Positions 1-64,000 of a DNA stretch of 64,000 nt are shown piece by piece. The notes below the pieces were generated by a model. The model was not told the DNA's origin. It did not search any database and worked only from the letters and a program-made list of their open reading frames with translations. Source of the DNA: Bugula neritina (Eukaryota > Animalia > Bryozoa). The number at the start of each line of letters is the position of its first letter. Within the stretch, counting starts at the first letter, position 1. Made by a program: the position numbers and the translations under genes. The stretch lies in the NCBI GenBank assembly GCA_964035545.1, contig OZ037765.1:32611504-32675503 (forward strand), given 5' to 3'.

Positions 1-2107
1 ACAAGAACAATTAAGTTTTATGACTCAATCATGTAAACCAAAGCATAATTTCAATTGACTTTAATGTTGTTTTAACCCAGCATTACGCGAGAGAAAAAAA
101 TCTAACCGCAGTCTCGAATCGTCAAGTGTTAATTTTGCGTAACAGCCAATATGACCTCATAAGTTTAATATTCATGTATTTATACTGACCAATCAAAAGC
201 TAAGCTATATTTATAGCAATGGCTATTTGCTAGCTCAGTGTTAGACCACCAAAGATGGCTTTATAGTTTCATAGACTCTGCCAAGTGAATGAATAATTTA
301 CATATTAATTTATCAGGAACTGCATAATGTTTTTTTCTTCTCTAATTATTCTGTATACATATTGAGATGAATGTTGAAAGGAAAAACCACTACTTTTTTT
401 AATCTCAAAGTATTAACTATGTATATAATACTGCTATAAAGCGCTTACTCATTCAATTAAGCCAAATTTATTTCTTAAAGCCAATTATTAAAAATAAGGA
501 ATGGCTAAAGACAGTCTACGGGAGCACCGGCATTGGCATTGCTAGTCCTAATCATACTCTCCTTTTTCCAGTGGAACTAATTTTAATTTTTATGCCACAT
601 TGCATTGAAAATCAGGATGTCCAATTATAGTGTCTAGTTAATAGTCTGCTCTGCCCTATTTGACAAATTTTTTCTATTTTCTATTCAGCTAGCAGATGAT
701 GTGTATAGGACAAGGCACTGTAGTATAATCTTTAATGTAATGTAGCATAGTGTGATTTAATGCAATATAGTACAATACACAGTATAAATAATAGAACACA
801 ATAGTTCGTAATATGATATGCCTTGGAATAAGCTAATATGACATAGCATATTATATGACTTGGTGCAACATGATGTAATGTAGTATGCTGTAAACGTAGG
901 TTTAGTATTCGCTTATTTCTTATAAATTTTAGGATATAGCAGCGTAGTTGACTTGATGTACCTACTTAGTTACTATATGATATTCTATAACTGGTTGTTG
1001 TAGTTATTGTTGTATGTCTGAGGTGCAATGGTATCTATTGAGACTTTACATAAGCTGGGAAAGCTTTTCCCTAAGTCATTGTAGCTTTTCACGTATCATC
1101 ACCGCTATGCCAGCTATATTATGCTTTTTATATGGCTATTAAACAATAGCTGACCTTTTTGACTGGTATACAAAAACCCAGCATTTTCATTTATCTTTTC
1201 ACTTACACTTGCAAACTTGCAACTACACTTATAACACAGTTTTTCACATCGGTATTTTCTTTCAGTCTGCTACAATAAACATTTTTATATACAAAAAACA
1301 ACAGTAATAAAGAAAGCTTGTGCTCTAAATGTGACAGGATAGCATAATACCACAAACCAAACTTTATGAAGCTTCATCACTTTAAGTTAAAGAACTAGAG
1401 CTATTTCCTACACCCAAATGCTGAAGCTACCTGACTCAGTCAGTAGTACTAACGACCAATGATATGGAATACTAATGGCTAAAATTATTAACTGTACAAC
1501 TATATCAAAGGTAACATTTAAGAAATAGTTTTACATAATAGTAAGCTATTGACCATACCCACAGCATTGAGTGCATCGTGCTCGGCAACGGAAGCCATAG
1601 TTGAATGCTCTTCCTGCCACTAACCATGCAGACTAGACAGACACCTGTTTAACACTGTCATAGCATGTTTCAGTTGATTGCATAACACTAGCTGAATGAA
1701 AGTTTGACTGCAAGCAAGTGAATAAATTGATGTTAAACTTTTGCTAACAGTATAATTTGAGTTTTGCTATTAAACTTATGGTAATTTTATTCCCGCAAGC
1801 ACTTCTTGGTACAAACTTGATTATATAATTGCGGTTGAAATGAGGAAACTGATTCCAACTATTTTATTTCCACTTTTGTAGCACAAATTTGTCAAAGCAG
1901 TGTTTAAACTAATTACACAAAATGCCCCATTGAGTCTCTCAATTTGATTTATTTAACAGCAAAATTCAATGTACAGCACAATTCAACAATGTATATGGAA
2001 GTAATTAAGCAGTATTACTAAATTCCTCGTGCTCTTTTAATTACTGGCACAGGTCTTTTATCTTCACCAGAAGCAGGTTTAGCATTTCAGAAAGAGCTTT
2101 TATCGCG

Positions 2108-5100
2108 ATGGGTTTACTTTTGTTGAGTGTGCTCTCTGTTCTTCAACTAGCTCTGGGCTATCCTAACGGTGCACCAGATGTCGCTTGTGATTCTTTCAGG
2201 CCGTTCCATGTGAACCGAACAACAAGTCAACCTTTTGAACCTAGGAATGAAAGTCCACCTGTAACTCAACCGAGTATTGACTCCTGCCCGTACCAGATTA
2301 CCTACAGCGGCAAATTCACTCCCGGACAGGATATTACTCGTGAGTAAACTTATACAAGACACAATTTTGTTTGAGTAAGACTTTTCTCACCTTTCTTCTC
2401 CAATGGGTTGCTTAAAAAGCTTGGTGACTACAGAATATTATAATATAGTATTCTAATGTTAGTTTAGACTTAAAATTTGCACCTTTTCTGGACAAAGTCT
2501 TCAAGTGGTTTTTTAATAAGTTTAAATTTAGCTTTTTATCCCAATCTCAATAAAGTCAGGTTTCCTACCAGTGACACAACAATCAGTATTAAATTGTCAT
2601 TACCCTAGTGCTATTATATTTCACCAGTTGACAGAACTTAGATTAGCATATATTTTAAGTAGTGTGACATAGTTTGTGCTATTTTTACTTTTTTCATATA
2701 GCGCTGCTTCAAAATTTTGACTTATAAAACAATTAAAACTAGATAAAGAGACATGAGCAAGTATAGGTTTATTAAACAAAGAAAAATTAAACTAAAACTT
2801 TGTCATTTCTTTATTTAACAACTTATAGAGCTTAGTAAAAGAGTTAAAATAAGAATGTGTAGAACTATCACAACCAATAGTAACTTTCATATTTTTGGTT
2901 GCAGTTACAATTTCTCCGTTGAACCGAGATGACTATTTCCGAGGCTACATGCTATCAGTCATGGAAGAGGTGGATGAGCAAGGGGTCAAGAACATTATAC
3001 CTGTTGGTGAATTTGGCAGATTGACCAAATCCGTCTGCAGAGGCCGTACAGCTACTCACAGCAATGATCAGAGGAAAGGATCTGAGGATGTCATATGGAT
3101 CGCTCCACTCGACTCTTCAAAGAAAACATTCAGCATTTGGTAATTTTTTCTTTGATGGACTTCTGCTTTTACCAATTGTTTGAGTAACATTGAAACTTTA
3201 TTAAAAAAACTATTTAATAAAAACACTTTTCTAACTTGTAATTCTAATAAAAGTTTCTAACAATTGACATTTGATAAATGTATCATGTTGTTTGGGCAGT
3301 GTTATTCAAGCATATCAATGCTTAAATAATGTTTTGAAACTAATTAGCATATTAATGCATTCAAAACAACAAACCTTATAAAAAGTTTATTCAAACTAAA
3401 TAGCCATTTGACATTGATAGACAGGTGATAGTTTTTTATATTACTTGCCTTCAGGCTGACAGTGGTGAAGTCATACTCAAGGTACTGGGTGAACTGTGCT
3501 GGAGTTAACATTTCGGCAGTAGATGCTTTAGACTCACCCACTGCTACTACTACTTCTAACAATGTATCCACCACCACCATAAAGCACCTGGCTGGAATCA
3601 TACTACCAAAAGAAGACACAACTGTGTTCAATAAAGGAGGTGTCAGTCGTAAAAACGATCTGACTCACAATCTTGAGGGGCACACACAGAGTAATGGTCC
3701 TGGAGGACATAATAATAACCCTAGTGGGTCTTTTACACCCACAGGTCATGGAGTTAGTAATCATACACATGGCACTACAGAAGTAAGACATAATGTAAAT
3801 GTTCAAACTCACGACCCTAAAGACCAAGGAGTTCATACACATGGTTTGCACAATAATAGCCACTCACAAGGGACAGGCACCCACACCCATGGACAAGGTG
3901 ACCACGCCCATGGTCCAGGTAGCAACACTCATGGAAAAAGTGATCACGCCCATGGACCAGGTAGCAACACCCACAGACCAGGTAGTAATACTCATGGAAT
4001 AACTAACCCTAAGCATAATATCTACCAGCAAGGAACAAAGCCTAGGAACGTTAATGGTAACACTGATGATTCCAGTGAAGTAGATTCTTCAGTCTCCAAA
4101 GAAAACAATAATAAAGGTATGCTAATTGGCTGGGTTTTATTACAAATATACAATTAATAATAATTTTAAACAGTTATGTTGCTTGTAAAGGCTGAAAAGA
4201 CAATATTGCATAGTTTAGGGTTTATCAGATTTATAACAACATTTTAACAAAATAAGTTTAATGATTGTAGCCAACAAGCTTGTTGGTAATGGCCAGAATG
4301 ATGATGACAGTCTAGTGAGTACAAGTAGTGAAGATCTAAACAGCGAAGGAAAGGACGAAAGTGGAAACAGTATTGAAAACTCTGTTGGTAAGCTTCCTAT
4401 ATTGTAATACAAGATTAATTAATTTATTAGAATAATTTAGTTTAGCAGTTATGCCTATAAATATTCTTCCAGTCCTCACTTACATGTCTGTTTAAATGAA
4501 ATTACGATTGGTTTCAAAAACCACACTATTAGGCAAACTAGTGCAGTTGAGTAAGTTTTAAAACCAACCATCTGAGCAACTTAAGAGTTTTCAATGGAGT
4601 AATTATTATTAGAGTTTGAGGTTGACTAACTTTCCGAAATTAAGTTGCCGATAACAGGTATTTTAAAATTGTCCAATTAAATGATTACAAGTGGAAACCA
4701 ATTATAATATTTATAATTAAAAAACATGCTTTCTGTTTTTTTTTCATTTAATGTGTTGTGACTAGAACTTTCATGGCTCTGCATCTAGCTACTTCATATA
4801 ATTTCTCTCTATTTTATATAGAAAAAGAAACATTAATTGCTTAAAATTCAAATATTTTTCATGTTGTTTTTACAGTTAATATTGAATTCCTTTATTACTC
4901 AATAAAACATGTAGCTTTCTACATACCTAATATATTTTATTTAAGATCATTAAAAACTCTTATGTAGTTATAAACTCATGTTTGTATAATTTAGGTAAAC
5001 TTTTATCCTATTTGCATTCCAGAGGCAAGATTTTCAAAGATGCTTTAAAATGCACTCATAAACTAAAAAAAAAATTGTAATTCATGATATTTTATAGCTC

Positions 5101-5556
5101 AAATTATACACCTAAAGAACCATTGTGCAGCATGTTATAGTATAGGGGTATAGTACATATCTTCGTTATTACTGAGGGACTTCCAGCTAACCCGTTCTCT
5201 CCCATTGTGAGAAAATTGCAGCTCATAAGGCTATGATACTAGGTGGTTTAAGGACCCCATGATTCGTTTCCTATCTTTCTTAGTCTGTGGTGAATCTAAT
5301 TACTCTGTGATTGATTGCAGATATCTCAGACAACAGATCCGGATCCAGTCTGAACAGCGCGGAGAAAGAAACCAGGAGAAAGAAGTTCTTGTCTACAGGA
5401 ATCCAGAAATTTGACACCGATATCAAGCAGTTCTTGAAAGGAGTTGGGAAAAGTCATCTCCTGTCTTCAAAAAATGCTGCTGCCTCACCTACCAATATAG
5501 CCTCTACTCTGTCTCTAATTTTATTCACCATTCTGTCATTTTTCCTATGCATTTAG
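2108..5556 (+). CDS. Secreted Reeler-domain protein with His/Gly-rich region and C-terminal GPI-type signal (cluster gene A, ~493 aa, 5 exons)
   Basis: Exons 2108-2339, 2905-3139, 3455-4116, 4271-4387, 5321-5556; GT-AG introns; total 1482 nt. Signal peptide MGLLLLSVLSVLQLALG, then Reeler hallmarks YPNGAP..AC..F.P.H, PYQI, FRGYML, VGEF, ATHSN, W.AP, TVVKSYSRYW. His-rich repeats (HGPGSNTHGKSDHA). Hydrophobic C-terminus with no cytoplasmic tail. Confidence 0.88.
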
Positions 5557-7512
5557 GTCACAGCAAAGGCCATTTACAGAAAAGCTGTGAAAAGCTTGCT
5601 AAGCATACCAAAGCTATGTTTTGTTATATTTCTCTGTTATATTGTTGTTGTTCATTTAATCTGTTCTTTGTTAAGTTTTACTAATATAATATTATTCATT
5701 GGGTAGTATAACTTTCAATATATCAATTAAACTTTTTATGCTAGTAAATTGATATACTAGCACCATATAGATGTATATCGATCTATTGATAGCACATTGG
5801 AATATTGATATACTGATATAGTATTTATTGGTATACTAAAGTAAAAATTATTGAACAATTTTTTCTCAATTATTTCTCCAATAATTTCATTTCTTGTAAT
5901 ATTTCTTTTACTAATTTTAATGCCACTTGTTTATTAAGTAAACTATACAGTAGGTGTTAATTCTGTAACTATGACAACTATAACCGCTACTAACTCTAAA
6001 AAGTCTTTAGCTGCTAAGTACTTTTTATATTGTTATAAGGACATAATTATACTCAAGAAAGCAAGAATATGGCATGTAAAGATATGTGATGATGACATGG
6101 TGATGAATATTTTGCTCACATACATGACTGAATATATTTTTACAGCAGAGAAAAGCTTATTGTTTGAAATCAATATCCATCAAGGTTTTAAACGACATCA
6201 AAAAAATGCTATGTAGCCAAAGACCTTTATGATTGTTAATGTAGTACATGTGTAGTACAGAATAAAAGTTGCATACGTGCTTCCAAACCTGCATTGTTCT
6301 AGTTGTGACATGTACTATTTACATAAAACAAGTTGAGTGATTATTTTATAGGAAAATGCTAGTTTTAGTATAACTTTTGTAAAGTTTGAAATTAATTCAC
6401 TAGGAAGTTCCTGTATGATAAAAGTTAACAATGCATGCATAATGACCTATTTCATAATTGCTGCTCTATATTCGAGAAGCTCATATAACTATATATATGT
6501 GAGAGTAGATGTGTATGAATACAAGATTCAATGAGACATAACTATTAATTGTACAGCTGAGTAAATTTGCATATTTGTGTTTATTAATTGGCTAATGAAC
6601 AGGGTACAATCTGAGTTGAATTTTGACAAAAATTTAGGTCATTGGAATAAGAATTTAAAAAGATGTCTACTTTAATTTTTTTAAAGCTAAAATTGTTTTT
6701 CTTAGAAAATATTTTAATTTATTCATTTAGGTAATTAGTGTAATTGAGTCAGCAATTTGCATTCAGCTGTAATAAAAATAATCAGACATTGTATCATTGC
6801 TATTGGATTAGACAAACTTTGCAAAGTTTTGACCATTCACAGATAATTGCAGAAAGATTAGCACAAAAATAATTTAGTTATTCTATACCTCCACTTGGTT
6901 GAAGAGGCTTAAACTATAGGTTTGAAATAACAGAAAAATTAATTAAATAACAATTATTAGTTGAATGCATGTAGAATAATCCAAATTTAAAATAGCTGGC
7001 ATGCAGCTATTTTCCTTTCGACTCTCAAATACTTTAGAGGGTGGAGAAAAATAGCCCCTGATTATAGATCTTCTGATCTCAATTCAGACCGCCAGTGAGA
7101 TCAGACAAATAGATGTAAAAGTTAACCGCTGTATTTAATAATCAGCAATTGATAATGTTAGTATAGCTTTCATAGAGCAATGAGAGCTATTTTGGTACAG
7201 TCTTTGCCATAAATATGTACATTTGGTTAATCTAAAGTTTCCCCTGCAGCGCTAGTTGCTATTATGACTCAACAATAATCTAAAATAAGATAATAAGATT
7301 ATACAACTATAGAGTAGCTATAACATATACAACAAGTAATGGATGCAACTTTAATGATAGGTGTGCCCAACTTTTCTATCATTTAACACTTGAAAAATAC
7401 GTCAGAATAAATTGGTCAAATTTGCATATTGAATTATTGTAAGCCAGTATATTAAGCTAGATTATAGTCAGGAGTCTTGCATTGACTTGTTCATTCACAA
7501 AGCAAAAGCAAC

Positions 7513-9302
7513 ATGAAGGTTTTACTCGTTTCTGTTTGTTTGTTTTCGTTGTGTTTTTCATTACCAACTTCTCTGGTACACACTGCTGATGACGATGGAA
7601 TGTACACGGATGACAACAGAACAAGCCTAATCCATACGCAACACCAACTTGCTGACAACCAAGATGACAATGTGACAGTGACTACCGACAGCGTTGTAGA
7701 GACCATTCCTGGCAGCATGGTGGAGACAGCTACTGGCAGCGTTGTAGAACTGAATTCTTCTGATGATGCTGGAAAACCTACTCTTGAAGAGAATACTGGC
7801 TTTGTTCATCACGATGATGACTTTAATTCAACTGAACTTCACGCTAATCACTCCCTCGGACACGGCAATGACGATCTATATTTTGACGATGATCACCTAA
7901 CTGGATCAGGTACAAACCATTCATTTGTGAGTGACGATGACCATATCCATGAGAATAATACTACCAGGGCAAATGATACACATGCTGGTACCGATGACAC
8001 AGTAGATGATCTTTCAATCAGTGGTAACAGCACATTTGATGACTTCGTGGAAGATAGAATGATAAATGGTAACAGCACATCTGATGACGTTGGAGATGAT
8101 CTACCAATGCACGGTAACGTCAGCACATCTGATGACTCTGTCAGAGCAATCGGCAGCACCAACAATGACACCATAGACGATGACGGAGCAGATATTCTTT
8201 CACACAATGATTCCAGAGTTGGTAAGTTACTGAGTTAATCAGTTTATTATAATATCTTTGTCTTACAAAACATACAGCACAGACATTCTGTTGCATGCAG
8301 TTCTTAAAACGTGATCAATCAGCTAGATGTGTGTTTGAACAGACCATTTTCTCTATATTGAAAAATAATTTACTTTCTCAGATGACACCAATGAAAAAAA
8401 TGACACTTCCATTGAGAACAAGTATGCTGATGATAAGGGAGAAAAGCTGGAAAGCAATCTAGACAGTAAGTTGGACAGTTTGGAAGATGCTGATAGCAAC
8501 ACAGATGATGATGTCAGTAAAGATAATGACAGCAGCAAAGATACTAGTACCAGTCAAAATGACAGCAAAACTGATAGCGCTGATGAAAGTGGCAGCGATA
8601 ACAGCCAAGACAGTGCAGAGAGTGATAACAGCGAAGGAAACAGCGAGAAAGACAGCATGAGTAACGAAGACAGCAGCAATGGTGATGAAAGTAGCAGCGA
8701 CGAAAGTGGAACATACAGCAACGAAAACTCGGATGGTAAATACGTTGTTATTCTTGTGTTTTGTGATAATTTTTTATCAATATTTAACAGCTAAAACAAA
8801 CAAATCTGCTACATATTTCTGTCACTACTTTTAAATTGCTCGGTCACCTTTAACAGCCAAGTGACTACACAGGCTAATCACATTATTTGGAGGTCAAGCA
8901 AACAGCAATGACTTCTAATATTATACTAAACTGTGAACATAAACACTGCTCTCAGCTAACCTGTTTCATGCTGAGCTGTGAATTATGTATAGAGTATAAT
9001 ATTGCATAATACTAGTATTAAAAGCTGCTTATACATTCTTTTATACATCAGTGCTCAAGACCTTAATGTTTTGAATTTTAGATGACTCGGATGATAGATC
9101 TGGGTCAAGTCTAGCCAGTGAGGAGAAAGATGAGAAGCGCAAGCAATATCTCAACAAAGGAATAAACAACTTTGATAAAGATATTCGCAACTTCCTGACA
9201 TCCGTTGGTAAAGAAAATCTGTACGATCAGTTCAGCTCTGCTATGCCATTGTCAGGCTCTATAGTAGTGTTGGTAGCTGGCGTGGCCGCGTTGCTCTCAT
9301 AA
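7513..9302 (+). CDS. Secreted Asp/His/Ser-rich acidic glycoprotein with GPI-type signal (cluster gene B, ~427 aa, 3 exons)
   Basis: Exons 7513-8221, 8382-8735, 9082-9302; both introns phase 1; total 1284 nt. Signal peptide MKVLLVSVCLFSLCFS; many N-x-S/T sequons. Last exon DDSDDRSGSSLASEEKDEKRKQYLNKGINNFDKDIRNFLTSVGKENLYDQFSSAMPLSGSIVVLVAGVAALLS*. Confidence 0.88.
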
Positions 9303-12300
9303 GACACTGCTACTTCCTGTAAACCAATAGCTGTGGAAGACAAACCATGCCCTGCATATTATTGAATACTCCCTATTCTCAGACTAGGATACATGAAGGG
9401 CGGACATTTTATTCTTACATGAAGGAACTTTAGTTGACCTGCCCTTTCCTTAAACTATCCTAAATATTTTGTTTGATTTGTGTGTTTTTAATTAATTCCT
9501 TTGATTATCACGTAGACATTTAGAAAATGACTTCCAGCTCCAGAGTTTATCCTTTTAAAGGAATTTGAATATATGGGCTGCATAATATCATTATTTCTTA
9601 TGTTATTAGGTATGCAGACATGTTTAGGCAGGCTATTATAACTTATATATCTTTATGCAGACTATATTATTGTCAGGCCGGCCTGACCATTTATAATGCA
9701 TTATATATTATATTTATGTAATTAATTATTTTATAATTAACCACTCCTATATATTTTTAGCTATATAGTTCATGAATAGCTTTAATGAATATGATATTTC
9801 CTACGTAAACATAACATAAATTACCATAATATATTATTACTATAAATGTGAGATATTTACATTCACAACTATAAAAAAATAACTCATAAATCTTATAAAA
9901 GCAAAAATATTTGTTTGCAGTAAATTCTGGAATTCGCATTTCTTTGTTATGTGAACATACGTATGTATTTTTTAATATTATGACATTAAAAATAAAACAC
10001 TTTTATATGATTTGTGTCTTTGATGATTATTTATATTTTTTTCATATTAGCAAACATTTTAATAGAGTATAAAGTTGATGCAACTATATGATAATCCAAC
10101 TTACAGAATGAATACGTTTATAAAAAGGATAGTTTGGTAAGTACAAAAGCACAAACTACATACAAAAACACAATCTACAGCACTTAGATAGCTAATTAAA
10201 TCAATACTTAGCCAATAGAACTGCTAGATTGCAACTAAATGCAAATCCAATCTAAGAGATGGTATGCATCATCACAATTATCAACTAAATATCTAATGCA
10301 CTATAATGCACTAAATAACGATTATATTGCAAACTTAAAAATAGATTTAAATTGGGAAAATTGGGACTATTATTAGTTGAATTTCTGGTTCACTTGGCAT
10401 GAGTCTATATATCAGGATACAGAACTTCCTTGGTCACTAGTTCCGCATAAACTATCTCAAGTATTGAGCAAACTTATAGCAGGTGGAGAAAATTACTTGT
10501 AAATTGTATCTTTTATTTTTAAAATTATAGATAAATTCTACAATTTTTATAGAAAGTATATTATATACTGTATTAGCCAATAACAAGGCTTATCCATTTT
10601 GTTGATGTTTACAGTATGAATTATTTTGTGTGACGTTTTAATGTTAATTGAACTGCACCATTTTTTTAGTTTGGGGTTATCTGCTCTCATTTTAAAACTG
10701 TAAAACTAATAAAAAGTTTGCTTTAAAATAATGGCTAGTACTAAAAGTGTTACAATTCAGATATGCTTGAGTAGTGTTTATAGTAAGCTTTTTTAAGATT
10801 ATACAGTATTTTATTATAGAATCAAAATAAAAGTGCCCTGTTGATTGTCACACAGTATACATATGTGTAGACAAGTCTAATAGGGTAATTATGACAATAA
10901 CCTAGAATTACAAAAGTCCTGAAGCAAGAAATACATTGCTCTTGGGAAAGACAACTGCTTATTATAAAAGAGCAGCTGCTTTGTATCAGAGTTATCATCT
11001 CTAAACTCTAAATTTATATTTCATGCCATGAGAGGGGTTGTCCTCTCACCGATTACCATTCTGTAAAATTTTGATCAATGGCTTGTTTTAGCTTTAGCTG
11101 TAATATGCCAAACAGTACAATTTCTTGTAGTTGTAACTTCAAGTTTATATGCAGTTTTTAAGAAATTAAACTAGCATGTAATATGGGGATAGATTCTCAA
11201 GCAGTACTAACTACTTTGTTGTATTGTTTTGGTGTCTAGTATTAAGATGTTTTGATATACTTTAACTAGATAGGTTTTACTGCCAACTCAAAGACATGCA
11301 TTATTAACTACGCAATGCTATGTTGATCCCGTCAATATTTCACTGCATATATATATAGCAATATTGCTTTTCCAGAAAATATTCATACTACTAAGTTTTT
11401 ATGAGAAAAGATTAACGTAACTTCTATTTAAATGCAGCTGGTAAGAAGTAAATTCTTTATGATCCTAGTTCAGCATTTACTCATGTTGCTGTGTATTGCA
11501 TCTTAATTTTAAGCATACTATGTTACTGAAAACATTTTAGGTGCAAAGTTACCAATTAGAATCTTAGCAGCATTCAAATCTCAGCAGAATTAAATTTTAT
11601 GTTTATAATGCTTTGGCATGTACGAAATATTTGCTAGATGTATCTATTAGTTTACACTTTAAATATAATACTATTACTGACCCTGGCAATATATAATCAT
11701 ATCTGAAGTTGTCTTCCTTTATGCAACATTCCATTTAAAATAATATAATTTGCTGGTCATCTAACAGAACACTATTTATAGAAAACAAATTTAAATTTAA
11801 AACATCACCAAATGATACATGCGTGTACTCCAAATATATTTACACTTCAAAAAGTATATATAATTATCGGCATGCACATGCATAATTACATTATCATAAT
11901 CCAAAAAAATACAATAATTAATTATTGCGAGTTGTTATGATGGGATAATTAGGCTATATATTAGTTGCAGTACAGAGTGTTCCAGCACGGATGTCTATGT
12001 ATTGTGATTCACTTAATGAAGAGTAAATGGATGGAGGACACAGAAGCACAACTCAATCTTCTGCCAACAGTTTATTTTTCTCACAAAACTGTAACAATTA
12101 TTTGGACAATAAAGTTTAAGTTGCCTGCATCTTAAACAAGAGGGAAATTGAGCTGTACTGACTCATTAAACAAAAGCCAACAGTAAAAAGTTATTGCAAA
12201 AGCTTTCACAAAAAGCTTTCCTCAAACAATCAAAAAGCCTCTGCAACACAGAGTTATAAATATCTCCCTTTGAAAATTGACCCACTTTACTGACTAAGGA

Positions 12301-15300
12301 AAGAGTAATGTTTATGTCAGCTTTTGAAGTCCTAGAATCACCAGCACAGTCTTTGCTCTGTTGCAGAATAAAGAGCATACAACTCCAACAACATCCCAAT
12401 TGAACATAATTATTATTTATCATTTATAAGAAATTACTGTATAACTTAAGTATTGCCGCTAGTAGGTAGTAATTTTGAAACTTGGTGCCGTGTTTCCTGT
12501 TAGGAAAACAAAAAAATTATCTAATTTACGCAGCATTGTAGATTTCTGAAACAAAATGCACTTTTTGGTTGGTTAAAAATTTTTTTTTTCTTGATGTAAT
12601 TTGAACTTCATATTCAAAGGTTCTAGTTTGATGTAAAATTTAAAAAAAGCGCCTAAAACATTATGCTTGTAATTCAAGCTTAAAAACAGCTATTTATGCA
12701 AGCTTTGCATTTCATGAGAACACAATACTCAAAGCTTGCTATAAAAATATTATTATTCAAAAGTATTCATAGTAGTGATAATAGACAAATCAAAGCCAAA
12801 ACTAAGAGTTATCTTTCTAAAGTTATTTTTAGTAAATCTATAATTATAAGTGTTTGTGACAAAATTCTTCTAATGCCAATGTCAATGTAACAAATATGTA
12901 TAATATCCAATCCAGCACATCTGTTGTGATTATATATATTTACTCCGATTACTATAGTAATCAGAGTAAACGAATGATTTGATGTAGTTTAAAGAATAAG
13001 TGAAGTTTTATCAAAATTCTTAGCATTGCATGACTGTGACTTAAGCTTGTGTTTCAAATTCGGCTTTGAAAGGATACAGCTGACCCAAGCCAGCAGCACC
13101 CCTTAAAATATCTCCTATCATTTTATTAGTCATTTCATCTACTTCATTACCAGCGGTAATGCTTTGTTTTTGTAGTTTTGAGTGCAGCATGTATACTCCA
13201 CCCAACAACTCAGTGAGAAGCTCCAAAACATGCCAAAAACTAGCAGTATCAGTTTAACCTCGCATAAAATTATGACTTTATATGCATGTTTAACAAATTG
13301 TCTAGATTTAGGTTGTTTCCATGGTTACATACAGTAATACAGTCTAATGGGTGCAGCTAGAGTTACTCTAATATAATTAGGAAGATATTTTTTGCAGTGT
13401 TTTGAAATCAAAGGTTGAAACTTGGCTATTAAGCTGAAAAAGTAAAAAATGCTTTATATTTGTTTATATATGTAAAAACGGAGACTGAATAAAAAACAAA
13501 AACTGGAAAAATTCATAGTAGATTGAAGCTGGCCCTTTCACTCTTTCATAGTTCATGTAAACGCAGCAATTAAATCTCAACACAGTCATTGATGATGTCA
13601 TGAAGGTCATAGGCCAAAGTCCCTCTTGTACTTTTTCAATGCCCAGCAGTGCTTTTGAAGCAAAAATTCACTAACATCTAATAATTTGGAAAAAATCATG
13701 ATAGTAAGCGTGAGTTTGGTTTTGTAACTAAGTTGGATGGATGCTTCACTCTCCTTTCCTCTTTATTAAATAGCAGCAAACTTTCAGTAAGCTGTCCAAT
13801 GATGTACAGCTAGGAAGGTAAAAATTATTTCTGAAAGCATTTGTTTCATTTTTTCACTCATTATTAACCTCTAATAATTTCTAAATTAGCATAAATTACT
13901 TTTCAAGTGTTTCTAGAAAGTAAATTGAAGCCTAAATTGCTATTATATAGCTATTAAAGAGCTAAAACAGCAAAAACAGTAGAAACACCTTGCCATTACC
14001 TACGGTCAGTTTGAGTAGCTGCACCAACCATATGCAGCAATACAAGTGGGAGTGATAATTAAGTGCAGCGCAGTAGTAATTGTTATGTTATTAAATTTAT
14101 TATTTATTAATTTGGTGGTAATTGATAACTATGCTAATTTTGACCTAACTCTGATGATCTAAAATCCAACAGTTTGGCTTTTGGGTGTACCTAGCTAATG
14201 CACCATGTAGCAATGTCTACAATTCATTATATTTCTACGTGTACGGTAATAACTGCATGTGATATAAATGACTGGAACCAAAAATATGGTTCTAGAATGT
14301 TCTATTTATGAGTTGGCAAAGTTTTGAATCTAAAAGTAACAATTAATTCATAAAACTACCAAAAAACAAACGCTTTAGTATATTAGTGTTGTTTTTTATT
14401 ACTTCCAGATTCTTACAAATAAATACAGCATGAAAAGTTGTCCACCTAAAATTGAATTCAATTGTGTATAAATCCCAAATCAATAATAGGAAACATAGCT
14501 TATAGACTGAGTGAAACCGTTGCAATAACTTAGTCTCAAGTAAAATTGCTACAGGTACAATTGACTTCTTCCGGTAAACATGGCAAACGTTGTCTTTTTA
14601 CAAGTCAGTTACTATTAAGGTAGCATATGCAACAGGGCTTTTGCTGCAGCTTTCTTTAGAAAATTTACCAAGTTGTATCAACATTGTTACAGAATTCTAA
14701 TTAGTTAGACAAAAAGCTGAAAAGGAATTTCTAAGGTAGAATTGGTTTTAGTATCAAAATAAAAGTAGAATTTATCAAGAAAGATGCTGTCCACCTCAAT
14801 CTAAGAATAATCAGTTGGGTTGATTGACAGGAGCAAAGTAATAAATTAGTATTCTGATTTTATAATTAGTCATATTAGCATAACTTACAGACTATTAGAA
14901 TAAATAATTATGATGAAAACCAACTGCTAGGTGAACCCTAGTTTTACAAATCCTGGCAATTAACCTTTATGCTATTTAAAGCACAGAATTTTATAATATT
15001 TAGTGAAAACTGATACAATTAGCTATTTTCAATATATTATAGTATGTTATGCATATATATTTATGTATTTAATTCAAGTTATATGCAATATGTTGTCCTA
15101 ATTTAGTTTATTAAACTTTAGTGATTTTACAACATATAATTTGCAGCCGAAAATCTTAAAATCCACTAGACTTATAAACAACTATTATTAAAATAATAAT
15201 AATTAATTGTTGAGGAATATTAAAATAATTAAACTCTCATAAATTCTATAACAAGGGCATTGATCATTTCTAAACATTGACTGACACGCAAGATGTGTAA

Positions 15301-18300
15301 AAAGATAACTCAATTTAAGAAATTGTGTGGTTTATGCACATTTCTTATAATTTTAAATCGCTGAGTTGGTAGAGTTGGGTGTGAACTTATGGTAATACAG
15401 TGTTTGGTGTTGACCAAAATTTATACATGCCTATGAAAATACTCTGACAGTAATTTTAATGATCTTAGCTACTGCCTACTAGAGTAAAGCACAGGGCAAC
15501 CCTATAAATAATGCATGACACGTAAAATGACACAGTCAAAGCTGGAATTTCGCTAAAGCTGGTGTGGCCTGCTCGAGGGTTAAGAAGCTAACATAGTTGC
15601 TACTAATTTGACTTGCAAAATCAAGAGTTTCATGCGCCCATCTCTGTGCCAGTTCTTCACATCTACTAATTTAGACTTAAAGTAGATGCGAAAATAATTA
15701 TAGCTACGATAATGGCAAATTACTTTCTAATGCAATAGATTACGCAATAAATTAGTAATTTTTGAAATAATTTACATGCAAAACTGCAATTATAACTATG
15801 CTTGCGATGGCAAGCTGATCAATAAGACCCTGCTATGCAAATATAACTAGGTCTACAGTTCAGCTTTGTTCAAAATTGAGAAAAAACTCCTCCGCACAGG
15901 TATAAAAAGGCCTAATCACCCCAATTTATTACAAAAGTGCAAAACAAAATGCTTTTTAATATAATGTGTTGGTGCAATTTTTATACAATTTTATTGCATG
16001 AATAATCAGCAACAATTATTATTTTAATCTAGTTGAAGAGTATAAGCCAAGCAGAGATAAATAACCAGACAACAACTTTCTAAAAGTAATTAATTTAGCC
16101 CAGGTAAAAGTTAATTATTTTTGTTTGACCCCTGCTCAAGTATAATATAAAGTCAAATGAGTATGTAGAAAGTAAAAACTTTCATATTGTTCCAATGCAA
16201 AATGCGTGTAATTTTTGAAACAGTTGATTTAAAATGATAACATAGAATTGATCAGTGCTGAGAGCTCAAAGGTGCATAAATTAATTGGTAATATAGCCAC
16301 ATAATAGTATTATTAGAATCATAAGGCAATACTACATTAGTATAAATGTTTGTATGACAAGTAGCCCAAGATATCTAAAAATAGCTACAACTATAATTAT
16401 ATTTACAAATCTACCTTTATAATGCAAGTATAAACAATCATAGTATTTTACATAATTGTGTTGTTAGTTACCATAGCAACTGAATATTATTTATAAGCAA
16501 TTAATAGACTAAACTAGCCTATCTAAATGCACTAAATCCTTCATTAATGTTTAGAACATATAAGAATGGGAGTTTATTGGACAAAATTAATGACTCAGTC
16601 CTCATCTAAACAACAAAAGGTAATGTAATCAGTTACTAAAATACAACAGTTAGTGCAAATACAAGGTGTATTAGCAACAAAGACCCAACGCCCAAGACAT
16701 AGATCTTAATCTAACATGACAATTACACAATATGGCACACCTAACATCACCACAGCTTCCCTTTAACTAGTTTGGTAACAGGTTCCGATCACTCTGTAGG
16801 AAAAGGAGTGGCTATGAAATGCATAAGTGTGAAATACTAAAAGCCAAGTTTTTTAGAACAAACCAGAAACACCGCCATCTTGATGATGACTAATGGCTGC
16901 CAGAGTCATGCTGACAAAACGCTGACTTGTTAACTAGTCTACTGGACGTGCACGCAATGAGTTCCGCCTGCCTCCATGTTTAAAATTAGAAAGCACAGCC
17001 AGCACAAAATTGACCGCACATATCCCTCATCCATGTTGTTTACAGTGCAATCCTTTTAAGAGCCCGTATTTCTGGCTTTATTTAGCATGTCAATAATAAT
17101 TAATTTCTACTTCAAATCTACTGTGTAGTTAGTTGATTTCAGCTTATGACTACTGCACGAATCATTTTCAAAATTGCCAAACAGCAGGAAAAATAGCAAC
17201 AGCCTGCGACCCTTATCTCACCAAAAATTGCATATTTGCTGCAGTTACTTTGATATATAAACTCAATAACCAGTTGTTGAAATTAAAGCAAGAGAAATGT
17301 AATAGCTGATGAGATTTATAAATAAAAAAGTTAAACCATAATTTGAAGAAGTGATAAATGTTTTTAATTCAGTTTTGTAACTGGTGTAAGCCTATAAAAT
17401 ATAATTTATAGGTTTAGTATTTATATGCTATGTAACAGACACACAGACAGACACTATACTATAACAAGAAGGCAGCAATGGAAAGCCACTATTTACAAAA
17501 TTAGCAAGACACAGAAGAGCAACATATTATTTTCAAAAAGCTCTTTGAGAAAAAAAGCTTTCAACAAAAAATTACAAAAATCTCACTAATAAAACATTTT
17601 AGTTTTTACTAGAATTCATTTTTGTTACATTCTAACCAGAAAAGTATCCATGGATGTTCATAGCTTGACTTTGTTGACGTGCTGCACTTTTCATCTCAAT
17701 GCTTCAGTTTGTTGGCTATACATAGCATAAGCTGTTATATTAAATTATGTAGACAAAGAATAGTTAAAAACTGTTTGTATATTTTTAAGATTATTGTTAT
17801 CAGATGTGCGTATCTATACAAATTATTACTTGCTATAGAGACAACTATATTACTCTATTGACACTGTTGAATACTTTGTGGGTATGTAGATTTTATGTTT
17901 TACTGTTATTTTTAAGTCTAAATATCTGCTGTTTGTAAGCCCTCATCTGCTCATTATTTTAGTGTCAGTGTTATTGTTGAACTGGCTGCCTGTTATCATG
18001 GAAACAGTAGATGCTGGTACACAAACAGCTGGGTGTTTGTTGGAACATGGGAGTCAGAGATTCTATGTTCATGAAAAAAACATGAAGTTTAAACTCATTT
18101 TCTTAGAATAAAGTTTTCCTACTTACTGTGCCTTTGTTTCCATTCTATGCTGGTCATTTATTTAGCCCAGCACACAATCTATTAATCTTAACATCAGCAT
18201 AATTAGTACCATTTAGTAACAGCTAAATCATTTCTGGGGCAGTGACAGTTTACATGTCATTAGATAGCAACATATAATTTAGGGAAATAATTTACCAACC

Positions 18301-18988
18301 ACCCTGAGCCTTAGAAACTGGCTGAACAGTTTGAGTGGTTTCCCAGCCTTTACTAGTAGCATAATACAGGTGGAACCAAGGCTTGGGTGTTTCTTTAAAC
18401 TAGTAAAAATAATGCAAATGAGAAATTACATCATATCTTAGGTGGAATATACACAAAGAACCCCATTATGATTCATTATCAGAAAAACTATTACTGCTCT
18501 TGTTGGGTAAAGTCTATCGATTAAAATTATTCAGAGAGATTAAGTAATGCAGTATTTGTGTTTATTTTTATTTTAAAGCAATTCCAGAAATTTTTTTATA
18601 ACGATTATTAAAGAATAAAACATAAATATGTAATTTGTAAAATAATCAAGTAAAGTAACAAGTAAATGATTTTTAATTTCCCATTTTTTTGTGTTTAAAT
18701 TTCTATAGCACCATTATAGAATGTACTAAAGTTGAACTAGTTTTTGCTGTGTTATTGTTTATATTTGATTGACCATGTTACCAGAAAACAGCCTCTTGAT
18801 GAGTGGGCAGATGTAAAACAAAAAACCAATTAGTACACTAATTTATACAATGATACTGGGTAATTACATCTTGCGACCCATGCAGTTACTACTTAGCTCT
18901 AGGTGTGTCACGCATACATCATACTAGAGTATACACTGTGGCATAGGAGCACCTCCCCAGTACGTCAGATAATGTTTATAGTTGCCAA

Positions 18989-19017
18989 CACCCATCTATG
19001 AGTAAAGGAAATAAAAG
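18989..19017 (+). promoter_or_regulatory. Putative core promoter of gene C (CACCC box plus TATA-like ATAAAAG)
   Basis: cacccat at 18989; ataaaag at 19011, 60 nt before the ATG; same layout in genes D and E. Confidence 0.55.
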
Positions 19018-19070
19018 AGGAAGCACATATCCAGGTCAAACAGACACTGCTTGACCTGGTGCGAAACAAC

Positions 19071-22000
19071 ATGAACATTCTAGTTGTTGCTCTGACTTGC
19101 TTTGTAGCACTGGCTGCTGCCGCACCTACGAGTTTGCTGCCGGCTTGTGATACCTACGGAGGTAAATGTAGCCTCAGTACCAGAGCTACCAGCAGGGGGC
19201 TGCCTCCACCACTAGTGCCCCTAGAAGGTGAGTAAATAAATAGCCAACTAGAGTTGTTTTATTTATCAGCATTTTATATATTTTTACTGTTTCACTTTAT
19301 TAATTTATTTTTTTTAATGCTTATATCACTCATAAAAATTAAAAGAATTCAATCTTGAGTCAATCTTTGCAAAACATTTTTAAAAATTTAGGTAAGTTTA
19401 TTTGAACAAAGATGTTTTTTACAATTAGCATTGCTTTACTTTTTAGAACAATTATCTTACAACCATTTTACTGTGTGTGAGCATGATCTACAGAATTATA
19501 CATTACTTACATAATTTCTTTTCAGAAAAGCATAAAATATACTTAAAAATGTAACATTTTATTACTTTTTATGCTATCTAGAACTAAAATATAAATGTTA
19601 ATTTCAGCTTTTTACTTACAAGTACATTTTAATTTCATAAACCTTTTGCAATTTAAATAAAAATATATTGAGGAATAGTAACAGTTTTTTAACAAGCTAA
19701 TAAAATGTGGTAACATATTATTTTCTATAAAATTCTAATATATAAAATAAGTCAAGTAACAGTATTACAATTTCCACATTACGGCATGTTTGTTTGCTAT
19801 AATTTTGTTTAAAATCTGCCTTTCTTACTTCCATATATCAGCAAAGCCTGTTACACAATACTAAAAAGTTTTGCAGCAAACAAATTTGCAAGAAGTAAAA
19901 AACTTTTAATACTTTTAAGCTGATGACTCGGCAAGTAAAGAAGCAGACGTCAGTGCAGATGATGACAGCAAACAAGATAAACTAGACAGTGCAGATGCTA
20001 GCACTGGCGACAGCACTGGGGACAGCCAAGCAGAAGACGGTGCTGATGATGGAAGTCAGGGCTCTGAAGCTGATGATAGTAAAAACAACAGCAATGAAGA
20101 TAAGAGTGAAGGAGACGATGATAAAGACAGTGGAATTGGCGGCAGCAATGAGCATGGAGCAGACGATGGTGACAGCAAGGAGGATAGCAAAGGTCATAGT
20201 GGTGCAGATGATAGTTATGGTGACAGTGGTGAAGGTGACAGTTTTGGTGCTAGCAATGAACTAGGCAGCAAAGATACTGATGACGTAAGTGGCAGCAAAG
20301 ATACTGATGACGTAAGTGACAGCAAAGATACTGATGACGTAAGTGGCAGCAAAGATACTGATGATGTAAGTGGCAGCAAAGATACTGATGACGTAAACGA
20401 CAGCAAAGATATCGATGACGTGAGTGGCAGCAAAGATATTGATGACGTAAGTGGCAGCAAAGATATTGATGACACAAGCGACAGCAAAGACTTGGATGGC
20501 GAAGGGGGCAGCAACAGTGCAAGTAAAGAAGATGACGGTATTGCTGATTTTGTGGCTGCCAAAGAATACAATGGACACAGAGGTGAAAGTGCTGGCCATG
20601 GTGTTGTTAGAGGAAGCAGCAATGGCATTGGTGTTGATGATGATGTCATTGGTGTGCATGATGATGTCATTGGTGCTCATGACGCTGTTGCTGGAAATTC
20701 GAGAGAGGGTGGAGTTGAAAAAGGTCATGATGACATAGATGATGACAATGGGAGATTCGGTGAAGGAGCTGATGGTGTAGATAATCATGATGATGACTTG
20801 GCTATTCATGGTGAGTTCATCAATGATAACGATGACCTTGATGCTGGTGATGACAAGAACACTGCCGATACGAATGACGATGACGATGACCTACAACATA
20901 ACATTGTCAGCACTCATGGCCATGATGACAGTGCTGGAGACATCAATGATGGCAACAATGTCAGAGGTGAAAGCGCTTTCACTGTCAACGAAGACCATGC
21001 AATAGTCAAAGGCCATGATCGTGGCCAAGACAGGAACAGCCACATTCGAGGGCAAATCATCAAAAGCACCAGCTCTAAAGCCTACGGGCAAGACTTTGCG
21101 AGTGATGTCAGTAATAGTGAGGACAAGAGTGCACGTAGCCAAGACCAGAGCGACGGAACCAGTAGCAGTATTCATCACAAGGGAAACAGTTACTACAATG
21201 GTGGAGGTCACGACAGTAGCAGTGGTTATGCAACAAGTGGCAGTGACAGCAAAGAAAGTGGCAGCAGCGAAGGTGCTAGTGATAGTGGTCATAGTGATAG
21301 CAGCAGTGAAAATGGAAATATGATCTACGGAGACTTGAGCAGTGACTCAAGCAGTGATAGTGGAGATGATAGCAGCAGTAGTGGCAGCAATAGTGGAAGT
21401 AGCGATAGTGACAGCAACAAGGGTGACAGCAACAATATTGACAGCCATGATGGCGACAGTAACAGCAAGGGTGACAGCAGCAATGATGGTGACAGCAAAA
21501 ACAAGGGTGCTAGTATCTATGGCGATAAAAGCAGCAATGAGGGTGACAGCAGTAATGGTGATGACAACAGCAATGATGGTGACAGCAGCAACGGAAGTGA
21601 TAGCAGCAGTGATGGTGACAGCCATGATGGTGACAGCAGCAATAAGGGTGACAGCAGCAGCAACGGTGACAACAGCCATGGTGGTGGTAGTGACAGCAAT
21701 GATGACGATAGTGCTGACAGCAATGAAGGTGACAGCAGTGAGGATGATGACAAGAAAAAAGGAGCTCAACACAAGCAAGGTAATTTTTTCAATTTAACAA
21801 TAATCTATTTAAAATTCTATATTGTCAAACATAATATATTTTAGTGTTTTAGCAGAGCATCGATTAATTTAAAATTAATAATTTTTTTTATTATTTTTAT
21901 GCAAATTATGCATTTGCAATTCAAATTTTAGACAAAGCTGTGAAAGGAATCAAGCAAGTATATGGCCTGTCGATGAATGATCCAACTCTGTCAAAGATCT

Positions 22001-22113
22001 TGGATGAGTCGGGAGTGGGCAACCTCCAGCACCTTTATGGGTCAGCCGGCAGCATTCCTACGGGACTTTGCTCTCTCCTAGTGACAACTGCTGTTGCTTT
22101 GTTTGTTTTATAG
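19071..22113 (+). CDS. Secreted Asp/Ser/Gly-rich (DSPP-like composition) acidic protein with GPI-type signal (cluster gene C, ~732 aa, 3 exons)
   Basis: Exons 19071-19227 (MNILVVALTCFVALAAAAPTSLLPACDTYGGKCS..., missed by the ORF track), 19920-21779, 21932-22113; phase-1 introns; total 2199 nt. SGSKDTDDV repeats and a DSS/GDSS-rich tail. C-terminus ...DPTLSKILDESGVGNLQHLYGSAGSIPTGLCSLLVTTAVALFVL*. Confidence 0.88.
20264..20490 (+). repeat. Coding 27-bp tandem repeat (SGSKDTDDV, ~8 copies)
   Basis: ggcagcaaagatactgatgacgtaagt repeated within gene C exon 2. Confidence 0.9.
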
Positions 22114-24129
22114 TTGAGGTTATATCAGTTGTTTTGCTCGAGAGAAGCTGAAGATGTTATAGCTACATGTAATATCACAAGTTAATGTATACTTAGACTT
22201 TCATGTTAATTGCATGACAAATCTTTTGGCGTTTTTGTTGCGGATACTTATGTTCAGTTTGCCAAACAGCAAACTCTGGTGCATAATTCATTACTCCAAG
22301 TAGGTTCTTGTACTAAGTTTTTACCTTTTTTTCTGTTTTTACATTTTTTTTCAACTGCTTATACTTTTACTTGCACTTGTCATTACTGTATGCATAATGA
22401 TATTAATTTTAAATAAAAAGGGAACATTTGTAGTTTATATATAATTTTACTAGTTTTATATGCTCATTATTTTCATGCAAATTTATCAAAGCAAAATAAA
22501 AATTATTTTGAAACCAGTACAGGTTATTAAAACTACCAGAAAAGCATTTAAAAATAGCTCATGGGTAGACAATTTCAGAAATGAACACAATTAACGTTAA
22601 AGTATCAAGAAATAAATTGATAACAACAAAACTGAAGTATTTCAGTTATTTACCCAAAGATAAAATAATTTGATAAACACTTCAATTTTAGGATATAGGT
22701 AAAGTTTTTTTTATGAATTTATCTATAAAGAAAGAGTAAATAGTATTCCGGTTAGACTAATATACAAGTCTCTAAACAGTAGGGCAACAGAGTGTTCTAG
22801 TTAGACTGTCATACAAGTCTATATAGGGGATACAGGGTATGCTGGGCGGTAACTTCACATCACTAGGCCGTGGCTGAGTTCTCTCTGGGTGTGACTTGTG
22901 AGTCATATTGAGCTGCCAGAATATTCTTAAATACAGTATAATATATGCTGCATTATATGAATAGTAAATAACTTAAACAGACAGTGTGGAATTCGCGTTG
23001 TTTGAAAGTATAGAATATATTCATTCAGCTAATTATATATTCAACTTGTATCTATAGATTTAAAAACATTTGCATGTTGTACTCCTATAGCAGAAGTTGT
23101 ATTAGTAATCGACAATTTGTAGTAGCACCCACAATAAAATATTTTAAATCAAATACATGTATTTGCAACACAAGTACAATGGGCAAATTTGAGATATTAT
23201 CGTCTCATGAAAAATTTTATTTTTCTTCAGTCTACATAAATGTGTTTCAAGTAATCACAAAATATTATGGTTAACAGGTTCTAATAGTACAGGTAGAAGT
23301 ATCAGTTGAAAGAATCGCTTTCTATAATTAATATTTCATGAATGAACTTTTTATTACATAGTTACAAGGTATTGATGTGGCCATACATGATTCAAACTAC
23401 AAAACCTACTTTGTTACCATGGTTACTAACTGCAATGAGCAAACTTGTTATATAACATAATATGTATACTGTTACAAATTAATATTTAGGTACTTATGTA
23501 CCTGTCATGACATATCATATTAATTATTATTCTATTGTAATATTATATTGTATTATTTGTTAAAGTGCTTAGCCCATGAAATATTAGTTTTATTAGAAAT
23601 CAATTCTCAAGAGCTCTCTTGCACTAAAAATGTTTTAGAAATTGCAGCAATAAACATGAGTCATATGCACACTGATAAAAATGAATATCAATGAAAATTT
23701 ATTTCATTAATAATTATTTCTGTAAAAAGGCAGTTTAATGTAATGCACCCAACTACATTGTCTTGTCTATTCCACTACTTTGAACAAATAATTATAACTT
23801 TTTAGCTATTGATTATAACGTAATGTAAGTTGCATCATCTCCACATGTTAATGGTGAAGCCAAAAGTGTGGCTACAAAATCTGGCATTTTTTACAATGTT
23901 TAAAAATAGAAATCTAAAGGAGCCAATCAAACAAGACTTTTGACTATTCATCAAAAGAATTAAAAAATTTAGCATCTTCTTGACATAATAAATGACAGTA
24001 CTTAACCCAAAGGAAATGTTGAAGAATAATAATAGTATGTTTGGGGCCCAAAATTTGGGCACGTTTCCAAATGGTACAGGCTCACTTGCACACAGCGCAC
24101 TTGTACCAACTGTATATTAATATGCAAAA

Positions 24130-24180
24130 CATTAGCATATCAAGATCACACCCAACAATGAGAAACTCGTGTGATAAAAG
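24130..24180 (+). promoter_or_regulatory. Putative core promoter of gene D (octamer-like, CACCC, TATA-like)
   Basis: cattagcatat at 24130, cacccaa at 24149, ataaaag at 24174, 60 nt before the ATG. Confidence 0.55.
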
Positions 24181-24233
24181 CATCCAATTGATGCCAAGAC
24201 CTTTAGACTGGCTTTCGACTTTCAACTGTCAAC

Positions 24234-27200
24234 ATGAAGGTATTTCTAGTTGTGCTGCTTTGTGTAATAGCTGCTGTTGCTGCTGCTCCAGTGTGCAACT
24301 CTGGTGAAGGGGACTGTGAAGACAGCAAAGAGAAAACTGAGCTCTCAGGTTTAACTGATCTTGGTAAGTGAAATATAAAGGTTTTTATATATTTGGTAAT
24401 TACATTACTCTGAAATTTAATTTATTATAGAATTTTATTTTGATGAGGGGCTGTGTTGATTTTATAAGAAATTTTATTATTTTTTAACTCTTTTATTTCA
24501 TGAAAATAATTGTAAGATACATTCGCCACAAACATAGAATTCAGAATTTATTTAAAACTAAAAGCCAACAAGCTAGCTACTTTTTTTTAAAATAATTTTA
24601 TATCTACATCTTGTATAAACACACCTTCTGATTATTTACCCCACTAACAGTAGTATACTATGCAGCTGGTAGACTTGAGCTTGATTTACTATTAGTATGC
24701 AGAAAAGGTCATGCACACTATCTTGCACATAATACAAGCTTAAAATATTGCTTAGGAACGGTTCATTCCAAATTATTGTTTGAATAATGTGGTTATAGTA
24801 AAAAATAGTATTAAAGAAGAGATTAGAATAAAAAAATTTATGCAGATCATTTGGATAATTTATAAGTTCTTGTACAAGTATATTATAGCATAAGTTTTTC
24901 TTTTCTTTTTTGATAATATGATTTTTTATTACCTTGATATTTTTTAATCAGCTCCAATTAAAAAAAATTTCTTTTTAATTAGATAATGAATATGATGAAG
25001 CTGAAAGACCTGTAGAGACGGTCAATACACAAACCTACGTCAGACACAACCAAGGTACAACCCTTCAGTATGAAGACGAGCATGACAAAGATCAGGACAC
25101 CGACCTAGACCAAGATGTGGACCAGGACCAAGATACAGACCAGGACAAAGATACAGACCTGGACCAAGATACCCACCTGGACCAAGATACAGACCTGGAC
25201 CAAGATGTAGACCAGGACCAAGATGGGGATGTGGACCAAGATACAGAGCAGGACCAAGATACAGACCAGGACCAAGATGGGGATGTGGACCAAGATACAG
25301 ACCAGGACCAAGATACAGACCTGGACCAAGATACAGACCTGGACCAAGATGTAGACCAGGACCAAGATGGGGATGTGGACCAAGATACAGACCAGGACCA
25401 AGATGTAGACCTGGCCCAAGATACAGACCTGGACCAAAATGTAGACCAGGACCAAGATGGGGATGTGGACCAAGATACAGAGCAGGACCAAGATACAGAC
25501 CTGGACCAAGATACAGACCAGGACCAAGATGGGGATGTGGACCAAGATACAGACCAGGACCAAGATACAGACCTGGACCAAGATACAGACCTGGACCAAG
25601 ATGTAGACCAGGACCAAGATGGGGATGTGGACCAAGATACAGACCAGGACCAAGATGTAGACCTGGCCCAAAATACAGACCTGGACCAAAATGTAGACCA
25701 GGACCAAGATGGGAATGTGGACCAAGATACAGACCAGGACCAAGATACAGACCTGGACCAAGATACAGACCAGGACCAAGATGTAGACCTGGACCAAGAT
25801 ACAGACCTGGACCAAGATACAGACCTGGACCAAGATACAGACCAGGACCAAGATGGGGATGTGGACCAAGATACAGAGCAGGACCAAGATACAGACTTGG
25901 ACCAAGATGTAGACCAGGACCAAGATGGGGATAAATCAAGCATCAAACCTAGTGAGGATGATCATGCAGATGTAAAACCATATGCTAATCATTATGATAA
26001 TGATCTTGATGATAATGAAGACATTGACAATGGAGATCTTGGCAACGATGATCTTGGCAACGATGATCTTGATGATGATGATCAGGTTGATGGTGACAAA
26101 CATACTGATGAAAACGCTGATGATGATAGCACAGAGGCACCAAAACAGTTTAATGGTGGTCATCTTTACAGCTCCAATATATACAACAAAAACCCAACTA
26201 TCGAAAACAGACACTATGCCAAGAATGATGGAGAAGATAGAAACAGCATGGAGAGTCCCATTAAACAAGTCGATGTTCATCAGAGCGAGGAAGATGAGAG
26301 TGCTGATGATAATGAGGGGCCAATCAGTACAGAGAATAACTTTGTTGATGACAATGATGTCAACGAGGATGACAGCACAAATATTGACGCTGACTATAAC
26401 CACGGAGAAAACAACATGGCTGACAGTACTGAAGATGCTACCAGCGCCGAGACTGTTGATACTCAGAGTGAAGAAAGCGCTGAAAACTACAACCATGACA
26501 ACAATGAGAACAATGATGAAAGTGCAGCTGACAGCAAAATTGATGAGAAGAATGACAGCAGAAGCAGTGCAGAAAGAAATGACAACTCTGACAATGATGA
26601 TAACATTGATCAACATCATGACAGCCAATCAGCAGACAGCAGTTTGTATGGACATGGCAGTTATGTTGCTATTGACAACAGTGATAGTGCAGATGATAGT
26701 GAGAGCATAGAAGACACTGATGATAGTGCAGCTGATAGCCAGAACATAGAAAACACCAGTGAGAGTGCTGAAGACAACAAGAACATAGAAGTCAACAGTG
26801 AAAGTGCAGAAGTGCAGAGTGCAGAACACATAGAAGATACTAGTTACAGTGCAGAAAATAGCGAGAGCATAGAAGACAATGTAAATAGTAAGGATAGCAG
26901 TGGTGACAATATCGGAGACAATAGTAACAGCGGTGACAGAGGGGGTGTTAAGGTTATTGGAGACATCAACAGCACAAAAGGCAAAGACAGCGTGGAAGTG
27001 AGAGATGATAGCAAGGCAGATAGTGAGGATAGCAAAGGAGAAAGTGATGGCAGTGAGAGAGACAGTGGCGAGAAGGACAGTGTGGAGGTCAAGGGACACA
27101 GCACAGAGAGCAATGGTGATAGTGGTGATGGAGAGAGCATAGAGGCTAGTAGTGGCAGTGCAGAAAAGAGTGGTAGCAGCATTGAAAAAAGCAGCGTAGA

Positions 27201-27889
27201 GACTAGTGGTGTCAGCATTGAAGGAGGCAGCGTAGAGACTAGTGGTGCCAGCATTGAAGAAGACAGTGTGGAGACTAGTGGTGTCAGTGCAGGAGAAAGT
27301 GGTGACATTGACAGTGTGAATGTAAGCAGTCAAAGTACAGATGAAAGTGGTGACAGTACAGATGAAAGTGGTGACAGTACAGATGAGAGTGGTGACAGTA
27401 CAGAGGAGAGTGGTGACAGTACAGATGACAGTGGTGACAGTACAGAGGAGAGCAGTAGCAGTAGTGAAAGTGGTGCTAAAGACTGCCCACAGAATTTGGA
27501 TTCGTTGGCTTTGAGCAGACTAGCAAAATATACTGGTAAGTCAAGAGAAATAAGAAAATATAACGTAATTTAATCTGTAGAGCATGGATATGATGAAATG
27601 TTTAGCACGCCTATGCTTATAATATATTTGTATAGACATATTAAAACTTGTATGCATGCAACAAAGTCTTATATTTGAAGCCTGATATTTTAACTTTCTT
27701 ATATTCATTGCAGACGAAGATATTGAGAAGATCGTGCTCGTACTGAGAGAGAATGCCAAGAGTGAGTTGGACAGCATATTGAAGAAAGCTGGAGTATCAA
27801 ACCACATAGATCTGTATGGTTCAGCAACAGCCACAACCTTTAGCACATTGCTGCTTCTCATAGCATTATTTGCTGCTGTTCTAGTGTGA
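24234..27889 (+). CDS. Secreted (Asp-X)n-repeat hyperacidic protein with GPI-type signal (cluster gene D, ~952 aa, 3 exons)
   Basis: Exons 24234-24363 (MKVFLVVLLCVIAAVAAAPVCNSGEGDCE...), 24983-27535, 27714-27889; phase-1 introns; total 2859 nt. C-terminus ...SELDSILKKAGVSNHIDLYGSATATTFSTLLLLIALFAAVLV*. Confidence 0.88.
25084..25932 (+). repeat. Coding tandem repeat encoding alternating Asp-X (~283 aa)
   Basis: Units gaccaagatacagacctg, gaccaggaccaagatggggatgtg etc.; translation DQDTDLDQDVDQDQDGDV. Confidence 0.93.
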
Positions 27890-28609
27890 CGGTGTTAGTA
27901 TAAAGAATAATTGGCTAACTTAAACAAATCAGTAAAAGCAGCTTTGGTGTAAAACCCAATTGGGTAGAAGGTTTTAACACTGACTATACACATGGTGAAA
28001 GAAATGGTTATTAAAAAATGGCATAAAACTGTTCTTAATTATAGCATTTGGAAAATGCATTATTCAACTTTAGTTGAAATGAAAAGTGACGTGTGTTTGT
28101 AAACGTGCAGGCTGTTTACTGACACATGTTAAGGTGAAGTCCATATTGGCAGGTTCAACAGAACTATGCTATCTTTTGCATAGTAATATTAATATTTCTA
28201 TAATTTATGCTGTTTGATATTTATAGCTGTGCATATATTTACAATAAATTTTACAGCTTCTATCAGTGCCTGACTAATTTTCTTCTTAACAGAAACAGCT
28301 TCAACTTGAATCCATAATCTATGTGCTTCAACTTTGTTTATTAATGAGCTACAGTAGGTCTGTGCAAGCTCATGTCAACAATACATATAATATACAAATA
28401 GCTGTAACTAATAAGAAAATACTATAAAAAATTATGCCTTAGCATGTGGTAGGAGATCATTTATTATTGCACATATTATACAAATAGCAGTGGTTGTATC
28501 GTGAAAGTGCTCTGCAAAATTTAGCATTCAGAAACACATATTTGAATTTATTCTATTCTGCACTTTAAAGTTAATGCTGCAAATTGTACTGACAGCAATG
28601 ATGTCAAAA

Positions 28610-28926
28610 TATAAGCAGCTTCAAGTTGGGGGTTAATGAGTGCAGTGATTTGTGGTTCCTAAATTTGGAGTTTCCATAAACCCCAACTCCAAACTCAAGA
28701 ACTACAAACTGCTGCACAAAGTCACCCCCCCCCGACTTGGAGCTGCTTATAGAACTATTCTATTCCCCCCCCCGAACCAAATCTGTACGGAATTGTTTTA
28801 CAAGCAGTTTCGGGTTGGGGACGAAGGGTAATTTTAGTTAGAAGGAAGGTGGAGGGGGTCCTAACGTACGACCCCAAAACTAAAATCGTCCTTCACCCTA
28901 AGCCGGAGCTGGTTATAGAGCAATTC
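28610..28926. mobile_element. Two adjacent related palindromic MITE-like elements (28610-28751 and 28790-28926)
   Basis: Imperfect terminal inverted repeats tataagcagcttcaagttggggg...ccccccgacttggagctgcttata and gaattgttttacaagcagtttcgggttgggg...ccctaagccggagctggttatagagcaattc. Confidence 0.6.
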
Positions 28927-30320
28927 ACAATTTTCACATTGAGCAAAGCCCAAAAGGTTTATCATTTAATATTATAATATTTTTTCATCATAGTATCAAT
29001 TACTAACAAATTAACTATACAGTTGTTTCAGGAGCATACTAAATAAGTGATTAAATTATTTATTTTAAAAGTCACCGTTTAATCTAACTCTGATTCTTAG
29101 GCTTGGACTTATAATTCTATAGTAACACTAACAGTAACTCACTAACTGTAACTGTAAGTGACTAACTCAAGTCACCAACACTAACAATTACAATAACTAT
29201 AAGTATAACACTAGCGCTAAAGAGAAAAGAGTAAATCAAAATGTAAGACTAACTCTAAGAGTAAGTCACTAGCTTTAAGTGACTAAGAGTAATTGACTAA
29301 TTCAAAGCGCAACTTACTAATTTTTATTATCTCAATATTAAATTTAATACAATATCTCTTATATAAATGATATGAATGTCAATTATTCACTCAATATGAA
29401 TATGGGTATGAATTTCAATTTGATTATGAATTTGAATAATCATAATGATAATCATAATTATAAGGATAATTATAATCATAATAATATTCTAATTGATAAT
29501 CATAATAAAGATAATTGAATACCGTATTGATATTAACTGGCTTACTTTAACTTAGTGTAAGTGTAAGTGTTATTGACTTATTGTTAAACTTAGAGTAGCA
29601 CTAACAGTATAACTATAATAATAATTAGTAGTAATTGTAAGCTAGTTCTGATCCCAGCCCAACAATCTAAGTTTCAACATCAAGGGGAATATGAAATATT
29701 TCTTTAATTTTCATTTCCTATTGATAAATTTGATAAATAAATAAATACTAAAAAAAAATAAAAATTGTTTAGTTTGGGCGAATTCTATAATCAAGTACTC
29801 AAGTCTACTAGTAGTAATACAGCCTTAGAAATTAGCCTACAAGTATAAGTAGAAGTACAGTGTGAGAGTCAACATGAGCGTTTAGTATAACTACAGTCTA
29901 TACAAGTCTTGCTACTACAACTAAAAAGCTTGAAGTTGAGGTTCTAGTTTAAGAAGAAGTTTAATCAATAAATATGATTATAAATAATATGAATATTATT
30001 GATTTATTATCCTCGTGATAATTTCTGATGTCAAATTTAAATTGAGTAATAGGCCTATGTTAAACTGAAACTTAAAGAATAAAGCTAAATATTACTTGCG
30101 CCAATTGTATAAGTATTAGATTTAGAATTAGTTATAGTTATGCTTATATAATCATAATGATTTTCCAATTGATATGAATATGCATAAAATTACAGTTATA
30201 GATTTAGTACAACAATTCACAGGTTTTCCATATACCTATATTCAATCAATATTAAATATGTGCTAATGTATTGTATAGTAGAATAATTGTAATTAACGTT
30301 TTAATTTTTTTCACAGAAAA

Positions 30321-33300
30321 ATGCAAAGCGGCAATAAAACTCAGGTACATGGATTTAGAAAAGCTCAGCAGACGACGAAAAGAGTCATGTAAGCTAAAAT
30401 ATTAAACAGTAATTTTCTCACATTTTTTCATGAAATTAGTTTTGACTGTGAAATTTTTGTCAAAGTAACTTTTTGGCAACTCTAAGTTGTACTAGTTTTC
30501 AAATTTAATATAGTTTATCTTTTATTCTCAAAGACAGGCTAATTTGGTTGTAATTAAAAAATATTTCAACTATAATAAAGCAGCTCACCATTGAAAGAGA
30601 GAATATCATTGAGCTGTGTGAGTGAAAGGATTGAAATATTTCTATCGAAATTTGTACTAAAACTAATTATTAAAATGGGAGAATAGGTTTTTGAAGGATT
30701 TCATGCAGAACTTATGTTTTCCAAGTGGAAAGATGATCAAACCTAATTGTACTGCTTATTATATGATATAATTATTATAGATACAAAGCACATAATCATT
30801 AGAGTCTGTTTGAAAATCGTGCTTTTATGTCAGGTACTAGGATTGGCTGTTATCAGATTATAGTATAACATGTTTGAGGGCAAAACTTTTTGCATTTGAG
30901 ATGTTCAGTTTTTATTAGTATTTTACTCATGTCTACATATACCCTAATAATTCTGTAGCCCTGTTATTAATCTCTATGATGAAGATCATCCAAAAGCTCC
31001 TTCTCATTCTTTCAAAAGAAAATCTTCAGAGTTATCTTCCCCCATAAGTCGGAAAGTTTTGAAATCTTCCACATCTACTCAGTGTTCCTCAGAATCTCAG
31101 TTCAAAAGCTCAGGTTTGAGTGACCAATCACTCATCAGCAAATCACAGGCATCTGTGCCAACCTCTGTTAGTAATTACTCATGAACTCATACATTTTTAT
31201 GCTCGGTTCTTCATAAGATTCTGTAATGTGTTTGCAGCAACCTCTATTGTCTTTTACCAAATGTATTTTTTGTGTTAAATACTCATGTTTTAACTCTAGT
31301 CAAATGCACTAAGTTTATTCATTAGATGTAATGCAGCCTTTTTTTACTTTACAGTACCTTGCTCTAACTATGTTTATTTGACTTTTACTACTGTCTACAG
31401 CTTGTAAGCTAATTTTTTTAATCTTGACAGTAAAATCATTTAATGTGTTGAAGTTTTGAGTCTTGGAAGATTTTCACAAACATTGAAGATGTTTGATCGT
31501 TTGAAACTTTAAATATCTGTTTCAAATGTTTTGTTTTATGATTATACTTTTGTAGATGGATGAAGCTATATTGAAGTTTTACCACTCAACTAGACAAACA
31601 CAGGAAGTATATCATCAGAAGCTGTCTCTTATTGATCAGATTTTCAAATGCATTCAGCCATACTTTGCCCGTAAGCTTTTATTTGGTATTTGGTATAGTT
31701 TTACTTGGCTATTGAGATGTGTTACTTCTGATAAAATTATGTCTAGTCTTTCGTGGATATTTAAATGAAAATACATACATTTTGATAAGCACTATAGTTT
31801 GTAGGTCTGATTAGCATATAAATCGCACCGTTTTGAAAAGCATAAAGGTTGGAATTTTTTGAAATTTTGCACTGACTTTGTTAACTGATTCACGTTTTCC
31901 TCTCTGAACTTTTAGTGCATGGCTTACAAAGTCTCATGTAACTTTTTGTGTTGTTCTGATGTTTATGCTTGACCTCAGTTTCCCTTATGTAACATGGCAC
32001 TCGGGTGCTGAGGTTTTGCAACTTACTTGAAGCATTTTGCAATCTTTGCAACCAGTGTCTGCAATGTCTTATTGGCTATAATTCACTTTAGAGATTTATT
32101 GTGTTTTAGGCTGTGGTCTATATTTAGTTGGCTCTTCTATTACCGGGTTTGAGACAGGCTCCAGCGATGTAGATCTAAGTCTAATGCTGAATAACGGACA
32201 GGTATTTCTTATTATTATTGGTTGTATCACAGCTTGAGCTACTGTAGTTATTGACTTGGTTCTACTTGTCCAGATGAATTAGAATTTTCTAGATGATAGA
32301 TAGTTCTAGCATGGCTCTCTGTTGAGTGATTGTTGAATAATTGCTCACTCCAACCCCTAAGTAAGCCCTCACCCCACCTGAGGTCCCAACCTTGTATTTA
32401 GCTCCTAGTTTATATCATACCTCTTGTCTGGTTTCTTTAATAACATCATATTATAAAAGATTTCCATTCAGCTTGTCAACTAATAATGTACCTGTCAATA
32501 TATCTATTTTTTCCTTTTACTTTTGACTAAATACAACAAAACAAACAGTAGATGTTTACATAGTTTTATGTAAGAGCCTTGGAGATATGTACCATTTGAC
32601 CTTTGTCTTATGACCTATTTCCAATTAACCAGTGAATGTCCTTCATGTGATTGTAGGTGCCATGGAGAACTGCTATCCAGTATTTGACTACTATCAAAGC
32701 CTTTCTTGATTCCAAACTGCGTATGTTCCTAATACATGTTCTTTTCTCATGTCCCTGAGGCTCGGTTGTGATTAAGAGTTGTGCCATCATTTCACCTAAT
32801 CATCAAGAGCAGTTTAGCATTGAAGTGCTCTTGTTAGTTCGGTTAAATGATGTACTGCCATGGTGGGGACAAATCTTAATTGAGTATCAAAACGTTTAAA
32901 TTTCAACATACATTCATAATATGGGTTTACAGAATATTGTATTTTTAAGCATGTCTCATCTCTACCATTTTAGGTGGGAAAGTGAGAGGAGTGACTCTTA
33001 TTAGAGCCACCGTCCCAATTCTACACTTCTGTGACACTGCAAGGTATAAGTCTAACAGATATCAACTCACTGTATTTATATGCCTGATGAAATCTAAATT
33101 CATTAAACGAAGTTACATTCTGGGCTGCGATTTTCTAGCTGTTATTGTGCTGATTGATTTTATTTATTGATTATATTATTGATTTATTTCATATTTTTAC
33201 GCTTACACTTGATGTTTCCATATAGTGATAGGGAGTATGACATGAGTCTGAACAACGATGTAGCAGTACGCAATTCACATCTTCTGAGATGTTATCATAA

Positions 33301-35509
33301 GTGTAAGTATGTCAAATGAATTTCATTGACCTCTTAATCTGTTTGCTTAATTTAATGTTTCTCAACATCAACATTTTGTTTAATTAGTGAAAGCAATCAG
33401 GTGTAACTTATAATTTCTGTAGTCATTTAGACTATGACCTGCTATGATTCAGGAATGTAATTCAAGGTTATAGGAATTAATGTTCGTATTAGTTAAACTA
33501 GTATTTAGATTGCAGAAGATTATAATATATATGTTTGCAATATGTACTGCTACTCTATACTATACACTCTGTATACTCTGTACTGTATACTATGTACTGT
33601 ATACTCTGTACTGTGTACTCTGTACTGTATACTCTGTACTGTATACTCTGTATACTCTGTATACTCTGTATACTCTGTATACTCTGTATACTCTGTATAC
33701 TCTGTATACTCTGCACTGTATACTTTAGAATATTACTCTTTCAGATGATCAAAGAGTTGGTCCTTTGGTAGTGTTTGTGAAAAGGTGGGCTAAATTCCAG
33801 AATATAAATTCAGCGAAAGATAAGACAATTTCTAGCTACGTATTCACACTCATGGTGATACACTATCTCCAGATGGGTGTTTCAGGACCTCCAGTACTGC
33901 CAGCTTTACAGCGTACACACTCAGTAAGTTATATACACTCAGTAAGTTATATACTCAGTAAGTTATACTTGTACAATGAGTTCTGCACTTTTAGTGACCT
34001 CTACTCATCTAGGCACTTTTATGAACCCTGTAAGTTTACTTATGTCATTCATGAAAAATCTCACATGAGTTTATTAGTCACCATCCCTGTGAGAAACCCT
34101 GATGGAAAAAGTGGGCTAAGGATTTTTTTCTAGTGTGGCACAGGAGCAATTATGACTGAATGCTCTTCCTAACATCACCAATAGCCTAACAACCACTCAC
34201 CTCATGTTTACTAGGCCAGCACTCTAACCTCTACACCACGACTGCTCCTTGAAAGCTAATTCATATTAAATAAAAAAAAAATTTTTGTAAATGCGAAAGA
34301 TACTTTTGAAAAATTGTGCTTTTAAGTTTTTCACTTACTTTTCAGGTGCAACTTTATTCTAATATTTATGTTTATAGAATTGAGAACAGAGTTTTTATTT
34401 TAGAAATTATCAGTCATTAGGCAACAATGATATTGAAAAATTAATATAGAAAACTGCAATAATCATTGTTTATTCCTGTTTTAGCATTTATTCAAAGAAA
34501 ATATTCAAGAATTAGACATGTTTTTGGAGTTTCCTACTCAGAAGAATTCTGGACGTAGTACTTTGTCAGTTAGTCAACTTTTCTCTGGCTTCCTGCGATA
34601 TTTTGCTCATCAGTACAAGTAAGTTGGATGTTTGTCACATTTATGTCATAGTTATTGCTTAATGGAAATATAGAGCTTTTTTCTGTGTATTTATTGGGTA
34701 TTGTTTTATTGTGAATGAGTTCGAACAATATGTGCTTTGCTCCCACTTTCCTAGTAATTATCCCTTATATTTTATAGTTCAGTAGCTAGAGGCACTTATT
34801 TTTAAAACTATCAATGCATTTTTGACGTGCCATTTTTATATTATATTTGATGAGTTATAAATCTTATTTCAATTACATATAAACACACATAATACGCCAT
34901 AACTAGTTTATTAAGTGTCAATGAAACTTTATGTTTTAGTTATAAAAGGGACGTGGCCTCAGTAAAGCATGGTAGAATATTTCACATAGATTCCGTAAAA
35001 CACCAACGCATACCCTCTCAAGACTATCACAAGAGTTCGTGGGATGGAGCTCAAATGTATATTGAAGGTATGTCTTACTAGTGACACAAAGCCTGAGCAT
35101 ACCTCACGTGTATAAATGTCATCTAGTTTTAGTTCAGTTCTCATTTATATTAGCAATATAGTCAATCATTCTTTGTAAAAAACCTCGTTTTATTTATAAA
35201 TATTTATCTTTTATTTCGAAATTGAAATAGCTCGCAAAGTTTCACATGCACACAAAAACTATAAAGGCAAAAATTTGTTACTAAGTGGTAAATAATATGT
35301 TATAATGGTTATTTGAAACTTGTGAAATATTGCTGGAAAATGTTTTCGAAAATTTTAAATGTTTTGTAGAGCCATTCAGTCTAACAAACGCTGCCAGGAG
35401 TGTGTATGACGAAAACGTGTTTAGTCGGATACACAGAGTCTTCATCAGATCGAGCAGGGCTTTAGACCAATCAAAAGACATTAACTCTGTACTGCAGCAC
35501 CCTTTCTGA
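30321..35509 (+). CDS. GLD2: GLD-2/TENT2-like non-canonical cytoplasmic poly(A) polymerase (~424 aa, 11 coding exons)
   Basis: Exons 30321-30388, 30959-31166, 31556-31670, 32110-32201, 32657-32720, 32974-33043, 33226-33302, 33745-33923, 34485-34618, 34940-35067, 35370-35509 (1275 nt; first two exons least certain). Pol-beta NTase motif LYLVGSSITGFETGSSDVDL, IRATVPILHFCD, third Asp in EYDMSLNNDVAVRNSHLLRCY, VKRWAK..NINSA..KTISSY.FTLMVIHYLQ, and nucleotide-recognition motif IEEPFSLTNAARSV. Confidence 0.88.
33543..33725. repeat. Intronic (TATACTCTG)n-type satellite
   Basis: 9-bp and 14-bp units repeated in GLD2 intron 7. Confidence 0.9.
34050..34250 (-). mobile_element. tRNA-derived SINE-like repeat, copy 1 (GLD2 intron 8)
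   Basis: Shares ccctgtgagaaaccctgatggaa, gctaagga, gcacaggagcaatt.tgactg.atgct and ctctaacc.cta.accacg.ctgctcctt with the other two copies. The head resembles a tRNA A-box. Confidence 0.7.
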
Positions 35510-35842
35510 TATATTTTTTTAAACAATATATTATGCATGTTCATGTAGGTTTATACAGCAAGCATAATGTATATATTAGGTAATAAACTGTAATTTATGT
35601 GACTCAACTATTAAACTATACCAATAGTTTTACCATCTTTCCATGAGATATTTTTTTACTTGTTTATTCATATCAAATCAAAAACAAAATATATAAAAAT
35701 ATCACTTCACTGATGTAACAAAAATTTTCATGCTGTCCTAGTATAGTCAATTTTTTTTATTTTGATAATACTATCCAACTGTGCCAACAGAATAGATGTA
35801 CAGCATACAACATATTATAGAACATTATTTAGGTAAATATTC

Positions 35843-36020
35843 AGGGAGCAGCTAGGTCTAGGGGTTAGAGGGTTTGCCTAGTAATGGGTTTAGAAAAGCA
35901 TCCAGTCACAATTGCTCCTGTGCCTCATTTAAATAAGTCCTTAGCCCACTAACAAAAAACCCTTTCCATCAGGGTTTCTCACAGGGATATATAGCGACTA
36001 TAAACTTGTGTGAGCTTTAT
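35843..36020 (+). mobile_element. tRNA-derived SINE-like repeat, copy 2
   Basis: Reverse-complement homolog of 34050-34250 and 52464-52663; head ggagcagctaggtctaggggttagag. Confidence 0.7.
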
Positions 36021-36397
36021 TTAGGTAAATAGTGCAACTATTCTTCAGAAGTTGTAGGCCTACAGATTATTATTGTTAGTAGTTGACTTTGAAAATCTCT
36101 CCAATATAATCGAAATCTTGGCTGTAATATTCATATACACATATTCAACGTGGTTTACTTGTACACAAGACAAATTAGGGAGAGGAAGCTGTAAATTACA
36201 ATGTATATCGACATCATTTAATGAAACATTGGTATTCAATTGTACATTGATCATTCAATTGCAAGCACGTCTATTTACTATAAAGCTAGAAGTTATAAAA
36301 TGAAGACCTTACTCAATTCTTTTAGTGCTTGAAGTTTTTGTAGAAACTGAAACTGACTGTTTTTCACACTTCTTTTGTCTGGAGTTGTCCCCTAAGA

Positions 36398-36408
36398 TGT
36401 GCGCGTGT

Positions 36409-36444
<36 letters not shown>

Positions 36445-36490
36445 TGCGTGTGTGTGTATGTGTTTGTATGTGTGTGCTCTGTGTATATGT
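36398..36490. repeat. (GT)n microsatellite
   Basis: Direct inspection. Confidence 0.9.
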
Positions 36491-38587
36491 ATATATAACA
36501 TATAATATAATTTTAAGTGAGTTTTACCATAATTATTATTAAAATCAAATTACTGAATCAACCACTAAATCTTATCTCATATTTGCTTGCAATGCAGCTT
36601 TTCTACCAAAATATAGCAGCTAAATAATCCTGAATACTCTGTTTTTTGGTTTATATCACCTTTTCTTATATTATATAGTTTTATGAACGAAACAAAGTAA
36701 TTACCAAAAATTTGCCTATAATGAATTTATCATATATGTAATAAGCTGAGCTGCTAACTTATACACTTGAAGTTCATCCTAAAGCATAATCAGCAAGCTG
36801 AACTGTTTACTGACAAGTAGTTCTCTAGATCTGGTTAGATAACTCCTATATAAGTTCACAAGTAAGCAGAGTAAAATGTTGGCATAAAGATCCCTGTATG
36901 CGTTAAAATTATCAAAACATGTAGTTGCTTTCTCTTGCATTTAATCCCAAATGGATTATTGTTTGTAACATAGGGTAGTGTATAAGCCATGCAAATTGGA
37001 GTCATGTGCTCAATCTCTATCACAAACCATACCAATATTATGTTTATTGAATATTTGATGGGGTTTGAAGTTATACATAAATTCTTTTTTTTGTGCAAAA
37101 CAATTGTTTTACTACTCCATTTCTGCAGATTAAATGTAAAAATGCTCATGCATAAGTCTAGATTTTCGCACAAAGTAAAATCGTAATTTTTTTGCAAGTT
37201 ATAAATCACTGCAAAAGGCTGAGGTTACTGACTGAACAGAAAGAGAGGATAGCTGCCATATTTATCAAAAGGTAAACTTAACTGCAACAGCACTCCCAGT
37301 TCAACTCTAAATAATAAAGGTGTCATTATACTATTAAATATAGGACTTTTTATGAGGAACAAAATTACATATAATTTCTGATCCATGTAAGCAGATGAGA
37401 AGTTTCACTTATACTTTGGAACCTATTTTAGCAACATGAAGCAAAAGAAAATATAAAATGTTGTAGCAATCTAAAATACATTACTGAGACAGCTGGTAGC
37501 TATAAACACAACGCTACAAAAGTTACAAGTACAATGTATTTTATTTAATTTTGGCTACACTCAGAACACAAATTTCGAAAACTTACTATAATTTTGCAAT
37601 TGTTGTAGTTAACTCGAGTAACGAATTAGCTAGTTGTACTTTTATAAATAACTTGGATATAGAATATAAGTAAAAATGATTAAACAGATAGCTGTTGTAG
37701 GATGCTTTAGAATAATAGCATATCAACTTCTTGTTGATTTTTTTCAATTCTAATGTTGAAAAAAGTACGCATATGCAAGGCTTAAAGCGCAGTGAATAAA
37801 TTTTCTCTTTGATTTTGGTTTTTTCCAATAGGCTCTAATACAAATTGGGATAAAGTAAAGGTTGTTATGTCATGTAAGTAGTATATAAAACATGGAATTT
37901 TATCTAAAATAGAAAATATAAATATCCAAAACATACTTTTAAGTAACCAGGCTATGGAAAAGCTAATGGCAAATACTTTGACCCAGAAATTTAACTAAAA
38001 TAAAATATGTATTTTATATTGTTCATGAAATTATTTGGCAAAGTATTGAGAGCACAATAGATCTAAAATTCTTGTTGTTGCCTGCAATCAACTGAAGTTT
38101 TTACCATCGAAATATTTCTAAAATTTTGTAGGGCATTTGTATTACATAAATTAAGCTCAGGAATGTGTATAGGCATTACTTGGAAAGGGCAACAGTGACT
38201 ACTAAATTAAAATTTAACAAACAATTTATAAATTTTAGCATCGATTAGATCCAAAATGTAGTCCAGCAGCAGTCGGTCAGTGTCTTGATTAGATCATTCG
38301 CACACATCTATTAACACCCAAACTAATAGAATTTACATGAGCAGCCAGAGGCTGTCCACAGCATCATCATAATGTCTTACACCTTTTCAAGGTTCATATG
38401 AATGAGCAATATACCCATTTACCCAAAACTAGTCGACACAACTACAATAATATAATATATTCACAACTAACTGAGTTGGGTGTAACAAAGTGGTAATATT
38501 TTGGTTATTAGTATAAATTCTAAATAATGCATTACCAAGGCAATGTCAGAGTAACACCGTAAACCAGTAGTATACATTCTGAAAGAT

Positions 38588-38633
38588 CATTAGCATATAC
38601 AAACCCACCCATTTCTAGGATTTGCAATAAAAG
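38588..38633 (+). promoter_or_regulatory. Putative core promoter of gene E (octamer-like, CACCC, TATA-like)
   Basis: cattagcatat at 38588, cacccat at 38606, ataaaag at 38627, 60 nt before the ATG. Confidence 0.55.
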
Positions 38634-38686
38634 AGAGGTGCAAGCAAAACAGAAGTCAGGCTGGCACTCAAAACTGCACAATCAAC

Positions 38687-41600
38687 ATGAAGTATACAAT
38701 TCTCACTCTCTTTTGTCTTGTGGCACTGGCTGCTGCAGTACCACTTTGTGACATTTATGGAGGAAATTGTAATGTTGCGTTAAAGGCTGCTGGCGGCCTA
38801 CCTAATATTGGAAATCGTGGAATTAGCAAATTAGCTCAACCCGATAGCAAAGGTAATATATTATTCTATAAAATAAAATTTATTCATTTGATTTCACATA
38901 ACAGCTTTCAACAAAGTTTTTAATTGTATATAGTTTAGAAACCATAGGCCAAACAATTTTATTACATTTTAAAATGGCTTGAAACAATAAGAACTTTGCT
39001 AGAAAAGTACTGCTTTCATTTTGTATTGCAAAATATTTTTGTGTACAGTTGTCTAATACAAAACTATTTACTTGTTGCTACTTTTTTGAATATGTCAAAT
39101 GATCTAAATTATCTAGATGAAAAAGTAATATATTTTTGCATCACTACTTGTATACAGTATGCTAAGAAAGTAGCAATTATTGCATGGTTTTATGGTTTTC
39201 TTTTCACCTTTATACCTAAAAATTATAAACTAGACTTTATCGATAAAAACTTATAAACTAAACATATAAATTAACTAAATGCAAGCTTGCAATACAAATT
39301 TTTACAGCTTTGAGTATGGCATTTGGTTTCTCTTCTTAACAAATATAGGCCATTTTCTAAGATAGAAAAAATGAATAATAAACAAACTCCTAAATTACAT
39401 TAAAATTGATTTGTTATCAGAAAAAGCCTAAGATATTGACTATGATATAAATTGATAAAAATAAATATTCAACATAACTTATGGTTTTCTAATTGAAGCC
39501 AATCTTTTTAAAGGTATCCTCAGTTTAAAAATATTGCATAAAATAATAGCCAACAAATTTTAAACTTGTAGACAATGATGGAAATGATGATGGTCAAGAT
39601 AGCGTAGGGCATGACGACGATGGTCAAGACAGCGTGGGACATGATGATGATGGTCAAGATAGTGTAGGCCATGATGACAATGGTCAAGATAGTGTGGGAC
39701 ATGATGACAATGGTCAAGATAGTGTGGGACATGATGACAATGGTCAAGATAGTGTGGGACATGATGACAATGGTCAAGATAGTGTGGGACATGATGACGA
39801 TGGTCAAGATAGTGTGGGACATGATGACGATGGTCAAGATAGTGTGGGACATGATGACAATGGTCAAGATAGTGTGGGACATGATGACGATGGTCAAGAT
39901 AGTGTGGGACATGATGACGATGGTCAAGATAGTGTAGGACATGATGATGATGGCCAGATTGGCGACAATGGTGCCAACATCTATGGTGATCATAGCAAAA
40001 GTGGTGACGATAGCAAAGTTGGTGACGATAGCCAAGGTGGTGATGATAGCCATGGTGGTGATGATAGCAAAGTTGGCGATGATAGCAAAGTTGGTGATGA
40101 CAGCAAAGGAGGTGATGATAGCAAAGGAGGTGATGATAGCCAAGGTGGTGATGATAGCAAAGGAGGTGATGATAGCAAAGCTGGTGATGATAGCAAAGTT
40201 GGTGATTATAGCTATGGTGGTGATGATAGCCATGGTGGTGATGATAGCAAAGTTGGCGATGATAGCAAAGTTGGTGATGACAGCAAAGGAGGTGATGATA
40301 GCAAAGGAGGTGATGATAGCCAAGGTGGTGATGATAGCAAAGGAGGTGATGATAGCAAAGCTGGTGATGATAGCAAAGTTGGTGATTATAGCTATGGTGG
40401 TGATGATAGCCAAGGTGGTGATGATAGCCATGGTGGTGATGATAGCAAAGGTGGCGATGATAGCAAAGGAGGTGATGATAGCAAAGGAGGTGATGATAGC
40501 CAAGGTGGTGATGATAGCAAAGGAGGTGATGATAGCAAAGCTGGTGATGATAGCAAAGTTGGTGATTATAGCTATGGTGGTGATGATAGCCAAGGTGGGG
40601 ATGATAGCCAAGGTGGTGATGATAGCCAAGGTGGTGATGATAGCCAAGGTGGTGATGATAGCCATGGTGGTGATGATAGCCATGGTGGTGATGATAGTCA
40701 AGGGAATGATGGAAAAGATAGCTATGGCATTGACAGCATCGAAGGTGGTGACAGTAATGGAGACGACAGCAAAGGGGGAGATGATAGCAACGGAGACGAC
40801 AGCAAAGGAGGAGACGATAGCAATGGAGACGACAGCAAAGGGGGAGATGATAGCAATGGAGACGACAGCAAAGGGGGAGATGATAGCAATGGAAACGATA
40901 GTAATGGAGATGACAGTCATGGTGATTATAGCTATGGTGATGATAGTCATGGAGATTATAGCAGTAATGGAGATGGCAGCAGTAATGGAGATGATAGTCA
41001 TGATGATGGCAGCAGCGAAGGAGACGACAGTAATGGTGATAACAGTCATGGTGATTATAGCTATGGTGATGATAGTCATGGAGATTATAGCAGTAATGGA
41101 GATGGCAGCAGTGATGGAGATGATAGTCATGATGATGGCAGCAGTGAAGGAGATGACAGTTACGGAGATGATAGTAATGGAAGTGATGACAGCAATGGTA
41201 ACGATAGTAGTATTGGTGATGACAGCAGTAATGGAGATGGCAGTAGTAATGGTGATAGCAATGGTGATGACAGCAGTGATGGTGATAGCAATGGTGATGG
41301 CAGCAGTGGTGGTGATGGTTATGGAGATGACAGCAGTAATGGTGATGGCAGCAGTGGCGGTGATAGCAATGGTGATGACAGCAATAATGGAGATGATAGC
41401 ATGGATAATGATGATAGCGGCTCAAGCCATGGAGATGATAGCAAAGAAGGAAAATATTCTACTGATCTTGGTCTCGGTAAGCAACTAGTTTTAAATTCAT
41501 TTAAATTGACAATATGTTTCATGTTTTGAAGCTAGCTAACAAGACTTCAGAAAAATGTATTGTATAACGCTTTATATATTTTGCAGGTAAAAATACAATC

Positions 41601-41762
41601 CTCGGCTCACTTGACAAACACCTTGATGATCCTAAACTGCAAGGTATACTAAAAGATGCAGGACTGGGCAGTCTACAGGATCTCTATAGCTCGTCAGCCA
41701 TCAGTGCTTCAGGACTTATGTCACTACTGCTAGTAGCTGCCGCAGCTGTCCTCTTTTTGTAA
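38687..41762 (+). CDS. Secreted Gly/Asp/Ser-repeat acidic protein with GPI-type signal (cluster gene E, ~748 aa, 3 exons)
   Basis: Exons 38687-38852 (MKYTILTLFCLVALAAAVPLCDIYGGNCN...), 39572-41476, 41587-41762; phase-1 introns; total 2247 nt. GHDDDGQDSV and GDDSKG repeats. C-terminus ...DDPKLQGILKDAGLGSLQDLYSSSAISASGLMSLLLVAAAAVLFL*. Confidence 0.88.
39586..40700 (+). repeat. Coding tandem repeats: 30-bp GHDD(D/N)GQDSV array, then 18-bp GDDS(K/Q/H)G array with 180-bp higher-order period
   Basis: Visible 30-bp phase over ~39590-39950; the variant unit ggtgattatagctat (GDYSY) recurs at 40201, 40381 and 40561. Confidence 0.9.
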
Positions 41763-44156
41763 ACAACCATTCCTAATATTAATCTATTGTTTTCAATGAT
41801 TAATTTGCGAATATAGATACATGACAAATCTTTTAAGGAATTTTTACTCTGTTATTGTAAACATCACGTGAATAAATGCATTGAAAGAAAAAGATTTTGA
41901 TGAAATTATTTTGAGCAAATTAATCTTTAGTGCCAATAGAACTGTGAATCAGAATTATACATAATATATCAAACCTACTTATTGTTTTCTAATGCACAGC
42001 TCAAACTTTAAAATGTTTTTGTGAATATTGTATTTTGTAAGTATTTAAACTCCACTGTACTCAAAATTTTTGTTTTTATGCTAATGATACACTGATTTGA
42101 ATCAGTTTGATGGCCATTTCATAATAAATATGTAATTATCATAAGCCATATTTATTAGATGCTACTGATTGAGCTTTCTATGCTTTAAACAATAACAAAA
42201 TATTATACTCCTAGTCAGTATTACACATGATAATGTAAAATATTGACGGCTTCCTTAAAACACATATACCATTGCAATTTATTGAAACTCTGCTCTTTTA
42301 TTAAATTATTATTAATATGCAACTGAAAACAACCAGGTAAAACTACTAATTATAAGTATGTTAATATCATATGAAACAATTAGAAATTATTGATTGGAAA
42401 TAATTGAGTAATTAAATTTGAAAATATTTATTCGAAAAGAATTTTGGGAATTTTCAAGTTATATTGATTACAGGAAAATTGCTTAATTGTTCTATACATT
42501 ACAGTTGGACAGGCAAAAATAACATGAAAGAATAAGTTATGCAAATTAAGGTGCTGCTTAGCACCAAAACGAGAAAACATAACAAAATTGTATTGATCAA
42601 ATGTATATATCACAGCTTTTATAAAATTATTATTTAAAACTTTGTGTGCAAGAAAACCTAGCATCAATTTGGATAGTATATTATAATTTGGGGTTGGTTG
42701 ATTGGAATTGTAACTTATTATTTACAGCTAACTTAAACTAAAAGCTGCGAACTGGTGTTAATTTCATATGCACAATGCAATAATATTTGCAATATTGAAA
42801 TATTTCTAAAACTTAATACAATATTTACAGCTATGGTATTTAAAAATATAGCACTAAGGAAGATAGGTCTATTCTGGTATAATGCAATATTTAAGTGGGC
42901 CATGCAATTTACAATTTTGATAAAAGCTACAGGCTATGAAAGCTAACTTTTAGATGCGCCACGCATGATATAATTTAAAAAAAACTACTGAATTGAATTT
43001 CATTGCTATTTTGAATAAACTTTAAAAAAACAACTCGTGTTGCATTTCTAAAGTTGGTAAACACAAGAGAGCATTCCACTTTCACAAGTATCAGGTAATA
43101 AAGTATAACGGTGCATTGTGCAACATAAGATGCTGCAGCCATATATCAAGCTGAAGAGTAACACAAGATAGAATATGTCTGCATTGTTTTGGATTTTGAA
43201 ATTCTTGCTTTTTCACAGTCTGCACAACTGTTCAGGCTTTTATTTGAATGTGTTTTCCAAAACAAATAACCTAGGTTTTGTTTTGATACAACTTGAAAAT
43301 TTTATAAATTGTTGCAGATGTAATGAAAACAAGAGAATTGTGAAACCCAGTAAGTTTTTTTTGTGAAATACATCACATAGATTATTAAAAAAAACTGTTG
43401 GCTATGTAAGCCTGCTATTAGCAAATAAATTATCATTTTTGAAGTTGAAAGAACAAATATCTAAAAAAATGAAAAGCATCATAAGGATAGCAGCTATCAT
43501 ATCAAAAACCCTGAGAATTTCAAGTTGTATCAGAAGAAAAAATATTTTTTGTATAACACAACAGAATCAATTGGATACCCAAACGATTGTCCTAACTTTG
43601 ATTGAATATTCGGAGATTGATTTTCATGATGAGCAATTTTCAAACAGAAAAAAATTATTAATAATTGAATTAAACTATTTTATCTTTGTGCTTAAGATAG
43701 GATACTGTTTTTACTTCTTTTTTATAAGCTAATTAAGCTGACAAAGTTAATCTTGCTGTTTTAGGCAGAGGAGGCAGCAAAATTATGGTACTTCAAGTTA
43801 CAGAACTATTATAAATACTATATCAGCACATCATGCTAAAACATAAAACTTAATTTTCAGCCTTTAAAATATGTGTATAACCTGTTGAGGTTAACAAGAA
43901 GATGTACCTTTTCATGTTGTGAATTTTTTATTTGGTCAAATTATATCAAAACGGATACAGTAGTGTAAACTACGATTCATGAAATAATAATATAATATAA
44001 AATATCTGGTGATAAATATAAAAAAAGAACCAATGAAAAATTACAAAAATATTTACACTACCTATTTACAACCTGATGAGACTGTGAAGTATACTTAAAA
44101 AATAATAATTTCTTATTTTTATTACAAAATAAATTCCTTATTGTCCAGTACATACT

Positions 44157-47100
44157 TCAGTCATTAAACTTCTTGTTTACTTCTCGAGAACCAACTAAAA
44201 TTTCACAAGTGGAAAACACAAATTAACAAATTTAATGAAGTTGAAATACAGGTCATGTACAATAGAATTTAGCAAAGCAGTAGAATTTGGTGAACACTTT
44301 CTGTGTATGCACCAGTTAATGACAAGCAATTACAGTGAGTATAAAAGACATACTAGGTAAGACTAAAACAAGAACTGGTTATACTAACCTTGGACATGGC
44401 ACACTTCAGCATCAGCATTGATTTTCATGAAATAATCCAACCAAAGTATTTGTTTTGACGACAATTTATCATGAGGTCCCTTAACTTCCACTATCTATTA
44501 TACATTTATATGTTATTACTAATACATATTACAATTATATATGGCTTTCATGGATTAATAGCAGAAAGCTGAAAACTTGAATAGCTGTATCACCAAACAC
44601 AAAAATCCATGTTAGTGTGATATGACATAAAAAATCCGTAAGTAAAAGGGAATTTATGTTATTCAATAATATTATTTTTGAAAGGGAAAAATTGCAATAA
44701 ACCTGAGGAATGTGCGGAGAACTTGGCAATCAGATGTAAACCAAAAAGAATAAGTGTGAAAGGTATGAGAAGGTATTACCAGGTTTTCAAGTTTTTAGCA
44801 GCAGCAAATTTATGTGAGTAAGTTAATACATTTCCTCCATTTTTAATGAAGGAAATGTATTATCTTACTCACAGCAGAAAATGTGTCAGACAAATATTAG
44901 CACAATGAGCAAGTGGTCAATGTATAGAACGGTATAAACATTAGTGGTGTATAAACATTAGGGGTAGGAGGTGGGGTGGAAAGCAAATTGCAGGATAACT
45001 TTGTAGCATAGGCTCATACACAGATATACAGCTCAGACAAACTAAAACACATACTCAGCCATTTTGAAAACTTTAAATACAAGTCATGTACAACGAACAT
45101 AGTTTACCAAAACAGCAAATTAACCAACATAATGTAAATGTATACGTGAGCATTTTTAGTTATCGTAAGAGAACAGAGTTACAAAAACAGTAAACAGGAA
45201 ATGGTGAGTCAGCTGACCTTGTACTTTAGAGTGTCTGGGTTCCACATGGTGAGGTCAGGGAAGCCGCTACGACAGAACCGATAGTTCCTAACTAGTCTGT
45301 CACATATGGCAGCGAGGACAGAAGTACCCAGACAGAGCATGAGACTCTGTAATCACAAACAGACACCACTTTGATGTAGCAGCAAAGGAAACACACGTGT
45401 ACACACCTTTACATTGCTTTGCATCTTTTGCAAATTTGCATGCTTCAGCATTTTCATATATGCGATTAATGCAAGGCATAATTCATAGAACTGATACCAA
45501 CACATACATTAACAGACTTGGCAAGATAAAATTCGTTTGACACCAAAATATAGTTTGATCTACTGATACAACTTAAAAAGTAATTTCCTGAGCAAAATTT
45601 GACTACCAGCAAATTTAGAAAAGCAGTGAAAAATTTTAAATTTTGAATTAAATTAGATTAAATAACAGAACAAGTTAAGGTTCAAATCAAAACCAAATAG
45701 CATTTTATCAAACATTCCGCGTGATTTGTATTTTTATTAAAAAAGTTGACTAGCTTTGAGCTATAGGCTTGGCAGAAGATGGAAGCTGGTGATAGACTGA
45801 AGTAGCTACGTCTACATGGAAAGGTCTATATCACTCTTAGCATGCACAGTATTTGTCTCTTACCACAGCGTCACTAGCCGATGTGAATATACTCCAGTCT
45901 ACGCACACCGAGCGCTTGTCGTAATGTTCCATCCAGACAGATTCTACGGCAGACGACATATCCTGTAAGCAAACATACTATTGGTTAAACTGCTAAATGC
46001 AAGGAAACATGCTATTGGTTAACCTGTGCAATGTGGCTAAAATTGTAACACCACTGCTTTTTAATACTAAATCATACCTGCGGGAAGGGGAGGGGGGATA
46101 TGTATTTTTAAACATTTTTGTCTTCCTAAATTATAAAATGAAATTTTGCGGTGTGTTGAAAAGAACTAACTGCTGAAACCAGTAATTCCAGACGTTTCTA
46201 GTGAGACATGGCCAGGTGCTACGTAGTAAAAGACTTTCAAAGTATATCAAAGAAACATGGCTATTAACAGGGACTGCAAGGTGCTTTGTATTCATGAGCA
46301 GTATTAGCAAGTGTCCAGAAAGATCTCTTTTTTGTATCTTTCTAAACTCTAGAGCACTCATTGTGAAGGAGAGCAAATTGTACCTCAGCTACCACATTTA
46401 TTAATAAACACATGTTTTCAATAATTTATTCACAGAAATATCTAACAACTCCTCAAAACCAGGTGTTTCTATGGTGCCGAAAAATAGTGATAACAAAACT
46501 TAGCGCAAGGATGCACCACCCAAAAGAATCCTGAAATACAACCTAAATGGAGTGTAAGGTGACCGCAGGTGCTCCACGCCTAGCTTGACATCCATTAGTT
46601 ACGCAATAACATCTTATATCTCTCCCTAATCACCATAGTGATTAGGGAGAGATGTACGTTAATTAGCATTAGGAAAGGCACTCTAAGGTTGGCTTGATGA
46701 AAGAAGGCGAATTTACTGGCAGACAGGAAAGAACTGCTGAAAACACCTGTATTCTTTCCCCAGATACTCCCTTGCTGTCTGCTCCAGCTTGCTTACTAAT
46801 CGGGTCAACTCAAAGATAAGCTAAAGTCAGCAAAACTAGTAAACTGACAATCCTCTACTGTAAACAGAGCTATTCTTCAGTAAATATAATCATCCAGCTG
46901 GTAAATTTACTATATATGGTTAGAAGCTATTACAGCAGCATGTTAACAAAATTCACTATCATCTGCAATAAGCTGGAATTCCCAAATGTCAATATAAGAC
47001 AAAAAATTTCATAGAATTGGTTAAAATTAGCAAAACTAAAACATTTTGAACAGTTTTTTTAAAACACAATTTTATATTCATTTACTTCAATTAGACCTTT

Positions 47101-50100
47101 ATGAAAGCTATAAGGCTAGCAGGTACGCACACCACGGGTACCACAAACACACAGCTGTACCTGCGACTTGAAGTTTCTAATCGTCTGTAGCCTCAGGTCA
47201 ATATCTTCCTTGCGGGTCTCATAAAACAAGTCCGTCTGAAAATCTAGTGGCTGATGTTGGTATTCAGATATGAAAGTGTCAGGCAGACCTTCCTTGTAGA
47301 TGAGATCCCAGAAGAGTAGCCCAAACATGGCGGTGAACACCGAGCTCTCTCTGTGCATTCCTGTAATATAAGAGTAAATACAATGACCTCTCTCTGTGTA
47401 TTCCTGTAATATAAGAGTAAATACAATTAGCTCTCTCTGTGCATTCCTGTAATATAAGAGTAGATAAAATGAGCTCTCTCTGTGCATTCCTGTAATATAA
47501 GAGTAAGTACAATGAGCTCTCTCTGTGCATTCCTGTAATATAAGAGTAAATACAATGACCTCTCTCTGTGTATTCCTGTAATATAAGAGTAAATACAATT
47601 AGCTCTCTCTGTGCATTCCTGTAATATAAGAGTAAATACAATGAGCTCTCTCTGTGCATTCCTGTAATATAAAAGTAGATACAATGAACTCTCTATGTGT
47701 ATTCCTGTAATATAAGATTAAATACAATGAGCTCTCACGTATACTTATTTATAACATGAAATTATTTTCTACTATATTATATCACAACAAGATAATTTTA
47801 CATAGAACACATCTAAAGCAATACATTTCAAAGTCTATAAAATCTCTCAAAAACACAGCAAATTTTCATGTTAACAATTCAACCATTGATCTTGGAAAGA
47901 ACTGATCACATGACCTTAAATCTGACCTATAAAATGTCATTTGACAATTGTTTGACAGAGGTTACGGATGGAGGTGTGAAGATGGAGTAATTAATATTTA
48001 AACGAAATAAAATCTCTGCACGCGTTCAACTCTGTGAAGTTCAATGCTATGAAAGAAAAGCTACTATTCATACATATTATATTGTTTTATGTTTAATTAA
48101 CAAATATTATTGCCAAAAAAATTAACTCAACATAGCTGTATGGGGAGGAATAATTAGTAGGTACATCCGAAATGACAGCAGAAGTTGTAGCAGAGATACA
48201 GTAGTAAATTCAGGTAAGAGAGTCAGATGTGTTCAAACTGAAAGTAATTTTATACAAAAGTAATTTGGAGCCTTTTAATCACTCCCAGTTTACAGTCACA
48301 GCAGAGTAAATTAACAAACTCTACGCTGGTACAGAATAACTTTTTCAAAACAATTCACAACCCTAAACATTTCTCACAGTTTACTACCAACTAGCTTACA
48401 ATAAGAGAGTTGTAGAAATAGTGTAGAAATAGTATGCGCAGTAAAACTATAGAAATAATATAGAAACAGTTTAGAAATGCTGTAGAAATATTGTAGAACT
48501 AAGTTATAAGAGTCTAAAAGCCAGTTTACTGATCATAAGTTATGACACTTTGCACATGTACGTTAAGGAGAAGATAATGAGTTTAAGAAAGGAAGTAATT
48601 ACTCAGTGAATATAGATTATCGTGTCAACTGATGTCCAATGTGTAGAAGAGACAGGACTGACCACAAACCATTTCCACTACTGAAGATGCATACAACAAA
48701 ACACTTCTTGTTACTGTACTTACTTTAAACAATATTACTTACACTACATTGCCACACACTAGTGTACATTACATTAAATTAAATTACACCAAGTTACTTT
48801 ATATCAATTTACCTTACAATAAAATTAATTACTTTATTTACGTTCTATTAACATTAGATTAAGTAAATCCTGTTCCTTACTTATAAAATACAGAAATTGC
48901 ATCACAATTAATGCTTTAGCAGCACGAGTAAAACATAGTTGACAAATGGTGTTGTTAATAAATAACTACTTTACTCTTGCGTAGCAATACACAAGAGATA
49001 CCATATTAGAGGGGTTTAACTTAGTAAATAACTGATGACAGCCTTGAAACAGTTGCATAAGGTCAAATTAACATACAAGTATAACAAAACTTATGCAGTT
49101 ATGGTAAGTACAGCTCTGCATGCCAACTCTATTTACTGAGTATTGCCTAAATTTTAGCAGACATCAAAATACATGCCAGATATTGTAATTAATTTTTTTT
49201 ATTACAATGATAAAAAAAGACAATACAAACTGACATGCACATAATACTAGAAAATTAGCAATATTATAGTATTTAATAGTTTAAATTTCTTCTAGTAATT
49301 TCCACAGGGAAATCGATTATCATTATCTCAGAGGCATGTTGAAGTTAAAGCATAGCTAAGCTTTTAATAATTATTTTTCTAACAGAATTGAATAAATTAA
49401 AAGAATAGGATAGGTGTAACGAGATACACCCAGTGTTTAGAAACCTAGCTCCATGAGAAATTAGCAAGTTATTAGAATGCCAGCAGATGGATAATGATAT
49501 AATATATTCACTAGTCGACGTGAATATCAACATACTTGGTTATTAAGGAGTGTATTATGCTTATTACTGAACCATCCAAACCTCATTAAAGTAACTTAAC
49601 CAACAATAAGATTTTGATATAAGTGTATAGTTTCACCATGTGTTAGGAATTTCCATAGTAACCCATATCTATATATAGTTGAGTAAATTCAGCCAATGAA
49701 AGTGAGTTTTAAAAATAGCAACCATTTAATGATCTTGGATATGGACAAACCAAGATGGTACATACGTAAACAGCAATTATCAAGTATATGAAAATAGATC
49801 TATCATGTCATGTATGAATATAATTAATGTTCAAGAGAAAATTTTGAAAGAAAAATTAAAAGCTGTATCTATTATTAGATTTTGGATTATAAATTATGAC
49901 AGATGAAATTTTACGATGTGTCTACAAGCTGTCAAATCTTTCAGACAGCTTGGAATGTAATATTCCAAACCATTTCACATTGGACTAGCAGACTAGCAGA
50001 AAATGTGTTGAGAGGAGTAGCTATAATTAGTGGTACTTAGTTATATTCTTAGAAATTAGTTCCAATCTGTAGAAATTAGTTCCGTTTGAGTCAGCATAGG

Positions 50101-53100
50101 TTAACTCATGGGTCAAATTAACTTATAAACACAAGTGGCAAAGCAATACCAAAACAGCCCAAACACGAATATCTAACAGATAGACTAACATTAAGTAGTG
50201 AGGAATTTTTTGAAAGCTGCAATTATAATTATTTAGTCCATATAATGAATACCAATTACTATTGTACAGCCCCATATTACTATTAGATTTTCAATGCATT
50301 TAAACTTACAAGTTTGTAATATATTTCAAATGTCCATCATTTATATGACTATTTATTCAGATATATTCTATAACTTTCCACTCCCTCAATACTATTTGAC
50401 CAGATGATCAAAGAATAAAGTTCACACAATGATTCCTCACACAACATGGTGCAGGTAACCAAATAAATGATGAAACAATGCAGTTCTGGAGCTCAGCCAA
50501 CCCTGTCAGAGTTATGACTAGCGAATTTATTGATTCGAATTCATTAAAGTATTTGGTTCTAGTCCAGCACTTGGAGTACATTCCAGAGAGCTCAATGATT
50601 CAGTACACTGTTGGGTGGAGCTCAATGTTTATTTTACATCTATCCGTGAGCAAAACGTTTTTGTATGACAATAAAGAGATGTTAATACATATATTATATA
50701 ATTTATATAATATATAACATACATATGTATACATTCCAACTTTCTATGCTCAATTATTAATGAAGGTGACTTTGCTTGTCATTATGCGCAGTTTTAGTAA
50801 GTTTCAAAGGCAGTAGTTAGAAGCAGCACAAAATTGAGAGTCAATGAGTGCAATGTCTCTCTGAACCCCCAACCACTGCATTCAACAACCACTAACCTTG
50901 TGCTTCTTCAAGTGTGTTTTCTCTATTTACAAATGAATTGGTCAAAATTTTCATCAAAAAGCTGAAGCAATATGGAGTGATTTAACTGGTCACCAGGGGA
51001 ACAAGAGTTTGCTTTAGGTTACAAAACTGATCGTAAAAAACATCATCATCAATAACCACAGGTGCAACTGAGCATTCTAATAACTAGCCAAATAACGCAC
51101 AACATAAAGTGAAGGAGTGAAAGTTTGTTCTCCATGTAGTCCTTAGAAAACTCATTGGAAAACTCTTAGAAGACGTGTGTATTATAACAATAACGTATAA
51201 AGTTCTATAAATGAATTTTGCAAAGTCATGTGTTACCTGAATATCCATTGAAAATTTGTATTTCAACACTCATGAACATATCTTAAGTCTCATGAATTAT
51301 AATGTTATGGAAACTGTAACTACTGACTGTCCATATACTACTGCAGGCCTAGTAACTACCGCAACTCAGTGATTTACAGGGTAACTAGGGCTGGTGCTTT
51401 CTTAAGCAATTGGGTAATAGAATATATTAATAATTATTAGGGCTAATAATAGAGAGGCACTTTTTTCCCCATTAAATTCACATCAAATTATTATAATAGC
51501 ATTTAAAGAAAACGCCTTAAATTTTTAGTTTCACTGGCAAGAACTTGTCTAGTTTATTTGTTAAAATACAGAGCTTGGCCAGTGTTTGATAAACTAACAT
51601 ATGAGTCATATTTCATTATACTATTACATAACATCACTATTCACATGATTACGTGAGCAAAACCAAGTTTTCAGGTTTCGCCCTGTATGTGAAGGTTTAC
51701 CATCACTAAAGGTGCAGATTATAACAATGGAATTGTACCCAAACACTTTCCAATTTTAGTTGTTATACGTGAAGATTAACCACAGAATTGGTTATAATTT
51801 CATTGATAAAACATTTGCCTTTTATTTACAGATAATTTGCATATCTACACGGAGTAGCACCAACATGTACAAAGTATAGGAAGCAAAGTATAGGAAGTTG
51901 TTTAATATCTTCTAAACTACAAATAGATAGAATATTCTGGTTAACTTAGGTAAAATAATAATAGTGCATTAATTTATGAATATGAAATTCGTAGATCAAA
52001 ATGTTGCACTGGTAATATAAATATATAATGTAGAGTATTTATATATATTGCATAGTGCATTTCAGTACACATAGCTAAATGTTTAGTGCAGGGTGTATAC
52101 ATATAATATGAGATACTTTTCTAAAAGTAGAAATGGTAGCCAAGGGTAAAACACCGAAGGGTTTGAGTACGGAGAGAGGGTTAAACTGTGTTTATTCCGT
52201 AAAAATAGTAAACAACTTTAATAAATTAGCTCTAATTTGAGCTACTTCAAACTTTGACATTTTTCATAGCAAAAACTGATTCAGGAATGCACTACAATAT
52301 TCAATATATGGAGATGCAAATTTTTACATGTAGTGTATTATTGCACGAGAAACGCCCTCACGTTGACAGGATGGAGAAGCATACTGGGTGTTGGTATGTG
52401 CACACAGTTTTGCTATAAACCCACAGCAAGTCTGGTAATCAAAGTAGAGCAATAGGAGTAAATCATAAAAAACTCACTCAAGTTTATAGTCGCTATCCCT
52501 GTGAGAAACCCTGATGGAAGGTTTTTTGTTGTTAGAACAGGCTAAGGACTTATTCAATTAGGGCACAGGAGCAATTATGACTGGATGCTCTTTGTCGGAC
52601 TCAGACGCATGACTTTGTGATTACTTGGCAAACGCTCTAACCCCTAGACCACGGCTGCTCCTTAACTATGTAAACCATAAGCTGAGGCTAAATAGATTTT
52701 GGACTCACTACAGCTTCTAAAGTATATTAAGGCCCCACAATAAGCAGTCCTATATATGCAGGTTTTCCAAACGCAGATTAAAACTCGTAATAAAACTTTT
52801 TAAAAGCACAGCCTTTGTAAACCAAAGACAATGAATTCACCTTAGCTCCTATCCACAGACCCACCTTTGCTGAGATTGTAAGTTGACATGTAATGATCTA
52901 AGGCTACACTCTCGACACTGCGTGCAGTCACTCTGCCGGCATCGTCAGCGTGGATGAAGACGTTACGTCTACCAGTATCCGGGATTGCCCCACTACACCC
53001 TGCACCTGTTATCGTCACCTAAAACGTGTTTACGTAATTTATTCCTTCATGTTTTTCTATCAAAATATTTGCATCTATAATGCACGATTTACAAGTCATA

Positions 53101-56100
53101 GAGCTACAATGAATACGGTTTATAGAATTAGGAATGTATCGGCTGTGAGAGTTTGTTTATAACCCTAGCAGGTATATTGGCACTATGAGCAACAGCAGAA
53201 AGGTTTTGCATGTTATTTGAAAAACCTTTTGGAGAATCCATAATCTAGAAATCAAGTGACATAGCTATTGTCTCGAGGTATAATATATTATGGGAGTGCA
53301 TGATTAAGTAGAATGTGAATTGGGGTTTATCAGCACCATGATCCTACAGTACATAACTACAGTACATGAGAGATGTGAGTAATTTGATAAGGCACTATAT
53401 GACAGCAGTCATTAAATCTGATTAGAGCAAATAATGCTGATTTGGGTATTTCTGGCCAGGAATAACGATGATGGGTAAAACCATGATTAAAATAACTGTT
53501 TTTTCAAAATGAAAATATATTCCAGGATATTTAAAGACAGGTTGACTGCATGCATATCAGATGCAGCTATATTTGAAAAAAAAATACAAATAATAGAAGA
53601 CACTCAGCTAACTGTTTATGAATCATCCCCCCCTTCATTTCAAGAATACCAGATGTAAATAACTTGATAATATAATTGAAAAAACAAGCTTTATGTGATG
53701 AGGGAGGTCCCCATCCCCACCCTCACTTACCGTGGGAGGTCCTTGGATTGGCTCATGTTTGAGGTGTTCAACTGTTTGAAGCAAGTCTTTCCGTTTCTTC
53801 AAACTATTTCGAATTCTATCCAATCTTTCAAAAAGGGAGAGTCTGTGACCAACCCTGACATACTTGTCATTCAATGCCTCTTTGATAACCAACAGAGCCT
53901 ACATGACAATAGAGAGCAGGTGCTTGCTGACAGCAAGGAGTGGTAAAACAGGTACTTACACAGGTGCTTGTGATAATGAAGTTATGTTATAAAATGTGAA
54001 ACAATCAACTTTCAATGAGGAATATTTTTTATGCTTGCAAAATTGTATTACGATATTACAAATAAGGAGTCGCCTACTCATTTGAATGAAAAATGAATGA
54101 GTAGATAAATCCAAATATAATTTGTATTAAATGAAAAGCAATGAAACTACGACCAATATTCACACCTTTGTTTCATTTATACCAGATTATATATTACTTT
54201 TTTCTCTTTCACATACACATAATCATGGATTGTACGCCAACAGTTTACAAACCTCGGCTTTGTCTTTGATATGGAAATCATATATCAGTGCAAGTCTGTC
54301 ATAGCAATAACCTCTACTGCTGAGATTATATATATTTTGTCCGAGTATCAATCTGTAGACATCAGTGGCAGCCGCATACTTCTTCAGCTTCTCCAGAATC
54401 TCGGCAGCAGATATGAGACATGTGACGTTGAGACTAGACGACGTGTACCTTCTGAGGAAATACGGCAGCTCTGAGTCATGTCTACAAGAGAAACGGGAAC
54501 TAATTACAAGAGCAGACAATTCCTAAATACAGCAGAAACTCTAGGGACTGTTTAAGACATAACATTATTGTTTAGATTAAATTTAGTCAAAATATAGAAA
54601 GAGTCTATTTTAAAGATTTTTTAAAAAGATAATCCAGTTATGGTCACAAAAATTATATTTTTTTTTCTAATTTAAATCATTGCTAATGTTACTCAATACA
54701 AAAAGTTGGTATAAAAAACTCGTGCATAGTTCACAGCTTATTAGCCACTAGAAACAAAGACCCTAGGTGACCTGATGTAAAGCCTCAGGTAGCCAGGTGT
54801 AAAGCCTCAGATAGCCTGGTGTAAAGCCTCAGGTGACCTAGTGTTAGGCCTCAGGTAAGCTGGTGTAAGGCCCAAGATGGGAACACAACTCACGTACTCA
54901 CTTTATAAGTGCTGCATTCCCAAGACTTTCTTTAAACATTTCTTTCAACTTGTCAACGTACTGCAGACCTGCTTTAAAATGCTTCTTTTGTAGAAAACTG
55001 TCCAGAGAGTCTTTCATTTCCTGTAGTTGTCTCCTCCTGAAAAATAGTCTCAAATAAATCTTCTTAGCGCAGCAGAATAATTACGTAAATAACATACTTT
55101 CATTTTACAACTTTGAAACGATTACTATTGTGGAGACAACTCCTATTAGTTTCACTACTCAGTTTAAAAGCTATTCTGAAAAGTTAGGGAAGGTTCACTC
55201 TGGCATTGGACAAAAGTGAGAACAACTTCTACAAGCGACAGTAAATACTAAATCACTGAGTAGATTCAGATAATTTGTTTTTTTAATCGGGTAAAGAAGA
55301 AAAAGTTAGATTAACTGATATAAAGTCTATAGAGCGTAAAAAGCAGATTTTATGACTTTCAAATGTAAGTTAGCAAAAGGATGACTATGAAAACAGAACC
55401 TCACAAGTGCACACAACTTCATAAGCAGCAGATCGAGTCAGTTTCTAGTTGCAAAATAATGCCAAAGGTCAGTTAGGAAGATTTTAGAGTTGCAAACTCA
55501 TGTTAGATGAATTCTTTTTAACCTTGTTTTATTTTTGCAGTTAAAGTTTCTACGTAATTTATAAACTAAAGGAAGAAATTCATACCAATTCAAATTTTTG
55601 TGTGTGGGAGAGACGAATAGTAGTCAATTAAAAGAAAGCATTTAAACAGCCATATTTATAGGAAACAATTGTGACATGGTGAGTCATGTGCTTTAAGATT
55701 TCTAGCAGGGCCACTACTGCCCACTGCGTGTTGGGAAGAACTCTTAATAGCCTAACATTACTCATGGCAGCATATTATAAACTTTTTTACAGGATGTTGG
55801 AAGTGGAAAACTTGAATAATATTTTTAATTTTCATGCCGCTAGAGCTGAGATCAAAATTTGAATTTAATCCAAACAACAAAATTTTAGCGTTTGGAGTTA
55901 TTTACTTACGTGTGAATGTTGAAAAAGAGGACACAACTACAAATTATGCAACAAAACGCTGATTTTTAATCATTTCTGGTAATGTTAGACAAAGTAGTGC
56001 ATTTTGAAACACTTCAGAAAAAGCACTAACCTCACCACGTAATCTCTATTAGGAAATATAGGGTTCACTCGGCTGAGCTGGACTTGAGGGTATTTCACCT

Positions 56101-59100
56101 GTCCTATAGCCTCTCTAAGCATTGAAAATCTAAAAAAAAATTCAGGAAGAAAATATATGCAAGAGAATGTAAAAGAAAACCAAAATTTAAATATTCATCC
56201 AATAGTTTGAAAATATAAATCTAAATTAGAATAAAATGAAGAGCTTTAAAGAATAGAAATATGCTATAAACATGCACGAATAGCCCAGGCACCACAATGT
56301 AAAGCCCGAAGGTATCTAAGTTGAGCCAGTTATAAACTGAGTTCATAGGGAGTAGCAACTAACATGAGTTGGGAGGGGGTGAGGTCTTGGTGTGGGGAGA
56401 TATTCTCAAACACAAGAGAATAAAGCATAAGAATTCTCATAAACACGTCTCTGGGTACGTCTAAGAGTTTGTAGCATTCAGGCAACTCTTTCTTTACACT
56501 GCAACACAAAAACTACCACTACAGTAATACAACACTATAACTACAGTAGTACAACACTACCACTACAGTAGTACAACAGTACTACTATAGCAATACAACA
56601 CTAACACTACAGTAGCGCAACACTACCACTACAGTAGTACAACAGTACTACTATAGCAATACAACACTAACACTACAGTAGCGCAACACTACCACTACAG
56701 TTATACAACAGTACTACTATAGTAGTACAACAGTACCACTACAGTAGCGCAACACTACCACTACAGCAGTAGAACACTAACACTACAGTAGTGAAACACT
56801 ACCACTACAGCAGTACAACAGTACCATTAAAGTGTTTACAACACTACTACCACAGGAGCGCAACAACACCACTAAAATAGTATTACACCACCACTACAGT
56901 AGCACAGAACTACTACAGTAGTACAACACTACCACTACAGTATTATTACTGAGCTGTTCATACCGTCCCAACATAATCTTTTCAATAGACACAAGACTAC
57001 ACACAGTCCTTTGAGTCTTCTGCATGCAGTGGTCTACCATGCAGCGTATCAGGTCTGATCTCTTCAGTGTGTCAGCTAGCTTCATATCCTTGCACACCTT
57101 CTTCAGCTTGGGGGTAGGCAGCATTTCCAGGAGTGTAGCAAGGGGTAACTCTCCCCTGTCTAACAAGTATAAGATAGAGTGGTGTATGATTCTTAAACCA
57201 TAAACCTGCTGGGAAATGCCAAAGTGTCACCAGATACCATAAAGGGCGTTCGAATTTGCATAATCCGTAGAACGGGGTGACATTGGTATATGGTGAGATT
57301 TTCCGAACTAAAAATACTTGCTAATTGTGAGTGAACAAGCAAGAACGTTACAGTAATGAGAGTATACTAGGTCAACAGGATATTGCATGCTCAGACATGG
57401 ATATAGGAATAATATATTTTTCTAAGAGCCACGTAATAATTTGCTAGCACAACTAGGAGCACCAGAGTGCGTTAATTTGCATAAACTTTTCTAAACAATG
57501 TAAATTGAGAAATTAAGACAAAATTCTACGATGAAACAAGTATTTGTAATATTACTGAACATTGCCATACTGACTATCTTCAACTAGCCTCTGTTCCTCC
57601 AACAGCCTCAGGGCATACGGGATGTTCGGTATCTCCTTGTACCTGATACTCGTCGTAGAAATCCAGGAATGCTGCCGGAAAAGCAGCCTGAGGTACAACA
57701 TCTGAACAACTTCTACAACGTCGACAGCGCAGCTCATCAATAAACACAGATTTCATTCAGTTTCAGAGGAATTAGGATTTGTCCCAACTGCTACTTTTCA
57801 CATACACAAAAATTAGTTTAACAAATAAAATCAAAGGTCATCCTGTTCCAATCAATCACTCATAAGAGAGCCACACCAAAGACTGGTTGCTGAGTGATGC
57901 AGGTGCTGAAACTTGTCAGTGAACCCATCATAGAAAAGTAATGAACACAAAATATAAATAAAAGAGTGAATTTTACACTTGGTAAAAAAATAATAGGTAA
58001 ATCTGTAACCTCTTCCAGTAATTCAAATTTATATGTGGCACCAGCGATTATATTATGCAGAATGCTTATATGCAAGGGTTTGAAATTTTATCAACTAAAA
58101 CTCTCTGAATCTCTAAAATAAATTTAAAACTTAACCAATAAAATTTCAAAATGAAAGAAATTGGCTAATGGGGCGCTTGGATGTATTTGCTATGTAACAC
58201 AACTTACCATTGCATTTGTAGAAATTAGCAACGACATCTATATCATCTGCATTAAAATACCGCCCGTCTATTGGACAGCCCAAAACATAATCCATGGCTT
58301 TTCGAACATTGACAAAATAATAGTACGTCTGCGGAGGTGCCTGTCCAACCCCTGAACTTTCAACTGCACTCAATGAAGCAGACGTGTCATTAGGAATCGT
58401 GTTCTCAGAACATCTGTTGTTATCAATACGATTGCTTCGTTTGCTTGGGCTGTATGTATTACTTTCATCTAAGGAGAGCATGAGTTCTTCTAATTCACGG
58501 TCAGGAGTTATTTTACCACTGTTTGCTACATTTCCCACAAAATCCTTTGCTTCTTTTTTAATAACATGTTTTGTGAATGGTACAGAAACAGAGTCTTTTA
58601 CTGACTTATGTTTGATTGGAGTTAATTTTAATGATTTTTTATGAGTAGAGAATTTGGGCTCAATTTGTCTTTTATAGCGGGATGCTGGTGTATTGGTATT
58701 ATTAGGTTCAGGCAATGATGACCTAGATGTAGTACTGGAAGGGGAACTTGATATTCTACTCTTAGTTTCAACTCTAGTGCCACTAAAGGAAGATTTTTTA
58801 GCGCTGTGAGTCAACATTGCCTTGACCTTCGAAGGTGTATGTGATTCAGACGAGATGGAAATAGCTGATGTAGAAATTTGAGACGCCTTGACAGAAAAGT
58901 CCGGAGTATTTGTCCTTATCGTGGAATCCAATGATTGTTTATTATTGTCAAAGGTATTCTGTTTTAGTTTACATTTACTTGCACACTGTTCACTTTGCTG
59001 AGGTGTTTTGTGACTTAATAGCTTGTGAGTGTGACTTGAAGGCGTGTGACCATTTGCAATACGATTATATCTTCTTTGTTCTTTCGCTACAAAACAGGCC

Positions 59101-60316
59101 ACTGCAGTAAGAAACAAAATCAGAATAACATATAAAAATACTAAAAAGTATTTTCATCAATAAAGCTGACAAAACCTGAATAAATTTGACAATGACAGCA
59201 CAGGACACAAATAAATTGAGCTTTTACCCTGTTCTCACAACTCTGAAATATTTATCGGAAACTGAACATCCTTAACAACTATATGAACTCACCCAACAGT
59301 CAAATTGGGAGATATTTGTTGGATAGAAAAATGGCACTGTAAACATCGCACAGGTAATATAATGGCACAGGTAATAAGGGCACAAATGGAAAAGTAGGAA
59401 AAAGTGGCACACTGATGTTAAATTTTTTCAAACCCCAAACTCAAACCCAATAATAGTTTCAATTTTGATCTTAACAACCAATATTTGAATTTAGAGCGGA
59501 CCTTACCTTTAGAGTGGCTACCATTTAAAGAGACCACCTTTAAAGTGGTTACCTATGGAGTGATTAAATTTAGAGTAGTTATCTTTAGAGTGGTTACCTT
59601 TAGAGTGGCTACCTATAAGATGGTTACCTTTAGAGCGGTAACCTTTAAAGTGGTTATTTATAAACTGGTTACCTTTAAAGTGGTTACTTATAAAGTGGTT
59701 ACCTTAGAGCAGTTTATGGAGTTACTTTACCTCGCCGGGTGATATTTGTGAAGATGTCTTCTTCCGAGAGTTCAGAATCAGAAGACAGATCAGAAGTCTT
59801 GTCATCAACATGGCTATTCTTTGAAGGTGAAGGTGAAATATTCCGAGTTGTAGGTTCGTTTGAAGTAGGATTGGCTTTCTTTACCAGCAGACTAGTATCT
59901 ATGTCCAATGTATCACTGTCATTGTCTGAGTTCGTCTAATAATTCATAATACCATATATATTTATTTATATCAAATATATATATATATATCAATCTGTGG
60001 ACAGAAGCTGTTTCGGGATTTGTCCCCTCATCAGCACAGAACAGAGTACCATGGCCCACACTTTCGCAATAGTAAAACTTATAGTTTTACTAAAGCATAT
60101 TTAAAAGGTGTGTAAACTCAAGCCAGAGTGCTCAAGTGACTCTAGGGGTCACCTAGGAGTCACGAGCATTGCAAAATGCTAGCTGCTTGAGTTTGTGACC
60201 ATGGTGAGAGTGCTCAATCATTTAATGTCATTGTTGAGCATTAAATGAGAGCGTAATATCTCAATCTGTGGACAGAAGCTGTTTCGGGATTTGTCCCCTC
60301 ATCAGCACAGAACAGA

Positions 60317-60392
<76 letters not shown>

Positions 60393-61263
60393 ACACACAC
60401 ACTTGCACAAGCGCACACACACATAAATTACATTAATTCAGATTATCTCCAGCAAAACTTGCCAACAAGATAGCTACAGGAATTTTACCAACAGAGAGCT
60501 ACGTAAGCTCTTCAATGACTGTTTCTACAAAGCCAAAAAAACTGCATGAAAGGAAAAAGAAATTTCTATAGTTTGCTACTCGTATGACATAAGAAAAACG
60601 TAGAATTAGAAAAAAGAGATACGAACATTAAGTTGATGTAGTATTCCTGGATCTATATTCAAAACTTGTGATTGGTCAACACCCGCTTTAGCAGCTTCTA
60701 ATTGGTTAGTTCCAGTTCCATGCTAAATACACAAAAGTATCCAACAGTCAATTTATGAAGAATTTTTGTAAAACATAAGTAAATAATAGCCAATGACAAA
60801 TGATCACCTCCGTATCAGAGTATTCTTGGCTGTCCAACAGTTTCAGGGATAAACAAGGAACAGTACATTCTTTAATTCCTCTAATATCGTCAGATAGGGC
60901 ACTGAGTGAGGTGCTGTCATTTCTATGTCTCTTTGATACAGCTATATTTCTGGTTTCTTTTTGCCTTTCCTGAACTGCAGTGGCAGCTGCATTATTGTTA
61001 CTCGGTTTAACAAGATTTCTGCGACTCTGCAGTACATCTCTCAGCCTTTTTGGCTTTTTCGGACTGTGATGAGTAACTCTTTGTCTTGTTTTAGAAGGCG
61101 TGGAGTTTTTTGCTTTCAAGTTATTACCAGTAGAAGGAGTGATAACTTGTATATCATCATCACTATCGGAACTAATTTTCTCTCCTTCTGTTTTCTCGAA
61201 AAAAAAATCCTTCAGAGATTTTTGCTTTAACTTGCTTTTAGAGTTTCCAACAGTCTTTCCCAT
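44157..61263 (-). CDS. FAN1: Fanconi-associated nuclease 1 (~1126 aa, 16 coding exons)
   Basis: Exons in transcript order: 61263-60808, 59935-59731, 59101-58208, 57712-57575, 57159-56964, 56498-56364, 56129-56031, 55036-54902, 54481-54253, 53898-53731, 53018-52865, 47360-47161, 45962-45864, 45346-45218, 44494-44389, 44194-44157 (3381 nt). Motifs: [15 protein letters not shown]-like [18 protein letters not shown] region LPYFLRRYT and [40 protein letters not shown], and VRR-Nuc PD-(D/E)xK core [35 protein letters not shown]. Confidence 0.93.
47342..47736 (-). repeat. 43-bp minisatellite, ~9 copies, made of the FAN1 exon-12 3' splice site plus the first 19 exon nt
   Basis: Unit (minus strand) attgtatttactcttatattacag|gaatgcacagagagagctc; potential exon starts at 47360, 47403, 47446, 47489, 47532, 47575, 47618, 47661, 47704. 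Confidence 0.92.
52464..52663 (-). mobile_element. tRNA-derived SINE-like repeat, copy 3 (FAN1 intron 11)
   Basis: Minus-strand head GGAGCAGCCGTGGTCTAGGGGTTAGAGCG resembles a tRNA 5' end/A-box; body homologous to the other copies. Confidence 0.7.
54766..54870. repeat. 21-bp minisatellite (~5 copies) in a FAN1 intron
   Basis: ggtgtaaagcctcaggtagcc-like units. Confidence 0.8.
56510..56945. repeat. 19-bp minisatellite filling FAN1 intron 5
   Basis: actaccactacagtagtacaac-like units span almost the whole intron 56499-56963. Confidence 0.85.
59501..59710. repeat. 15-bp minisatellite (~14 copies) just inside FAN1 intron 2
   Basis: gtggttacctttaaa / gtggttacctttaga units. Confidence 0.85.
59994..60040 (-). 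ncRNA. Type I hammerhead ribozyme, copy 1
   Basis: Minus strand reads UCUGUG-CUGAUGA-GGGG-ACAAA-UCCC-GAA-ACAG-CUU-CUGU-C/CACAGA. Complete catalytic core, stem I UCUGUG/CACAGA, stem II, stem III ACAG/CUGU, GUC cleavage triplet (cut between 60000 and 59999). Confidence 0.9.
60265..60311 (-). ncRNA. Type I hammerhead ribozyme, copy 2 (identical core)
   Basis: Same sequence as 59994-60040, offset by 271 nt; predicted cut between 60271 and 60270. Confidence 0.9.
60321..60392. repeat. (TA)n microsatellite
   Basis: Direct inspection; abuts the hammerhead unit. Confidence 0.95.
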
Positions 61264-64000
61264 TGCATTTTAAGTAGCTTATCCTACAAAACGTTTTGAA
61301 TATTATAAAATAAACATTCATAACTTTTCATCAAAACAAAGTTGAATCTCAAAGTTACTAGAAGAAAATTGATGAATTCATGCAATGGGATGATCATACA
61401 CGGCTAATTAAAGTTACAGCTGATGACAAAAAATTGACTTTTTCTCTCATAGGTATGGATTTTTAAAAAGATCAATTTTATAATACGGTATAGGACAGAT
61501 TGTAAGCACCTAAAGTTCAACATAGAAAATCTAAATATTTTTTGAAACATTACACATATCACAGTATATAAATACTTAGAATTTTTTTCAAACTTTAGAC
61601 AAATGCAAAATTGTGGATAAGTATTTATCTTAAGGTGACACTGTAAAAGTTACGGTGAAATCCTGGTAGGTTTTGGTATGCACTATGCACACTACTATTA
61701 CCTGAAATAGCTAAAACTGAAATGTAAATTGCGATGTAAGTAGCAACAATTATCAAGATTGTGCTCTTATTTTCTCCGCTTAATCCACATTGTTGTTCTA
61801 TACTTTTAAGATATATTTTAAGAGATTACCAGCCTCAGAAATAAGCTTTAGTTATCTATTGTTTTATTTTTATCATTGGTAATGTATGCACAGATGATTC
61901 AGTGAAATATAGGCATATTGTAGTAGTTTGTGGGTTATAGAATGAAACCAGGCAGAGAACATAACTCCTTGTTATAGAAGAGACAAGAGAGAGTGTTGAA
62001 TTCGTGTGCGTACAGTATTCTTTATTGTAGTAGAGATGTATCCAGTCCGGGCTCCAGTCTTCAAGTGACTGAAGCTCGAAAATGCGTGTTTTTTTATACT
62101 AGTAAAACAAAGGACTTCTAGAACCTTCCACCGACAGCAGGCCGATATTCGGCAGGAAATGCAGCATGTCGCCAACCGACACTAAAAATGTCGGGAACCG
62201 ACATTTGGTCTGTCTGTCTGCGTCCAGCTGCCGAACTAGGTCCAACAGTCAGTTTACATAAATAAGCAAAAAGAAATGAACCCAACCAAGTGTATGTATT
62301 GTACTTATAATTAGGGAAAAAGGGATTATCTATTCACTATGCTAAAAGCTTAACAATAGACATAGTATTTAAAGTATTGGCAAGTTAAGCCACAGACTTG
62401 GCTATAACTACAGTACTAGCCATAGGGAAGGGTCAAGGGGGATGACTCCAATATTTACTACCATATTCTCTCAAATATTTCTAACAAAGAATGGTAGGAT
62501 GCGTGGCTCATCAAAACAAGAAAATGTTGCTAAGCCAAAGTTAATACTTTTTAAAGGATCATCAATTAGTTTTTCCCTATGCTATTTTCAGTAATTAGTT
62601 TCATAGAAATTTTACTTTAGCTTCATTAAAAGTTAATAAACTTAACACTTATTTCACACAGTATCACACACCCACATAGTTTATCATTTTCTATAGAGTT
62701 CCTCTGCAGGGCAAGTTATTCTATCACAATATTAATATCAATATGAAACAGCTTCGGTCTAGATAATAATTACAAAAATAATAAATTAGTATCACTATGA
62801 CTATCAGTACTACTATCATTATAATTATTTAGATTAACCATACTAATGTACACTAACACTATGACTAATAGTAATACACTGACAGCATGAGTGTAACTGT
62901 ATAAGTATGAGTATACTCATACTTATACAATTACACTCATACACTGATACAGTATGATACTGCTAGGACTACTAGGTCTAGTAGTACTAGTAGTGCTACT
63001 ACTAACACTACTTCTACTTCTAGTAATACTAACACTGTAAATGTAATAGTATCAAATAATCAATATGCGACTATTACCATTATGGCATTAGTATTGCTAT
63101 TAGTATTAGTATTACTATCAATATTACTATTAGTAATACTAATAGTAATAGTATTTCTCGAGTCCAACTCCAAGTCCAAGTCTAAGAGTAAGTGAGTCAG
63201 TTACTCTTACTCTAACTCTTACTGAGTCTAAGTCTTAGTAATAGTTAACAAATAAACATTTACATTTATTTTTAAATTGAGATAAAACTTAAAGCCTACA
63301 GGATAAATAAATTACCTTGCAGGAAAAAAAAAATTTAAAAAGTTGTCATCGACAAGGATAGACCATTGAAATATTTAAAGTATAGAATTATTATGAATTA
63401 TTATTATCAATTCGCTTTTAGTTTTAATCATTAATCTCGGGTTCAGCACTGGGCACACACAAATAATAACGGGGAATTCCCTACTGGTTGACTTAACAGC
63501 GCAGAATCCAACTAGCAACTCGGTCTATATTTAGTAAGCTCCGCCGACACCAACGTTAGAAAAGTTACGTGTAGTCATTATACGAGCTTAGCATATATAA
63601 GGCTTCGAGCTAAGGTCAAAGTTAAACTCGGTTAAACAATTTCCGGTTTATTATAGTTTATTTCATTTTTCCCCGAGGAATTTTTTTCGTATCAATGTTT
63701 GTCTATATTCTATAACTGCAACTTTCCAACATTTTCTTGCCACTGCTCTTCAAACTTGACTCTGAAGCTCGTATTCAATACTGCTGAAAATTATTATTTT
63801 CGTATTTGTTTACTTGTATTCTTTACCCAATGGCCAAGACTTAGAGTTAGAGTTAGACTTAGATTAAGTCTAATAAATATAATTTAATTTATATAAATAA
63901 TAATATTATTATTATTAATAATATAATCATAATGATTATCTATAAAAGTAAAACCAACAATGAACAAAATGAAAATATAATGAAATAATTATATTATAAA

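Follow-up and report, generated by a model that had tools for sequence, protein, structure and literature searches.

A tandem family of five secreted, putatively GPI-anchored repeat proteins in the bryozoan Bugula neritina, with candidates for a role in skeleton building

Results

Organization of the gene cluster

The window that we analysed is a 64,000-nucleotide stretch of the B. neritina genome (contig OZ037765.1, positions 32,611,504 to 32,675,503). Between positions 2108 and 41762 it harbours five genes, A to E, all on the + strand and with clean GT..AG models. The five models are complete: each runs from an ATG to a stop codon through GT..AG introns, and its CDS length is a multiple of 3. 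The original prediction of five co-oriented genes is thus borne out, and its bounds coincide with the ATG of gene A and the stop codon of gene E. The genes share the same exon order, in which an exon for the signal peptide comes first, a body that changes fast follows, and the last exon is conserved. All introns are in phase 1 except one in phase 2, inside the Reeler domain of gene A, and the split codon at the body/tail junction begins with G every time. A nucleotidyltransferase gene unrelated to the family lies between genes D and E, and the 3′ end of FAN1 is found 2.6 kb from the terminal exon of gene E.

All searches were run exon by exon, and compositions were totalled over whole codons within single exons. 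Transcript evidence covers genes A and B only and comes from two RNA runs, X1 and X2, that carry no tissue labels. The assembly also contains a 15.2-kb mitogenome that uses the invertebrate mitochondrial code. At conserved COX1 positions, AGA encodes Ser, ATA Met and AAA Lys, by which a tunicate or a flatworm was rejected as the host. A tRNA scan of the mitochondrial contig gave 23 calls in mitochondrial mode, including two duplicates and one without assignment, and none in standard mode.

Gene A codes for a Reeler domain followed by a His-rich stalk

Gene A comprises five exons.
2108..2339, + strand: exon 1, signal peptide and start of the Reeler domain, ending in phase 1 with a GT donor
2905..3139, + strand: exon 2, core of the Reeler domain, with AG/GT sites
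3455..4116, + strand: exon 3, last part of the Reeler domain, followed by a stalk rich in Thr, Asn, Gly and His
4271..4387, + strand: exon 4, short acidic Ser/Asp/Asn linker, phase 1-1
5321..5556, + strand: terminal exon, SGSSL-x-S-x-EK stretch, amphipathic helix, NAA omega-type site, 19-residue hydrophobic tail and stop

In exon 1, the ATG is followed by a hydrophobic core and a cleavage-type site between ALG and YPN. Pfam analysis of exon 2 identified a Reeler domain (PF02014; 31.7 bits vs a cut-off of 21, E 2.6e-7). The match of this exon alone spans profile positions 34-115 of 131, and the flanking exons supply the two ends. The domain had been overlooked in the earlier description of gene A, which had correctly reported the His-Gly repeat. 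This tandem repeat is found at 3881-3973 with a period of 21/42, in an exon whose product contains 13 % Thr, 12 % Asn, 12 % Gly and 10 % His. The transcript contigs that cover exon 3 reveal a 6-nt length variant within the repeat. Within the family described as acidic/His-rich, proteins B to E are acidic, but protein A as a whole is not, having 9.6 % Asp plus Glu and a net charge of -3.

The loose end of a transcript contig connects the end of exon 2 to position 3454, and another contig covers exons 3, 4 and 5 together with the 3′ UTR. Exon 4 is joined at both ends in the X1/X2 contigs. The joints were aligned as 4114>4269 and 4387>5323, corresponding to exact exon ends at 4116/4271 and 4387/5321.

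Proteins with a PF02014 domain include insect defence proteins, FRRS1, F-spondin and the N-terminus of reelin, and exons 1-3 of gene A similarly code for a Reeler domain placed after a signal peptide. Unlike in these proteins, the Reeler domain of protein A is followed by a His-rich stalk and then by a GPI-type tail exon common to the acidic paralogues. We found no description of this arrangement in the literature searched.

Genes B to E code for acidic proteins with distinct repeats

Gene B is composed of three exons.
7513..8221, + strand: exon 1, signal peptide followed by an Asp-rich body (14 N-x-S/T sequons)
8382..8735, + strand: exon 2, Ser/Asp/Asn/Glu-rich body, phase 1-1
9082..9302, + strand: terminal exon, motif and helix as in gene A, SSA omega-type site, hydrophobic tail and stop

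Exon 2 codes for 25 % Ser and 21 % Asp. The X1/X2 contigs cover exon 1 and carry the joints 8220>8381 and 8734>9081 as aligned (exact ends 8221/8382 and 8735/9082), the latter being present in both RNA runs. Because transcript contigs carry body-to-tail joints for both genes, the tail exons of genes A and B belong to messages. These two exons are 42-43 % identical, and the AlphaFold2 model of the gene B tail exon shows a helix at residues 13-40 with a pLDDT of ~80.

Genes C, D and E each have one large body exon.
19071..19227, + strand: gene C exon 1, signal peptide and Cys-x6-Cys motif
19920..21779, + strand: gene C body, open frame, phase 1-1, with 23 % Asp, 20 % Ser and 14 % Gly
21932..22113, + strand: gene C terminal exon, L-x-K-I-L..G..L..LYGSA motif, GSA omega-type site and 15-residue tail
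24234..24363, + strand: gene D exon 1, signal peptide
24983..27535, + strand: gene D body, 27 % Asp, (Asp-X) array and further Ser/Glu/Asp repeats
27714..27889, + strand: gene D terminal exon, GSA omega-type site and 14-residue tail
38687..38852, + strand: gene E exon 1, signal peptide and Cys-x6-Cys motif resembling that of gene C
39572..41476, + strand: gene E body, 31 % Asp, 25 % Gly and 18 % Ser
41587..41762, + strand: gene E terminal exon, SSS/SSA omega-type site and 15-residue tail

Each member of the family has its own repeat chemistry, and the tandem repeats match those described earlier. The body of gene C has an SGSKDTDDV repeat (27-nt unit, 8.4 copies at 20264-20490) and Asp/Ser/Gly repeats at 21470-21686; its non-repetitive part has no match among 5.8 billion proteins. 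Gene D harbours 45.8 copies of an 18-nt Asp-X unit at 25102-25926. In gene E, a 30-nt array at 39584-39953 is followed by 39.7 copies of an 18-nt GDDSKG unit at 39984-40697. Protein B contains 17 N-x-S/T sequons in total. The net charges of proteins B to E range from -74 to -269, the latter value being that of protein D.

Terminal exons and predicted membrane attachment

The presence of a signal peptide in each member agrees with rule-based analyses of the N-termini. In all five the hydrophobic core averages 2.8-3.8 on the Kyte-Doolittle scale, and positions -3/-1 are occupied by small residues. At the other end, 22-27 residues before the C-terminus, are the small-residue triplets NAA (A), SSA (B), GSA (C and D) and SSS/SSA (E). 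In all five proteins the triplet is followed by a spacer of 4-7 residues and an uncharged hydrophobic tail of 13-19 residues that ends the protein at the stop codon. The hydrophobic stretch after small residues, with no cytoplasmic tail, is thus as first described, and by the same kind of rules it is a GPI-type signal. The foreign homologues, without exception, end similarly, with an uncharged hydrophobic C-terminus of 13-19 residues preceded by small residues and a short spacer. On these rule-based grounds, we regard proteins A to E as putative GPI-anchored proteins.

The last exon might alternatively code for a C-terminal sorting signal, a propeptide or a plain membrane anchor, in which case the products would be either secreted in soluble form or single-pass proteins that lack a tail. 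The part that is conserved lies ahead of the putative omega site and might have a different function, and the anchor call itself follows from rules of thumb. Nevertheless, we consider this very improbable, as the five members and all foreign homologues have a classical GPI signal, with tail, spacer and small residues, together with a signal peptide.

Upstream of the putative GPI signal, the last exons of the A/B type contain an invariant SGSSL-x-S-x-EK stretch that includes an S-x-E site. The site is invariant in seven out of seven such exons, whereas those of genes C, D and E are devoid of it. The tail helix of the A/B type has a helical moment of 0.64-0.70 (0.64 for A), which is reached by at most 0.1 % of shuffled sequences. 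For the tail exons of genes C, D and E, the shuffle test for an amphipathic helix was not significant. Fam20-type secretory kinases are encoded in the genome, and proteins of the cluster may be phosphorylated.

Relationships within and beyond the cluster

When the 1879 six-frame segments of the window were searched with HMMs built solely from foreign sequences, the matches were the five tail exons and nothing else (E 7e-26 to 8e-10). The E values were 5.5e-24 for gene A, 7.4e-26 for B, 1.8e-16 for C, 7.6e-10 for D and 1.5e-16 for E. A profile of the five exons searched against the whole 216-Mb genome found only these five, the next best match having an E value of 2.7. These searches support the proposal of a tandem paralogous family whose kinship lies in short terminal exons. 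However, the notion of one family needs qualification. The five tandem paralogues fall into two subfamilies, A/B and C/D/E, between which the sequence link is weak (hhalign probability 73 %, E 3e-5), in addition to their common phase-1 exon plan. Pfam analyses of every exon returned nothing except the Reeler domain in exon 2 of gene A; tails and bodies had no match.

Homologues were collected from Logan runs and from metagenomes without taxon names, in which they form 9 and 8 clusters at 90 % identity. In these relatives, found on genome-skim and metagenome contigs, the tail exon is kept and the Asp/Ser repeats are quite different, in line with the earlier suggestion that the acidic repeat bodies diverge fast. 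Other parts of the genes are also conserved. Contig L017 carries an orthologue of exon 1 of gene A, with a weak precomputed Reeler match, and exon 4 of gene A is conserved in both L017 and L025. The end of exon 2 of gene B is conserved in L013. In L014 an E-like exon adjoins the FAN1 exon for the VRR-NUC domain, indicating synteny, and in L020 the relatives are arranged in tandem. Some of the sources are probably encrusting bryozoans on plastic; homologue contigs probably stem from a metagenome study in which bryozoans dominated the eukaryotic reads (PMC5069773). Altogether, genes A to E represent a real, lineage-restricted new family, which is probably restricted to bryozoans.

The Reeler domain of protein A points to recognition or immunity as much as to mineral. 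The products of the cluster might serve in recognition at the cell surface, in immunity or in metal handling. In that case the Reeler domain would bind microbial or lipid ligands as in insects, the His and Asp tracts would sequester metals, and the acidic paralogues would be derived members of an immune-type, fast-evolving cluster. The Reeler score exceeds the Pfam cut-off, and the His content of exon 3, with its His-Gly repeat, fits metal handling. The rapid turnover of the bodies between species and the polymorphic repeat length are also as expected of such proteins. However, only one member out of five has a Reeler domain, and B to E have no binding domain recognizable by Pfam. Moreover, no His-rich tract is seen in the L017 orthologue of gene A; therefore, this tract is not a conserved function. 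We regard this explanation as improbable.

Discussion

Comparison with known acidic and anchored proteins

The original prediction likened the cluster to the vertebrate SCPP cluster. The latter encodes DSPP, DMP1, caseins and enamel proteins. Both are tandem arrays coding for secreted, disordered, acidic Ser/Asp-rich proteins, with short conserved end exons and fast-changing repeat bodies. In both, single-phase introns permit exon duplication. The S-x-E of the A/B-type tail exons, absent from C, D and E, may be a kinase-type site like that in a conserved exon of SCPPs. Vertebrate SCPP genes have phase-0 introns throughout their coding regions and descend from SPARCL1. In contrast, the introns of genes A to E are in phase 1, with the one exception in phase 2, and the S-x-E site of A and B is in the last exon rather than near the N-terminus. 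Furthermore, SCPPs are soluble, whereas A to E carry a GPI-type signal. Neither sequence similarity to SCPPs nor, by Pfam, a nearby SPARC-like ancestor was found. Because of the phase-1 introns and the lack of detected similarity to any known family, the resemblance is one of analogy and not of homology, and the view of an independently evolved SCPP-like cluster stands in this sense.

Mollusc Aspein and Asprich and coral CARP/SAARP proteins similarly have a signal peptide and an Asp-rich, repetitive, low-complexity body, and they are lineage-restricted and fast-evolving. Unlike A to E, they have no anchor signal, and proteomics has placed them in the skeleton, whereas A to E are known from gene models, and A and B also from transcripts. 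No homology to Aspein, Asprich, CARP/SAARP or DSPP was detected by Pfam with all exons or in the search of the non-repetitive part of the gene C body against 5.8 billion proteins. As for the anchor, sea-urchin MSP130 and other GPI-anchored proteins of calcifying cells make a lipid-anchored protein on the surface of mineral-forming cells an accepted arrangement. MSP130 itself probably belongs to an unrelated family and is a large folded glycoprotein rather than a polyanionic repeat chain.

A possible role at the calcifying interface

Carbonate skeletons evolved in cheilostome bryozoans independently of those of molluscs and brachiopods. We found no bryozoan skeletal proteome or molecular description of the skeletal matrix in the literature searched. 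Matrix proteins of carbonate skeletons usually have an Asp/Ser-rich, repetitive, fast-evolving and secreted signature (PMC7272335), and B. neritina has a lightly calcified wall soon after settlement (PMC4192642). Their composition and probable host make the proteins of the cluster plausible candidates for skeleton building.

We tentatively propose, as a reading somewhat short of probable, that A to E form a GPI-tethered polyanionic family acting at the calcifying interface. All members follow one plan: first an exon for the signal peptide, next at least one body exon of the phase-1/phase-1 type, and finally the last exon, which is conserved. This last exon would encode a short membrane-proximal helix, strongly amphipathic in A and B, and then the GPI-attachment-type signal. 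Given this signal, the mature products would be displayed as lipid-anchored chains at the external surface of the cell that secretes them. Protein A would present its Reeler domain on a His-rich stalk, and B to E would be polyanionic brushes of 400-900 residues, with Asp/Ser/Gly repeats replaced quickly between species. As suggested by their composition, the brushes of B to E may bind Ca2+ and the His tract of A transition metals. Binding would take place at the epidermis-cuticle-skeleton interface of this lightly calcified cheilostome, where the brushes could retain or mould the earliest mineral. They may later be freed into the matrix when the anchor is cleaved.

The same features could serve a general polyanionic cell-surface coat with no specific mineral role, be it in the glycocalyx or at the cuticle interface, for hydration, antifouling or adhesion. 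On this view, anchored acidic chains would maintain charge and hydration at the surface of the epidermis or larva, or would attach that surface to the chitinous cuticle. The anchor signal, the long unstructured charged stalks and the sequons of protein B, which suggest heavy N-glycosylation, fit this explanation, as does the folded Reeler head that protein A carries on its stalk. Bugula is, moreover, only lightly calcified. GPI-anchored acidic repeat coats exist elsewhere, an example being the trypanosome procyclins (EP/GPEET), whose acidic surface chains are likewise built on repeats and come from genes arranged in tandem. The analogy concerns the coat function only, since procyclins belong to the coat of a protist, are ~100 residues long, contain Glu-Pro repeats and have no kinship with the present family. 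However, the bodies of the Bugula proteins do not have the Pro/Thr/Ser make-up of mucins, and their Asp-Ser and Asp-Gly repeats are instead typical of mineral-binding proteins. In addition, the homologues with a traced source come from samples that probably contained calcified encrusting bryozoans. A coat function, too, seems somewhat less than probable. Were it true, the family would still show fixed signal and anchor exons framing freely exchangeable repeat exons.

If the proteins do act at the calcifying interface, phase-1 repeat exons that can be swapped between fixed signal and anchor exons would enable rapid evolution of mineral-facing chemistry. The cluster might then even be the first identified bryozoan skeletal-matrix gene family, independently invented and arisen with the de novo calcification of cheilostomes, although we deem this stronger proposal unlikely. 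The cluster constitutes a concrete test object: it is compact and lineage-restricted, and its products combine a probable lipid anchor with a chemistry of the mineral-binding type. Calcified and uncalcified relatives can be searched with the tail-exon profile.

Gene models and transcript support

The window DNA is AT-rich (~32 % G+C in a composition scan), with sharp peaks of G+C and purine skew that coincide exactly with the repeat bodies. Five co-oriented genes (A to E) emerged when the + strand was read from stop to stop and the junctions were then inspected. Each model is complete: it starts with ATG, its introns all have GT..AG ends, it closes with a stop codon and its coding length is a multiple of three. 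The limits of the original prediction, 2108 and 41762, are the start codon of A and the stop codon of E.

Gene models (exons, strand, gene, product)
2108-2339, 2905-3139, 3455-4116, 4271-4387, 5321-5556; +; gene A, 493 aa
7513-8221, 8382-8735, 9082-9302; +; gene B, 427 aa
19071-19227, 19920-21779, 21932-22113; +; gene C, 732 aa
24234-24363, 24983-27535, 27714-27889; +; gene D, 952 aa
38687-38852, 39572-41476, 41587-41762; +; gene E, 748 aa

Introns are in phase 1 throughout, the sole exception being a phase 2 intron within the Reeler domain of A. At every junction between the body and the conserved last exon, hereafter the tail exon, the split codon begins with G.

Positions 3400-9399, which include the tail-exon junctions of both A and B, were compared with two RNA runs of one 2015 study bearing the same organism label. 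Most contigs of these runs that align here match the window at 90-99 % identity, with about half falling at 90-95 %, and intron-free contigs are among them. As aligned, their joints lie at 4114>4269, 4387>5323, 8220>8381 and 8734>9081; GT..AG ends emerge after small shifts permitted by the aligner. One 922-nt contig covers exons 3, 4 and 5 and the 3' UTR of A, and no joint was found in a DNA run over the same region. The messages of A and B thus truly include their tail exons, and RNA junctions support the predicted splicing of both genes within the 3400-9399 interval.

In coding exons, the RNA contigs mostly diverge from the genome by 1-10 % (about half by 5-10 %), and within the His-Gly repeat (3881) they show a length difference of 6 nt. 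Such differences point to very high heterozygosity or to a cryptic sister lineage.

Features of the encoded proteins

Each of the five N-termini combines a hydrophobic core with small residues at -3/-1. The C-termini harbour the very small-residue triplets listed originally, NAA (A), SSA (B), GSA (C and D) and SSS/SSA (E), followed by a spacer of 4-7 residues and an uncharged hydrophobic stretch. As the latter reaches the stop codon in each case, the proteins indeed lack a cytoplasmic tail. Judged by rule only, these are predicted classical GPI-attachment signals; that the proteins are not GPI-anchored is improbable and ranks lowest among the alternatives.

Just past the predicted cleavage site, Cys-Asp-x-Tyr-Gly-Gly-x-Cys is common to the signal-peptide exons of genes C (19071-19227) and E (38687-38852); in D, Cys-x6-Cys occupies the equivalent position. 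At the N-terminus of the mature proteins, these motifs may close a small disulphide loop.

Tandem-repeat analysis of the bodies agreed with the repeats first described. In the main body exons of C, D and E, 23-31 % of the residues are Asp; the values for the two body-bearing exons of B are 18 % and 21 %. B also contains 17 N-x-S/T sequons. Net charges are -74, -119, -269 and -172 for B, C, D and E, respectively, but A is nearly neutral overall (-3), with 10 % His in its exon 3. The initial account of A also missed a Reeler domain: exon 2 matches the Pfam family at 31.7 bits (curated cut-off 21), and the domain ends are encoded by exons 1 and 3.

Relationships among the five genes

A and B share 42-43 % identity in their tail exons, and the tail exons of C, D and E have in common the motif L-x-K-I-L-K-x-A-G, then L-Y-G/S-S-A. 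A five-exon profile retrieved only these five from the 216-Mb assembly (next match, E 2.7). Because this test is circular, it was rerun on 1879 six-frame window segments with profiles from foreign sequences alone. The A/B-type profile recovered B (E 7e-26) and A (E 6e-24). With the C/D/E-type profile, E, C and D were recovered at E-values of 2e-16 to 8e-10, along with a weak match to B (0.003). There was no further match among these segments. Recovery of all five tail exons bears out the proposed tandem family with kinship in short terminal exons. Profile-profile comparison linked the two subfamilies across the helix-to-LY stretch (probability 73 %, E 3e-5). Taken with the common exon plan and the tandem arrangement, these comparisons make it likely that all five genes share an ancestor; the case is firmer inside each subfamily than across the two.

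AlphaFold modelling of an A/B-type tail exon predicted a single long helix (residues 13-40, pLDDT ~80) ahead of the omega region. Helical-moment analysis found this helix strongly amphipathic in A and B; strong amphipathicity was not found in C-E. Upstream of the helix, S-G-S-S-L-x-S-x-E-K is invariant in all seven A/B-type sequences. The S-x-E site in this stretch may be phosphorylated; the genome encodes Fam20-type secretory kinases.

Relatives and genetic environment

When 1.8 billion representative proteins were searched exhaustively by profile, 12 matches were returned, 11 of them short open frames (50-95 residues) on genomic contigs. The twelfth, a 1450-residue protein matched solely via seven short repeated stretches, was left out. 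Word-indexed searches revealed nine A/B-type and eight C/D/E-type clusters. This paucity most likely stems from the scarcity of public nuclear sequence for bryozoans and has no bearing on absence.

On the relatives' contigs, an Asp/Ser-rich open frame precedes the tail exon by 100-250 nt, and the repeat unit of this frame changes from one contig to the next. Contig L017 encodes an A orthologue that comprises Reeler exons, a short acidic fourth exon and the tail exon; the His-rich tract was not found in it. Contig L020 carries two family genes in tandem, and hence the arrangement is not unique to this genome. On this metagenome contig (1-4472), another Asp/Ala/Ser-repeat body begins 3.6 kb downstream of a tail exon. 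On contig L014, ~900 nt separate an E-like tail exon from the final exon of FAN1, a gene also found in the window.

Neighbouring features
32082-32234; +; exon of a gene between D and E, PF22600, mitochondrial-type poly(A) polymerase palm domain (28.5 bits, cut-off 27)
44387-44494; -; FAN1 VRR-NUC exon (43 bits), 2.6 kb beyond E
54223-54519; -; FAN1 TPR domain (52 bits)

FAN1 spans 44387-61263 on the - strand, its 3' end facing E as in L014. Conserved tail exons and FAN1 synteny, together with varying repeats, indicate that end exons and neighbourhood are kept while bodies turn over. The gene between D and E (31500-35500, + strand) is unrelated to the family and contains a 14/28-nt tandem repeat at 33569-33724.

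Possible functions

The predicted features are consistent with lipid-anchored chains exposed on the outside of a secretory cell: B-E would form four polyanionic brushes, and A would present a Reeler head carried by a His-rich stalk. Compositionally, the family resembles carbonate-matrix proteins. B. neritina has a lightly calcified chitinous wall formed within hours after settlement (PMC4192642), calcification is considered to have evolved independently in bryozoans, and our literature search found no published bryozoan matrix protein. For these reasons, we tentatively rank first a candidate role at the interface of epidermis, cuticle and mineral. Almost as likely is a general charged surface coat, for which procyclins are the closest analogue. 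Recognition or metal handling, suggested by gene A alone, is rather unlikely.

For the mineral-interface role, MSP130 offers a precedent of a GPI-anchored protein serving a calcifying cell, although it is folded and unrelated to A-E. The predicted SCPP-like cluster stands as to layout: like SCPP/Asprich-type clusters, A-E are tandem, secreted, disordered and acidic, with single-phase introns and conserved end exons. Nevertheless, their introns are in phase 1 rather than phase 0 as in SCPP genes, no sequence similarity to either type was found, and their products, unlike those families, carry an anchor signal. A-E thus belong to neither family.

Genome context

The mitochondrial contig (15.2 kb) has nearly all tRNA genes on the same strand. 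At conserved COX1 positions, AGA reads as Ser, ATA as Met and AAA as Lys, which indicates the invertebrate mitochondrial code and rules out a tunicate, echinoderm or flatworm. Elsewhere in the assembly, contig C17 carries a bacterial cbb3-type oxidase gene and could be a symbiont or contaminant, and a near-full-length mitochondrial COX1 copy embedded in chromosome-scale contig C6 could be a nuclear mitochondrial insert. Two more COX1-bearing contigs (C214 and C73) read TGA as a sense codon and are possibly foreign mitochondria.
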